A DNA stretch of 60,370 nucleotides, counting the filler, from Hausera hauseri (lineage: Eukaryota), in assembly GCA_046269625.1 (NCBI GenBank). It is 11 parts of 11 records of this genome, joined end to end, with 100 filler letters (N's around TTAATTAATTAA, not from the genome) between each part and the next. Parts side by side here need not be neighbours in the genome. Positions count along the whole stretch, not along the records: positions 19,015 to 28,548 come from JBJURY010346601.1; positions 28,649 to 34,135 come from JBJURY010244292.1; 9 more parts are not named here. One strand, given 5' to 3'. Both the position numbers and the translations under genes were made by a program. The stretch's first letter is position 1. Each line of letters opens with the position of its first letter. Shown piece by piece: positions 1 to 60,370 of this stretch. The notes under the pieces are model-generated. The model was not told where the DNA came from. It worked only from the letters and a program-made list of their open reading frames with translations, and did not search any database.

Positions 1-559
1 TATATTTCCTCGGTTGGAGATTGGTTACTGCAATGATCCCGATATTTATAGCTACCACCAATAGACTTAAAAAGTGTACTCTATGATTTCTAGTACATCA
101 TTCCCCTTACACAGACACATCGTCATTGCGCGGTATAGTCAATAATATGCAATAGTTTCATTGAAACAGTAGACACATATTTACGTAAACCATACGCAGA
201 TAATACGTTATCAGATATCTGTGGTAATCTCAACTGATCAAGATAAAACGATTGTGGTGGTTTTATGTCAGCTAACTGCCATAACTTTTTATGAATGCTT
301 TGATCAAATGCAGTACCCGATAGATGTACTTCAGCGGCATATTTTTTGGTACATTTATTTGTATTTAAATTGAAGTTGTTATGTTGTGAGAATGAAAACA
401 TAATTTTCGACTTTGTTTGTGAATGTAGGACGAAATTGGTCATGTGAAAGTTTTTGTAACCATATTTATTGATGTGTTTATTTGACCCCATTGTAAATGT
501 CAGTTGAAATTGAAAATTGAAGATACTGACTTGAAGATACTTGTGATAATTGTGGAATG

Positions 560-1720
560 AAAATACCAATCACCAATGGGTAGATTCTGTATGTGTCATA
601 TTTTGTCATAGACTGATCAAACAAGGTCAGGAATTGTTTTAATCCAATTTGATAAATTCGGTTGACAGGTTCTCGAGTTGCAATTGGTCTGTATTCTTCT
701 CGAACAGTTTTAACTTCTTTTTCTCTTTCGCAAGTCGGAGCCAACTGATTACTCACTTCTTGTGCAGTCACTTTAGTATTATTCAGGACATCCAACAAAT
801 TCTGATCATCCACCAGAGAACCTTGTATTTGCTAGACGTTCTAGTAAACTGTCTTCTAAATCTTGCATTCGTCTTTTGTAGTCAGTCATGTTTTAACAAT
901 TTCAATACGAGATTTTTCTAATTCCGCTTTTTCAGTTTCAATAACACACCCAATAAGCTGGTCTTCTAAACCTTTTGGAACCCTATGTAGCAATAATTCC
1001 ATTCTGTATGGACAATTCGTCATTAAGGTAGTCCTTGATTGCACAACGTTTGCTGATAATTTAACACGAAAGTCTTAATTAAAAGGTCCTGTATACGAAA
1101 GGAATGTTATTCATAGTGAAACATCTTCCACCAATTGTTTCGTCTGATCTTTTAATAATTTGCTTTGCTCTGTCCATCGAATCTTTGTCACCACATAAAC
1201 CACCAATTAAATGTTCAGCTGCATTCATACGATGTCGACATGATTCTTCATCATCGGCCAGTTCCTGTTTCCTTTTCATTGCAGCTTCATATTGAACTCT
1301 GACGATTGCTAACGAATCCTCCTTTTCTTTAAATAAAGTTTCGGCCTTTTCTAAATCCTCAATTGCCGATCTCCATTTCATATGGAGTCAATAAGTCAAA
1401 CATCTCTTCATTAATCAGGAATCTAAAAAATTTAAGAGATTATTAAAAATGTACTCTGTGCCATCATTTTCAATGATTCTGACAAACTGGGTTTCATACA
1501 TGAACGATCAGGATCTCCAGTTATCGTATCTAACCCTCTCTGAAAGACAATCAAAATGCAATTTATTATTCTCATAATTAGGTGGGGTGATTTGGTCAAT
1601 TTTCTGATTGTTGACATATCAGCTGGTTTTGTTATATTAATAGTTTCTTCTGTTTCATGGAAAGCAGGTTTTGCATCTTCGTTATTTACTTCGTTGAGTT
1701 GCATTTTCCAACATGCCACC
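560..1720 (-). pseudogene. Axonemal outer-arm dynein heavy chain (DNAH5/DNAH8-like) fragment, stalk to AAA5 region, with frameshifts and internal deletions
   Basis: Peptides KPADMSTIRKLTKSPHLIMRII, QYEAAMKRKQELADD..CRHRMNAAEHLIGGLCGDK, GLP.DELSIQNGII, GLEDQLIGCVIETEKAELEK, GSLVDDQNLLDVLNNTKVTAQEV and REEYRPIATR occur in the expected order but in shifting frames. Confidence 0.85.
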
Positions 1721-4305
1721 ACAATCCAACCGTTGATCATAGTCAATGAGTAGATCACAATAAAGCGGCAAATCATAGTCAAGTGGCACATAATTAGTCG
1801 TCGTTCAAAAAGGGAAGAAAATAAAAAGGAACTGTTGAGAGTGGTATGCTGAATTTCGGAGGATTTGTTCAATCTAATGATCAGGTTTACGTAACGTTTA
1901 CCGTCTTGCTTAATGAGCGCAGTATCAGAGGAGGAGACTACGACATTGCCGTTGCAATTTACGACCCTAATAATGAGAAAAGTGTTTTATAAACAACCCG
2001 GAAGTGAAGGGAATATCAAGGCCATTGTACCGTCAAATAATTACAGTAAGGACTACTATATTTGCCTCGCTAACCAGTATTCCAGCTAAAATTTAGAGAT
2101 GTTCATCATTGTTAATTCCGAATCTTCAAGTCAAACACTTTTAATCACTGGATATGGCCCAGTCACAACGTCTTCAGAGAATTAGATTTAATAAACATCA
2201 CATTGTTTAATATCTGAGTCACTAATATAAGTGGAACAACACCAAGAAAAGAAACGGGGTGTTAAATCTATTAATCTGCTGCAGACAGTTTCCAGTTTTA
2301 CCCGTGCTCCAACAGACAAAACGCCAGCAGATTACACTCATATTATTACCCTAGTGCACTATCCGGAGCTGTACATCTGAAATTATTTGATATCGAAACC
2401 CGAATTTGCACCGTACCAACAAATGAAACATTTATCCAAGAAAGGAACTGATTATCGAATTACATGGAATGACAATATTTTAATTATTATATCTTAATTT
2501 ACAAGCTTTTGAAAGTGTCGGTAAAAATCTAACGTGATATTTTCAAATTCAACCGGGAAATAACAGCGGATAAAAACAACAATTTCAATAATCGATATTC
2601 ATTATAAATATGCAGGTATAAACAAATACAAAATGGATTCTGAGTTACACTTATCACATTTCATCACACTATCAATAAAAATTAAATAAAAATTATGAAG
2701 TGGTATTTCAGACAGATCTTTTTCAATGTTTGACTTAAACGTCGTTTGGTGGTCGGTTTTGGAATTTTTCAAATACTGATTACCGTTTGTTGACTTACAA
2801 TTCAATTGTTGAATCAACCGAGATTTGTGAATAACAGTATCGAAGCTCTGTATAATTGACTCAACAATCTCAACGAAACTTATTGGAGTGAGACTGACTC
2901 ATGTGCTGCACAGTCCACTAAGGTGACCGGGAAGAGATGTGTCAATGTGCTATCGTGTATGTATATATGTAAATAAAAAATTGATTTAATAATCGATTAA
3001 AATAAATTCTCAACTACAATAAGTTCTTTATTCATTTATTCATTTTGGAATTAATAATGACAGATATACATGAACTATTTCGTTACGAATTTTCACAATA
3101 GTGCTCCTTGCCGATTGCAATTGTAAATAACATTTATGAATTATAGATATCATGCGGATTGCGGATTTAAACTGACGTGAATTGTTGATTTCATGTGCAT
3201 TTGTCTTTTGTTAAATATGAAAATCGTAGAACATTAATTTTCAGTCTTTCATTTTAAGCACAGCCTCCAAGAGGCCTTGAGTTTGGAGAGACAACTCAAA
3301 GTTAGGGACAAGGGGAACCATTCCCACTTACAGGGCTGGCGGATACAGAGACCTTGAGAAAAATACACAAAACATATAGAGGAATAGGGGGATTAGCAGT
3401 AGCACATCATTACAGTAGCAACTGGTCAAGGAGTGTAAGTGCTTAAAGACACACAGTTACCCACCTACGGTCCCACTGGTTCGCACAAAACAAATTTCCT
3501 AAGAAAATTTGTATATTTTTAAAGAATACGGTATAATGTTATAAATTGAGAACATTAAAAAAGTTACATAATCGTCGAACATTAATTGAATTATGCCTGA
3601 CATTCAAATGAACTCTTTTTCTGATGGAATGTTAAATGAATTGCGCTTGGCAGTCAGACTAATTATATTCATCTTGATGAAACATTTCAATGTTTCGTGA
3701 GATATCCCAATATAATTCAATTTTAAACAAACTAGAATGATTGAATTTTATCATGATCTTGTGTAAAGTTTGACATGGTCATTTTTAGTTCTTTAATTTC
3801 CACGACGCTTGTGTGGTCTGTTACTGGTACAAATACGGATTGTACTATGATAAAAGAGAGAATAACAGCGATACATAAAAAGAAAACTAAAACAGAAAGT
3901 TCTATATTTTTAACATGCGGTCATAGTTGCATGATAGTTGTAAATCTTATTTATTATTTTTATTCTTTTGTATTACCGAACCCTATTATTTATTTTAAAC
4001 CTTATTTTATGTTGATTAAAAAACAAATTTTTTTGTCTTTGACTTTTCTTGATTTATACATAGAAAAGGGTGGATTATTTAATAACAAACGAATTTAAAT
4101 GCGGATTGGCACTTGACGTTTTATCGTACATCATCTTCCAACAAATTGTAACCGAGGTTTGAAATATAACTTATTTAATATAGAATTTCATGTCAACCTC
4201 TGTTTATTGAAAATACTCGGTGATTTTGATTATTATTTATTCCTAGGTCATCACTGCAACAGTGTATAAATTAACTTATCATTAAAACTAGGACCCCGCT
4301 TTTGG

Positions 4306-4405
4306 NNNNNNNNNNNNNNNNNNNNNNNNNNNNNNNNNNNNNNNNNNNNTTAATTAATTAANNNNNNNNNNNNNNNNNNNNNNNNNNNNNNNNNNNNNNN
4401 NNNNN
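4306..4405. other. Artificial contig linker (44N-TTAATTAATTAA-44N). Also at 9454, 14357, 18915, 28549, 34136, 38454, 43440, 49961 and 54359
   Basis: The same 100-bp six-frame-stop spacer occurs ten times. Confidence 0.99.
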
Positions 4406-5110
4406 ATATTCCTGTAATTGTTTATTAGCAATGACTAATTTTGGTTAGAGGTTGTCAGATGAAATACTGAATAATTCCAAATCAATCAACCGGAATTACA
4501 ATTGTTAAAATGTGCATTTGAAAATGGTATTACAAAATTAGAAATTTCAAACATTTCTCAAAACAAGGGCAATACAATTTCTATGTTAAAGACACATTTT
4601 CAAATAGAGAACCCACCTCCATATAATTTAGTAAACATGTATAAATCAAGTATTGAATCTTCCAATATCACGTGTCAGAAATAAATAAATTAATGAATTA
4701 CAGAAATAAAATTTTTGTATGATTTTCAAATAAATCTAAAGAAATACTTTCTTGCTACAACTTACCAAAAGATAAAAATAATTTAATAATATTTGATGAT
4801 GTTATAAGTCTTAAAAATTAAATTTATTGAAAAGCAACTTTTCAAGAAGATATAATAGTTATAATGTAATACACATTTCTCAAAATTATTATGGATTATA
4901 CAAAATTCAATAAGAAATAATAGTAATTGTTTGACCTTTTCAAAACTAAATATGAGATAAAGATTTAATATTTAGTGATTTATTTACTTTCACTGATAAA
5001 TCTAGTACCGAACAATCCATTTTAAATCATAGAGATAAGAAATATAACTGCATTTATTTTTGTAGAGATGAAGGAATTCTTACAAAAATTGTTTTAATAA
5101 AATAACTTTC
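4406..5110 (+). pseudogene. Polinton/Maverick A32-like DNA-packaging ATPase remnant
   Basis: SKSINQPELQLLKCAFENG, Walker B LPKDKNNLIIFDD (~4762-4800), then NVIHISQNYY and SIRNNSN across frameshifts. Confidence 0.75.
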
Positions 5111-5250
5111 AGGCTGTAATTTATGGGTTAAAAACATTGTTTATAAAAATGGAAATAAAAGTGAGAAGCTTGCAACAATATTTTCAAAACTCTTCAAGCC
5201 TTAGGATCACATATGAGATGTAAACAAAAAAATAGTAGAGTTAAAAGATT

Positions 5251-5341
5251 AGTAGTTGTAAAAGGACTGGATGCGCTCGGCCCCTAATATTTTTAAAGAA
5301 AATTTAAGACACCGACTTCATCCAGTCCTTTTACAACTACT
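5251..5341. repeat. 91-bp element bounded by perfect 23-bp inverted repeats starting AGTAGT
   Basis: agtagttgtaaaaggactggatg (5251-5273) is the exact reverse complement of catccagtccttttacaactact (5319-5341). Confidence 0.9.
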
Positions 5342-5544
5342 CACAACATTATAAAATGTATGCAATAAAAATAAGTTCAAATAATTCAGATTGTAAGTTT
5401 TGTGTTTCAGGACGCATAATAAAATCAGATAATAAATACATCTGGAGTGAATGCACACTTTTTACATGTATAAATATAATTTTTATATCGTATCTGGTGC
5501 AACAGCTGCGAATCATATTAGAGAATTGAAATGCGCATTCACAT

Positions 5545-5690
5545 GCTGCGTAACAGCATCAGGCGCAGCATCATCATGCGCAGCAGCGTCAGGCGCAGCA
5601 GTATCAGGCGCAGCAGCAGCAGGCGCAGCAGCATCATGCGCAGAAGTATCAGGCGCAGCAGCATTAGGCCCGGTCACATCAGGCACAGTG
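5545..5690 (+). repeat. Degenerate 15-bp GCA-rich tandem repeat (catcaggcgcagcag), Ala/Ser/Gly-rich if translated
   Basis: Directly visible; lies just upstream of the PolB gene. Confidence 0.8.
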
Positions 5691-5759
5691 GCTCCATCAA
5701 AAAGCCAAAGACAGCGACCAGTTGATGCGGCAGCATGAAAGAGAAAATGCCGTAGATAT

Positions 5760-8170
5760 TTTATTCAGGCAACTGGTCAAACAACCCTCCAAGATATCCT
5801 GTTATACACAGAGGATTTGAGATTCTTCAGGACAACATGGCTGAGCTCAAAACCCTTAAGGTGAATATGAAACTGGAGGCCACATACATCAATGTTGATG
5901 GCGAAGAATCCAATAGGGTCTTCAAGACCAAAAATAGACCCATATTGGAAAATACCAATCTAGCAGAATAGATGCAAGAGGCGCACGAGAAACTGATCCA
6001 TGAAGCTGAGGAGAGCCATGATAAGAAAAGCGGATAAACTCTGGCAACCAGCAAGAGATTGCTTATGTATGTACACAAGTACTCTCCAATACGGGGCAGT
6101 TCATATATTCAGCTTCCGGAATGGATTATAGGGAAAAATGCATGCATTCATGTCTTTAATTATGAAAACAAGTGTTTCATGTATGCCATTCTATCAAAAC
6201 TCGTACGGGATCAACATAATGCTGCATGAGTTTGGCTATATAAAAAAGTGCAGAACAACTATGACTTCCAAAGGATCAAGTTCCCATCATCTATAAATAA
6301 AGTCAAAAAATTCCGACCACTCAACAATATACCAATCAACATCATTGGATTGGATGATGAGGACAAATTCTGTGCCCTGCAAATATGTGATGTTGAATTG
6401 GAAGACCATAGGGATCTGCTCCTACTAGATGATGGGAAAAAGAAACATTATGTTTGGATAAAGAACTTTGAACTCCCAGTAAGATCCAAAATTACGAAAC
6501 ATCATGGACAAACAGAAATATGTAAGCGATGTCTGTCTGATTTCAGTGGTGATTCAGCAGTGAACAAGCTTGCTGAGCACAAAATGTACTGCAACAACAA
6601 TTACTGTATCAGGCCAGAATTTCCCAAGGAGGACTATATTGAATTCAAGGTGTTCGAGAAGCTCAAGGTCCCAATAGTTATCTATTGCGACTTTTAAGCG
6701 ATTCTGCGTCCAGTTCACAGCTGCATTTCCAGCCCTCAACATAGCAGCACAACGGCATACCAATATCATGAACTCTCATCGTATTATATGTATGCTAAAG
6801 GATTGGACAGTGAACCATATCTATTCAGAGGTCCAGGCGCAGCAGCACATTTCATGAAGAGACTTCAAGATATGGCTCATAAGCTTGAAAACATGCTTCA
6901 GCAGCAGAAGGATAATATGAGCATGTCAAGAAAACAAGATGAATGGTGCAAGAAATCAGCATGTTACTTGCGCTCCAAATCATTCACCAAGGAAAATTGG
7001 AAAATCAAGGATCACTGCCATTTTACACGTGCATATCGAGGGGGCGCATACAACAATTGCAATCTTCGCTGCAAAACATGTAAATATGTGCATGTAGTGT
7101 TCCACAATCTCAGTGGCTATGATTCCCATTTCATAGTCCGAGAATTCGGCAACATTGAAGGAAACATTGAGGTGATCCCCAACAGTGAGAAGTATATCAC
7201 ATTTACGAAGCATGTTGGGAAAATCAGGCTTTCAATCATAGACAGCTTTCGTTTCATGTCGCCTTCATTGGACAGTTTAGTGAAGAACTTCCCTGCAGAA
7301 GAACTCAAGGAAACGAAGCAATTCTTCCCCACTGCATTTGACCTCGTCAAGAGGAAAGGTGTTTCCCTATGACTATATAACTTCATTGGAAACACTGGAT
7401 GAAACCTCATTACCGGACAAGAAGGACTTTTAAAATATCCTCTCTGATTGCGATATCAATGATGCGGACTACCAACATGCCCAGAATATCTGGCATGCAT
7501 TCCAATGCCGAACATTAGGGGAATACAGCGACATATACCTCAAGATGGACGTGCTGCTGCTGACAGACGTCTGAGAGTTTCAGGGATGTTACAATGAAGA
7601 GCCATGCTTTGGATCCGGCTCATTTCTTTACGGCTCCAAAGATTAGTTGGGCAGCAGTGCTGCACTATACTGGTATTATGTTGCAAATCATTAAGGATTA
7701 TGATATAATCCTTATGATCGAGAAAGGCATTAGAGGCGGAATATGCCAGGCCATTCACCGGTATTATGAGGCCTATAACAAATACATCATACCTGGATGC
7801 TAACAACTTGTATGGATGGGCAATGAGGGTCTCATTGCCATATGATAACTTCAAATGGGTCGAGAATCCTGAACACATCCCTATATTGGACCTGGATCCC
7901 ATTGGAGATACGGGATACATACTGGAGGTACATATGGAATATCCGACTTCCATCCACACAAGGCATCAACAGCTGCCTTTCCTCCCTGAAAGCAGGCCTC
8001 CGCCCCACGGAAAGCTGAGAAAGCTGCTCTGCCATCTGAGTAAGAGAGAGGTATGTACTCCACTACATCAATCTCCAGCAAGCAGTTAGACATGGACTTC
8101 GTATTACCAAGATCCATAAAGCCCTGCAGTTCAGCCAGTCTATGTGGCTGCAGTCATACATAGATCTCAA
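5760..8170 (+). pseudogene. Protein-primed family B DNA polymerase (Polinton/adintovirus type) with endonuclease VII-like insert; frameshifted and 3'-truncated
   Basis: [103 protein letters not shown]. Confidence 0.95.
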
Positions 8171-9348
8171 TGACGCGCAAAGAATTCCAATGGAAGTTTC
8201 GATTCGAAAAACGAATAGAGCGGAAGTGTATTGTACAGTTATTAGCCCCAGAAAGCGCGTTCGCGAAATACATTATGATACAACAGTAATTAGTAAAGGT
8301 ACATTTCCGAGAGGCCGGGACATCAAACTTGTCCAAGTTGAGTGGGAACAATGTTTATACGGATATATCCTAACTGGATGTCTCATCGATAAGATTGTCG
8401 AATTCTTTGAGATACCCATTTCAAGCATCGCAGGAATGCGTGAAATAGGGACACATCCAATAGTCGCCGAACATACTAAGCGGACATTGCGAGAAAGAGG
8501 TTACTATACGGCAAAGATTATGGATGAATACTTCAAGATAATAGTTGATGTCATGAACAGTAAACATGTTAAAATGAGCAAACTGTTGACCGCAAGCCAG
8601 CGTACTAAATACTTGCGCGACATCTATGTAACTTTAAAATGGGACCATGAATGGACACCTGATAACCGAGAACAAAATTTGCGAAGTTCATCAGAACCAG
8701 AAAGTATAAACAAAATTTATCGAAAACAGTACCATTCATATTCTCCATGTAGAATCGTTAAACCTATAAGACAGGATGATATAAAGATAACCATTAGGAA
8801 ATCCGATCAACCATGTGCCAATATGCCCAGCACCAGTTATGGATCCCACGTCAAACCAATTGCAGAAGTGAAATCTACAATGAAAAAGATAGATGCAATC
8901 GAGACATTTAAAGTACCCAAAATTCCACCGAAAAATCAGAAAGCTGGAACACAAATTTCCTCGATTAAAAGAAAATTATCCCGCTATGATTACTTGTTTA
9001 GGAAGAAAAAAAAGACGGTAAAGTTAGTTACCAATAAAATTGAAGAGACTTGAAAATTTGGAGATAAAAGGAAAAATGCAAACGACGTCTACAAATAATC
9101 AACAGATGAATCGGGCCCTAGAAATAGGAAAAAGGAAATCGATATCGAAATATAAAGATCCAGAAGGCGGGTTAAAAAAATTATTCACAGAAGTAAATGT
9201 ACATAGAAAAAGAAACTGTCAGGAAGATGTGAACTTTGCAACGACTAAAGATTATCCAAAGATGCTAATAACTGCCGAATCTTGCAGTCAAAGAAAATTA
9301 AAGAGGCCATGTTTTCTTCAAGACCACACAAGCAAGAGAAGTTTATGA
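8170..9348 (+). pseudogene. 3' part of the retroelement DEDDh-fold accessory ORF (paralog of 27092-28548) joined to the truncated PolB
   Basis: Close nucleotide and protein match to 27783-28548 ([46 protein letters not shown]). Confidence 0.9.
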
Positions 9349-9553
9349 AAACACCTACATTTGGGAAACCCCTAAAATAGGAAAGTATATCGCATCCATT
9401 TTTCAGTCGAAAAGAAAGGGTAAGTTAGCCGTACCAGTGGACAAACAAATGAANNNNNNNNNNNNNNNNNNNNNNNNNNNNNNNNNNNNNNNNNNNNTTA
9501 ATTAATTAANNNNNNNNNNNNNNNNNNNNNNNNNNNNNNNNNNNNNNNNNNNN

Positions 9554-9759
9554 TGATGACATTCATCTCCATCTCCAGGACAAATTTTGTCTTCATCACG
9601 CAAATACTCTTCAATACAAACTGAACAAAACCCACAACCACAAGGTGAGACGCATGAATCAATTAACACTTGGTGACAAATTGTACATTTGAGATAATCT
9701 TGTACAGGCGAAATAAATTTAATATCAAAGTTTCGCCGAATTTCGAAAATTGTATTCAT
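9554..9759 (-). CDS. TRAF-like N-terminal RING finger (5' part of a probable host gene, cut by contig end)
   Basis: FISPVQDYLKCTICHQVLIDSCVSPCGCGFCSVCIEEYL....ICPGD matches the TRAF RING pattern. Confidence 0.7.
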
Positions 9760-10709
9760 TTCCGGAAGATTTTAAAAACAAATTTCAAATTGAAAATTGA
9801 AAACTTGGATAATTCTAGTTTATTAAAATGCCGGTAATTATTTTGACTATATAGTTTTATGATTAAGGGTTAATTTGCCGAGTAAATTTATGAAACGGTA
9901 CTTATGTAGTATCATTCTCATTCAGAAATCAAAAATCACTGAAAAAAATCTTAAATCGAATTTCAAAGTTGACAATGGAATACTTGTGAATATGCATTCA
10001 GATACGAACTTTATCAATAAATAATTATTCATTGAAACAGTATGTAGCATATATAGTTGTCCATTGGATGAATACGACATGTAGCATTAATCCGGTATAT
10101 TAATCGAATGTTTATTTAATTTTAATTATTTATATAATACATAAAATAAAGAATCAGATAAAATCAAATGAAAGAAGTATCTAATTGATAGTAGGTGATT
10201 TTATTTAGACTATTCAGTTACAATAATTTACAAGGGAACTATCATTGTAGCGACCAATTTTCAACCAGGAATATGTTTATGTTGGAAATGTGAATATGTT
10301 TTATATGCTATTTCTATCATTTGCAATTTTAGAAATAGCGATATTACTTGAGGAAAACAATTAAAAACTCACCATTCTGCGAAGTGATTTCTGAAATAAT
10401 GAAGACTATCTTTATCGATTTTTAAAAATTCAAAATTTGAATTTATTGATTTTTAAGTTGAAAGTTTAGAAGTGTTAAAAATTAATAAGAAAAATTGCAG
10501 TTGCCTCGACAGATGTGGCTTCTTAACTGATCGGTTCACGTGTGGTGTCCTCTTTTTACCTATCTCCACTCTCCATTTACTGCTCCACCTTACAGGTATA
10601 TGCCTGCTCACTATTATGACCTTTTGTCAATCCCACTTCGGTGGAGCACAATCAGGCGATCGGTCTTTTTGCTGGGTTTCGCCCTGCTACATCCAGCTTT
10701 TCTCATCAC

Positions 10710-11260
10710 AACTCTTGGACCTGTCAAAAACTCTCATGTATGAATTCCATTACAATGTAATGAAATTACGATATCAGCATCAGATACAATTATTGTACAT
10801 AAACACAAATTCCTTTATCTATCATACACAGACTGATGACATATTCGTAGATTTTATGGATTTGGCTTCTTACTTTGATACTTCCGATTACCAAAGAGAT
10901 CACATGAATTATTCATAGCAAACAAGAAATTATTGGGCAAATTGAAGGATAAAGTCAGTAGCAAAATAATAAGAAAATTTTTTGGATTGCGATCTAAAAT
11001 GTATGCTGTGGATGTAGAAGGACATGTTAAAAAACGACCAAAAGGCGTACTGACGGCAACACATGCCAATCATATAACATTTGAAGATTACGTGGATTGC
11101 CTAAGGAACGAAACGATGCTCTTTTCATCTATGAAGTCCATCCGATTTCAACGGCATTTTGACACAACAGTTGACCAGAACAAGAAATCCCTCAATCCTT
11201 TTGTGACAGGCGACTAATTTTACATAACGGCACATGTACGCAAGCCCATGAACACTGTGA
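10710..11260 (+). pseudogene. Protein-primed PolB C-terminal fragment
   Basis: LDLSKTLMYEFHYN, LLYINTNSFIY (degenerate YxDTDS), FDTSDY, GKLKDK, FFGLRSKMYA, KKSLNPF. Confidence 0.92.
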
Positions 11261-11549
11261 TTTTCATCATCATCATCATCAACAACAACAAAATAACCTG
11301 ACTGATGAGTTTTCCTTTCTTCTGTGTATCTTATTTTATGTGTACTGTTTATTATGACCCTTACTGTCAGATAGTTTGGAGAAAATGGTGTTGTCCGAAA
11401 CCGGGTCATGGAAATTTTTTCAAATTTTTGTTCTAGTGAGATAGGTGGGGAAATGGTGTTGTCTGTGCTCACAAACGTTAGAAATGCTATCATGTTATAA
11501 AATATCATGCATACGACATGATTTGCTCTTAAAATGCTTACATGTCAAA

Positions 11550-11987
11550 CAACAATCACGTGGCAGTCACGTGATACACCCACGCATCACGCGCAGCACG
11601 TGATCAAATTCACGTGAATGTCACGTGATTCGCAAAACGATGAGCGCCTTTGCTTTAACACATTTCATGCGGTGACACAGGCCCGACCTCTTCTTTTTGA
11701 CCGACTTTCCGCCTTACCAATTCACCTAACCCACACGTTATGTACATCATTCGAACGCCCGTATTTGAAACTAAAATTCTACCCATCTATGTCTGTTCAA
11801 ATTTTGCTTCTGGAAGAAATTGCTTTTATTCTTTTGCATTTCCTGGCTTTGCTTTTAGTGCTGCGGCGATGTATTGTGCACCATCGAACTCGGCGTGTGC
11901 CATTTAACCGAAAACCACATGGCTCGCGCGTGATTCGCGTGGGAGGAACCCCCTTCTTTAAGCTAAAACTCTCTTCCCCCCCATACT
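11550..11987. mobile_element. Putative Polinton-type right terminus with a CACGTG-rich subterminal region, ending ...CCCCCCATACT
   Basis: Lies downstream of the PolB end. Its reverse complement AGTATGGGG..AAGAGAGT..GGGGGTTCCTCCCACGC resembles the 14050 terminus. AT-rich DNA resumes after it. Confidence 0.55.
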
Positions 11988-13677
11988 GGGGAGAAATTGA
12001 AGAAGTGCAAAATGACGTAACATTTAGAATCTTGTACTACGTAATTATTACTCATTGTAAAATATTGTACTTGTAGAACTAGTAAAACTGTGACTTGTAG
12101 TTAGTTCTTAGCATATTTCATAATATGATAGCCACGCGTACTTCGCAGAAGTGATGATTTGTAAAATAGTTGAAAAGTAATAAATAATTATTTAAAATTG
12201 TGCAGTTTTATGTTGGAAAATAACATGAAATTTACTAATTTGTACAATGTATCACGAATCACATATTATGTAATCCGTTTATGACAATCACTGTATTACT
12301 ACGAGAAAGTACAATTACATCATTTCCGTCAATCGGTACACATGGGAAATAATAAAAATACGCATATATAGTACAATTATGAATATATTTCAAATTGTAT
12401 CGACAGAAATTTTCTCAATAAAAAATGTACATTCCAAAGAGGGTATTCGTATTTGTTACCATGGTAACGATTGAAATGACATCGATACTTTTAACATTCG
12501 GTCAAACTGTTCATTGGGAGTTTAATGGAAACAGAAATGTGAATATTCCGAATTTTACTCGGCAATACTCGATCAAGTACAACTCATGAATGTCATTGTA
12601 CAGAACAATTTATCCAATCAATAGAATTGCGTAACTACCATCAAAAATGTGTTTAATCAATAATGAAATCAGGAAGTTGTCGGAAACATGTAAAGCATAT
12701 TACGGATACGGTAAAAAGACAAACGAATTAAAAAGTATATAATTCTAAATAGATTATTATTATGAAAATCTCCATAGAAATTATCAAACTGCACAGAAAT
12801 AACTTGTGTGTATTTACCAATCAATAAATCATCATATGATATGTTATGAAAAATTAAAACATTCTACCGAATACGTACAACGGAAAAGTACATGTAAAAA
12901 TCTATACTCAGTCAACTACATGAAAATTCTAACTCAACTCCCCAATTGGGGCAGCCTGTAACCACATATCCAATGAGAAATCATATAATTCCGATGAAAC
13001 GGACACTTTGTATGGTGTTGGATTCAACGCACGTTTATGATCGGACCTGAGAGTTGCCAGTGACGTTTTAGCTTCCTGTCTCATTTGATCGAGTGACGGA
13101 CATGTTGTAATTTGCTAAATGACTTGTTAAATGGATTCATTTTCAATAATTTTATAATCGATAACAAATCAATAATTTAGTTGAAAATATTTGATAAAAA
13201 ATAATATAAGTACAACATTTCATTTCGATATCAAAAATGTTGTTGTTGTGTGACGTGTGTTTGCAATTCAAATTTTTAGTCATTGACATGATAATTATGT
13301 ATCGGAATTTGTCGACATGATGAATAATAAATAACAAATAATAAACGAACGAAACAAGTCATATTTACTCATCTCATATTTCGTTAACATAATCAGTAAA
13401 AATAAACAAACAAAATGGAGACTCAAACAAAAGTCAATATTCATTTTACACACAAATCACTCGATTATGTAATATATGGGCATTTATTAAAATGACTTAC
13501 TAAATACGTTGTAGAATTACAAAATCCTTTGATAATCATAATCAATAAATAATAAATCATTCTAACAATTAACAACAGCAGAGGAATTTTGAAATTCTCG
13601 TTTCTTCTTTCAACCGATATTTTACTGAAGTCTAATTTCATGTTATGTACGTCAAAGGTACAATGTATATTCGTCTA

Positions 13678-14049
13678 CAGTAGAGGAAAAATTAAATGAG
13701 CAGCAACCAATTTTAATGAAAAATAATTGAAAGACAAGGTTTTTTGAATTAAAGACAAAACTAATTTATTCAAAATTAGTTATTATTATTTACAATTCAA
13801 ACGATTACATTTTCACAAATTGTAACAAGATTCGGTTACCCTAATACTTAGTATGACCACCTTGGTGGATCTTAAGTTGCTCAATACGATCAGGCATTTC
13901 ATCCACAAGTTTTTCGCACAGATCTTTGATAGAAATATCATGATTCCAAACTTCTATGGTGTCAAGGATCAGTTGTTGCTTAGTGAAGGGTTTTATTTGA
14001 GCAACTTTGCTTTTTAACACGGCCCATCGAAACTTCATGGAAACCTTTG
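13678..14049 (-). mobile_element. Tc1-like transposon 3' remnant (transposase C-terminus and terminal repeat with TA target)
   Basis: WAVLKSKV...WNHDISIKDLCEKLVDEMPDRIEQLKIHQGGHTKY (13841-14040). TA|CAGTAGAGGAAAAATTAAATGAG at 13676-13700. Confidence 0.85.
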
Positions 14050-14356
14050 AGTAGGGGAAAAAAGAGGAGTCTGGCACAAGGGTGGGGGGGTCCGCCCACG
14101 CATCACGTGATTGGTCACGTGATCCGCCTACGCGTCACGTGATATCCGCCCACGCGGCACGTGATTGGTCACGCGATGCGTGCGAAAAGTCACCAGACAT
14201 TTGTTACTTATAATAGTTATTCTCACGTGACATTGTCGATTCTCACGTGACATTGTCTAGACTCACACGTGACATTGCCTAGACTCACACGTGACATTGT
14301 CTAGACTCAGTCTAGACATTTTTATATGCACACCATTGTTGTCAAGATATTTATTT
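14050..14356. mobile_element. Putative Polinton-type left terminus (AGTAGGGG...) with CACGTG arrays and a ~20-22-bp tandem repeat
   Basis: Begins where the Tc1 transposase breaks off. Repeated TCACGTGA and ctcacacgtgacattgtctaga units. Confidence 0.6.
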
Positions 14357-14456
14357 NNNNNNNNNNNNNNNNNNNNNNNNNNNNNNNNNNNNNNNNNNNN
14401 TTAATTAATTAANNNNNNNNNNNNNNNNNNNNNNNNNNNNNNNNNNNNNNNNNNNN

Positions 14457-14660
14457 TCTATGTTCTATGTCAAAGATCATGGTGATTGGCGAAAGAAGAT
14501 GTTTAATAGCATATTTCCAGAATTGCGAATATGTGCATGTGAATGTAACAAATTGATTACTATACCAAAGAATATTACATGTATTTGTCGTGAACATGGT
14601 TTACATTGTGCATATAAAAAGTGTTTAGCGTTATGTGAAAGCTATATTGTTACTAAATAA
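14457..14660 (+). CDS. C-terminal part of a Polinton DEDD-like accessory protein (homolog of 49439-49927)
   Basis: FYVKD...NITCICREHGLHCAYKKCLALCESYI aligns with FYIKD...NIICPYHNHGPNSAYKKCLPLCIDYI. Both genes are convergent on a PolB 3' end. Confidence 0.7.
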   Translation, partial: SMFYVKDHGDWRKKMFNSIFPELRICACECNKLITIPKNITCICREHGLHCAYKKCLALCESYIVTK

Positions 14661-14814
14661 ATGTATTATGAAATCAGTTGGTCTTATCCTATATAGTAGT
14701 TACTTAGATTTACTCGGCCTTATCCTATGTCCCACATTACTTGATCAAGAAGACAACACGATATTTCTATACAAAATTTATTAAACAATGAACAACAATG
14801 AATAACAATAATAT

Positions 14815-17420
14815 CTACAATGCCACATGTCCATGATGTAGTGTGTGGATTCCATCGCTCAGGATCTGCCTCTTGTCGTCCATCCAATCTAGACTTTTCT
14901 TCTGTAAGGTGACAGTTTGAATGTTATTATCCCTAGATTGGATTTGTTTCATTTCCGGTATAATGCGAGTCTGCTCCTTCAGAACTGTCACATAGTCTTG
15001 AAAACTGATTTTCTTGTTCAATGTAGCCCTTTGAACCCTTTTTGCCCGCTTTTTTTCTTGGCCACATACTTCTAGAGCATACATTTTGGACCAGAGAGCT
15101 ACAAATCTTGATATTATTGCACCATTCACCTCGTCTTTGAATTTCCCAAGGAACTTTTTGTTGGCAATTGAATAGTTTGGATGATCCTTCGAATAGTCCG
15201 AGGTATCCATGTGCTGAGCCAATTCAACACAGTCCTTATAAATATCCTCGGTATGGATCTGATAGACAAAACTATCAGTATCCATATACATCAGCTGTAT
15301 GGACTTGAACTTGGGAAACATTATATCGTAATTGAATCTGTTTATTAGGGTCTGCAGAGCTAATATTGTCATACCAACATATATGGGCTTGTTGAATACC
15401 AATGCTATTTTATCAATATGGATGCCTACCAAGTTCTCAGCATATATGGTACTGCTATGGACGTTAGGCTTGGCAATAAGCTTCTTTGCCCGCTTTCAGC
15501 CACATATTAGCTCGATGTTGATCCTGTTGCGAATATTCTCCATGGTCCTGCCAAAGACCGAGTTGTTGTAAAGCTTGAACTGGTCTTTCTCAAAGTCGCT
15601 GTTGGCATTAGTCCGCAGCTTTGTATTAAGATCTATGTATGACTGCAGCCAGATAGACTGGTAGAACTGCAAGGCTGTATGGGTCTTAGTAATATGAAGT
15701 CAATGTCTAACTGCTTGCTGGAGATTGATGTAGTGGACTACATACAGAGGCCTGTTCTCATGGAGGGAAGACAGCTGTTTATGACTTGTGTGGATGGAAG
15801 CCGGATATTCCATGTCTACCTCCAGTATGTATCCCGTATCTCCAGTGGGATGTCGGTCCAATATAGGGATGTTCTCAGGATTCGCGACCCATTTGAAGTT
15901 ATCATATGGAGATGGGTCGCTCATTGCCCAACCATACAAGCTGCTAGCATCCAGGTATGATATATATGAGGATTCTTTTATTAAGTCATATTAGGCCATA
16001 TACTTGTTGTTGGCATCGCTATACCGGCGAATGGTCTGGCATATTTCGCCTCTTATGCCCCTCTCGATCATAAGGGTCATGTCGTAATCCTTAATGGTTT
16101 GCAGCCTAATACCAGTATAGCGCAGCATTGCTGCCCAACTCATCCCTGGAGCTGTAAAGAAATGAACCGGATCCAAATCATGGCTCTTCATTGTTACATC
16201 CTTGAAGTTTTCAAAGACATCTGTCAGCAACACGTCCGTCTTGAGGTATATATAGCTGTATTCCCCTAATATTCGGCATTGGAATGCATGCCAGACGTTC
16301 TGGGCATGGCGGTAGTCAGCATCACTGATATCGCAATCAGAGAGGATATTGTAAAAGTCTTTCTTGGCCAGCAATGAGGTCTCATCCAGTGTTTCCCATG
16401 AAGTTATGTAGTCATAAGGTAACACGCCTTTCCTTTTGACGAGGTCAAATGCAGTGGGGAAAAATCGCTTCGTCTCCTTGAGTTTTTCCGCAGGGAGGTT
16501 CTTCACTAAACTATCCAGTGAAGACGACATGAAACGAAAGCTGTCTATGAAGCGAAGTAGGATTTTGCCAACATGCTTTGTAAATGTGATGTTCTTCTCC
16601 TCACTGTTTGGGATCACCTCAATGTTTCCTTCAATATTGCCTAATTCTCGGACTATAAAATGTGAATCATAGCCACAGAGATTATGGAACACCACAGGCA
16701 CATATGTACATGTTTTGTAGCGTAGATTGTAGTTGTTGCATGCTGCCCCTCGATATGCACTTGTAAAATGGCACTGATCCTTGACTTTCCAATTTTCCTT
16801 GGTGAAGGACTTGTCGCACAAGTAACATGTTGTTGCCTTGCACCATTCTTCTTCTTGTTTCGACGACATGCTCATATTATCCTTATGCTGCTGAAGCATG
16901 TTTACAAGCTTATGAGCCATGTGTTCAAGTCGTTTCATGAAATGTGCTGCTGCAGCTGGACCTCTGAATAGAAACGGTTCACTGTCCAGTCCTTTGGCAT
17001 ACATGCAATACGATGAGAGTTCATGATATTGGTATTCCGTTGTGCTGCTATGTTGGTGATCGGGGCTGAAGCTGTGAACTGGACGCAGGATCGCTTCAAA
17101 GTCGCAACAGGTAACTATTGGGACCTTAATCTTCTTCTCGAACTCCTTGAATTCAATGTAGTCCTCCTTGGGAAATTCTGGCCTGATACAGTAATTGTTG
17201 TTGCATTACATTTTGTGCTCTGCAAGCTTGTCCACTACTGAATCACCACTGAAATGAGACAGGAATCGCTTACATATCTCAATTTTCCCATGATGATGCG
17301 TAATTTCGGATCTGACTAGAGGCTCTAAATTTTTGATCCAAACATAATGTTTCTTTTCTCCATCATCTAGTAGCAGCAGATCCCTATAGTCCTCAAATTC
17401 ATTATCATATATCTGCAGGG
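14815..17420 (-). pseudogene. Protein-primed PolB, same family as 5760-8170, intact C-terminus, broken at 17420
   Basis: VFHNLCGYDSHFI, RKGVLPYDY, YLKTDVLL, LDASSLYGWAM, KPIYVGMTIL, LMYMDTDSFVY, GKFKDE, DDKR. Confidence 0.96.
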
Positions 17421-18560
17421 AGTAGATAGAAGTGAGGGTTTCATCGCACTTCTCCGATTTTGGCCAGCCGACTGGTTTTCCTCACCTGATTGTCTATTTC
17501 GAGCATTTCACTAAAATTTTCCCACGACCCACCCCCTGGCCGAAAAGGAGATCGAACAATGGATTTTGGACCGAGTAATATCGATAGCGCGTGACGATCT
17601 GAGCAAACGTTTGTAGCGGTGCGGCTTTGAGAAATGTAAGGGAGAGGCGCTAGACAAGGAAGAAGCAAAACAGGAAATGCACCACGCGTAACGAGAAACG
17701 TACTGCTAGCCCTGACAAAATATGTACAAATGATAAATCGATTTTGATGAATCCAGTGGACACGGTTTCAATTCAATCAGACCATGGGAACATGAGGAAA
17801 AATTGATGGGAAAATTTCAAACGGGGAAAATTTCCACTTACACAAGTCAAACGGCGATGGAAATGGGTTGAACTCATAGCCCATCAGTAGTTGAGCATTT
17901 CATATTATAGCCGCCTTGCTATCAGACGAAAGGATCGGGGTGAAAATGGCAACCGAACGAACAACCGAACCGAAAAAACGCATTGTTAAAGTGAGCTTTC
18001 AACCCCATTTACCAAAAGTGCTCAGATTGACCTCGGACCAAGTTTTCCCCGCCTATCTCGCAATTCTGAGCATTTCATGTTTTGTGGTCAGAGAACCCCC
18101 TCCATCCGTAAGTACATGCCATATGTCGCACATGTCACTGACGGAAATCGGTAGAGGTCGATGAGAGGAGAAAAATTTTGTAGCGCAGTGAGAGTCGAAA
18201 ATGTTACTGGGCGGAGTTAGAAGAAAAAGAAGCAAAACAAAAAATGTTTTGAGAAACGAGACACAAGTTACGAATTGCACAATGTTTGGTGAATATGTCA
18301 AATCAATGTCTGGGAATCGAATGCGTACAATTTCAACTCGGTATGACTATGGGAAAATTTGGAAAAATTGATGGCGATATTTGTCACTTTAAAAATTTCC
18401 CATTGTTCAAGTTGCTGGCTGTGGAAATGGGTTGAGCACGCAGCTCATCAGTAATTGAGCATTTCATATTATAGCCGTCTCACGACCAGACCAATGAGTA
18501 GGGGTGAAAAATTCAACGAAAACGAACGAAGGAACGAACGAAAAAACGCACTGTTAAAAA
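17421..18560 (+). mobile_element. Polinton terminal-repeat-type sequence starting AGTAGATAGAAGTGAG, with an internal ~350-400-bp direct duplication
   Basis: Homologous to the reverse complement of ~51800-52275, which lies next to capsid and protease genes. 17640-17990 recurs at ~18200-18560. Confidence 0.75.
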
Positions 18561-18699
18561 GTCAAAATCTCGTTTTGTTTTGTAAAAAGTCGTGTACGAA
18601 TACGACGATGACGAGCTCATGATTGAGTACTCACAAGTCACAAGGAGAATGATTGTGATGAAAATTCACACATATTTTTCATCATTTGTAGCATAATAT

Positions 18700-18900
18700 G
18701 CTCTTTCAATGTAGAGATTGTTGTAGGCGAGAGATAATACAAAGTTTTCAAAATATCAGAGCCAGAGTAAGAAGAACGGATGGACTCTGGCAACCATCAA
18801 GAGATTGCTTCTGTATGTTCACAAGTACTCTCCAATGCGGGGCAGATCTTATATTCTGCTTCCGGAATGGATCGCTTATAAAATAACATGTGTCAATGTC
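18700..18900 (+). pseudogene. PolB N-terminal-region fragment (matches ~5960-6155)
   Basis: actctggcaacca.caagagattgctt.tgtatgt.cacaagtactctccaat.cggggcag is shared with 6038-6100. Confidence 0.85.
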
Positions 18901-19014
18901 CATAATAATAATAANNNNNNNNNNNNNNNNNNNNNNNNNNNNNNNNNNNNNNNNNNNNTTAATTAATTAANNNNNNNNNNNNNNNNNNNNNNNNNNNNNN
19001 NNNNNNNNNNNNNN

Positions 19015-19610
19015 AATGATAGAAATAATAATCGAAACGGTCATGGCGATAAGAATTGGAATGATAATTGTGGAAGACATGATAGACGATTTAATGGAAA
19101 TAGAAATTATGAAAATAGGAATAGTAATAACGACTACAGGAATAGCCGAAATAATAACTACGCTAGAAATCAAAATACGAATAAGTAGAATACGGATAAA
19201 GGTTTTAACTATGGGAATCGTCACGAGGATAATCGAAATAATAACAATCGGCAAAATGTAGATATTACGCAAGGGTTGTCGAACCAGGTCAATAGAAGCG
19301 CAAATAGGTCCAAGTCACCTGTGAATGAAGACGATCGGTAAAGAGTCGGCAGAAATGAAAATTTAGTTTGTTTTACCTGCAGTATAGAAGAACACATTGC
19401 ACGGTCATGTCCAAACCCGCGTAGCGTTTCATTTACTGAACCTAACAAGACTAGTATGATTAAAGTGAAGAAAAACTTGGAAGCAAAGTATGGTGATCGT
19501 GGAGACACGAGTATTATTATCGACATACAAGATCTGCGGATATTTCTAGATGCTCAGCCTGCGTCATATAACTCACAGAATTTGATGGCTAAAAATACGC
19601 AAATAAATTA
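19015..19610 (+). pseudogene. gag: Gag C-terminal region: Asn/Arg-rich tract and CCHC zinc knuckle
   Basis: The frame from 19015 reads NDRNNNRNGHG... then CFTCSIEEHIARSC (19369-19410, CX2CX4HX4C), with two internal stops. It is not in the ORF track. Confidence 0.75.
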
Positions 19611-19622
19611 AGGCTATTAGAA

Positions 19623-22600
19623 GTGCATCATGGGTTAGCAGAACCAAAAACTGAATATGAGTATGCGATAGCACCCAAGCGAATTGATATGACATGGAAA
19701 AAGAGTGTTCCGACGATCGATAGAATAGCAGATAAACCAGGAACTTCGACGGAAATCGACTTAGATGCAGAGCCTGAGTTTGCGGTTGGAAAAGTAGACA
19801 TTACCGAAGATAAGGTAACAAAAAAGGAATTTATGGAGCTATTAATACTTAAAATTATTAAAAATAGAGGCCGTAACCCTTCATTGAGAACGAACCGTAA
19901 AAGTCGCTCACTTTCGCAAATACCTAAAGAGAAAATAGAAGAAACGAAAGATACGAACATCGCTGTAGAAAGCGACGTACAGCCTAGCTTAAATACACCA
20001 GAAATTGGTCCATTTACACCTATCGAGGTAAATGAATCTGTAGGGTCGGTTAACGATATTGACGAGATCTGCCCACTTTCCACTAGTGAGGAAGAAATCG
20101 AAAATATTGATGATTTTTATCCACAAAATGGAAAATCCGACGTTCGTGGGAAACGCCAATGAATTAAAGTAAATGAGAATTTGATGCCACGATCCAGGAA
20201 CACTACAGTGGAATTTAGAAAGACTTAAGAAGATTAGCGAACAAGTATATATCCGGTAAAGAGCAACCACTGGCTGCGAGGTTATATAAAAGTTTAAAAT
20301 TATGCATTGAAGGAAAGCTCGATGAAGCAATCGACTTAGGACAACCTGAAGATGTACCAACCGGAACGTTAATAAAAAGGAAACGTGAATTAGAATCATG
20401 GATTAAAAGTGAAGTCGAATTCTCGGAAGGATGGAGTAAAAGCGAAAATAGTGTTGATTTGAAAGTAGTCAAGGCTCAGACGTTATTATCTACACTAGAA
20501 ACTAATCCCAAAATTAAGACAGTAGTCCGTAATTTAGAACGCATGATGGATGATATTCAATGTGCAATGATTAATCGACTTAGGGAAAAACCTGTTAGCA
20601 ATGAAAGTGATATCGATTTAGAAATATTAGGCATAGACCCAGTAGACATTACTCCTTTAATGGAAGTGATAAAAATTGCCTTCATTGTGCCTAGGCAATA
20701 TACAAATTTAGAGTATCGTATTAAAATTAAGAAAGAAAAAAGATCACAAATTGTTAGCTTTAGAAATCGTATTATGTTCATGTATAATGAATAAACCAAA
20801 TATGTAATAAAAGCTTGTATCATAGAATTCGACGAATATAAGGATGAATTCCATTATATCAGCCGAATTATGAATTTCATAAAAGGTCCAAATGATGTAT
20901 TAAGGGATGCTTATAAAATGCTAGACAAGGCCATATTGGCAAAACCTGAAATGGCGAATCAACTGCATGAATGGTCCGAATTAGTAGCGAGAGTAAGTAA
21001 ATTAGTAGAAGACCGTAAGACAGAATTTCCAGAAAGCGAGCCTTCTATAAAGAAACAATTAGAAGAAAGTGAAAGGAACTTAGATACAATCCCAGCGGAA
21101 ATAGATATACGGACTCAATTCGAAGCATTACGACAATTGGAAGAGATATATAAAATGATCGAAGTAACAAACTTCACAGAAAAGCAGAATATGACTTGCA
21201 ATTTTCACCCAAGTTTACGGAATGTCCGCCTAGAGGAAATCCAACATTTAACAGCTAAATCTACCGACGAAATTTCCATCCAGGATATCGAAACTTTAGA
21301 TATTTGCACAGAACGTAAAACGGTTACAGAGGAAGCAATGAGATTCATACATAAACCACAGAAATGTATGACCGGAACAAATCAGAACTGTCATACCGAG
21401 TTGACAAAAATAAGAAATGACCCTCAGCTTAGTTTTGAAGAAGTTAAGTTCGTAAAGAAATTGTTCTATGTAATAGATCCCGACTCAAAAATTGTTAATG
21501 AGATGTACGAGTTAGCTTTTCTTTTAGTAGAAATGACATAAATTAGTGATGAGAAAATGAGACAATTGATGCCTCAAATACGACAGGCCGAAGAAACGTG
21601 CAGTAAAACCAAACAAAGAGCGACAATGTTAGACGAATTAATCAGAGCTCAAATTTATAGAAACAAATATGGTTTTACCGAGTCCGAAATCAAAAATAAG
21701 CGTGAATTTGTATAAATATGGAAAAGAAATGTAATTATGGAACTAACTGTTTATCACCAGAAGGGACTCATCCATCCTAATGAATTAGGTGAACTATTGA
21801 ATATGATTCAGTATGCCTATGGAAACGGAATGGGTTTCCGAACTACACAGATGAATGAAATACAACCAAGATTGAAAGAAATAAGAGAAAACGTGTGCAG
21901 ACTCAACACAATGTTGACAGACTGTGGGCTTCCAGACGTTGGAAATGAACCGGAATGGGACGCGTACTTCGATGCAATAACGGCCGAGAATCCTGTGACT
22001 CCGGTACAGCTAAATGAATTAGAAACGTGTCCCCAGGACAGTAGATTCAATGTGGAGATGCTGTTGGATCCAGCGCTAACTGAAAGGTATTTAATTGAAC
22101 TAATTATTGTGAGCACTGCCGAAAGTAAATTAAGACAACTCATTCCGACTTTGACTAAATTATCTAGTGAAAACACAATTTATAGCGCGGTGCCAAAACT
22201 TTTAATACGGAAATACGCTAAGATCGTGAGAGCTAAACCCGAAGTAACGATGAAAGTAAAAATATCATGCGAGTAAATGGATGAAAAAAAGTGAGTTAAC
22301 CACGTATTCATGCGTGAGAAATGTAAGAGAACGATTAATAAACAATGGTGGAACGAAAGAACTAAAGTATAGATTTTACTTCAGAGGTAGAATACTGGAT
22401 GATCTAGAACAGTCAATAGACATCGGGATCACCCCCAACGAAACAAATCGTATCGTGGTAATAGTATCCAATGAACAGAATAAAGAAGAAGCCACTCGTA
22501 AGGCCAAGACAAAACAATGTGTAGGACAAATGATGGGAGCCCGGGATGATGCAGTGTATTTTGAATATTTACAAACGGATGAAGACAAGGAACAATACGA

Positions 22601-23160
22601 CAAGAATTTAGTAACCCTGAGTGAAACAATAACCAATGTGCCAAGACAAAAACATTCAGTCGGCAGACCTAAGAAAACAAGAGAAGAAGCAGACTATAAA
22701 TGGAGAATTGATTAGAGAATTGATACAGATGTCGATTCCTACCTTCAGCACGGACAATGAAGAATTGAGTGAATTAATGAAGAATTTAATACGAATTGTA
22801 AATTATTCAAGCCTCCGAGGTGATACATTAGACGATAAAGAGAGGGCGATATTCAATGCAGAGAGGATGATGAGAAGTTCAAGTTTTAAATTATCAAAAA
22901 GTAACTTAACTGATGAATCAGTGATCGAAAAGATCATGGTGGAACACACCACTAAAGAATTAAGAAAAGTAGTATTGTACTGAGCTATCAAAATAAAACC
23001 CGGTTGAGAGAATGAAATTAATAGAGCTACCAGCTTAGCACGAAGAGCGGCAAGAAAGCTACCCTGCAAAGTAAATTGATAGAGACTATTCGATAAAGAA
23101 GAAGACAAACGGTCCAGAAATAGCAATCGATTCGAAGATATGCTCGTAATCTGACAATGA
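19623..23160 (+). pseudogene. Large decayed ORF(s): acidic region, helical repeats, ubiquitin-like domain (~22249-22465), AT-hook-like GRPKK (~22662)
   Basis: MKVKIS..ELTTYSCVRNVRERL...KYRFYFRGRILDDLEQSIDIGITPNETNRIVV follows the ubiquitin pattern. A homologous region is at 33222-34118. Confidence 0.6.
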
Positions 23161-23209
23161 CGCATAATATTAACCGGAAAAGCGAATCTAATTGATTAAT
23201 TAGCTTACT

Positions 23210-25616
23210 TTGATGATTCTAATAAAGCATATAAGTGCTGCTACCGTCTACGATTGCGATAAGTTTAAGCTAGGACAAAAATATTCTCTAATGGATTTAG
23301 AAGTATGTGAGGACGCCAGACCATACAAATTGGAAACAAGGAAGAAAAGTTACTTCCTATATCAACAGCAAGAATTGATATCGTTGGATGGAATGGAATG
23401 TACGTTTAGACAGTCCCGTAGCATTTTCCACTGTGGATTAATGCACGGACATTCTTCAATAATCAGGCCAATGACTCCTCTAATTCCGATGAATTTGGAA
23501 CGCCAGCATTGTAAGCAGGCCAGGGAAACCGGAAGAGTAAAAGGGGATAGCATGGAACTAGAGATGTAACCAGGGAAGATAATCAGAGCATATAAAGTAG
23601 TGGTTGGAAGGTTAGACATGCATAACGGACATTGTAATGGAGCAGAATACGACACTGGAAAGTGGTTAGAATCAAATGTATTGGTCGTAGATTTCTATGA
23701 ATCGGAGATGTACAAAAAGTAATGTTCCATAGTGTCACCAAATTATATACCGAGAATCAGAAATGCCATTTACAAGATGGAACCTGTGCCTTCAGAAGTT
23801 CTGTTATAATATAGGAACCTCCCTTGGGAAGAAACTGTAATTTTACCAAAATCAAGGAATTGAAATTTAACGAAACCACCGGAAAACGATATGTAGATAA
23901 ATCCGATACCAACTCAAGGACACGCGAGGATGTAGCAGAACACCCTACACCTACTATATTGATCGCCGACCAGCATGGACTAAAATTTATTAAGAAAGAA
24001 ATGATCTCTCGTTGCAAAGTGGTAATGTTCGCTACAAATTATGAAGCATTTTTCGTTACAGAGATTAATATAAATGCGAAAACTTACGAGCTAGAAACAC
24101 AGGACATTCGGATTGAATATTACTTGAAAAACCGAGGCGATTACTTTTATTACAAAGGACAAGTTGGAATAACCGAATTATATCACAGAATGATAATGAA
24201 TGATTGTAAATTGGATATGAAAATCATGAGAACAAAATTAGCTCTTATCTGTGCTAATCCTGAGTTAGCCTCTCCAATAATTCCTATGAGAAAAGGAATT
24301 TTCGGTCGAGTTACCGGCGAAGTCCTATTGACTTATGAATGTAAGAAAAGAGACGTACCAATCAACATTGAAAAAAAACATTGCATGTAGGAACTCCCCA
24401 TTATTTACCAGAATACTCCGCATTTAGCCACGCCGCTTACTAGAGTGTTATTAGACAATGCAACTGAACCAAAAAATTTTAAAGACTGTAAAGCAAGTTT
24501 AAGAGAACCGATTTTTAGACGTAGCGAAACAGATAGGGTTAGTTTGCCTAATGGAGGTATTACTGTCGCTCCAAATAAATTAACAAAAACAAATCTCGCA
24601 AAAGGAATTACCGACGATAAGTCTCAAGACACCTCGTCAAAAGGCATATATATGCCTAAGGAAATTGAAGCCTTCAGACAATTTCTCGCTTTTCCACGAC
24701 AGCGGACACACGAATTAAATCGAGCCATGGCCTCTGTAGTAGATGATATTCAACATCAAGCTTAGTGGGAATCATTGCTTGGCGTAAATCATTACCAACG
24801 AGTAACCACAGAAATACTCTACAAAATTTTGGGAAGATTTTTAATTTTTGGACAAGCCGCACCTGGATTCTTAGCGATATATTTTCTAATACAAATGATT
24901 AAGGCCGTCATCTAATCAGTAATAATATGGGATTTTCGTGTAAAATACTGACTGCAATCATAACACCTTTGGCAAATTCTTAAAAGCATATGAAGAGAAT
25001 AGACGGAAATCGGACATAGACCGTCATGTCGGTTACTATAATCGTAAACGAAAAGGAAAACCTATGTTTCTGTACAAGCAAAAATTCACAATACCTAATA
25101 CGCGAAGAAATAATTCAGATAATGACGAGCCTAAGGGAAGAGAAGTACTTCCGAGAACAGATAGACACAAGACGTATTCTGTCATAAAGCACCATTGCCT
25201 GTGCTACCCCTACTGCTCCAGTCTATAAAGACTGTGACAAACGATCAATGAGCTCATATCAGACAGAAATCTATAAAAGAACAATTAGTTTAGAAGACCA
25301 CTACGACGGAACGAAACGTTATGGAGTCCTACGGAAAATGTGTTATCGACAGCCCGTGGATGACCCCAGAATACTGTATCCTCCGAGAGAACCTCGGAAT
25401 ATAGAGACTAGATCGCCTGTCTGGGAAAATCCAAGGTTAGAAACCTTCCGGAATATAGAACCACACACAAACAATCGAAAACCATTAATTAGTATACATG
25501 AAACTGAAGAATTGAAGATCGAAAATAATGAATTATATCCAAACGGAGAATTAAGAATATTATCTGAAAACATAGTATTCTCCCCAGACATTCGAATTAA
25601 CGGACATTCGAATTAG
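23210..25616 (+). pseudogene. env: Chuvirus/herpes gB-like (class III) envelope glycoprotein, plus tail and linker leading toward the deleted protease
   Basis: Signal-like segment, then VYDC...YSLMDLEVC, SIFHCG, RVTGEVLLTYECKK, C..ELPIIY, GIY, and TM region KILGRFLIFGQAAPGFLAIYFLIQMIKAVI. Confidence 0.85.
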
Positions 25617-25786
25617 CACTATCATTAATTGCTTCTTACATTCCAAGGACACAAACTCAATGGTGAGACGACGAAACTATGCTAGGAGATGTATATGGAA
25701 TTCGGAAGAGGGAATAAAAGCCGAAAGTTATTAAAAAGGGAAAAGAAACCAACGGCCGAAGAGATCCAGAAACGAAAAGATACTAT

Positions 25787-26989
25787 TTGTTACAATCAAT
25801 GAAGGTTCATTACTTTTCGCCCGACTCTGAGTGTGTTGGATTTAAAACTTGGAGACCGCATCACGATTTCGCAAGATTTCAAGTTGTACTATGCAATGTG
25901 ACAACAAAAGAAGTAAAAAATTGCGATTTTGAACCCGGAGATTATACCCAGTGTTGCGACATAGATTTTGGATACATTTACATCCTTATTTATCGACTAT
26001 ACTTACCAGACTCATCAGAAGTCTATATCGAAGTAAACCCACAACTTCAGTTGGTCATTCCCACTTGTCCTAGACGATTCGAAGTGAAACCCGAAGAAAT
26101 GCAACAATTCACTGACTCAAATATAAGGCTATTATATGAAAACATGAAAAGGATCTCAGTAAATCAAGGAAAACAATGCATCCAAGTAGATGCTCGAAAA
26201 GGATTAACTTTTAGTCAAGAAATTATTATTGTTTTCGAAGCAGTAAACTGAAAAACTCCAAACATAAAATACTGTTCTGTTCATGCTGGTGTGCAACACC
26301 CATGTAAACCAAGAATTAAAATAAAGTTTGATCTATATGAAGTACGACCGAATGAACCGAGCAAACATTTGTGAACCTATTACCTGAAGAATAGAAAATG
26401 GAAGATTCAAATAGAAACGACAACCGAAAAGCCAACTACTTGAGTTTGTGCCATTACGAGACCCGTTATATCAAACAATGTGCCTAAAAGAGATTTAGAA
26501 AGTATACCTATTAAATATTCAACACATCGATTTAGAATTGTGTTCTTTGTAGAAGAAAAACTAAATTACAATATACACATAAGCTGCCGAACAACGCGTA
26601 ATAATCAAATTGTAACACTACTTAAATACACTTACCAGACAGAATGCAATTTGTTAAAATCACAATCTGATTACATAGTACAAGTATATGCAGCGAATAA
26701 ACAAAACCGAACAATTATATTGCCTACCTTAGACGAAATTCGTGCAGGATCGCATATATACGAAAACATAGACGAGGAAATCACAACTCCAATCACAACA
26801 CAGGCACCAATGGGATTAACCACTTTACCGATCGTATCGATTGTCGTACTATCGACGTTTGTTCTCATTATATTAATTGCGATTTTTCGGTTAGTTGTCA
26901 AAAATTGTCATTCTAAACGTCCTAAAACTACAGAATGGAAACTAGGGAAATTGGAAACCCCTATTGATCAGTATGATAAAATAACCTGA
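25787..26989 (+). pseudogene. Type I membrane protein with fibronectin-III-like ectodomain
   Basis: ORFs 25787 and 26480 share a frame. LKSQSDYIVQVYAAN is an FN3-like strand motif, followed by a Thr-rich stalk, TM IVSIVVLSTFVLIILIAIF and a short basic tail. Confidence 0.6.
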
Positions 26990-27062
26990 CAACTACAGAG
27001 CAGATTATTCTATCATCTGACAAAGAATTTGTTTCATTTTAAGACCATCCTTTGTTGTAAGA

Positions 27063-27094
27063 TTAACCCTTACTGTTTATTTTTTAGACTGATG
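27063..27094 (+). promoter_or_regulatory. Candidate 3' splice acceptor just before the ATG of the accessory ORF
   Basis: ttaac (branch-like), pyrimidine tract, then tttttag (AG at 27086-27087); ATG at 27092. Confidence 0.4.
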
Positions 27095-28548
27095 AGTAAA
27101 GGGAAAGTTATGAAAACGGATACCGGACAGCCTAGGATCGACGGACCGCGATCTATCCTAGAGCGAGAACAATGTAGTATCGTGAAATAGTTAAAACGCC
27201 GACTTAGTATCGACGAGTTCCTGCAGAATTATGCTACCGTTTTCCTTCCCACTTCCAAATCGATATATCGAGAAATTCAGAACGAATTGCATGAGAAAAC
27301 CTTCGTGAAGTATGATCAAACCAGTAAAATTCCTAACAATTTAAAGGGTACAACGGAAGAAAATATGATTGTTTACCTTTACGCCATGAGAAAAGACAAG
27401 GTTGCCCGAGCATACTCACTGAAACAGATGATCACGTACGAATTACATCAGAATATTTATATCTACCTGGAAGGTGGTTAGATATACTATCGGTTCAAAG
27501 ACCAAGAATCGAACACAAACAACGGAACACAATACAGATTTAGTACCCTTAGCTTACGGAGCGAAGATTTACAGCATTATGAACTAGAATTCCGAGTAGC
27601 CGCCCTTCCCTTGAATATAATGTTCGAGGTAACGTACGACGATTACCCCTATATCAAACTGCCACCCTTGAAATTTCATCAGCAGCCGTCAAGCAAGGAC
27701 TTGGACGCATTCTTACAATCTTATAGACTAGTGCAAGACGCCAGAAATACGAGAATCATAGCAATCAATTGCGGAGAAGAAGATGACGCGAAAAGAATTC
27801 CAATGGAAGTTTCAATTCGAGAAACGAACGGAACGGAAGTATAATGTACGATTATTAGCCAGAGAAAACTCGTTCTTGAGACATACTACGATACGACAGC
27901 AATTCGCAAGGAAACACTCTCGAAAGGTAGAGACATCAAACTTGTCCAAGTTGAGTTGGAACAATGTTTACACGGATATATCCTAGTTGGATATAGCATC
28001 GATAAGATTGTCGAACTCTTGGAGATACAGATTTCAAGCATCGTAAGAATGCGGGAAATAGGGACACTTCCAATAGTTGCCGAACAAACTAAGCTGACAT
28101 TGCGAAAAAGAGGTTACTCTATGCCAAAGGTTATGGATGAATACTTCAAGATAATGGTTGATGGTATGAACAGTAAACATGTTAAAATTAACAAATTGTT
28201 GACCGAAAGCCAGCGTACTTAATACTTGCGTGACATTTATGTAACTTTAAAATGGGACCATGAATGGATACCTGATAAACCAGAACAAAATTTGCGAAGT
28301 TCCTCGGAACCAGAAAGTATAAACAAAAGTTATCGAAAACAGTACCGTCAATATTCCCCATGTAGAATCGTTGAACCTATAGGACAGGATGATATAAAGA
28401 TAACCATTAGGAAATCCGATCAACCATGTGTCAATATGCCCAACACCAGTTATGGTTCCCACGTCAAACCAATTCCAGAAATGAACTGTACAATAGACGC
28501 AATAGATACATTTAAAATGCCCCAAATTTCAGTGAAAAAGCAGAAAGC
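27092..28548 (+). pseudogene. Accessory ORF with a DEDDh (REX4/ISG20-like) exonuclease-fold domain
   Basis: ORFs 27287, 27611, 27956 and 28226 are all in frame with ATG 27092. IIAINCG..PMEVSIRETNGTEV..T.ISQR...YDTT.I...VQVELEQCLHGYILVGYSI...MREI follows the REX4 pattern. Confidence 0.6.
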
Positions 28549-28739
28549 NNNNNNNNNNNNNNNNNNNNNNNNNNNNNNNNNNNNNNNNNNNNTTAATTAA
28601 TTAANNNNNNNNNNNNNNNNNNNNNNNNNNNNNNNNNNNNNNNNNNNNCTGGCGATTCAAACAAAGAAGAAGCTGGGTCAGAATTGATATGCGTAATCTA
28701 ACGAACCCGTTAGATACGGACAACCTCAGCTGACGATTA

Positions 28740-30170
28740 ATGTCAGGGATTGCAGCATACTCAACCCTAATTAAAAAGATAACCAAACAACAGCGGGTTA
28801 CCTTGAACTCCAGAGATAATAGTAGCGAAACCACAACGATTACCTCCATAAGTTGTCTGATAACCGTTGTGTTGTGTTTAAGCATAGTGATAAATGACGT
28901 ATTGACTTTCATTTTTGCAGCCTCAGCAGAAACTTTCCATCAGATTCAGACAATCAGTCGATCCAAACAATGGTACAGTAATGTGAAAAACCATATAATA
29001 AATGCCAATTAATCCAACCAATACCATGTGTTTCACAAAGACTATATGATCAGCCTTAATTACCCCCAGACTCAGAATATTCCAAATAATTTGAAAAGAT
29101 ATAGTATGGCTAACCAATCCCTCGGCGTAATGCAGATTACCAAGGCCACCTCATTTCTTTTAACCGACATAATAATTCTGCTAGACCGATTCCATTCCAT
29201 GAACCTGTATGGTATTGTTTACCAACTCCAAGTAAAAACGACAGACAGAAAAACATCTTTTAGAGGAGATTTAATCAATTTTGATCCGGAGCATGGTCTT
29301 GCTTTTGACCACTCATTTCTTAAAAACAATATATGCAAAGTACGTTCCTGCACTAATGGCGTAATACTGGCATTAGAAATAATCAAAAACGAAAAGTTTT
29401 ACTCAAGCCTTCTAGAAGGAAGATGTTTTAACCTTCCAGAGCTGGATTACGTCAAATATAAAAACATTCCTTTCCGGAGATTGGATAAAATTACAGATAA
29501 AGATATGGTCATAGCAGCCGTCAATTTGGCCTATGACCAGTGGAATCAGCTTCAACCTATTGAAGCCTTAGTTATGGCCCTGAATGGAGACACCCTACTT
29601 TATGGAATAATTACTCCGAGGCAGCGTATTAATAACTTTGATACGCATATAACAGGCCTCACCGAATCTAACATAAACAACCAAATGGATCCAATGGATT
29701 TTTACCGAAAAGCGGCCGAAGGTATAACTGACAAGATTGTAATCGGAGCCGACGTGATTGAAATGGTTATAAACCATTTCAAGTGTCCAATCGGACGGAT
29801 AGCTGGAGTTAGCGATATTTTATATCACGAGAATGTTATCCGTTGGTATCAATTAGCAACCAACACCTATAAAGAGTTAGCTCGGAGGTTTTATGATACG
29901 AAGGGCTTCTCTCTTCAAAGCACTGCCCTAGCTCAGCGTTATTAGTCGATGTACAATCAAATGAAATGGACAGACGAGTACATTACTCAGAGTTTGACCT
30001 CCGATACGGTGCGAACAGCACCAAAGGCGTCTCAATGTGAAAGGAAGCGAGAAGTCCAGTTGGACGAAACAGTCATATTGGACGATGAAATCTACAAACC
30101 CGAGGCAATTCGACATAAATCCAGAACAACGGACAAGTATATCCACATGCCTTTAGTGCTCGATCAATGA
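28740..30170 (+). pseudogene. Divergent homolog of the DEDDh-fold accessory ORF
   Basis: One frame with two stops. YPQTQNIPNNLK matches YDQTSKIPNNLK. MALNGDTLLYGIITPRQRINNFDTHITGLTESNI, KIVIG and VSDI follow the DEDDh fold. Confidence 0.65.
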
Positions 30171-30680
30171 TAAATTCGGGGCAATTTCTTTCAACCCCTG
30201 TCGAATTGTTAAAGACTTTGAATAGACCTCCGGTAATGCTTGACTTTTTTTTCCGGGTACTACTATCTCTGATTGTGGGGGTATTATAATATCTTTTGTC
30301 AGTGAGACCTTTTCTCTGCATCGATCTTCATCAAATGTCTTTAACTGACTTGTTCTTACGTCTATGTATGCGTTTTCTAATTGGTTTAATACATCACACC
30401 CAATTAAGATTTCATTAGTCAAATTGTCGGCTATGCTTATAGTGCGTTGCAGAGTTTGTTTGCCGATTTTAATTTTTGCGTCCAGAACCATCTTGATTTC
30501 TTCTTCTGTACCGAACGCTCCTACGTTTATTAATGTAGTAGTCAGTCTTCATAACTTCCTTTTCAACTCTTTGGGTAATTGACTTCTTCCCATTATTGTT
30601 GTTGTAGATCCAGTGTCTAATAAAGCCGTCATAGGGTATCCATTTACCTCTATTTCTATTTCTGGCCTTATAGGTGATTG
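30153..30680 (-). pseudogene. pol: Retropepsin aspartic protease and start of the following spacer; pol truncated
   Basis: IRPEIEIEVNGYPMTALLDTGSTTTI, ILIGCDVL, IIIPPQSEIVV. Confidence 0.9.
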
Positions 30681-32917
30681 TTCGCGTTTTTTATCATCAG
30701 TTCTGCACGTCGACTCACGCTGATAAGGTCTTACATCTTCCTCAAAATTTTGTTGCATCTGGTGTACTTGATGCATTGGGTATAATCCTGTATGTACCAC
30801 ATATCGTGGAGCTGAAGGATTTACTAAAAGTTGCTCGTTATATAGTTGCCTATGATATTTATCTACGGGATCTAGATGGGGTAAATCCATCACGAGCTTA
30901 TGCCTATATTTAGGCTTTCGTGTCTTCAACACTAGTTGTTTAATGCCAGGTACTTGTTTGTATTTCGTTTTTATCTTCACTTGATCATAGTTGGTATTAT
31001 CATTGTCAGGTATACTATACAGAGATTCTTTCGTGTCTCTCTTTTGTAATGTCTTTTTCTTCCATCGTGTATCATGCTTTGCTAGAAAACAGCTTGCTAC
31101 GACCGGTATTACAGCTATTAAGATCTTCCAGGGGCATTCTACTGCTGCGTGTATCCCATATGCTTTACCTAATGCCGTAAATACTGTCCGAATGGAGCTA
31201 ATAATAAAATATATAGCTAGAAAATCAGAAGCTGCTTGTCCGCAATATAGGAACTTTCCCCATATCTTTTCCATAACGTTTTTTGTTACCTTCTTTAGGT
31301 AATCATTACCTATAGGGTTCTCCCATTGTGGTGATCCTTCACCGTCTCACATTACTCTCCGTGTTAGGTCGGTTGTTACTCGTTGTCTTTGTTGCTGGAA
31401 CAACAGCATCCGTCGATAGTCGTCTAAATTTTGTTGGGTATAATTCCTCCCTGTGATATTCTTGTTAATGGTTCGAACTTCTGATTCCTTTGTAAGTTAA
31501 TCAAACTCAATGTCTCCGGTTTGGACACTGGTTCTCTTTTCGGCATTCTTATCGATTTATCGTTATCAATCTTGAACATCGGTGGCATATTAAAAGTACA
31601 GTTGTATAATGGAGTGGGCTTTACATTAATATCTAGCAATATTCTCGTCACTGGCATAACATATCGGGCTTCTGAGTGATAAACGACAGGTAGTTCCATT
31701 GCACATTTGTCTGTTGGTCTAATTGATACTTCCACCTTTTTACATTCTATTGTTATCAACACGTCGCCCATCACTCTTCCAATAACTCCGTCGCCGAAGG
31801 GCAATACTGGCGCTACCATATCTGGGTTTGTTATCACCAATGCCATTTTACTACGAATTATTTCATAGTTCTGCTTACATTCGTTCATTATTATTTCCCG
31901 ATATAAACCCGTAATTTCTTTCCTTACGTAATTAATCAGAAAATCGATCTTATTATTGAAATATTGTGTTAACTTGATATCTTTTTTATCTATTTTAGTT
32001 TTTGCTCCGAGTATTTCTTTCCTCGATAAGAAAATACCTTTATAGTTGGTTCTCGATATTTCTTCACTGCACTTGTTTACTATTCCGGTGATTTTGAATC
32101 GCGTCATTTCTTCTGGGTTTTCTGAATATACAATTGTGGCCACTTCCGTCATCTTGACTTTCTTTGTTCCTTCTTTATATGTCGCTGTCTCTTTTTCCGC
32201 TATTTTTTCTACCGTTTTGTTAAACTTCCCTTTCTTTAACAGTGTCAACTGGCATTTACTTGCTAGAGTCTCCTATGTCATTTTTGACTCTTCTGTATCA
32301 CATTCGCCATTATCGTATTCACAGTCACTCAGTCGTCATTAACTTTGTTTGCAAATTGAATAATCCTTCATATTCTTTTAATTGTATCTTATAATCTTCT
32401 ATAGCCACTGTTCTTGGTGCAATGGTGCCTCCGACATCATAATCCACTCCTTTACAGGTGCCTTCCATCGTTTTATCTATCCTTCCTGCCCTAAAAATCC
32501 TTGTGTACTTTATTCTGTTCCTTACTGTCGGTATGTGTGCGTTTTGTATAGTTATGATGCCGATCTTAGAAGCATCCTGACATTACGCTCGTGATATTAT
32601 TATTGGCTCAAAACGTGTTGTAGGCTCAATTATGGCCGAGTTTCCTGAATAGTAAATTAAACGGAAAAAAACGATCTTTTCACATAACATTCCCTAATTT
32701 TCGTTTTTATGAATTCAGATTCTTGGTACACCAAATGTGTAAGACCACTAGTAGTTGTTAACTGTTCTGGATCAGCTTCTGGGCATTTTTCTAAGTCAAC
32801 TGGAGAATACTTTTGTCCTTTACTGGGTTTAGAACAATCATGCGCCACTATACCTACGGCTTTCTGCATCAGCAATGATGTTATTCATAGAATTTTAAGA
32901 ATCTCCATTACCGACAT
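30681..32917 (-). pseudogene. env: Chuvirus/gB-like envelope glycoprotein copy 2; TM and tail are in the same ORF as the protease
   Basis: MSVMEILKIL.ITSLLMQKAVGIVAHDC, RVMGDVLITIECKKVEV, CAMELPVVY, KIWGKFLYCGQAASDFLAIYFII. ORF 30549-31274 runs from the TM to DTGS without a stop. Confidence 0.87.
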
Positions 32918-32929
32918 GTCTGTTATGCC

Positions 32930-34135
32930 TTATCTAGAAGTGATTGGTTGTGTCCCAACTGGTTTATCTATTACTCTTTCTTGTTCTTCTGTCCTGGTTA
33001 TGTTAGTCGTCAAGATATTCAGCCATCCACCCCTACATTGAGCCTAATTTCCCAGCGTATCTTTCAAAATCTTCACGACTATCTTTATGTATCGTTCAAT
33101 TTCGTGTAAATTTTGGGTCTGATGATTAATTACTATTATCTTATATAGCAAATAAGATATAGCCGTTTGAGCTTTCTCTCAAATAATTCCTGTTTACGAA
33201 TATCTTTTCCAAAATATCCAACTAATGTAATTTATTTACTCGTTCTTCCTCTAAATTCTCATAAAATTGTCTACTTATTCGCAGCATGCTATTTCGTAAT
33301 GTAGTGAATACTTTATCTGGAATTATTACTTGCATGTCAAATGAGGCAAATGATGTATGTAGCTTAGCCAATAACGTTCTTAGTAAGGGATCTGCGTTTA
33401 CCGCTTCGGGGGTATCGTTTGGTCCTGCTAGTAATAAACGTCTTACTATTTCGTCATTTCTATTTTTCCTGTTGCGAATGTCACTTATTGTCGTTCCTCT
33501 CGGCCTACCTGTTCTCGTGGCTTCCGTCTGAACCGTGACGTCTTGTGTATCACCCGTATCCTGCGGTTCAATTTCTCTTACGACATTTTCCACTGTTGCT
33601 TGTGCTCTTGCTTCTGGATATACTTCAGTTATATTTACCGGATTATAGTTCTCACTTCTGCATCAAATTCTCAGCAATTTGCCGTAACTATATAGTGTCC
33701 TTCCGCAATAACTTAATTCATAAAGACTGCCTTGATAAAATGGTTCCAGCTCCTCTATCTTTTCTCGTAAGGTTTGTATGTCACAGGTTTCGTTCATCCT
33801 GATGACCCTCATATCTTGATTTCCTTCTCTCATCGTTATCCTGATAGCTTTATTTCTTCTTTTTTTTTCTTCAGCAGCTTTGGCTAACACAGTTCTGGCT
33901 ATTTCTCTCACAGGACTGATAACTTGGGCTAATAATACCAACTGAGGTAAAATTTCATTCATTCTTTCTACCGTTACATTACTGCTGAATATCTTCAATA
34001 TCGTAGTAGTTGTTTTATCTACATTAACTGTATTATTACTATCAATGGACATTACAGCTTGTATAACATCATCTTCTTCATCTAAGTCTACACCGGGATT
34101 CTTTATTACTTGGTCCAATATCGTGGCATCGAAAA
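32930..34135 (-). pseudogene. Pre-env ORF with ubiquitin-like domain and AT-hook-like GRPRG
   Basis: IRITMREGNQDMRVIRMNETCDIQTLREKIEEL....LYELSYCGRTL..YGKL, then RTGRPRG. Same order as in copy 1. Confidence 0.6.
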
Positions 34136-34235
34136 NNNNNNNNNNNNNNNNNNNNNNNNNNNNNNNNNNNNNNNNNNNNTTAATTAATTAANNNNNNNNN
34201 NNNNNNNNNNNNNNNNNNNNNNNNNNNNNNNNNNN

Positions 34236-37200
34236 TGGACTGACACGGTTCGGGACACCTGCGTATTAGGACTCACCGCAATGAGTTGAGTCGGAAAATA
34301 TTCAAGAGTGACACAGTTCCGGACTTCTGATTATTCGGAATCACCTCAGTGATTTGAGTCTGAAACGATTTTGAATGACCCGGTTCCGGACACCTGCGTA
34401 TTAGAACTCACCGCAGTGAGTTGAGTGGGAAAAATTTTAGACCAACTCAGTTTCTGACGCCTCAATATCCGGAATCACCGAAATGAGTTGTGCCGGAAAA
34501 ATTTTTGAGTGACCCAGTTCCGCACACCTACCTCATGGGAATCGCCGAAATTAGCTGCGTCGGAAAAAAATTTAGGACTGACCCAGTTTCAAACACTTGA
34601 ATATTTCGACTCACCGCAATGAGTTGAGTGGGAAAAATTTTTATACCTTCAATGTTTCCGATGCTTCCATATTCGGACTTATTGCAATGAGCGGAGTCAA
34701 AAGAAATTTTGGATTGACCCAGATCCGGACACTTGCATATTCGGACTCACCGCAATGAGTTGAGTCGGAAAAAATTTTGGACTGACCCAGTTTCAAACAC
34801 TTGAATATTTGGACTCAGCTCAATGAGATGAGTCGGAAAAAATTTTGGACTGATCCAGTTCCGGACATCTGCAAATTCGGACTCACCTCAATGAGTTGAG
34901 TCTGAAAAAATATTCGATTAACGCAGTTCCGGACACCTGCATATTTGGAATCACCGAAATGATTTGAGTCGGAAAAAATTTGGACTGAACCGCTTCCGGA
35001 CGCCTGGATATTTGGACTCACTTCAATGAGTTGAGTGAGAAAAAATTTTGGACTGGCCCGGTTCCGGACACGTGTTTATTAGGACTCACCGTAATAAGTT
35101 GAGTGGGAAAAAATTTTAGACCAACCCAGTTTCGGACGCCTGCATATTCGGACTCACTGCAATGAGTTGAATCGGAAGAAACTTTGCATAGACCGAATTT
35201 CGATCACCGGCATATTCGGACTCACCACAATAAGCTGCGTCGGAAAAAAATTTGGACTGACCCAGTTTCAAACACTTGAATATTTGGACTCAGGTCAATG
35301 CGATGAGTCTGGAAAAATTTTTGGCTGACACGGTTCCGGACACCTGCATATTCGGAATAACCTCAAATATTTGAGTCTAAAAATGTTTTTCACTAACACG
35401 GATCCAAACACCTGCATATTTGGAGTCACCGCAATGAGATGAGTCGGAAAAAAATTTGGACTGACCCAGTTTTAGACATCTGCATATTTGGACTCACCTC
35501 GATGATATGAGTCGGAAAAACTTTTGGACTGACACGGTTCCGGACACCAGCGTATTTGGATTTACATATATGATGAGTGCGAAAAAATTTCGGAAATACC
35601 CTGTTCCGGACACATGCTTATTTGGACTCATCTTAATGAGTTCAGTGAGAAAAAATTTTAGAACAACTCAGTTTCGGACGCTTCCATATTCGGACTCACG
35701 GCAATGAGTTGAATCGGAAGAAATTTGGGACTAACACAGTTCCGGACACCTGCATATTCGGACACACAGCAATGAGTTGAGTATGAAAAATTTTAGACCA
35801 ACCCAGTTCCGCACATCTGCATATTCCGACTCAGCGAAATGAGTTGAGTCGGAAAAAATTTTGGACGGACCCAGTTCCGGACACCTGCGTATTCGCATTC
35901 ACTTGAATGAGTTGAGTCTGAAAAAATTTCGGACTGACCTAGTTCCGGACACATGCATATTCGGACTCAGCGAAATGAGTTGAGTCGGAAAAAATTTTAG
36001 AGCGACCCGTTCCGGACAACTGCATAATCGGAGTCACCGAAATGAGCTGCGTCGGAAAAAATTTGCACTGACCCAGTTTCAGACACATGCGTATTTGGAC
36101 TCACCTCAATGTGTTGAGTGAGAGAAAATTTTAGACCAACCCAGTTTCGGACGCCTCCATATTCGAACTTACCGCAACGAGTTGAATCGGAAGAAATTTG
36201 GGACTAACACAGTTCCGGACATCTGCATATTCCGACTCACCTCAATGAGTTGAGTCGAAAAAAATTTCGGATTGATGCAGTTCCGGATACCTGCATATTC
36301 GGACTCAGCGCAATGAGTTGAGTGGGAAAAAATTTTGGACTGACCCCGTTCCGGACACCTGCGTATTCGCATTCACTTGAATGAGTTGATTCTGAAAAAA
36401 TTTTTGGCTGACACGGTTCAGGACACCTGCATATTCGGAATCACCGCAATGATTTGGGTCGGAAAAAATTTTTCACTGACCCAGATCCGGACACCTGCAT
36501 ATCCTCACTCACCGCAATGAGCTGCCACAGAAAAATATTTGGACTGACCCAGTTTCAGACACTTGCATATTTGTACTCACCTTAATGAAATGAGTCGAAA
36601 AAAATTTTGGACCTACACGGTTCCGGACACGTACGTATTTGGGTTCACCGCAATGAGTTGAGTGGGAAAAATTTTTAGCCAAAATCAGTTCCGGACGCTT
36701 CCATATTCGGACTCACGGCAATGAGTTGAATCGGAAGAAATTTTGGACTCACATACTTCCGGACACCGGCGCATTTGGACTTACCAAAATGAGTTGAGTC
36801 GGAAAATATTTTGGACTGACCCTGTTCCGGACACCTGCATATTTGGAATCACCGCAATGAAGTGTGTCGGAAAAAATTTTGGACTCACCCACTTCCGGAC
36901 ACCTTCATATTCGGACTCACCAAAATGAGTTGAGTCGGAAAAAATTTTGGACTGACCTAGTTCAGGACACCTGCATATTTGGAATCACCGTTACGAGTTG
37001 AGTCGGAAAAAATTTTGGACTGACCCAGTTCCGGACACCTGCAACATCGGAATCACCGAAATTAGCTGAGTGGGAAAAAATTTGGACTGACCCAGTTCCG
37101 GACACCTGCATATTCGGACTCACCGTTATGAGTTGCGTCGGAAAATATTTTGGACTGACCCACTTCCGGACACCTTCATATTCGGACTTACCGAAATGAG

Positions 37201-38453
37201 TTGAATCGAAAAAAATTTTGGTTTGACCCCGTTTCGGACATCTGCATATTTGCATTCACTTGAATGGGTTGAGTCTGAAAACATTTGTGGCTGACACGGT
37301 TCCGGATAACTGCATATTCGGAGTCACCTCAATGATTTGAGTGAGAAAATAATTTTGGACTGACACGGTTCGGGACACCTGCGTATTAGGACTCACCGCA
37401 ATGAGTTGAGTCGGAAAATATTCAAGAGTGACCCAGTTCCGGACACCTGCATAATCGGAGTCACCGAAATGAGTTAAATCTGAAGAAATTTGGGACTGAC
37501 ACAGTTCCGGAAACCTGCATATTCAGACTCACAACAATGAACTGCGTCGGAAAAAAATTTGGAGTGACACAGTTTCGGACACCTGCATATTCGGAATCAC
37601 CTCATTGATTTGAGTCTGAAAAAGTTTTTGACTGACACGGTTCCGGACAGCTGCTTATTTGCAATCACCGCAATGAGTTGATGGGGAAAAGACTTTGGAC
37701 TTACCCAGTTCCGGACACCTGCATATTTGCATTCACTTGAATGGGTTGAGTCTGAAAACATTTGTTGCTGACACGGTTTCGGATAACTGCATATTCGGAG
37801 TCACCTCAATGATTTGAGTCTGAGAAAGTTTTTAACTGACCCGGTTCCGAACACCTGCGTATTTGGACTCACCGCAATGAGTTGAGTGGGAAAAAATTTT
37901 AGACCAACTCAGTTTGGGACGCCTCCATATTTGGAGTTACAGCAATGAGTTGAATCGGAAGAAATTTGGGACTGACACAGATCCGGCCACCTGCATCATC
38001 GGAATCACCGAAATTAGATGCGTCGGAAAAATTTTTGGATTTGCACGATTCCGGACACCTGCGTGTTAGGACTCACCGCAGTGAGTTGAGGAGGAAAAAA
38101 TTTTAGACCAACTCAGTTTCGGACTCCTGCATATTTGGAATCACCTCAGTGATTTGAGTCTGAAACGATTTTGAATGACCTGGTTCCGGACACCTGCATA
38201 TTAGGACTCACCGCAATGAACTGCCTCGGTAGAAACATTTGGACTGACCCAGTTTCAGACACCTGCATATTTGGACTCACGTCAATGAGGTGAGTCGAAA
38301 AAAATTTTGGAATGACCCGGTTCCGGACACCTGCGAATTTGGACTCACCTCAATGATTTGAGTGAGAAAAAAATTTTGGACTGACACGGTTCGGGACACC
38401 TGCGTATTAGGACTCACCGCAATGAGTTGAGTCGGAAAATATTCAAGAGTGAC
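34236..38453. repeat. Satellite, 67-68-bp unit, about 62 diverged copies
   Basis: Consensus ggactgacccagttccggacacctgcatattcggactcaccgcaatgagttgagtcggaaaaaatttt. Unit starts at 37017, 37084 and 37152. Confidence 0.97.
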
Positions 38454-38553
38454 NNNNNNNNNNNNNNNNNNNNNNNNNNNNNNNNNNNNNNNNNNNNTTA
38501 ATTAATTAANNNNNNNNNNNNNNNNNNNNNNNNNNNNNNNNNNNNNNNNNNNN

Positions 38554-41480
38554 ACGCGGTAGTTTTTAATCGTTTGATTTCGAAGATTTTAGAAATTTTG
38601 TCAAATAACTCACTCGTAAAATTTCTTCCTCTATCGATTAATATGTGATCGGGCGGTCTATATCTGCAGATGATTTTCCTCACTACTGCTTCTGCTAGAG
38701 TTTCCACCTTTTGATCAATTAGTGCGATTAATTCCACAAAGTGTGTTAAACGATCTACAAATGTCAAAATATATTTATTATTTTTATGAGTTGTAGGTAA
38801 AGGTCCTACTATATCCATATACATAGCTTGCATAGGTCTGTCTGGTACGTCGATCGGTTTTAATTCTGCTATATAGTTTTTTACTTTTCTTTGTTTTGTT
38901 GCACAGACTTCACAAGCGTCCGCCCAATTTTTTACATCGATATAAACGCTTGGCCAGTAGTACTTATTCAATATTCTTTCTAACGTTTTCTTTCACGACA
39001 TATGTCTAGCTAAATGTGAATCGCGTTCAGTCATTAATACTTCCGTTCGTAATCCCTTTGGAATAACTACCAGTTTCCGTCCCTTCCGTTCATAAGATAA
39101 TATATTATCTTGATTCGATGTATATTTGTGCCCGTGTCTCTGTACGTGTTTCTTTAGCTGACGTCCTTTCGGTATTTCATCTTGCTCGGCAAATTTGACT
39201 ATTTGTTGGACAACTTTATCTTTAGCTTGTTCTGAAGCAACCTTGATCGTCTTATTTGGTGTTAAGGTTTGTTGTCACTCGACTAATTCTTGAAGCTGAG
39301 CCTTCTTCATGGTCGTATTTGTGCTTGTTTTTGTTTTAAGTCTTGATAAAGCGTTTGCGCCTACACGTTTACTTCCGGGTTTATATTGAAGTTTGATATT
39401 GTATCGCGAAATTTCCTCAATCCATCGATTTAGTCTACATGTCGGATTATTAACCAAGCCCTTTAGCGTGGTAACAGCCTTATGGTCGGTAGCTATAATA
39501 ATTTTCTGCCCATAAACGTAAATGTTGAAATGCCTTAAGGCTTCTTTTACAGCTAGCGTTTCTAGTTCAGTTACTGAATAATTTTTCTCGGCCTTCTTGA
39601 ACGCCCATCCTCCATATGCAATCGGGTGCTGCAATTCTTCGTCTTCTCGTTTTTGGGCCAATTCGTAACCAATTCCTTCTTTACCAGCCTCTGTTTTAAT
39701 TTTGAATGGTAAGTTGAAATCGGGGTATTTTAACACTGGTTCACCTGTTAGAATTTTCTTCATTTCATCGAACGCCTTCTGTTCTATATCGGTCCATTTC
39801 CATTTGATAACTTTTTTCAATAGCCGATATAATGGCCCATTTATTTTCGAGTTGTCTGGTAAGTAAGTGGCATAATACCCACATAAGCCTAACCAATGCC
39901 TTAGTTCTTTCTGATTCTGGGGTTCCATACAATCCAATATTTTGCTTAATAAAGATTTATCTGGTTTTGACCCTCCTTCTCCGACTATATGTCCCAGATA
40001 AGATACAGCGTTTTGTGCCCATTTACATTTTTTCGCATATAGTTTCAACTCTGCCTGTTCCAACCGCATGAGAGTGTCTTTGATGTCCTTTAGGTGTTCC
40101 TCTTTTGTTCTTGATGCTATCATTACATCGTCTAAATACGCGAACGCATGATCGAGTCCCATTAGCATTTTATTCATCATTCTTGTGAAAATAGCTGGGC
40201 CGGTTGTTATACCAAACGGCATGACGTTAAATTCGTAAACTCCGTCGTGTGTCTTGAATGCCGTTTTATAACGGTCATCCTCTTCAATTTCTACCTACCA
40301 ATATACTGATTGCAAATTTAATGTGGTAAACCACTTTGCTTCTGATAATCAGTCTAAAACTTCTTTTACTGACCGTAGTGGAAACGAGTCTTTCATCATC
40401 TGCGTGTTCAGAGCTCTGTAATCTATACAGAAGCGATGTTTTGTGGTACCCTTTTTCTTGACTATGAGTAGTAGTGAGTACGAAGACAGATAGCTTGGTC
40501 GTATTATATCACCCTTTAACATATGTTCAACCTCTGTAGTTATTTCGGGCCTTAATAAATGGAGCGATGGGTACCATTTAGGCATCTTTTGCTTTTCCAA
40601 GTCAATTTCGTCATTAGAGCCAGGTTTCTCTGCCTATATCTTCTTCATTTTTGGCGATAATCGAATTATATTTGCATAATAATTTGTAAAATTGACAATA
40701 TACTTCTGGTGAAAATTTTTTCTCAACATAAGATGGAAACTCGGCACATTTATAAGGTTTTTCGTCGATTGTTATTCCCGATACTTTGTAAGTATGACCC
40801 AGTGTAGTGTTGACATACAACTTTAAGGAAGTTGGTGCATTATTAACTAATCTGACTGGTACTCTTCCTGTCGTTACTCTTGTTAAAATGTTACTGAGTA
40901 TAATGTTTGAGTAAACGTCTTCTTGTGGCTCAAAATATGCTGGCTGATCGTTTTCTTCTCGGATCTGGACATAAATTAGGATTTCGGTTCTGGGTGGAAT
41001 AGTTTCATCGAACGGGATCTACACTTCTCCTAGTTTCCTTTCTTTCATTGTTTTAATTCCTTTCACTGGTCCGAGTTCGAGTAGTTTTTCATTCTGTAAG
41101 TTTATTACAGTATTGGGAAACTGTTTCAGTATATCGCAACCTAACACTACATCGCCGGTTAGTTGATCCATTATAGTAAACTCGTGTTGTCGCGTTTGAC
41201 CTATTAATTGGACTAGGGGGCTCCATTTAAATGTCAGTTTGGATTCTTGCCCGAAGGCTCCTATGCTGCTTGAATCCGATGGCGATGCTGGCTGCAGTTG
41301 TTTTCGTAACGTCGGCGGTATTGATTCTAATTTTACAAACGATTTCTCTGATCCGGTGTCGATTAAGGCATAGACTTCCCAAGCTTCGATGTAATTTTCG
41401 TGAAGGGTCTCCCTTCCATAACTGTTCCGTAACAACTTGACACGTCTTTTGGTCGTTTAATTGAAGAAATTTTATGTCCG
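38554..41480 (-). pseudogene. pol: Ty3/Gypsy pol (protease - RT - RNase H - integrase)
   Basis: ALIDTGS, RFCIDYRALN, MPFGITTGPAIF, AYLDD, PIAYG...AEKNYSVTELE, TDHK, YYWP..CEVC, MDIVGPLP, DRGRNFTS. Confidence 0.96.
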
Positions 41481-43439
41481 CTTATCGTTATTTCTGGTGA
41501 TGAAATGATGTTCTCGGTCAACTGTTTCAGTTCTTCGTTAGGGTAAAAGTCGTTGATTGCTATGCGACCTGCATTGTTTCTAATTAATGGTTCTTGTATT
41601 ATTTGGTTTTGGTGCGATTTTATTCCTTATGTTCCCCAAACTGTTGATCTTGTCTCTATATTACGAGCTATTCTTGGCGAATACAATATCCTATGGTTAT
41701 CTTCCGCTCGTCGTTGATTAGTAATCTGCATTTTCTTCAATACTCCGTATTGTTTTGTTCCTTCATAAGGGTCCTCATAGCTAAAAGGTCTTAGACAGAA
41801 ATCCCATTTGTGTAACACCATAGATGTTCTTTCACAATCTTCGTATATTGGGGCCATTGGCAGCATGATGGGCAAGGGTACCTTGACTACTGAATACATT
41901 TTATGTCTATTTTATTTTAGGTTTGTTTCTCCTGCCTTAGGCTCGTCATCATCGGAGTCATTTCTTCGTGTTACTAATTTCTTAATTTTACGTTTTAATA
42001 GAAATGTGGGTCTTGCTAGTCGTTTATAATTATAATAGCCGACTAAGCTTTCAACGTCATTTTTCCATCGGTTTTTTTCGCATGCTTTAAGCATTTTGCC
42101 GAACGGTGTCATGATTGTGGTTAAGATTTTTCATGGAAATCCTGTTAACGTGAATATTTCGTAGCCATTTATAACCGCTGGGATTACCGCTTTTACTAGT
42201 TGTTCCAAGAAATAGATGGCTAAAAATCCAGATGCGGCTTGTCCAAAAATTAAAAATCTTCCCCATATTTTGTAGAGTATTTCGGTAGTTACCCGTTGGT
42301 AATGGTTTGCACCCAACAGGGATTCACATTTAGCCTGGTAGCGGGTGTCACCTACTACTGATGGCATAGCTCGGTTTAATTCGTGTGTTCGCTGCCGAGG
42401 AAAAGCGAGAAATTGCTGAAAGGCTTCGATTTCTTTGGGCCTGTAAATACCTTTTTGGGATGTATCTTGAAACTTGTCATCCGCAATTCCTTTTGCTAAA
42501 TCAGTTCCAGTTAGTTTTCTGGGAATGATAGTGATACCTCCATTGGGTAAGCTAATCCATTCCGTAAGCTATTCCATTCCGTTGCAGCTCTTTATAATTG
42601 TGGGCTGAGTCGCATTATCCAACAACACTCTGGTGAGGGGCATAGCTAGACGTGGAGTATTCTGGTAAATTACAGGGAGTTCATGCATACATCGTTTCTC
42701 TTCGACGTTGATTGGCACATCTCTTTTCTCGCATTCATATGTGAGTAGAACCTCGCCAGTAATTCGATAAAAAATTCCTTCTCTCATAGAAATAATTGGT
42801 GAGGCTAACTCAGGATTCGCATAAATAAGAGATAATTTTGTCCCCATAATTTCCGTATCCAGTTGGCAATCGTTAGTTATTATTTTGTGGTATAGTTCGG
42901 CTATTCTGACTTGTCCTTTATAACAGAAATAATCGTATCGGTTTTTCAGATAATCTTCGATTCGAATGTCTTGCGTTTATCTCAGTTTCTGCGACGAAGA
43001 AGGCTTTATAGTTAGTGGTGAACATTACTACTTCACAACATGAAATGATTTCTTTTTTTATGAATTTCAATCCGCGTTGATCAGAGATTAATATCGTAGG
43101 TGTATCATGCTCTGATACGTTTTCACGTGCTCTTGAACTGATGTCGGATTTGTTTACGTATTGTTTCCCGGCAGCTTCATTAAATTTTAATTCCTTAATC
43201 TTAATAAAATTACAGCCTTTTCCAGCAGGCGGTTCCCATATGACGACAGAACTTCTAAAGGCACAGGTTTAATCCTGTATATGACATTTTTGGTTCTCGG
43301 TATATAGTTTAGTGACGCTATGGAACATCACTTTCTGGATTTGCATTTTCGATTCGTAAAAGTCTACTACCACTATGTTTGCTTCCAGTCATTTTCCAGT
43401 GTCGTATTCTGCTCCACTGCAATGCCCTTTATTCATATC
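41481..43439 (-). pseudogene. env: Chuvirus/gB-like envelope copy 3 (5'-truncated by contig end) with tail and linker, directly upstream of pol
   Basis: ANPELASPII, RITGEVLLTYECEKRDVP, KIWGRFLIFGQAASGFLAIYFL. ORFs 42847, 42367, 42112 and 41899 share one frame. Confidence 0.88.
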
Positions 43440-43539
43440 NNNNNNNNNNNNNNNNNNNNNNNNNNNNNNNNNNNNNNNNNNNNTTAATTAATTAANNNNN
43501 NNNNNNNNNNNNNNNNNNNNNNNNNNNNNNNNNNNNNNN

Positions 43540-43566
43540 AACAATAACAACAACAACAACAACAGC

Positions 43567-43607
<41 letters not shown>
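43540..43607. repeat. (CAA)n microsatellite
   Basis: Directly visible at the contig start. Confidence 0.97.
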
Positions 43608-43752
43608 AATCGTTTTTAATGAATGTTAGGAGTATACAAACCACATGGGCTAACCAATTCCGTATGAGAATGAACGAGTCTATCGGAATTAGTTACATTG
43701 AAATATTGCTTAAAGCAAATCTGATCCACTGATTGCCACATGGGAACGTAAT

Positions 43753-44043
43753 TCACCATTGTATGGTCACTATGGAAAAATCATCCACAAACTGCATTTG
43801 ACGTAGACTGTTAGCACACAGTGCATATGTATCCACCAATTTCTGCCATGTGCGAAAAATCTGACCCAATATCATGTCAATGTCACCAACAACCTGCTTC
43901 ATATGTCGTAGATAAGGTTCCCGTGCCCTCCAATTCTCCTCAGCACGCCGGAGTATCTCTTTGGGCGAACAGTATCGTGCATCATGTAAAGGTCGATCAA
44001 GATTGTAAAGGTAACTCCGGAGACCGTCGAAGGAGTGACACAA
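43753..44043 (-). CDS. Small hypothetical ORF, probably a Polinton accessory gene
   Basis: 96 aa with protein-like composition, in the PolB contig; no recognised motif. Confidence 0.35.
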   Translation of the reverse strand: MCHSFDGLRSYLYNLDRPLHDARYCSPKEILRRAEENWRAREPYLRHMKQVVGDIDMILGQIFRTWQKLVDTYALCANSLRQMQFVDDFSIVTIQW

Positions 44044-44185
44044 ACGAATAAGTTCTGATAAATGGGATATGTCGCAATGTCATGCCGTAACTAAGCACAA
44101 GTATTTATACTGAAATGTAACAACAAAAACACGGGAAATAAATTATATTGATTCACGAAAACAAACAGCAAAATAATATATGTGA

Positions 44186-44461
44186 TTAAATACGGTCAAT
44201 CAACTTTTTCATTACAATACAAAGCGACGCAGAAAATACAAGTCCAATGAGGAAGTTAATCATTCGTTGTTGTTGCCGTTTTTGTCTCATTTCATCTTTG
44301 ATACCTTGTATGAATAGAGATCTGACAATTAATTTAATATATTCCCGTCGACTAATTATTCTGGTTTCTGCAAGCGCACACAAAAGCTGAACATCAGACA
44401 CATGTCCAGTCAAAATGTTATCGGTCAATTTCTTAATATAGCTTTTAATGTACCGTTCCAT
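44186..44461 (-). CDS. Small hypothetical protein with a C-terminal transmembrane segment
   Basis: ATG start and tail MINFLIGLVFSASLCIVM. Confidence 0.45.
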   Translation of the reverse strand: MERYIKSYIKKLTDNILTGHVSDVQLLCALAETRIISRREYIKLIVRSLFIQGIKDEMRQKRQQQRMINFLIGLVFSASLCIVMKKLIDRI

Positions 44462-44531
44462 GTGATTTTAGGTGTTGTTGTTGTAGTGTTTGGAGTAATT
44501 GTTTTCCATTTAGAAGTGCACTAATTATCCA

Positions 44532-45017
44532 ATGTATTGCGTCTCGCGCATACATGTAGAGCAGGAGCAGTGCCATCAACAGATGGCTAAACATCACTCC
44601 GTTGGCACGGACTCATATTTGTGCTCAACATGCGGTAGTATTTCGGCCCCTTGTCCATACCTCGACTTTTATACAATGCACAAGCATCATCTTGGCCCGT
44701 TTACGCGTGCAGTGAAGATTATTGCGCATTGCCCCACATACCCGCGATACTGTAGTAGTAGGAAAGTGCATGACGTTGATGGTTGTCATAGTGTAATGAA
44801 GCAGTACTATGGGGCCACAACGGTGCACGGTAAACAGGCCTGCGTTTGTCCCGGTTGTTCTATAGTTGATGAAATCAACTATGAACAATTTTATGACCAG
44901 CACAAGGACCACTTGAACCCGTTTCAGCGGTCCAAAAAGGAAATTTTGATGGCAATAAAAAAAAACAGTATCCCCTCAACAAGCAGGAAACGTCAGGCTT
45001 CAACAAGTCTTAACTAA
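44532..45017 (+). CDS. Cys/His-rich (zinc-binding) ORF upstream of PolB, with an internal duplication
   Basis: CSTC...FYTMHKHHLGPFTRA and CPGC...FYDQHKDHLNPFQRS are repeated modules. Confidence 0.55.
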   Translation: MYCVSRIHVEQEQCHQQMAKHHSVGTDSYLCSTCGSISAPCPYLDFYTMHKHHLGPFTRAVKIIAHCPTYPRYCSSRKVHDVDGCHSVMKQYYGATTVHGKQACVCPGCSIVDEINYEQFYDQHKDHLNPFQRSKKEILMAIKKNSIPSTSRKRQASTSLN

Positions 45018-45079
45018 TACATCCAAAACAGTACCGAAAAGCAGCAGCAACTGCAGGAGCAGATGCAACAGTAGGAATC

Positions 45080-48000
45080 TTTCATTACTGTCAAATACAA
45101 TCTAAACAAATCGTACGTGGATATGAAAGTAAACATGTCAGGGACAACAACACCACAGCTGAGGCATGTTCCGTCCAGTGTATGCAGCCGGTTGGAATTA
45201 GAGGTGGAGAAATTCAAACGCAACAACTAAAAAGTGAAATATTGTGCACATGCAGAATTTCATAACCTTGAAGGTGACAGGAAACAATGGTACCTGTCAC
45301 ATCGAGCCGTACCGTATTCGAAAGATTTTATTGCCGATGTAAGCGAAAAATTGGATGAGAAAATCGCCAACTATACAGAAAAGGGTAGTGAATGGCGAAT
45401 TATACGAATTGTCACACTTGGCTTTATCATAACAAAGTTGAGTGACGTAGTGTATTTGTCTGGACGATCATTCATACCGACACCTGCATCTCTAAAGCAG
45501 TCACTGGCGGTAGTGAATGTACAAAATACTGACGACGAATATTGTTTTCTGTACAGTATTCTGGCTGTATTGAAGTACAGCAAAGTAAACAGATATCATG
45601 CAAATCGTCCAAATCAGCATCGGCAGTATTTTTCCGAATTGCAATTTGATGAATGCTGGATGCCGATAAAAATAAAACCATTCTGGCTTTTGAACGGCGT
45701 AATCCGACGTTGTCAATCAATGTCTTCTGGTACAACACAATGATTGAAATACCAAAAAACCAAGAAATTTATAAGAACCCCCATGTTGACATAATTTATC
45801 GCAGTTGGAATCCAAATGGACACTGGGTAAATTTGCTGCTGTTGGAGCAGGCCGTGACAAATCTGGATAGCCTGTTGAACATGGAACATGATCAGTTTAT
45901 CAAAAAGCGAATACGATGCAAATGGTGTCCTGTATGTCTGCATGGATTCAGATGGAAAACAACACGAGAGAAACAAGTCACGCTATGGAGGCAAAACGCA
46001 TCAGGAACAACAATGTACGCCATGCCTGTCAAAAAGGAGCTCAGATTCAGTAATCGGCCTAAAACGGACAGTACGGAATATGTGGTGTATGCCGATATCG
46101 AAGCAATTCTACCACGGTACAGTGTATACGATCAGAATCACGTTCAATTGCCGTCGGTATGTTGCTAGTACCAATAAAAACCGCCAGACAACCGCAGTAT
46201 TACGTTTTCCATGTTTGGAACTGTATACGTGATTTCATGCAGCAATTGGAAACCATAGTGGAAACGGAAATCGCGCGTGGCATCGCAACAATTGCAATAA
46301 GCCATTGATTTGGACAGACGAATATCAACCGTTGCTTTTCGTTTTCACCGATGAATGCTATCTGTGCCACAAAACAATACCGTTTGATGCACAGAAACGG
46401 CTCGTACGGAATCACGACCATTTCATTAGTTGATACTTGGGAGCAGCATAAAATTCATGAAATTTAGCAAGGTGAGTGTGACCATTCCTGACGGTGATCT
46501 TTCATAATTTCCGAGGTTATAACTGTCACAATATTCTCAAATGGGCAATTAACGGCTTTCCGCCCTGGGAATTGTCCATAATTTCAACGACAATGGAAAA
46601 ATACCTATCGCTGTCTGCTGGAGTAAACCGATTCCAGGTACGCTTCCTTGATTTATTGAAATTTCTTAATGAATCTTTGGCAAAGCTAGTAAATGCCTTG
46701 CCAGATGTGCCAATAGCACTGACGCAGATCCATGCACATATTGCACGCAGCAAAGGCATATTTCCATATGACTTTGCAACATCATATAAGCGAATCCAGA
46801 CAGCAAATGAATTATCGCCGCGATGGACAGGTATCGTAGAAGATGAATATAGGATAGTACAAGAATCTAGGACAAAACTGGGCTGTAGAAACATGGTGAT
46901 TTACATGCTCTAGTGTCTTAAAAAGGACGTGTACTTATTAGCCAACGTGTTCGCAGCATTTTGGATCAAAGCGCTGGCGGAAACTAGGTTGGAGCCACTC
47001 AACTTTTATTCCATACCGGGAATGAGTTGGGCGTCAGCTCTAATGTCGCTGGATCGAGATATTGAGCTGCTGCAAGACCCGGAAATGTACCTAATGTTTG
47101 GTGTTGGAATTCGCGGTGGCATGACATTTGTCAACAAGCATTATGTCAGTGCTACCGATATCACATCACTGCTGTATATTAATATTAATAACCTGTATGG
47201 CTGGTCGCTTTCGCAACCCTTGCCGTATAGTTCGACAGAGAAGATCTGGACGACATAATGGTCAACCTACTACAAGCAGACATTGCAGGCTCAGTCGGAT
47301 ACCTGATGGAGGTCGATCTCGTGGTACTAGATGAGCTGCATGACGTTTTGGACGACTTACCGGTTGCACCATTTAACCAATGTCCGCCAAGCTGAAAAGT
47401 GAAGAAACTGATCATGACGCATGAACAGAAGCTGAATTACGTGGTCCATTGGCGTCTGCTACACTTCTAAATGCAGCTTGGTGTACGCATAACACAGCTG
47501 CATCGTGCAATTTGATTTGCTCGGGCTCCCATATTCAAAGCGTACATAGATGGAAAATCAAAGAAACGAGCCGCAGTTTGTACAAGGTTCGAAAAGGACT
47601 ACTACAAGCTGAAAAACAATTCAATGTACGGGAAAACAGAGGAAAATATGGAAAAGCGACTCAATGTTCGCCTATGTAACTAGGAAAAGCGGCTGGTTAC
47701 GTATACCAGCAAAGCACAGTTTCGGCGGTCAATGCACATTGCCGATGGATTGGTTGGGGTGCTGGTAAACAGGAAAGACCGGCCAAGTTACATCGGACAA
47801 GTGGTATTGCACCTGGGCAAGTTGCGGATGTATGAGCTGCAGTATCGCAACTTGGCACGTTACCGGCACATGTTTGATGGCTGCAATACTGATACAATTG
47901 CCGGTAACACAGATAGTTTTTTCCTGCGGCAGAAAAACGTCAATCGCGAACAGCTACTGCAGCAAATGCAGATTACTGGACACGACCAACTACACACCGG

Positions 48001-48229
48001 ATCACACTTTGTACAGCAGTGCGATCACCAGTAAAATCGGCTGCTTCAAGGATGAAAGTGAAGGTCGTGTCCGGTATCGGGAATGGATATTCCTACGCTC
48101 AAAGTGCTACAGTCGTCTGACGGACTGTGGAAAGTAAATGCGGGAAAAACGAGTCCAGCTGAGACAGGCAGAAATCGGCCACGGTGATTATCGCGGTATA
48201 TATGAAGCAGCAACAGCAGCGGCAGCAGT

Positions 48230-48266
<37 letters not shown>

Positions 48267-48422
48267 ACAGAAGGAGGACAATAAGTGGCTGTTGTGTCTC
48301 AAACGATTATCCGACGAATTGAGCACCAGCTGTATACAATAACTAGTGCAAAAGTCGCTTTGTCATGTAACGGTGATAAGCGAAAGTGGGTGGGGCGAAA
48401 TAAGAGTTTGAGGTTGAAATAA
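45080..48422 (+). pseudogene. Near full-length protein-primed PolB of a second family, frameshifted
   Basis: YTEKGSEW, GRSFIPTP, VNVQNTDDEYCFLYSILA, VVYADIEAIL, IFHNFRGYNCH, KGIFPYD, GIRGG, LYININNLYG, NTDSFF, KIGCFKDE, FLRSKCYS, DKR. Confidence 0.95.
48205..48270. repeat. (CAG/CAA)n tract inside the PolB C-terminus (poly-Ala in the PolB frame)
   Basis: Directly visible. Confidence 0.9.
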
Positions 48423-48808
48423 AACACGTTCGCTAGTGTCAGAGCAGATCAGATAAGATACAGGCAATTCAATCGATCTGGATATTGTGATAATTATTAA
48501 CAATGATTATCTTTTGTACATTGTTTTATTTTAATGTTAATAATGTACCTTGTTCAGTGTCTTTTGTATTTAGTTTTTAATCACTTACTTAACCTTTTAT
48601 TATTAAGTACGATGGAAGTAAAAGTAAGACAATAACCTTGTACTTGAAAACAAAATATGTAACACGAATACATTTATTTATTGATCGGAGAAAAACTAAA
48701 ATCACAAAAACACAGGAAGTAAGTCAGTTAAATCACAGTAAATTTCCCCATTTTTTTATTTGGGATTTGACGCCGCTCCTTTTCTTGAGCTTCAGTGTCA
48801 GGTATTCT

Positions 48809-49314
48809 TTAGCTCCTTCCGGTGGCAAAAGTGCTGACTCTGCTGTTTCGCCGCCATGTGAACTGACAATTTTTGCCACATTTCCTTTGAGAAAGATGGA
48901 CTTTGGTGGAACACATTTGAAAAACAAGGAGATGTCCGCACATTAAGAATACCGTATCTACTTTTCTTTGTTTACATAGTACACACATAAACTGACAGTC
49001 TCGTACTTTGTCCATTATTTTCGCTTTAAGGTTCTTTAATTCACGCGTACCTTTTCAACAGTAGTGAAATAATTTATATCATACAATCGGTGAATGTACA
49101 TTTGATTTAGCACAATAATTAAATTTTCTATAGAGATGCAATCTGTTGTTGCTGCTGTCATCAATGCTATTGTCGCTAAATCTTCTTTAAATCCAAAATC
49201 ACCTGCTGCTATCGCAACCAGCTCACTATCAAATACTTGCTACCATGGGACCAAGTCTGAAATTGATAATCCATCAAAATATTGCAATTGCTTCAGTTGA
49301 TTACCTATTTCCAT
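48809..49314 (-). pseudogene. IAP-like E3 remnant: UBA-like segment and C3HC4 RING
   Basis: SELVAIAAGDFGFKEDLATIAL (UBA-like xGF), then CVLCKQRKVDTVFLMCGHLL. Confidence 0.6.
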
Positions 49315-49438
49315 GATGATGATGATTGTTTTTACTATAACTTACCCGTATTTATAGTTTTGAATTATTCAACTAACCAATGCGGCGTACCTTATTTACG
49401 GAAACAAAAAAGGAACAGAGAAATACATTTATTTATTT

Positions 49439-49927
49439 TTATGAAATATAGTCAATACAAAGCGGTAGACATTTTTTGTAAGCAGAATTTGGTCCATGAT
49501 TATGATACGGACATATAATATTGTCAAGTACCATCGCCAGCGAACTGTTCAATGTTGTTACTGAGTACGTTGTCATTCGCCACTCGGTAAACTGTAAATG
49601 GAGTTATGTAAATTTTTGTCCGTCAATTTGATCTTTAATGTAAAATATTGTATTTTCAATGTCAAAACAATCACAAATATCTCGCATGATACATGAATCG
49701 CAAAACGCTGAATTTCTTTCGTTCCAATAAAGTCCATTACGACATCGTATCAGATATCCACTGGTAATTTTCGCCTTTTTTGTCAACTGATTCCACATAA
49801 CGGCGCTCTTGAATACGTAAACAATCGGTTTGAAAGTTTTACCGACGTCCATAATGCATAATTCCTTTATCAGGTACCGGGCATTATCATCTTGGAAAGC
49901 TTCAAAATCTATAAATCCTGTCACCAT
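49439..49927 (-). pseudogene. Polinton DEDD-exonuclease-like accessory gene (one internal stop)
   Basis: GFIDFEAF...YLIKEL...YVFK...W.QL......YL....NGLYW. The frame continues past the 49604 stop to AYKKCLPLCIDYIS. Confidence 0.7.
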
Positions 49928-50060
49928 TACTTATCATATACAAAATCATTTTGTTGTTTANNNNNNNNNNNNNNNNNNNNNNNNNNNNNNNNNNNNNNNN
50001 NNNNTTAATTAATTAANNNNNNNNNNNNNNNNNNNNNNNNNNNNNNNNNNNNNNNNNNNN

Positions 50061-51157
50061 TTTGAACGGACAATAACATTGACATTCAATTCAACATTAT
50101 GGCATCGGACAATGAATATCTCGATTTGAATGACACGCTACTGTATGTAAAAGTCATTGTCAAAAAGGACGCATCAACGGTTCTCTCTGCAACATCTTTT
50201 CGTCACACTGTTCTAGGAAGCTTCACTAACTCTGAACAGCGTCAAAATGGAAAGCAACACTAGTATACACAGCATAAAAGCGCTCATTGAAACGACTCTG
50301 AATTACAGCGCTAACATAAAAACGACTCATTTGACGAAAACCATCAGATACGATGCCACAGAGGCAAACCGCCAGGTATGGGTAGCAAAATCAAAATCAC
50401 TTACGATGTGTGGACCGCGGTACTTTGACTTTTTCGATCAGCCGAAATACATACTACCCGGTGTTAAAGCTATGATTCGGCTCAAACGGAGTGACAATGA
50501 CTTTTGTTTAAAAAATTACGGTAGCAAATCTCAAACCCATACTGAAAATTACCGAGGCACAATTACACGTACGGCGTGTAAAGGTAGAACCATCTGTGCT
50601 CATGGGATATCGATTGGGCTTGGAAACGCAGAATGCCTGTTACCCGATACAACGCACAAAACTCGCATTTTAAACAATACCCAAAGGTTCAACTAAGTTT
50701 TACAAAGGTGCACTGTTTGGTGACATGCGATTGGTGACAATTCGTGCTTGCTACATTTCAAACGACTGCTCAACAAACGGGCAGTTATACCACCGATACG
50801 GAAACATTTACCCATAGCAATGTGAATTACATCACTTTGGGTAAGAATGCGGATTTCGTTGAGACATACATGCAAGATTTCGAGACCGGTAATTATGTTT
50901 GAACATATATGCAATTTATCGTGCGCAACATGGGTTTGTTGAACAAAAATGTCAACAATGGCATATCGATAAATCCATTCTTCTCCTTTGTCCTGGCTCC
51001 AGATTATGATGTAGAACAGACTCAACCACCTCAGCAAGGTAACCTACGACTGTAGGTTCACTTTGCTAAAGCGTTGAAGCAGTCCATTATGAAGTACATT
51101 TACGGTGTATTTGATGCCTAATTTGAAATAACGAAAACCGGAACCGTCATTGTATAA
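50061..51157 (+). pseudogene. Polinton/adintovirus major capsid protein (double jelly-roll)
   Basis: IQFNI...EYLDLNDTLLYVK, KALIETTLNY, DFFDQPKYILPGV.AMIRLKRS, LHVRRVKV, GNLRL.VHFAKAL. Confidence 0.88.
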
Positions 51158-51213
51158 ATAAAATCCGCTGTGACTAACCTTTTTGTCTTCTTCGTACTAT
51201 AAAGAAATTTATT

Positions 51214-51629
51214 TTGAATACTACTATTAAGCTTAAATCACATTTTACATATAGCTCCACTGAGCTCAGTTACTACGGAAAATTGCTCTTGGGCGCAAAA
51301 TTTTGTGGCGTGTTTTCACTGGACTGTGTACCGCATGATTTACGACAAACTGATGGCTTCATTGTCAATACGCACACACTTCCTCGTTGCCGGGCGAACA
51401 TTGGATTTCTGTGTACGTCCATCCGACCATCGTCAGAGTATCCGATCCGCTCGGATTTTACTATCCGTCATCGTTAGTTTCTTTAATTGAAAGACAGTCA
51501 TTATCATCATACCGTGTTGAATATAATAGACTTCATTATCAACATCCAATGACAATACTATGTGGAATTACTGCTTATTGTGGCTTAAATTACAATCACT
51601 TTGTGAAAAAAACGTTTTCTGTTTTGTGA
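51214..51629 (+). pseudogene. Adenain-like cysteine maturation protease
   Basis: FCGVFSLD, FIVNT, PGEHWISVY, DPLG, YN...YQ.....CG across a frameshift. Confidence 0.88.
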
Positions 51630-51699
51630 AATATATTTGTTGTTGCTGATGCTTTTGGTTTGTGCGTGTAGTGAAATTCCGTTAAAATAATCGACTATC

Positions 51700-52275
51700 G
51701 GTTTGTAAAACATAAACAAACTTCAAACTTGACTTGATGATAATGATGATTTTCGACGATGATTTTCACCGACTTACAATCGTCTGATCGTGAGGCAGCT
51801 ATAATATGAAAGGGACAACTATCGATGGGCTATGTACTCAATCCATTTCCACAACCGCCTGACTTGTGCAAGGAAAAATTTGGCCGTTTGAAATTTTCCC
51901 ATCGGCTTTTCACCATGTTCCCATGGTCCAACAACGTTGCAGCTGTATCCACTGCAATCGCCAATATCGATTTAACCCTTGTACACTGAGTGATAGCAAC
52001 ATGTTTCCCGTTATACGTGACATATTTCCTGTTTTGTTTCTTCCTCTTCTAGCGCCTCTCCCTTACATTTTAGTTACACCCCACCTATATTAACTTTTTT
52101 TCACCTCGTCACGCGCTATCGATATCACTTGGTCCAAAGTCCATTGCTCGATCTCCTTTTCGGCCACGGAGTCCTGCGAAATTTTTAGTCAAATGATCGG
52201 AATAACCAATCAAGTGGGAAAAGTGGTTTTCAGACCAATCAGAAAAGTGGGGTAGAGAGCTCACTTCTACCTACT
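51700..52275 (-). mobile_element. Polinton terminal repeat ending at 52275 (AGTAGGTAGAAGTGAG on the minus strand)
   Basis: Follows the capsid and protease genes. Homology with 17421 onward ends exactly at the AGT. Confidence 0.78.
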
Positions 52276-52900
52276 TGCACCGTTCCGATGAGCCACTTTA
52301 CATTGCAGACAAGAAACCTGAGCCCGTCATGTTCTTGTGACGGACGATGAGTCATACTTTGGAATCAAACTTGACATCATTTCAAGATAAAACGGCTTGT
52401 ACACGAAGTATTATGTCAGTAGTCCTTGCAATATCAGGTTCAATAGCGAGAAAAAATGCCCAATGTTTAGTGAACCATCTCCCTTAAAGCTATCCAGATA
52501 CCTCTCTTTTTTGACTGTGGGGTGACTAGTGAATTCTCCAGAGAATGTTGTATTCGTCAAAGATTGTTATCATTTCTTAACATACATCATGCTGGTGATT
52601 CAATTTTATTCTGGCCTGATAGGACAAGTGTTCATTACGCAGATACTGCGCTAGGTCTTATAATGGCGGAAACTGTACATAATGTCAAAAGGAGTCGAAT
52701 CCCGCAAGTGTTCTTCAAGCTCGATGATTGAAAACATTTGAAGCTAGTTAAAAGCCAGGGTATACCATCACTAGTTTCAAACATAGGATCCGAAGTTCAA
52801 TCAGCAGAGTTTATCTCCAGTAAGTATAAATAAATCTTGCTAATATTCCAACAAAACTCCTCAAAGTATCATGTTATAGTGTTCACAGTGTCTTGAACTA
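52276..52900 (+). pseudogene. IS630-Tc1-mariner DD37E-type transposase fragment
   Basis: HVLVTDDESYF and ECCIRQRLLSFLNIHH...ILFWPDRTSVHYA. Confidence 0.8.
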
Positions 52901-53519
52901 GCGTTGTTGATATTGTACATATATGCATTGATGAATCTTTTTTGTTATTTTGAAATTTGAAAAAGAATTTCATTGATTCCGTTCTTCTGTACTATTTGAC
53001 AATTTTGTGTTTTCCGTTAGTAAACGAAAATAGAGTGTTAATGAAATTGATTATAAGATACCAATATATAACAATAAAATTTGTTACTGTTACAAAATTC
53101 ATGTGGCTCTTTTCTATCCACCGAACTTACAAGCAAAGCCACAAACTTCAACCTTTGTAGATTTCAAACGAAAAAGTGAATAAAAGGTTGAAAATTATTG
53201 AAAGCAATTAATTGACATCACAAAAGCCGTCATTCTTACAAAGAAACACATCTAACTGCTAGTTGAAGTTTAAAATGTTTTAAACGTTCTATAGGTACAA
53301 AATTTTATGCTGATTAACTATACGAAAAATTTTTTCCAAAGCTAAGATTATATAACATGGGTTTCTAAATATTACGTCATTTTGCAATTCTATTATTTTT
53401 CCCTTAACCTGCATTAGAGTTCTAAAATTTCATAAAAATTTTCGTTTATAATATAATTTATATAATTTTGTTTGGTACTGTTGAACAATAAAAATTTTAG
53501 AATTTTTCAAATTTCGGGA

Positions 53520-53567
53520 AGGGGTGGGGGGCGATTTATTCCAAAACCCCCTTTGCGTACGCCACTG
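53520..53567. repeat. Possible hAT-type MITE terminus (CAGTGGCGTACGCAAAGGGGG on the minus strand)
   Basis: Common CAGTGGCGTA terminal motif; no partner end found. Confidence 0.35.
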
Positions 53568-53768
53568 GTTGGTGATAATAAGAAAGTATGCTCTTCATCA
53601 TCATAATTAGAAACAAAAATATTTTTCATTAAATGGAGAATTTCCGATTGAAGCCAAGCATGTCCACAATCGAATTGTTTACCAATAAGATTATGATCAA
53701 ATGACATTTTTTCTTCGGAGAAGTGAGAAATGTTATGTGGCAATGTTTGTACAAAATATGTTATTTAA

Positions 53769-54200
53769 CCCTTAAACGCTGCTATGAGTCATTTTGACCC
53801 TATGAAAATTTTGAGTCATCATCTTATTTTCAATTTTCTCATATCATTATGAAATTCAGTGACTTCAATGTCAAAAATAAAGTCAAAAAGATGATGCACA
53901 GTTTTTGCATAACGGGTTCTAACAGGATTTACAATGCTGAAAGGTTTTGTTTTTCTTGCACTGCCGGCAGTGCAGTCGTGCACCAGTTATAACTGGAGGC
54001 TTCTCTTGGGCACTAGCTTCATCAGGAGCGTTTGAAATTACACAAATATTTTGGTGCTCATCTATTATACCTCCGCATAGTTCAGCACTAAGTGTAAATG
54101 TGTTCCATGACTCGATTTATTTCTGCATACAATGCACCGGGAAAATATCCAACAAGAACACGTACGGTTTTTGGTATCGTATCCGACCATAACTGGTCGT
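53769..54200 (-). mobile_element. piggyBac 3' remnant
   Basis: Minus-strand RLHCRQCKKTK..HCKSC.NPLCKNC (Cys-rich tail). Terminus gggtcaaaatgactc...aagggTTAA, with TTAA at 53765-53768. Confidence 0.7.
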
Positions 54201-54458
54201 AAATACAGGAACCACGAAATAAATGTCATACCCAATTACTAAAGCTTTGTGATCACGATTGAATATTAAATCCATTATTCAGTACTGATAAATAACAAAA
54301 TTGAAAGCAAGAAAAACTGTATAATTGACTACTAAATATAACATACACGTTTCAAATTNNNNNNNNNNNNNNNNNNNNNNNNNNNNNNNNNNNNNNNNNN
54401 NNTTAATTAATTAANNNNNNNNNNNNNNNNNNNNNNNNNNNNNNNNNNNNNNNNNNNN

Positions 54459-54573
54459 GACATCTACGTCGTCGAATCTATCCGTCCGTGCGGGTGTGCG
54501 CATCAAGCACGCTTCGGATTGGCTGCATGGGGGGGGCCCGGGGGTGAGCCAGGACCGGCATTTTTATACTACT
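54459..54573 (-). mobile_element. GC-rich element end terminating in ACTACT (AGTAGTATAAAAATG on the minus strand); Polinton-like terminus
   Basis: Sharp GC-to-AT transition exactly at the ACTACT. Confidence 0.5.
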
Positions 54574-56035
54574 AATTTATCCATGTCTCATTATATTTCT
54601 AATTATTGTAAACCAAGTAAAACCTTATTACTTGAGTAGAAAGGTCATATCTGTTAACAAACTGACAGGTGGCATTACGTTTATTACAGTCCTCTTTATT
54701 AATCTCAGGTTCGTGTGTTTGAAAGAGAAATCCGCACTACTGAAATTTGTGTACAATATCTCTAATGTTACTTGTTTATCAGAGAGAAATGACCCAATTG
54801 GAAATAACCTTGAAGTTTGTGTTCCACTATTTGTTGCGATGTCGACAACACAAATAATGTTTCCCGTATTGAAAATGATAAATGGTTTGTACCGACAAAT
54901 TTCGATTTAGACTCATTGGATGAATGATCCGATTCCTGAAGATGATGAAATCGATAAAAAAGAAGGAAGATAGTGTGAAAAACTGAGCAAATACCAACAT
55001 TACATGTACGACAGTTTTTGTCGTCGTTTCTGAAATTTAGTTTTCCTGGTGTCATTATTGGTATTGGAATAGTCATATCAACACCTCTGATTTTTTTAAA
55101 TGTCGTACAAGAGTTTTCCTTCGACCGTTTGAATAATTTTCTAATTATGAAAATTACGGCCTACTGTATTAGTATTATTGTTACAGTAATTTATCGGAAT
55201 GTTGTTCGCAATTGGGAACGAAAATAAAATGGCCAATCGGATACTGATAGTTTTGCGATAAATACTGGTACGTTTGGACAGATGATAAGTTGTGTAACGA
55301 TAATAATATCGAGTGTTAGTTTGAAATTGAAATACTCAAATGATTTAAACATGATTTATCGTCTGCATTTGAACATCATTGCGTACGACATTCAATCAAT
55401 TCAAGTTGTTCGTCAAATGCTTTTATCTCAAGAGATTATTTATCGATGTGAACAATTGGTAATGGTTCCAATAAAATGCAATGTTTCAATGCCGGATCAC
55501 ATTGAGTTTGGGTTTTGTAACATTTCGATTAAAGAAAATTACTTACTATTGACATACTGTTCGTACAGCTCTCTCGCATATTCAGTTGTTTGCCACCAAC
55601 GAAGGAAAAACCGTTAGTACCAGATAACCGAATTCGGGCCAATGCCGAAATATTTTATGATGACTCGAGAAATGAAATATTCATCATCAATACGAAAAAA
55701 AGTGATGAATCGTCATGTTCTCCAATTGCCAATAAAGGTGGCCTGTTGTTTACCGAAATAAAACGATGCACGAAATAATTGATCCTTTGGACTCGTCCAC
55801 GTCGAACATCCCCCTGCCATACACTCCACGAGAGTATCTGAACTTTAGCGAAATTTCTGACGTCGTCAATAAGGATAATCCAGTCGAGAGAACATGTCAG
55901 AATTGCAAAATCCAGCAGAAGTCCTACCATCAGAGGCATTCAGACACAGGTTGGTGAGATTCTTTTTGCTGATTTGCACCCACCAATGCGATCATTTTGC
56001 CACTACTCCCCGGGTGGTACGCTTAAGCCTCTCCC

Positions 56036-57362
56036 TTGTCCAAACGAAAACCGCATATACCAACCTTTGCTCATATTACCTCACAGCAATTTTCCTTTCT
56101 TGTTTTTAGCAATAACCAGCATATAAAAACCATAAGAGCTCCACTCAACGACATAGCACAGCTCTTATACAACTCTTTGTCCTCCTTATTTAATACTTCT
56201 GACTTCTACTTCACCTATCAAGGTCTTAATATACATACTTCTGACTCTCTTTCACTGTTTACATGTCATGATCATCATGTCATTCATTCCACGCTTCACT
56301 TCTGCCTTCGGGGTAGATCGGACCCAAATCCATCTTTCTCGGATTTCAAATCTACAAATACATGCAATATCTATCGCTTACCAAACTCGCAACAACCATA
56401 AGCTTCGCTGAATCTATCTTGTGTGGATTTTTTTCTTGACAAAAACAATTGCAGTAAACCGCGGCTCCAATTCCACCAACAGTGGTTAAAATCTAACAAT
56501 ATCACTGATTCTTTTGTGCGAACCAACAGTCTTTTAATTCTTCTGCCTGGTAACGTTAAGCAGCTGATCAGCAACATCTCCAAACTGCTTCAATCCTCGA
56601 CACGTTACGAAACACTCTGTGAGGCTGTACTCCATATCACGGATCCTTCGATAGACAATATTATACAAAAATACTTCAACTACCATGCCATAGGAAACCA
56701 AAAGCCATCCGATTTTTTCCAAACGGCAATTTTGCAGCTTAGCGCCTTAGGCGTAACGCCTACGAATAACGTGGACCTAATTCGCCGTTATTTCTTGCCG
56801 TCTTTGCCCACCTCAATTAGCGCCCTGCTTACTGTCGTCGACGAGTCTACTGCTATTGAAAAACTGGCCATAATGGCTGATAAGTCCTTTGAAATCCTCC
56901 ATACAAATAATCCTCTCCCAATTGCGGCTGCAACCACACAAGCGCCAGCTACAGACACAACATTCTTCACTCAACAATTGCAAATGATGCAACAACAATT
57001 TGACACATTACAGCAGTCCATTTCGGCCATTACCGCCTAACTGAACAATCTTAATGGACCACAGCAAAGTGAAGCTAGACATTCAAGGAAGCGAAGCACT
57101 TCAAAATACTACGCGATCCATTTCACCTGGCGGAATCATGGCTTGCCTCTATCATACGAGGCTTCGAAAGGATGCAAGGAAATGTTTCTTGGGCTGCCGA
57201 TTCTATAGTGAACGATACGCCGTAGACAACCCTATTTGCATCTGCCATAATAAATACAAACCACAGGCCAGTTCATGTGTACCTGATGACAAATATTACC
57301 AAAATAAATCTTTTCCTTTTTCCTCCCCTTCTTCTTTTTCTCCAAATCCTTCAAAAAACTAA
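56036..57362 (+). pseudogene. gag: Ty3/Gypsy gag preceded in frame by a ubiquitin-like domain
   Basis: FYFTYQGLNI....SL......HSTLHFCLRGR, then Gag-like WLKSNNITDS..LP...YETLCEAVL, GNQKPSDF, FLPSLP..I...LA.MADK and two CxxH-x6-A-x2-C knuckles. Confidence 0.8.
57353..57359 (+). promoter_or_regulatory. Candidate -1 ribosomal frameshift slippery site (A AAA AAC) at the gag-pol junction
   Basis: The heptamer lies immediately before the gag stop, and the pol ORF at 57380 is in the -1 frame. Confidence 0.65.
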
Positions 57363-57379
57363 TAACTCTGCCAGATTCC

Positions 57380-60370
57380 ATGGAACATTCTGGTATAGGC
57401 AATACATTGAATTCTTCTGGCTGTCTTAATACCACCTTTGCAGTCTTTCTGTTGAAAGCTTCAATCTTCTCTGACAATTCATCAAATATAGACTTTCTAA
57501 TTGGCTCTGGAGCCGCCTTTTCCCTTTTACCGCTATCTTTTGCCACACCGTCCAACAATTTTTGTTCGCCTCAACTCTTCACAGCCAGTGGGCAGCCTTT
57601 GCGCATTGTTTGCACCACAGAGCTAACTTTTACCTTCCGTCACATACCAAACAAGTTTGTTTGGAAGTTCTTCATCGCTAACATAAATTCATCAATAATC
57701 AGCTCAGATTTCCTGGCTTCACACGATCTGATTTTTGATTGTAAATGCGGCTGTCCGCTGCGCAGGAACTCGATCGCAAATCTAATCAAATATCTCACAG
57801 ACAGTCTAGCGAGCGATACATTGCATTCCTCTGTAAATATGTTGAACGTCTCGTCAACTATTGACAAAACTTTCGATAAAGTCGGTATTCCTTCAACTAT
57901 GAATAACAATCACAAATCTATTTTAAAATAAAAATCCAAATTTGGTGTTGACAATGGCAATGCCAGTTGCTTTTCGTCAATTACTGCAAATGTTTCTACC
58001 TATGATATGCCTCAACCATTTTTATCTCTAGACCCCGATCTTGGATCATACATCACAACGTCTTGCTTTTCATAGTTAAAAGGGACATCAACTTCAAGCC
58101 TCCATCCTCAACTTATCATCATATAGTAACAGAGCATCAAAGGCCTATCAAACAAAAGGTCAGACCCTTGTAGCCACGCAGATGTAAAGCTGTGGAACAG
58201 GAATTTAATGAAGTGGAAAAGTCTGGCATCATTCGGAGATCGAATTCACTTTGGGCTTCTCCTCTTCATGTAGCGGAAAAGAAAGATGGGACTTATAGGC
58301 CATGCGGCGACTATCGTCAATTAAACAACCTGATTATTATAGATGCCTATCCACTACCACACATTAAGGATATCCTTCATAGCTTCAATAACACAATACC
58401 TATTCTACCATTGATCTGCACAAGGCCTATCATCAAATTCCTGTTGCACCTCATGATATACCAAAACCTGCTGTCCTCACACCATTTGGCCTTTATGAAT
58501 ACATTTTCATGCCTTTCGGCCTACGTAGAGCATCTCAGACCTTTCAACGCTATACTGATACCGTACTCTCAGGTCTTGATTTTGCTCATCCATATATAGA
58601 CGACATATTAGTCGCACCCACCTCCATAAAACAACATCATGAGAATCTTCGAATTATTTTCCACAGATTGCATCAAAGCAATATGCAAATTAATTTCTCC
58701 AAATGTAATTTCATCCAGAAACGCATCAACTTGTTAGGCCACATAATTACTTCGATGGTCATTTCCCCAGCCTGATTGTTTACAACAGTTGAAAAATGTG
58801 ACATTACCAATTACTACCACCGACATGAGGTGTTTTCTAGGGACACTGCATTTTGTACACAAATACGTGCCTCACTGCTCCGAACTAACGGCACCGTTCG
58901 CACCTCTCATCCGAGAAGAAAAGATAATTAATCCACTAGACTCCTGATCTAATACACCAATTTGATCGCCTTCGTGAAGGTCTGAAAACAGTTGAAATCT
59001 TGGCTTTTCCAAAACCCAACTCGGAACTAATACTAACCACCGAGACCTCAACCAGAGCCACTGATGCGATATTACACAAGATATACAATGGTGTCGATGA
59101 GCCGTTAGAATTTTATTCCCGAAAGCTCACGCATCCAGAAAGTCGACACTCAACATTCAATCGTGATCTCCTGGCCATAGTTCTAGCGGTAAAGCATTTC
59201 AAGCATTTGCTTCTATCACGTCAATTTGTCATCCAAACCGACCATAAGCTTCTACTTTATATCATGACGTTAAAACAGCCTTCACCTGTCGACGTTTAGC
59301 TTTTTTATGAAATATATTTTAGGCACCGAAAATTTAGTAGCAGACTTTCTGTAGAGGTCGATGAGCTCAATCACAGTTAAGCCAATATTCTCCTCTGAAA
59401 TCCTGAGAAGTAATTAGATATTATCTGATATTCTCCAAGCTTTTAAGTCTGTTGAGATCATTGATGGCATCGCCTACGACACTTCCAACTCGACTAATAA
59501 AAAAATCATTTTTGTTCCATCGTTACAAAAGACAACTTTCATTCATTTTCACTCTCTTCATCATCTTGGTTCGAAAGCCACATTTCGTCTACTGCAATTC
59601 CACGTTGTATGGCCAATTATGCGTACAGATGTACAGGTTTTGGTTAAGGGATGCGTAACATGTCAGCAATATAAAGTCCATAAACACCTCAAACCACCAC
59701 TTTACCACTTCCCTTGTACGTCTCGTTTTGACACAGTTCATTTGGATTTTGTCGGCTTTTTACCATCCGACAACGGTTATCAATACATCTTATCTATGAT
59801 GGATCGCGCTTTTCGCTGGTCGGAAGCCTTTCCTCTTCCATCAACCAATACCGATTCGGTAGCAGATGCATTTATCAAGATATTGGTCAGCCGTTTCGGC
59901 TCAACACGTCACATCACAACGGACCAGGGTCCGCAATTTGAAGCTGATCTTTTTAAATCTTTGGTAAAGCACTTGGGGATAGCCCATTTCCATATAACTC
60001 CGTACCATCCCAAATTAAATGGTCTTCTTGAGAGATTTCACCGTACCATGAAGATTTCCTTAAAAATTTTGGCAAACAATAATCATAACTGGACCTCAAT
60101 TTTTCCTCTTGTCTTACTCGGTTGGCGTAACACGCCATCCACCACCACAGCTTGTGTTCCAGGAGAGGCTTTCTTTGATATACCAATTCGTGCCCTATTT
60201 GAGCTCGCCAACCTCGATGAAAGCCCGTCAGATGAATTTATTCGTGCCGCACAGTCCCACTTTGTCGATGTCAGCTCAAACGCCTTTTGTCGCCTTATAA
60301 ATAAAGACAAATCATATATTCCAGAGGACTTATACTCAGCCAAGTTTGTATGGCTGAAAAATCCTTCACC
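57380..60370 (+). pseudogene. pol: Ty3/Gypsy pol (PR-RT-RNase H-IN), decayed, runs off the window
   Basis: FLIGSGA, WASPLHV..KKDGTYRPCGDYRQLN, MPFGLRRASQTFQR, YIDDILVA, PLEFYSRKL, TDHK, VHLDFVG, TTDQGPQFE. Confidence 0.95.

What the first reader, a model, noticed from the sequence alone, without database searches (positions are those of the whole stretch)
19015..43439. Candidate new complex invertebrate 'retrovirus': gag - Ubl/AT-hook ORF - gB/chuvirus-like env - pol - FN3 membrane protein - exonuclease-fold ORF
Seen: three separate contigs carry homologous parts that overlap into one architecture. Copy 1 (19015-28548) has gag knuckle, Ubl ORF, env, FN3-TM and DEDDh-fold ORF. Copy 2 (28649-34135) has Ubl ORF, env-PR and DEDDh-fold ORF. 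Copy 3 (38554-43439) has env followed by Ty3/Gypsy pol. Copies 1 and 3 are close relatives and copy 2 is distant, so the layout is conserved across two subfamilies. Known: gB-like or chuvirus-like envelopes occur in some invertebrate LTR elements (Ascaris Tas, mosquito BEL/Pao elements), and env is normally 3' of pol. Inference: an element of more than 13 kb with several accessory genes, an organisation I do not recognise. No LTRs are visible and the full map is a composite.
Basis: partly seen in the sequence, partly recalled or inferred. Interest (0 to 1): 0.92.

Follow-up and report, generated by a model that had tools for sequence, protein, structure and literature searches.

The report
Decayed Burro-like enveloped retroelement copies
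These are three broken copies of a retrovirus-like jumping gene, likely from a flatworm, whose envelope-in-the-middle layout is already published, but which also carries a second surface protein and a nuclease-like gene that has likely lost its cutting activity in this branch.

Summary
The composite map is real. Intact relatives carry it on single contigs: L001 has one 3,700-aa ORF (Gag, ubiquitin-like, gB-type env, protease, RT, RNase H, integrase, then a second membrane protein with FN3 repeats), followed by a same-strand DEDDh exonuclease ORF; L002 matches from the ubiquitin-like domain on. The window's copies are decayed. The core layout is published: planarian Burro/GYPSM1 (PMC6431247) and flatworm GAG-ENV-POL errantiviruses (PMC13524379). 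This scan also found the family, with the FN3 protein and exonuclease, on other DNA. Not found in print in my searches: the FN3 membrane protein and the ISG20-like exonuclease ORF. New here: both window subfamilies and two unbroken homologues lack the catalytic acids that three other relatives keep, so this branch likely encodes a pseudo-nuclease, RING-fused in one homologue. Likely mechanism: one membrane-threaded polyprotein delivering a fusogen plus a separate attachment protein. No LTR seen, host inferred, function untested.

The parts
19015..19450 (+). Copy 1: end of Gag (N/R-rich spacer, one degenerate CCHC knuckle); capsid part cut off by the contig start
   Evidence: Pfam zf-CCHC E 1.4e-4; weak tblastn to Gag of P0062, P0081, P0084
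19593..22050 (+). Copy 1: about 800 codons of unassigned, broken coding sequence between Gag and the ubiquitin-like domain
   Evidence: Long frames with few stops (3 in 685 codons); no Pfam, PDB or family-profile hit
22055..22500 (+). Copy 1: helical lead-in plus ubiquitin-like domain, split over two frames
   Evidence: Family profile E 5.2e-6 and 1.7e-9; Pfam ubiquitin E 0.036
22662..22676 (+). Copy 1: AT-hook-like GRP motif
   Evidence: Sequence; a like motif precedes env in 4 of 14 relatives by pattern search
23204..24950 (+). Copy 1: gB/chuvirus-type env, broken by stops and frameshifts
   Evidence: PF24664 in three pieces; 31-32% to P0062 env
25587..25615 (.). Copy 1: junction where protease to integrase is missing; exact 13-bp direct repeat across it
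   Evidence: Repeat 25587-25599 / 25603-25615; contigs of runs X1 and X2 stop at 25606-25607 or begin at 25613 with unmatched letters
25613..26989 (+). Copy 1: second membrane protein, broken by stops: ectodomain, FN3 domain (26500-26745), S/T stalk, TM segment (26831-26887), short tail
   Evidence: Fold and fold search; family repeat profile 11.1 bits vs at most 6.7 in 415 scored shuffles; hydropathy
27017..28548 (+). Copy 1: ORF with conserved N-terminal domain and DEDDh-fold domain lacking the catalytic acids; cut by contig end
   Evidence: 41% to P0058, E 1e-93; motif alignment
28836..28892 (+). Copy 2: hydrophobic stretch after a T/S-rich run, possibly the TM segment of the second membrane protein
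   Evidence: Hydropathy only; no significant match
29013..30164 (+). Copy 2: DEDDh-fold ORF lacking the catalytic acids, on the strand opposite to env-PR
   Evidence: Atlas RNase_T 0.89; tblastn to L001 and L002 exonuclease ORFs E 6e-9, 7e-11
30050..30240 (.). Copy 2: likely inversion break
   Evidence: AT skew changes sign near 30200; homology on each strand ends here
30156..32875 (-). Copy 2: env followed in frame by linker and aspartic protease
   Evidence: PF24664 and RVP in ORF 30552-31346; tblastn to P0062
32978..34133 (-). Copy 2: ubiquitin-like domain, GRP motif (33509), helical domain ending in a GGW motif (Bcl-2-like by motif only)
   Evidence: Ubl profile E 7.9e-8; helical-domain profile E 2.5e-4; no Bcl-2 hit
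38554..43439 (-). Copy 3: env, linker, PR, RT, RNase H, integrase (cut by contig end)
   Evidence: Pfam; 41% to P0062 pol
8170..9453 (+). Fourth partial copy, outside the finding: exonuclease-like ORF, joined at 8170 to a protein-primed polymerase B fragment
   Evidence: 86% DNA identity to 27783-28548; tail matches P0058 further on, 0 of 300 shuffles in two frames

Best explanation
The three contigs hold decayed, rearranged copies of a Ty3/Gypsy (Metaviridae) element with env in front of pol, likely a compact relative of the planarian Burro elements, whose single polyprotein is predicted to thread the membrane twice and to supply both a class III fusion protein and a likely separate FN3 attachment protein. 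Shown in intact relatives: one ORF of 2,600-4,060 aa with Gag, ubiquitin-like domain(s), hydrophobic signal, env, TM, one to three protease domains, RT, RNase H, integrase, second signal, FN3-repeat ectodomain, TM and tail; then a separate same-strand DEDDh ORF. Inferred: signal peptidase and the element's protease cut the chain; Gag and Pol stay cytosolic, with Pol first held between two membrane anchors; both glycoproteins enter a budding particle, the FN3 protein binding the target cell and the gB-like protein fusing. Inferred: the ISG20-like ORF trims or masks RNA; in the window's branch it has lost its catalytic acids and likely works as an RNA-binding adaptor, joined to a RING ligase domain in P0058. 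Inferred: copy 1 lost protease to integrase by a deletion repaired with a short templated repeat; copy 2 was inverted and truncated.
For: Top RT hit P0007 and its cluster mate P0062 (3,735 aa) hold the whole order in one chain. 16 of 120 listed long proteins carry PF24664 with pol; in 14 of 20 mapped proteins the P0062-type env lies before PR and RT. 15 of 16 family proteins end in a TM segment. L001 and L002 join the polyprotein to the exonuclease ORF on one strand. Window pol: the first 13 of 180 blastp rows are family members, and an RT-RH-IN tree joins copy 3 to the family at SH-aLRT 97 (22 of 24 rows kept). Exonuclease ORF of L002 matches ISG20L2 and ISG20, E 3e-8 and 4e-6. D-x-E, D, H, D are kept in 3 of 8 aligned sequences (L001, L002, P0060); the first motif reads N in place of D with no E in copy 1, copy 2, P0058 and P0059, and is cut off in the fourth copy. 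RING in P0058, E 2.6e-7. Diverged contigs of run X1 cover 30 of 30 bins of copy 1, so the accessory parts are repeated DNA. Six Schmidtea env rows of PMC13524379 supplement 2 share motifs with the window's env by eye.
Against: No window contig links pol to the FN3 or exonuclease ORF. Copy 3 sits on a long branch outside the tight family clade, and the RT-RH-only tree left it unresolved (SH-aLRT 87, open fork, careful search unfinished). Copy 1's membrane protein shows no pairwise similarity to P0062's (422 of 500 shuffles as high) and the whole-ectodomain profile missed it; only the repeat-level profile and the fold link them. The fold matches have E above 1e-3. No LTR, primer site or target duplication was seen in the window, L001 or L002. 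No Burro or Schmidtea sequence was in any alignment or tree. Bcl-2-like and dUTPase-like domains were not confirmed. About 800 codons of copy 1 match nothing. Entry, budding and nuclease functions are untested.
Confidence: 0.82

Rival explanations
1. Same element, other role for the FN3 protein: it is a host-modulating receptor mimic or adhesion protein on the producing cell, not an attachment protein on a particle; the element spreads mainly inside genomes or by cell contact.
For: Burro cargo is described as apoptosis- and ubiquitin-related host tinkering (PMC6431247). The ectodomain is very variable in length (110-399 aa by automatic cut) and absent in P0083.
Against: It is co-translated one-to-one with env in 15 of 16 family proteins. 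Class III fusogens of herpesviruses need partner glycoproteins (own knowledge).
Confidence: 0.3
2. The missing catalytic residues are damage that arose after insertion; the exonuclease was active in this branch too.
For: The window copies carry many stops (10 in 978 codons at 25613-28546). Only two unbroken homologues were found.
Against: P0058 and P0059 are stop-free and show the same N at the first catalytic position as copies 1 and 2; P0058 also lacks the later H and D. Copies 1 and 2 are only 16% identical in the core, so shared random damage is unlikely.
Confidence: 0.1
3. Copy 1 is a chimera: env from this element joined to a membrane gene and a nuclease gene from the host or from another mobile element such as a Polinton.
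For: There is a real junction near 25610. The fourth copy is fused to a polymerase B fragment.
Against: L001 and L002 carry homologous genes in the same order behind pol; copy 2 has the nuclease ORF beside env-PR too; the polymerase B fusion begins in mid-gene at 8170.
Confidence: 0.05
4. The intact subfamily of copy 2 has the exonuclease as an antisense gene, with no inversion; or the flip is an assembly error.
For: No other copy of this subfamily was seen; I did not lay reads on copy 2.
Against: Both genes are truncated at the meeting point; A-rich sense-strand skew flips there; the gene is on the sense strand in copy 1, L001 and L002.
Confidence: 0.12

Closest known systems
Burro / GYPSM1 giant gypsy-like elements of Schmidtea mediterranea and Dugesia (Jurka 2007 and Grohme 2018, not read, as described in PMC6431247 section 7)
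   Same: One polyprotein with Gag, ubiquitin/SUMO-like motif, mononegavirus-like env in frame, then PR, RT, RNase H, IN; ankyrin repeats in one relative (P0081); decayed copies reported in a third species.
   Different: Burro is over 30 kb with 4,900-5,100 aa ORFs and BIR, MATH, Smc, BCL2 cargo; relatives here are 2,600-4,060 aa. The section read mentions no FN3 membrane protein after integrase and no exonuclease ORF. Figure 2A was not seen.
GAG-ENV-POL HSV/gB-type errantiviruses of Platyhelminthes (Smed_errantivirus_1-6, C1a), Nematoda and Bryozoa (PMC13524379)
   Same: gB-type env in front of Ty3/Gypsy pol; env motifs and spacing look alike by eye for the six Schmidtea rows, not for the ten bryozoan rows seen.
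   Different: The paper's main text has no occurrence of 'exonuclease', 'fibronectin', 'polyprotein' or 'fused'. Its elements are intact; these are decayed and 31-47% identical to relatives in env.
Vesta and Juno LTR elements of bdelloid rotifers with DEDDy ORF3 (PMC5408684, passages)
   Same: A DnaQ-like exonuclease ORF downstream of pol in an LTR retrotransposon.
   Different: There it is RNase D-like DEDDy and takes the place of env; here it is ISG20-like DEDDh, sits beside env and a second membrane protein, and lacks catalytic acids in this branch.
ISG20 / ISG20L2 exonucleases (PDB 1wlj, 7yw5)
   Same: Sequence match of the L002 ORF and of the family profile.
   Different: Extra N-terminal domain of about 170 aa, mobile-element context, catalytic loss and RING fusion in one branch.

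Membership tests
Metaviridae (Ty3/Gypsy) | pol order PR-RT-RNase H-IN with Gypsy-type domains | tested here: met
   Copy 3
Metaviridae (Ty3/Gypsy) | LTRs, primer-binding site, target-site duplication | not testable with these tools
   All copies are cut by contig ends; no genome held; no long direct repeat in L001 or L002
GAG-ENV-POL gB-type errantiviruses (PMC13524379) | gB/chuvirus-type env upstream of pol, downstream of gag | tested here: met
   PF24664 before PR in copies 2 and 3, after the Gag knuckle in copy 1; whole order in P0062 and L001
GAG-ENV-POL gB-type errantiviruses (PMC13524379) | env of the Platyhelminthes C1a group | tested here: inconclusive
   By-eye motif match to six Schmidtea rows; the paper's sequences could not be entered into a tool
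GAG-ENV-POL gB-type errantiviruses (PMC13524379) | intact ORFs, recent multicopy spread | tested here: not met
   Stops, frameshifts, deletion, inversion; the paper uses this as an inclusion filter, not as a lineage mark
Burro / GYPSM1 | env in frame between gag and pol in one polyprotein | tested here: met
   Whole in relatives; in the window only env-to-PR is in frame (copy 2), the rest is too broken to test
Burro / GYPSM1 | ubiquitin/SUMO-like motif before env | tested here: met
Burro / GYPSM1 | BCL2-like domain between Ubl and env | tested here: inconclusive
   Helical domain with GGW motif in copy 2 and relatives; no Pfam or PDB Bcl-2 hit; profile missed copy 1
Burro / GYPSM1 | dUTPase-like domain between PR and RT | tested here: inconclusive
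   A beta-rich stretch is there (40617-41018) but has no Pfam hit
Burro / GYPSM1 | giant size (over 30 kb) with BIR, MATH, Smc cargo | tested here: not met
   No such hits in window pieces; coding span of L001 is 13.4 kb. So: Burro-like, not Burro proper
Burro / GYPSM1 | pol clusters with named Burro elements | not testable with these tools
   No named Burro sequence was returned by any search
DEDDh exonuclease (active) | D-x-E, D, H, D catalytic residues | tested here: not met
   Absent in copies 1 and 2 and P0058; present in L001, L002, P0060
Fibronectin type III domain | seven-stranded FN3 beta-sandwich | tested here: met
   Model with seven core strands, pLDDT 75; listed fold matches are FN3 domains, TM about 0.55-0.6, E 2e-3 to 1e-2

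The most novel reading that the evidence does not exclude
Flatworm env-in-the-middle Metaviridae are true complex retrovirus-like viruses with a two-component entry system (class III fusogen plus a dedicated FN3 attachment protein, both cut from the Gag-Pol chain), and one deep branch has turned its ISG20-like nuclease into an RNA-binding pseudo-nuclease-RING ligase that destroys host silencing or antiviral proteins, a functional parallel of Vif/Vpx-type accessory genes outside Retroviridae.
Probability: 0.25. Interest if true: 0.8.

Novelty: new variant of a known kind. Interest (0 to 1): 0.45.

Why it matters
If the inferred roles hold, invertebrate Gypsy elements reached the complexity of vertebrate complex retroviruses on their own: separate attachment and fusion proteins, and counter-defence genes. 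The pairs of active and catalytically dead nuclease genes make the question of what retroelement-borne DnaQ-like exonucleases do directly testable. The window itself adds only fossils of a divergent branch; intact relatives such as L001 are the better study objects.

Tried and rejected
No whole genome is held. Env search among 640-2,000 aa proteins: 0 of 1,427 candidates; the relatives are longer than that range. Viral contigs: no relative of P0062 or P0058; the exonuclease alignment had no stretch conserved enough to scan with. Single-sequence fold of the copy 2 exonuclease ORF failed, pLDDT 34.5, not used. PDB sequence searches with P0004 and P0003: nothing. Alignment A3 with full polyproteins was scattered and not used. 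FN3 profile against PDB sequences: best E 0.29, contactin FN3 at 0.65, not significant. Bcl-2 search returned only ETV6 fusion constructs, taken as chance. PML_C, Amdo_NSP and aldo-keto Pfam hits are below cut-off and rejected. Pairwise tests of Ubl and helical regions between copies or against P0062 were not significant; only profiles were. No RNA holder listed. Run depth was not used as copy number. The wide structural search was busy and not obtained. Troyka (PMC12440569, abstract only) was not pursued. Sacco 2022 and Grohme 2018 are not held; their text, Repbase entries and Extended Data could already describe the FN3 or exonuclease genes.
Full report
What the window is. Eleven contigs are joined by N spacers. 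The finding covers three of them plus a satellite contig in between. No genome is held, so all context comes from relatives.

Observation. Pfam finds the Monjiviricetes fusion glycoprotein PF24664 in all three copies and protease, RT, RNase H and integrase in copy 3. Copy 2 has the env end and the protease start in one reading frame. Copy 1 begins with a zinc knuckle. A profile built from 12 relatives finds the ubiquitin-like domain in copies 1 and 2, and relatives hit Pfam ubiquitin. The domain at 26500-26745 folds as a seven-stranded sandwich at pLDDT 75 with an 11-row alignment; the listed fold matches are FN3 domains, though none reaches E 1e-3; the Atlas gave FN3 as a lead at 0.86. The last ORF belongs to the DEDDh family: Atlas RNase_T 0.89 for copy 2, and a seven-row profile hits ISG20L2, SDN1, PolC exonuclease, DnaQ and ISG20.

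Copy 2's nuclease ORF lies on the strand opposite to env-PR; homology on both strands ends at 30050-30240 and the A-rich sense skew flips near 30200, so an inversion with loss is likely. Copy 1 runs from the post-env linker straight into the second membrane protein. Its likeness to copy 3 ends shortly before copy 3's protease. In runs X1 and X2, listed contigs stop at 25606-25607 (one with 91 unmatched letters beyond) and 28 plus 3 contigs begin at 25613 with unmatched letters before; none of the 16 listed pieces bridges the place, 632 were not shown. A 13-bp exact repeat spans it. I read this as a deletion of protease to integrase; what was deleted is inferred from relatives, not seen.

Intact relatives settle the map. 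The best RT hit, P0007, carries a membrane protein after integrase; its cluster mate P0062 is one chain of 3,735 aa with Gag, env, proteases, RT, RNase H, integrase and that protein. A search with P0062 listed 120 long proteins, 16 with PF24664. Of 20 proteins mapped, 14 have this env before protease and RT. Of 16 family proteins, 15 end in a TM segment; P0083 does not. A repeated C-x-x-L-x-Y unit was found 17 times in 11 of 12 proteins examined (P0083, P0091, P0092, P0094 left out beforehand); its profile finds window 26537-26686 at E 0.0064 in all six frames, and scores 11.1 bits against at most 6.7 in the 415 of 500 shuffles that were scored. Loci L001 (16.6 kb) and L002 (12.9 kb, 5' end missing) put the polyprotein and a same-strand exonuclease ORF on one contig, and that ORF is homologous to the window's.

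Placement. Copy 3's pol has family members as its first 13 of 180 blastp rows, and a quick RT-RH-IN tree of 22 rows joins it to the family at SH-aLRT 97 on a long branch; an RT-RH tree of 58 rows left it unresolved. Env pieces are 31-51% identical to the relatives. The window therefore holds two divergent branches. Diverged contigs of run X1 cover all 30 bins of copy 1, most under 95% alike, which fits an old, multicopy family. The host is not determined here; a flatworm is likely from the by-eye match to Schmidtea env rows and from unchecked notes on this genome.

The nuclease. L001, L002 and P0060 keep D-x-E, D, H and D. Copy 1, copy 2, P0058 and P0059 have N at the first position and no E; P0058 and both copies also lack the later H and D (P0059 ends before them). 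P0058 and P0059 are stop-free, and copies 1 and 2 are only 16% identical in this core, so the loss is likely old and not mere decay. P0058, the closest homologue (41%), ends in a RING finger; the window's contigs end before that point, though the fourth copy follows P0058 further. P0058's own link to a retroelement was not seen, since its contig could not be fetched.

Mechanism. Shown: domain order and hydrophobic segments. Inferred: two internal signals and two anchors put env and the FN3 ectodomain in the lumen and leave Gag and Pol in the cytosol; processing frees them; the particle carries both glycoproteins, one binding and one fusing. The nuclease would trim or hide RNA; the dead form would act as an RNA-binding adaptor, with a ligase in at least one case. 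None of this was tested. The main rival for the FN3 protein is host modulation.

What is known. PMC6431247 (word-search passages and section 7 whole; figure not seen) describes Burro/GYPSM1: Gag, Ubi/SUMO-like, BCL2-like, env in frame, PR, dUTPase-like, RT. PMC13524379 (abstract; section 5 part 1 of 2; sections 6, 7, 14, 22; passages; rows of supplements 1 and 2) reports GAG-ENV-POL gB-type elements in nematodes, bryozoans and flatworms. PMC5408684 (12 of 25 passages) reports DEDDy ORF3 in rotifer LTR elements. PMC8532177 (passages) shows Burro is PIWI-controlled; PMC11410931 (passages) adds no structure. Sacco 2022, Grohme 2018 and Jurka 2007 were not read. For the FN3 protein and the exonuclease ORF I found no description: eight library searches, with 0 papers for planarian + retrotransposon + envelope + fibronectin type III + integrase and one unread classification paper for the ISG20 query, and zero occurrences of 'fibronectin' in the two key papers. 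Repbase, figures and Extended Data were out of reach and may hold them. Earlier notes of this scan report the same family with both genes in other genomes; a word search for an inactive nuclease with RING found none, and a sequence look-up with P0062 found none.

Verdict. Real, and correctly reconstructed, but a variant of a published kind: Burro-like, not Burro proper. The unreported parts are the FN3 membrane protein, the ISG20-like ORF and its likely catalytically dead, RING-linked form in this branch. Interest 0.45.

Noticed in passing
window 4406-9453, junction at 8170: A protein-primed polymerase B fragment (Pfam DNA_pol_B_2, likely Polinton-type; 83% like 15625-17420) is joined in frame to the middle of this element's exonuclease-like ORF, giving a 337-aa chimeric ORF at 8040-9050.
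   Followed up: partly
P0062, P0081-P0094; L002: 11 of 14 env-bearing polyproteins hold two or three aspartic-protease-like domains, 8 of 14 with one after integrase. Tandem copies could form a single-chain dimer; not tested.
   Followed up: partly
P0081: Ankyrin repeats inserted between the two protease domains.
   Followed up: no
L001 11375-12043 and 13586-13852; L002 12229-12666: Further small same-strand ORFs, coiled-coil-like, beside the exonuclease ORF; no confident Pfam hit.
   Followed up: partly
window 25587-25615: Exact 13-bp direct repeat at the deletion junction, resembling a templated insertion from microhomology-mediated repair (own knowledge).
   Followed up: partly
window 34236-38453: A whole contig is a 68-bp satellite, 62 copies, 74% matches.
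   Followed up: no
window 58072-60368: A different Gypsy pol (RT, RNase H, integrase), 31% identical to copy 3, no env seen.
   Followed up: no
window 6698-7369 and 46482-46910: Two polymerase B fragments, likely decayed Polinton/Maverick elements.
   Followed up: no
P0090: A family member is filed in NCBI under a Flavobacteriaceae metagenome bin, most likely contamination.
   Followed up: no
P0115, P0119: Two other env-before-pol single ORFs with PF24664 fall outside this family and lack the C-terminal membrane protein; P0119 has a dUTPase.
   Followed up: partly

Follow-up and report, generated by a model that had tools for sequence, protein, structure and literature searches.

A probable retroelement accessory gene of Hausera hauseri with a predicted barrel and DEDDh exonuclease fold and repeated loss of catalytic residues

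Here, we report a gene present in three copies in a 60,370-nt stretch of DNA from Hausera hauseri (the window), whose product is, with high confidence, predicted to combine an N-terminal double-stranded beta-helix (DSBH) barrel with a DEDDh exonuclease fold of the REX4/ISG20 type. Taken as a whole, the best explanation of our results is a retroelement accessory gene in which a dead exonuclease would serve as an RNA binder, an account to which we give about even chances. No window copy is an intact gene or able to yield a full protein.

Eleven unplaced contigs make up the window, with a 100-nt linker, identical each time, at each of the ten joins. Copy A forms the end of contig S5, copy B the start of S6, and copy C lies within S2. 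Since the assembly linker N44-TTAATTAATTAA-N44 (28549..28648) separates the contigs of A and B, these two copies are neither tandem nor genome neighbours; a tandem pair was thereby ruled out, the three copies lying on three contigs. The regions of A and of B are both repeated at high copy: 20,817 contigs of run X1 fell on the first and 5,290 on the second, with all 30 bins covered (depths that do not equal copy numbers), and the differences were mostly transitions. Other repeats in the window are a 68-bp satellite with at least 62 copies, which makes up the contig at 34236-38453, and a GCGCAGCAG-rich 15-bp tandem repeat at 5518-5697. A weak Pfam match to Bunya_nucleocap at 478-831 on the minus strand (E 0.007, under the cut-off) is probably due to chance.

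All three copies are on the plus strand. Copy A (27092..28548) has both domains, is pseudogenised by in-frame stops at 27188, 27479, 27842 and 28220, and is truncated by the contig end. Its DSBH, placed at approximately 27300..27640 by family alignment to the modelled domain of copy B, includes IPNNLK at 27329, and its pseudo-DEDDh domain, placed by alignments and HMM, spans 27746..28267, with A-N-S-L-R in the catalytic columns. Copy B (28921..30173) shows the same architecture in a distant subfamily, with stops at 29010 and 29943 and its longest open stretch at 29013-29942; the DSBH (cupin/AlkB-like; model residues ~10-125) lies at 29040..29387 and the pseudo-DEDDh domain at 29502..29978, with catalytic columns A-N-D-L-L. 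Copy C (8170..9453) belongs to the subfamily of A (86% DNA identity by blastn), but is 5'-truncated, without DSBH and motif I, and is frameshifted after 9053. The identity between A and B is 14% at the protein level, and BLASTP alone gave no significant link between them (best E 0.029). Among open-frame database proteins, P0005 and P0006 are 38-40% identical to A, and P0004 is 47-53% identical to B.

Copy C starts past motif I, at its junction (8170) with a Polinton-like pPolB fragment (6375..8171, plus strand; PF03175; 83% to contig S4). In S4 the polymerase runs on beyond the point where the junction cuts pPolB. Because pPolB is cut mid-gene, we consider the junction a rearrangement, and rejected copy C as a real pPolB-nuclease fusion gene. 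Decayed Polinton-like pPolB regions occur on contigs S2, S3, S4 and S9 (6230-8171, 14818-17420, 46356-48158 and 10457-11217), which have neighbouring ORFs in common beside them.

Searches with the individual copies gave no significant match in Pfam for any of the three and nothing significant in the PDB. A profile made only of motif-intact database relatives (31 in all), with no window sequence included, scored 50.9 bits for A, 61.7 for B and 30.5 for C, against best scores of 12.9, 5.7 and 7.3 among 300 shuffles each (295 scored for B) and scores below 0 for the reversed sequences; none of the other window frames (66 frames in all) matched it at E<0.9. The family search returned 73 matches among 1.84 billion representatives. 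A word-based homolog search found one relative for B, none for A and four for the alignment A4, and no relatives were found in viral_contigs or prokaryote genomes. Of 14 loci from a metagenome scan, 13 belong to the family; L014, which matches bacterial DnaQ-like sequence, was removed ahead of the locus counts.

The best PDB matches of the family profile were ISG20L2 (E 5e-31), ISG20 (9e-19) and SDN1, and Pfam RNase_T (PF00929) was matched by 20 of 53 members. A two-domain fold was predicted with pLDDT 88.3 and pTM 0.85 (a single-sequence AlphaFold model, at pLDDT 34.5, was unusable). The predicted nuclease domain has the DnaQ/RNase H-like fold of the DEDDh class, with ISG20 ranked first in both Foldseek and VIA, as expected from the initial annotation, which had recognised a REX4/ISG20 pattern in three retroelement-encoded copies. 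The ESM Atlas returned RNase_T at 0.89, which we treat as a lead only, and gave no usable match for the N-domain.

While fold and element association stood, the residue assignment of the initial annotation, in which Asn replaced the first Asp, did not. The motifs are where it had placed them (IIAINCG at 27755-27775 in A and IAAVNLA at 29511-29531 in B), and ILVG-type motifs are also in place (ILVG at 27980 in A, IVIG at 29736 in B, ILTG at 8367 in C). Its register was off by two: two MAFFT alignments and the HMM alignment concordantly place IAIN and AAVN against the family LDAE, so that the changes are D>A (27761, 29517) and E>N (27767, 29523), rather than D>N. Likewise, the "RD/SD" element corresponds to the family's GIRD motif and not to motif III. 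The H..D of motif III is missing in A, B and C, although its alignment is less sure in A and C owing to an insertion. Neither A nor B thus has the DEDDh catalytic set (D-E in motif I, D in motif II, H..D in motif III), and C is without motif I. The window copies are without four or five of the five catalytic residues, the motif II Asp of copy B (29751) being the only one kept, and judged by sequence the residue set of a 3'-5' exonuclease appears to be absent from them.

The alteration extends well beyond the window. In a 69-row family alignment, D-E-D-H-D is intact in 33 rows, a further 21 rows are complete yet altered and 15 are incomplete; 16 of the 21 altered rows retain none of the five catalytic residues. 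P24, N25, R203 and D226 are nonetheless found in every altered row covering those positions, and the PN, PR, D226 and GxRD positions are still kept by altered rows. Nineteen database relatives with altered sites are open frames of 353-870 aa, and the A-x-N form of motif I is common to the open-frame relatives of A (P0005, P0006) and of B (P0004). The idea of a retained pseudo-nuclease accordingly holds at the level of the family, and is not supported for the window copies as functional genes. Basicity differs little between the two forms, with a median net charge of +2 for dead domains and +1 for intact ones.

Altered rows conserve D226, R203 and the GxRD Asp well, which could also mean that the domain is still an enzyme whose active site has switched; such a switch has been published as a hypothesis for Maelstrom (PMC2628886). 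Altered rows, however, gain no replacement His, Cys or acidic set, and the residues conserved in them are also conserved in intact rows, which makes this reading highly improbable.

Next to the intact forms, the altered state appears to have arisen more than once. A tree of the nuclease domain (58 of 76 rows, 18 gapped rows being excluded) requires three changes. In it, a single clade of seven host-like rows (100/99) sits amid motif-intact rows, which suggests that the intact state is ancestral. A tree of the N-domain (46 of 76 rows, 30 left out), which excludes the active site and is hence independent of it, requires six changes (bootstrap 5-7), at least three of them forced by strong branches. 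The losses of A and B group with 88/77 support in the nuclease-domain tree and fall in an open polytomy in the N-domain tree. Altered rows sit on long branches in both trees, so that deep groupings are unsure.

The comparison of dN/dS among copies proposed by the initial annotation gave 0.45 for A vs C over 160 nuclease codons, with a 95% confidence interval (0.26-0.79) that excludes 1; the tail of the same pair gave 0.83. For comparison, values were 0.10-0.11 for env and 0.25 for pPolB. The A vs C estimate fits selection in the lineage followed by decay of the copies, and would be compatible with relaxed selection too. The motif-intact relatives are, as estimated from their codons, under purifying selection: dN/dS was 0.04-0.15 in five of six pairs, the sixth being saturated. 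One could argue from these low values, and from the 33 intact rows, that the active exonuclease is the useful form and that the altered ones are passengers under relaxed selection on the way to loss, as their long branches and the pseudogene state of all window copies might indicate. We find this very unlikely, given that the 19 altered database proteins are open, that pairs 38-53% identical carry the same altered motif (A with P0005 and P0006, B with P0004), and that the interval for A vs C excludes 1 in the nuclease part.

The sequence context makes it most probable that the gene is linked to a retroelement, and the attribution in the initial annotation is borne out by gag, gB-type env and retroviral protease homology on the same contigs. 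On the plus strand of S5 the order is CCHC, a long unknown frame, env, protease start, a membrane-protein gene and copy A. The gag-type CCHC zinc knuckle (19342..19608) matches PF00098 with E 6e-4 and 20.3 bits, against a cut-off of 20.8, and the broken chuvirus-type (gB-like) env (23204..25225; PF24664) is 71% identical in DNA to the env of contig S8. Between them, coding sequence of about 3.4 kb (19593-22980), likewise broken, has no significant Pfam match. A broken type I membrane-protein gene (25613..26989) lies directly 5' of A and starts where S8 pol homology ends, at the protease start. Beside B, env (PF24664) and retroviral protease (PF00077) occupy 30153..32884 on the minus strand, and the S6 pol frame overlaps the 3' end of B at 30153 in convergent orientation; B is thus antisense, and A sense, to the neighbouring element. 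The related element S8 (38554..43439, minus strand) has env 5' of PR-RT-RNase H-IN of Ty3/gypsy type (Pfam; RT best match Ty3, E 1.6e-57). A second, distant gypsy RT-RNase H-integrase, ~31% identical to S8, was seen at 58174-60368.

The pol frame stops at or just past the protease in three lineages (25613, 30153 and metagenome locus L004 at 3-3547), and the nuclease gene then follows with no RT/IN between. In A and L004 a membrane-protein gene intervenes; L004 has a retroviral protease-membrane ORF directly upstream of the nuclease gene. This arrangement could reflect a stable RT-less element class or separate deletions. On none of the contigs, which were too short for this, do both LTRs and RT/IN accompany the gene. 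Splice-acceptor-like sites are found just 5' of the ATG of A (27062..27087, plus strand; a branch-like sequence, a pyrimidine run and AG) and 5' of copy B (28902..28920, plus strand), from which we infer a putative spliced subgenomic RNA.

An end signal of ~45 nt is conserved in six of the 13 loci of the family (L001 2731, L007 2787, L008 2829, L010 3191, L011 1110, L012 5559), among them each of the five that extend 660 nt or further past the gene; TGT comes next, after which the sequences diverge. The signal may mark the start of a 3' LTR. It lies ~470-900 nt 3' of the gene (~40 nt in the deleted L011), and every relative beside which it was seen keeps motifs I and II; 0.014 occurrences are expected in shuffles, for a pattern drawn post hoc from these same loci. 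In the window, no LTR-start-like motif rose above chance.

Type I or unrecognised membrane-protein genes stand upstream of the nuclease gene in the contig of A (25613-26989), in L012 (1-1512) and in L004 (3-1679), and may encode receptor-like decoys. By eye, two of the three have what we presume to be an FN3-like stretch; the one in the A contig has a weak FN3-type Pfam match (NDNF, E 0.12) and no match among PDB sequences. We detected no significant similarity among the three (best E 0.18 for the A contig vs L012). Nor is the tail of the A-contig gene supported as a homologue of the bases 5' of B, since 689 of 2000 shuffles scored as high. Short coiled-coil ORFs also precede the nuclease gene: two in L012 (1773-3058, duplicated), after its type I membrane gene, and one in L013 (588-1166).

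It is very unlikely that membrane-protein and nuclease genes form a cassette from another mobile element or from the host, nested near gypsy remnants. Copy C does adjoin a pPolB fragment, which could point to a Polinton, A and B differ in orientation relative to pol, and pol stops near the protease in both contigs. Against this, that pPolB is cut mid-gene beside a copy without its own 5' half, three lineages (A, B and L004) adjoin a retroviral protease region, the gene has no introns and occurs in many copies, and the end motif recurs in six of 13 loci.

Structure searches with the N-domain matched cupins and ALKBH6; in BFVD the list was topped by plant-virus replicases, which contain AlkB-type domains, and also included 2OG-Fe(II) proteins. 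The ALKBH6 alignment is longer (125 residues vs ~90-110 for cupins), but cupins score as high or higher than AlkB-type matches. Since the DSBH is common to cupins and AlkB, the match is not specific to AlkB/2OG-Fe(II), and the predicted AlkB similarity is at the level of the fold only. Among 54 complete rows no HxD/E..H metal triad is conserved in the N-domain, in which one His is conserved in 93% of intact and 65% of altered rows and is Tyr in B. No 2OG-Fe(II) Pfam match was found among 53 members, and an HHalign comparison of the family with just one AlkB sequence, from E. coli, a weak test, gave a probability of 0.07%.

Given that the cutting residues are missing, that many relatives keep them and that others repeatedly lost them, the dead form would plausibly bind RNA; that it acts as an RNA-binding counter-defence protein is, on sequence grounds, a tentative proposal with somewhat less than even chances. 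An ancestral element would have captured a host exonuclease of the REX4/ISG20L2 type and fused it to a metal-free barrel, with the accessory gene expressed from spliced subgenomic RNA. Several lineages would then have lost catalysis without losing the fold or positions like PR, D226 and GxRD. The dead form may clamp RNA 3' ends and so protect the element's RNA against trimming and decay by the host, or it may sequester small RNAs; either way it would help the element to evade silencing.

Dead nuclease and barrel could instead make a protein-binding scaffold, which in the A/C subfamily a RING would turn into a ubiquitinating adaptor for a host defence or RNA-decay factor. In P0005, the closest full-length relative of A and C, with 38% identity to A, the C-terminal end carries a C3HC4 RING finger (residues 747-790), and the frameshifted tail of copy C tracks P0005 to about residue 667, where the contig ends (scores exceeded by 1/1000 and 0/1000 shuffles in two frames). 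Several of the close cupin matches, such as CENP-C, are moreover non-catalytic dimerisation modules. We consider the scaffold unlikely, though worth keeping in mind: only one of 53 scanned members has a RING, none is present in the window, and the B-type P0004 ends at 447 aa without one. No more probable in our view is a broader possibility, a double pseudo-enzyme (dead AlkB-like barrel plus dead exonuclease) made several times independently from a captured REX4-type nuclease within a widespread clade of enveloped invertebrate retroelements, whose RING-bearing A/C form would be a counter-defence protein that grips RNA ends or RNA-bound silencing factors and directs them to degradation. Among the accessory proteins of invertebrate endogenous retroviruses, few have a known function. 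Here, active-looking and repeatedly inactivated versions of one two-domain protein occur as natural pairs, which would allow a direct test of whether retroelements encode RNA-end protectors or silencing antagonists.

The arenavirus nucleoprotein (NP) contains a catalytically intact DEDDh exonuclease domain. It resembles the window family as a virus-borne DEDDh fold linked to immune evasion, and ranked 17 in the ESM Atlas (score 0.85); the analogy drawn in the initial annotation falls short in that the window copies are not intact. The title of one paper gives the nuclease activity only a minor part in interferon antagonism (PMC9815661). Maelstrom, its other analogy, is a host piRNA factor with a DnaQ-H-derived domain that is without DEDHD in most lineages and intact in some relatives, and bears an EHHCHC signature (PMC2628886); that signature is absent from the window family, with nothing like it conserved and no conserved Cys in the conservation table. 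AlkB-type 2OG-Fe(II) domains of plant RNA viruses have the DSBH fold in common with the family, which is without their conserved HxD..H triad.

Contigs S5, S6 and S8 show the same env-before-pol order as HSV/gB-type GAG-ENV-POL errantiviruses, in which a chuvirus-like gB env lies upstream of a Ty3/gypsy pol (Chary and Hayashi, PMC13524379). The term "exonuclease" is absent from the text and seven supplements of that paper in the form available, which describe no such accessory gene, and the available part of PMC13172572 has nothing on a DSBH-DEDDh gene. Nor was one described in the literature searched, a scope that most subscription journals, Repbase and bioRxiv supplements fall outside.

Host REX4, ISG20, ISG20L2 and SDN1 exonucleases are the best sequence-profile and structure matches to the family. 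The window copies differ from them in lacking four or five of five catalytic residues, in their N-terminal barrel and long tail, and in being repetitive and mobile. DnaQ-like ORFs in LTR elements are already known from bdelloid rotifers (also in PMC6338049), while the DEDDh form with a DSBH was not found described in the sources consulted. Bdelloid Juno/Vesta LTR retrotransposons and Terminons carry ORF3, a DEDDy DnaQ-like 3'-5' exonuclease, for which the authors mention RNA 3'-end processing, silencing and an analogy to Maelstrom/EXD1 (Rodriguez et al. 2017, PMC5408684). The likeness is an extra ORF on Ty3/gypsy elements with a DnaQ-like exonuclease, whose function is reportedly untested there. 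ORF3 is RNase D-like DEDDy, keeps its catalytic residues and occurs in env-less elements (PMC5408684). The window family is not of this class, since intact relatives have the H..D motif III and the top matches are DEDDh; it is REX4/ISG20-like, fused to a DSBH, found beside env-carrying elements, and has repeatedly lost catalysis.

Follow-up and report, generated by a model that had tools for sequence, protein, structure and literature searches.

An env gene lying in frame between gag and pol has been stated in print for Burro (PMC6431247), one of the giant gypsy-like elements (Burro/GYPSM1) that occur in planarians (Arkhipova and Yushenova 2019, PMC6431247, citing Grohme 2018 and Jurka 2007). 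As summarised in the passages of that review that deal with these elements, the Burro ORF begins with a Gag carrying CCHC knuckles and continues through ubiquitin-like and BCL2-like domains and an env related to mononegavirus glycoproteins into protease (PR), a spacer, reverse transcriptase (RT), RNase H (RH) and integrase (IN). A GAG-ENV-POL order with a gB-type env has also been reported in Nematoda, Bryozoa and Platyhelminthes, in elements termed ancient errantiviruses (Chary and Hayashi, eLife 2026, PMC13524379), for which the sections of the text on these elements give the order of the ORFs rather than one frame or its processing. The same sections mention mosquito elements of the BEL/Pao group with a chuvirus-like glycoprotein (PMC13524379). 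Capture by an LTR element of this same glycoprotein family is what is described here, with the differences that the pol is of Ty3/gypsy type and that env comes before it. In BEL/Pao elements env sits after the integrase. BEL/Pao membership was considered for the present elements and set aside, since env precedes PR and, among solved Pol proteins, Ty3 Gag-Pol comes nearest to the family profile. The NERVs (non-canonical nematode ERVs) attributed to Sacco et al. in 2022 are said to form a monophyletic clade restricted to nematodes and to have a continuous gag-env-pro-pol ORF with an RNA-virus-type glycoprotein. Cer1, in the parts of its description that concern coding, is a single-ORF element that differs in having no true env (PMC10309623).

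The window, by which is meant the whole stretch of DNA that was analysed (60,370 nucleotides, filler included, from Hausera hauseri), is made up of 11 contigs and the N spacers between them; it is AT-rich and contains PolB fragments, a 68-base satellite and several gypsy fragments, a content that would suit repeat-rich animal DNA, probably of an invertebrate. Three env-bearing copies sit on three separate contigs divided by spacers, copy 2 on the contig at 28649-34135 and copy 3 on that at 38554-43439. With a probability of about three in four, copy 2 is a decayed Burro-like Ty3/gypsy copy in which env is in frame with PR as part of one Gag-spacer-Env-PR-RT-RNase H-IN chain, Pol likely being held in the cytosol on the Env tail until PR would release it. 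The sequence-only reading of this DNA, made without database searches, had implied that such a layout was new, a point anticipated by the published statement on Burro (PMC6431247, in its section on these elements). The env-protease fusion is real but its layout was already described, and copy 2 adds little by itself.

The junction in copy 2 is covered by a minus-strand ORF (30549..31346) that extends from the end of env through a tail to the protease active site; it is free of stops from 31346 to 30552, a run of 265 codons, and closes with a stop at 30549-30551. Pfam assigns its residues 12-120 to the C-terminal end of PF24664 (Monjiviricetes_fusion, E 1e-10) and residues 227-260 to the RVP protease (E 6.8e-6). 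Between the end of env and the end of the ORF there are 183 codons without a stop, versus 20 and 18 stops in the other two frames, and the chance of finding none over that length is ~1.4e-6 given the base composition. The claim that env precedes pol and is joined in frame to the protease, within one stop-free ORF from the env transmembrane segment through the tail, is thus borne out, and the relatives considered below are alike in this respect. Homology to the protease was found by tblastn to run on in the same frame past the closing stop, to ~30258, which means that the stop truncates the protease directly behind its active site. At its upstream end the ORF is bounded by a stop that differs in nearly all related contigs (27,995 of a depth of 28,311 in run X1), and that is therefore private decay of copy 2.

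Upstream of the junction the class III (chuvirus/gB-type) env of copy 2 is recovered from its signal sequence to its membrane region in tblastn pieces on the minus strand (31000..32915; PF24664, E 2.8e-34), broken by changes of frame near 32,660, 32,330 and 31,440 and by several stops. At its end lie two hydrophobic stretches, located where the sequence-only reading had put them: the first (31167..31253, minus strand), which is the strongest segment in intact relatives, is the predicted Env membrane anchor, and the second (31077..31133, minus strand), weak in intact relatives, is likely to rest on the cytosolic face of the membrane without crossing it. These are followed, on the same strand, by a basic, variable and predicted cytosolic tail or linker of ~135 residues (30669..31076), and then by the aspartic protease and the start of the PR-RT spacer (30156..30668), a segment that carries the one stop already mentioned and in which homology to pol ends at ~30,160-30,240. 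The spacer is homologous to that of the relatives, and Pfam assigned it to no family; in Burro a dUTPase-like domain lies between PR and RT. RT, RNase H and IN are absent after the protease on this contig, leaving PR as the only part of pol. The tail was also considered as a short Gag, after the ENV-GAG-POL order of mites, and this was rejected because it has no CCHC knuckle and gag lies upstream of env in copy 1 and in the related locus L002.

Two further segments of copy 2, on the far side of env, give weak matches that nevertheless fall at the positions expected for a Burro-type spacer. A candidate BCL2-like segment (33007..33166, minus strand), the best match in the window to the profile of the relatives (E 0.019), immediately precedes the env signal sequence, and beyond it lies a candidate ubiquitin-like segment of the Gag-Env spacer (33749..33845, minus strand), a second-best profile match at E 0.77. 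Pfam gave no Bcl-2 match in this piece of the window; in the relative P0016 its Bcl-2 family scores E 0.00096, below the cut-off, and in relatives its ubiquitin family scores E 0.018 and 0.0047, likewise below the cut-offs.

The three copies had at first been taken as one family, an assumption that was abandoned: blastn aligned copy 2 with neither copy 1 nor copy 3, the env of copy 2 is ~30-37% identical to theirs and its tail cannot be aligned with theirs. By these comparisons copy 2 belongs to another family than copies 1 and 3. PF24664 is nonetheless matched in all three (Pfam), and the gene order is gag-env in copy 1, env-PR in copy 2 and env-PR-RT-IN in copy 3. The contigs of copies 2 and 3 stop short of gag, and profiles built from relatives gave no capsid match within the window. 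The element contigs are 5-10 kb long, shorter than the element, and no LTR-like self-repeat was found either flanking the copies or in the four related loci L001-L004.

Copy 3, on the minus strand, retains the C-terminal part of env, the tail and the linker at 41396..43439, in one frame from 42,568 down, and PR, spacer, RT, RNase H and integrase at 38555..41410, where Pfam finds RVP, RVT_1, RT_RNaseH, Integrase_H2C2 and rve and where identity to intact polyproteins is 37-40%. The env-tail-linker frame has 3 stops in 268 codons versus 25 and 26 in the other frames. What had been said of this copy therefore holds in that a single frame carries the end of env, the tail and the linker as far as the first protease strand, but the 3 stops had gone unmentioned. 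The frame breaks at ~41,390, inside that first strand. A programmed shift at this point was rejected, given that the break is inside the protease domain, that no slippery heptamer is apparent by eye and that intact relatives are unshifted.

Copy 1, on the plus strand, carries a Gag CCHC knuckle at 19369 followed by a long spacer (19369..23150), which includes a ubiquitin-like segment at 22380-22473 (profile E 0.003; Pfam ubiquitin E 0.1), and then env and tail (23204..25616) at 71% DNA identity to copy 3. Its env and tail correspond to those of copy 3, but the tail ends at a stop and there is no protease motif anywhere on the contig, a point that the sequence-only reading had missed. Beyond the tail lies a putative type I membrane protein resembling the one that follows the integrase in intact relatives (25718..26989, plus strand; profile E 3.6e-4, the best match in the window; hhalign probability 4.6%, E 0.009). 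The position of this weak match, directly after the env tail, suggests that copy 1 has lost pol.

Whether the fusion is the usual state of the family can be judged from its relatives. A HMMER query consisting of the copy 2 junction, with X at its two stops, matched 61 proteins; the query included the protease, which favours fused matches. Word-based protein searches yielded no longer homologues, and scans of viral and prokaryote contigs yielded no relatives. Pfam was run on 29 of the 61 proteins and on five of six further cluster members. By its assignments P0001, P0003, P0063 and P0065 each carry env, PR, RT, RNase H and IN in a single chain; P0014 has env-PR-RT-RH, and P0002 and P0010 have Gag-env-PR, with Retrotrans_gag in P0010. 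The C-terminal region of env is present in 42 of the 69 stored proteins. Twenty-two of these end too soon to judge and 20 extend at least 119 residues past the anchor; a protease motif occurs in the same chain in 18 of the 20 long proteins (15 clusters at 90%), accompanied in seven by RT. Several relatives carry tandem protease motifs, from 2 to 7 per chain. The two long proteins without a protease, P0031 and P0043, are placed with virus-type glycoproteins in a distinct clade (98/98), and the three copies of the window group with the fused proteins in a clade of 20 rows (98/98). P0033, P0017 and the L004 ORF are also in the fused clade, yet show no protease: P0033 breaks off 95 residues and P0017 50 residues after the anchor, and L004, a distant locus, is unfused and has a tail without a protease. 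The branch of the copy 3 RT is long, and its grouping with the fused set has support of 84/89 only.

At the DNA level, four metagenome loci (L001-L004) were confirmed out of 43 pattern matches. L002 has a single frame of 3,703 codons that encodes two CCHC knuckles, a spacer, env, two PR domains, RT, RNase H, IN and a C-terminal membrane protein, and L001 has one frame of 3,426 codons. No conserved stop or frameshift separates env from PR in the intact relatives, L001 and L002 being read straight through. These comparisons support the view that the in-frame fusion of env to PR is the normal state of the family and not a product of decay. Since Gag is in the same ORF upstream of Env in L002 and P0010, the predicted primary product is Gag-Env-Pol, and not Env-Pol made apart from Gag. 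The earlier suggestion that Pol is made on a membrane glycoprotein rather than on Gag can be kept in so far as Pol would be linked to the Env tail after signal cleavage, and has to be given up in so far as Gag stands upstream in the same ORF.

These chains have the same one-ORF order as Burro, with which they were compared by published description. As in Burro, env and PR are in frame, seen in copy 2 at the junction and in relatives over the whole ORF, and the Ty3/gypsy order PR-RT-RNase H-IN is present in copy 3 and in intact relatives. The relative P0065, at 4,844 aa and with ankyrin repeats, is close to Burro ORF1, given as 4,873 aa and likewise with ankyrin repeats (PMC6431247, section on Burro). 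Ankyrin repeats were seen in P0065 only, and the MATH and BIR domains and the 25-30 kb size of Burro were not seen here, where the contigs are 5-10 kb. Membership of Burro in the strict sense is likely. The GAG-ENV-POL ancient errantiviruses share gene order, class III env and Ty3/gypsy pol with the present elements (PMC13524379, in the sections on these elements), and the likeness extends to every feature that could be tested. Judged by eye from the published rows for env domains I-II, six Schmidtea elements resemble the relatives much more than do the rows seen from Bryozoa, Branchiopoda and Cnidaria (PMC13524379). Topology, tandem proteases and a membrane protein after IN do not figure in the Burro account as far as its section on these elements goes (PMC6431247). 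Searches for phrases of the gag-env-pro-pol polyprotein type led to no paper beyond the eLife article (PMC13524379), and no study of the processing or topology of such chains was found in the literature searched, outside which most subscription journals lie.

A single ORF implies a 1:1:1 ratio of Gag to Env to Pol, and an excess of Gag would need an additional step. This problem would be solved if Gag were made apart from Env-Pol, by readthrough of a stop, by splicing or by internal initiation ahead of the env signal sequence. In L003, a locus that ends within env, gag-spacer and env share a frame interrupted by one stop directly before the env signal sequence, and stops before the env signal also occur in copy 1, though that copy is heavily decayed. 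The stop of L003, a hint at a possible switch before env, is seen in one of the three loci that cover the spacer-env boundary, and the base after it is not that of the known leaky context. No stop interrupts the boundary in L001, L002, P0002, P0003, P0006, P0010, P0013, P0016, P0017 or P0063, and Burro ORF1 is described as continuous in the passage devoted to it (PMC6431247). Separate production of Gag is on balance unlikely.

The copy 2 family itself provides a test of whether the frame across the junction is maintained. It is present in many copies in two runs, with 14,448 contigs matching the copy-2 contig in run X1 and 1,550 in run X2, although among those listed no piece spans the element. 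The region 30560-31200 was compared with 1,713 contigs from X1 and 179 from X2, copies less than 80% alike being left out, and across these no indel reaches a 40% share. There are 77 differences in the region, and among the 40 listed 19 are synonymous and 21 missense, with no stops; as many as 19 synonymous changes were reached in 9 of 2,000 simulations. Read in the other two frames, the 40 listed differences include 6 and 13 synonymous changes, and the frame with 13 gains four new stops. Immediately ahead of the protease the contig cover becomes sparse; copies there are less than 80% alike. Measured in this way, the env-PR frame of the copy 2 family shows an excess of synonymous change. The multi-copy examination of the junction that had been recommended with the sequence-only reading thus came out on the side of the fusion, with no indel at that share and no stop in the 40 of 77 differences listed.

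This excess argues against the proposal that splicing removes env from a gag-pol message, which would make working Pol an ordinary Gag-Pol and leave the continuous frame to serve Env only. A precedent for splicing exists in Cer1, which as a single-ORF element splices for its accessory protein, according to the part of its description that treats this transcript (PMC10309623). Env, however, needs no open frame through its tail into PR, and the frame has been kept across unlike tails that range from 119 to 379 residues among the relatives and share no sequence. Excision of env as the route to Pol is accordingly given little credence, and the continuous Gag-Env-Pol chain is retained as the preferred product.

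How such a chain would sit in the membrane depends on env and its two hydrophobic stretches. A structural model of P0016 (mean pLDDT 72.7) matches chuvirus G (E 1.5e-41) and herpes simplex virus gB (HSV gB, E 1.7e-13), by which env is modelled as a class III fusion protein of the chuvirus/gB type, and the Atlas features agree with this class. The model has one helix, residues 667-719, at the anchor; its C-terminus does not include the second stretch, on which it is therefore silent. In intact relatives the first stretch has KD19 values of ~1.8-2.5 and the second of 0.7-1.7, while in copy 2 the first is at 1.7 and the second at 2.0, that is, above its first. In five intact chains, strong hydrophobic segments were defined by a KD15 threshold of 2.1, which the second stretch exceeds in none of the five. 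Exactly four strong segments are present in P0068, P0063 and P0003, namely the env signal, the env anchor, the post-IN signal and the post-IN anchor. P0069 has the env anchor, the post-IN pair and, between its proteases, one more signal/anchor pair; in this chain the env signal falls below the threshold. P0065 has five strong segments, an odd number at this threshold. Behind the last anchor there are 6-7 lysine or arginine residues in P0068, P0069, P0063 and P0065, and 4 in P0003. With 4-7 basic residues after it, the last anchor likely has its C-terminus in the cytosol, so that the signal preceding it would start in the cytosol and IN would be cytosolic; a cytosolic IN, taken with the parity of the segments, leaves one crossing only after the env ectodomain. 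Judged in this way from hydropathy, Pol is likely cytosolic, tethered to Env by one anchor after signal cleavage.

The second stretch had earlier been held to make the topology uncertain. Were it a second crossing, the first protease would be luminal and might cut Env or sit idle, a possibility to which its high KD19 in copy 2, the basic residues that follow it in many relatives and the spare protease domains of several relatives lend some colour. The stretch is nevertheless weak in relatives and carries lysines in copy 3; P0003 and P0014, which have one protease, have no later segment that could return RT to the cytosol; and the positive-inside polarity of the post-IN anchor requires a cytosolic IN. 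Even if the first stretch were membrane-proximal and the second were the anchor, there would still be one net crossing. A luminal protease is accordingly very improbable, and the uncertainty is largely resolved in favour of a single crossing. It is scarcely credible that the open frame arose by chance during decay or assembly, through a lost stop or a chimera of env- and pol-bearing elements. In favour of this, the copies are decayed, the copy-2 contig is rearranged ~400 bases further on and the env of copy 1 closes with a stop. Against it, copy 3, a member of another family, and 15 independent clusters of proteins have the same layout, related contigs cover the junction continuously without a common indel, and L001, L002 and the intact polyproteins largely refute it.

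For the single-crossing Gag-Env-Pol chain, a sequence of events can be proposed. Gag and the spacer would be made in the cytosol, after which an internal signal sequence would send the Env ectodomain into the lumen of the endoplasmic reticulum (ER); the first hydrophobic stretch is predicted to stop transfer, with the second resting on the cytosolic face. PR-RT-RH-IN would then be cytosolic, and a further signal/anchor pair would give rise to a second membrane protein after IN. Host signal peptidase might then cut in front of the ectodomain, after which Gag-spacer would stay attached to the signal helix and Pol to Env. The polyproteins of alphaviruses and flaviviruses are the model for this signal-peptidase logic. 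The later steps are the most speculative: trimers of Env at the budding membrane might concentrate the PR domains, whereupon PR would dimerise and free RT and IN beside Gag, dimerisation being a step that tandem protease motifs would aid, and Pol would enter particles through Env and not as Gag-Pol. The scheme as a whole, a membrane-threaded polyprotein in the flavivirus style with Pol in a cytosolic loop between Env and a second type I glycoprotein, packaged via the Env tail and switched on by Env trimers, in some families helped by up to seven tandem protease motifs, is put forward tentatively, the odds being somewhat against it in this full form. Its interest lies in the concrete predicted topology that the intact relatives supply, with signal/anchor pairs, cytosolic Pol, a second membrane protein and tandem proteases, which makes threading, cutting, packaging and the supply of Gag testable. 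Two other routes load reverse transcriptase into particles, fusion of Pol to Gag and, in foamy viruses, a separate Pol; if Pol rides on Env, this would be a third.

The loss of the remainder of pol from copy 2 can be traced to a rearrangement. At ~30,150-30,180 its contig switches to an oppositely oriented ORF (28650..30173, plus strand) that encodes a DEDD-exonuclease-like accessory protein, related to an ORF of L001 (BLASTP E 2e-12; profile E 6e-12); the corresponding ORFs of L001 and L002 match RNase_T. Accessory ORFs of the DEDD type are known in LTR elements, as noted in a passage of PMC5408684. In L001 and L002 the ORF follows the polyprotein in the same sense, whereas in copy 2 it is inverted relative to env, which indicates that copy 2 was rearranged and that RT, RNase H and IN were lost.

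In relatives of the env-bearing, Burro-like Ty3/gypsy elements, the ORF continues beyond integrase into what is predicted to be a second type I membrane protein, both at the related metagenome loci L001 (2-10279) and L002 (97-11205) and in the proteins P0001, P0003, P0023, P0063 and P0065. The predicted build of this membrane protein is a signal, an ectodomain with cysteines, an anchor and a basic tail. It matches no Pfam family, and the portions seen of published accounts of Burro and GAG-ENV-POL elements (PMC6431247, PMC13524379) do not mention it. In P0069 another such signal/ectodomain/anchor/tail module sits between two proteases. Protease-like domains also occur in tandem in P0002, P0006, P0065 and P0001, where each chain has between 2 and 7 active-site motifs and some of the domains lie downstream of integrase. 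P0003, an animal-type retroelement polyprotein, is filed at NCBI under a bacterial MAG, a placement that likely reflects contamination.

Within the window, env-bearing copy 1 (19015-28548, + strand) runs gag, spacer, env, tail, a putative post-integrase-type membrane protein and a further ORF, and looks like a derivative without pol; part of that further ORF recurs at 8170-8944 (86% DNA identity). In L003 the gag-spacer-env frame is open except for an in-frame stop immediately upstream of the env signal sequence (3058-3060), representing either decay or a switch. The DEDD-exonuclease-like ORF of copy 2 (28650-30173, + strand), oriented opposite to env, may be a pseudo-nuclease or decayed, because, when aligned with L001, it lacks the first acidic motif present there.

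The window also holds several decayed protein-primed PolB fragments (PF03175; 6230-8171, 14815-17420, 45231-48137 and 51762-52275), two of them 83% identical in DNA, which we infer to be Maverick/Polinton-like. One entire contig (34236-38443) is taken up by satellite DNA, in which a 68-base unit is repeated in 62 copies. An ordinary gypsy element with integrase at its end (56402-60368, + strand) is unrelated to the env-bearing family, the RTs matching at ~23-37%.
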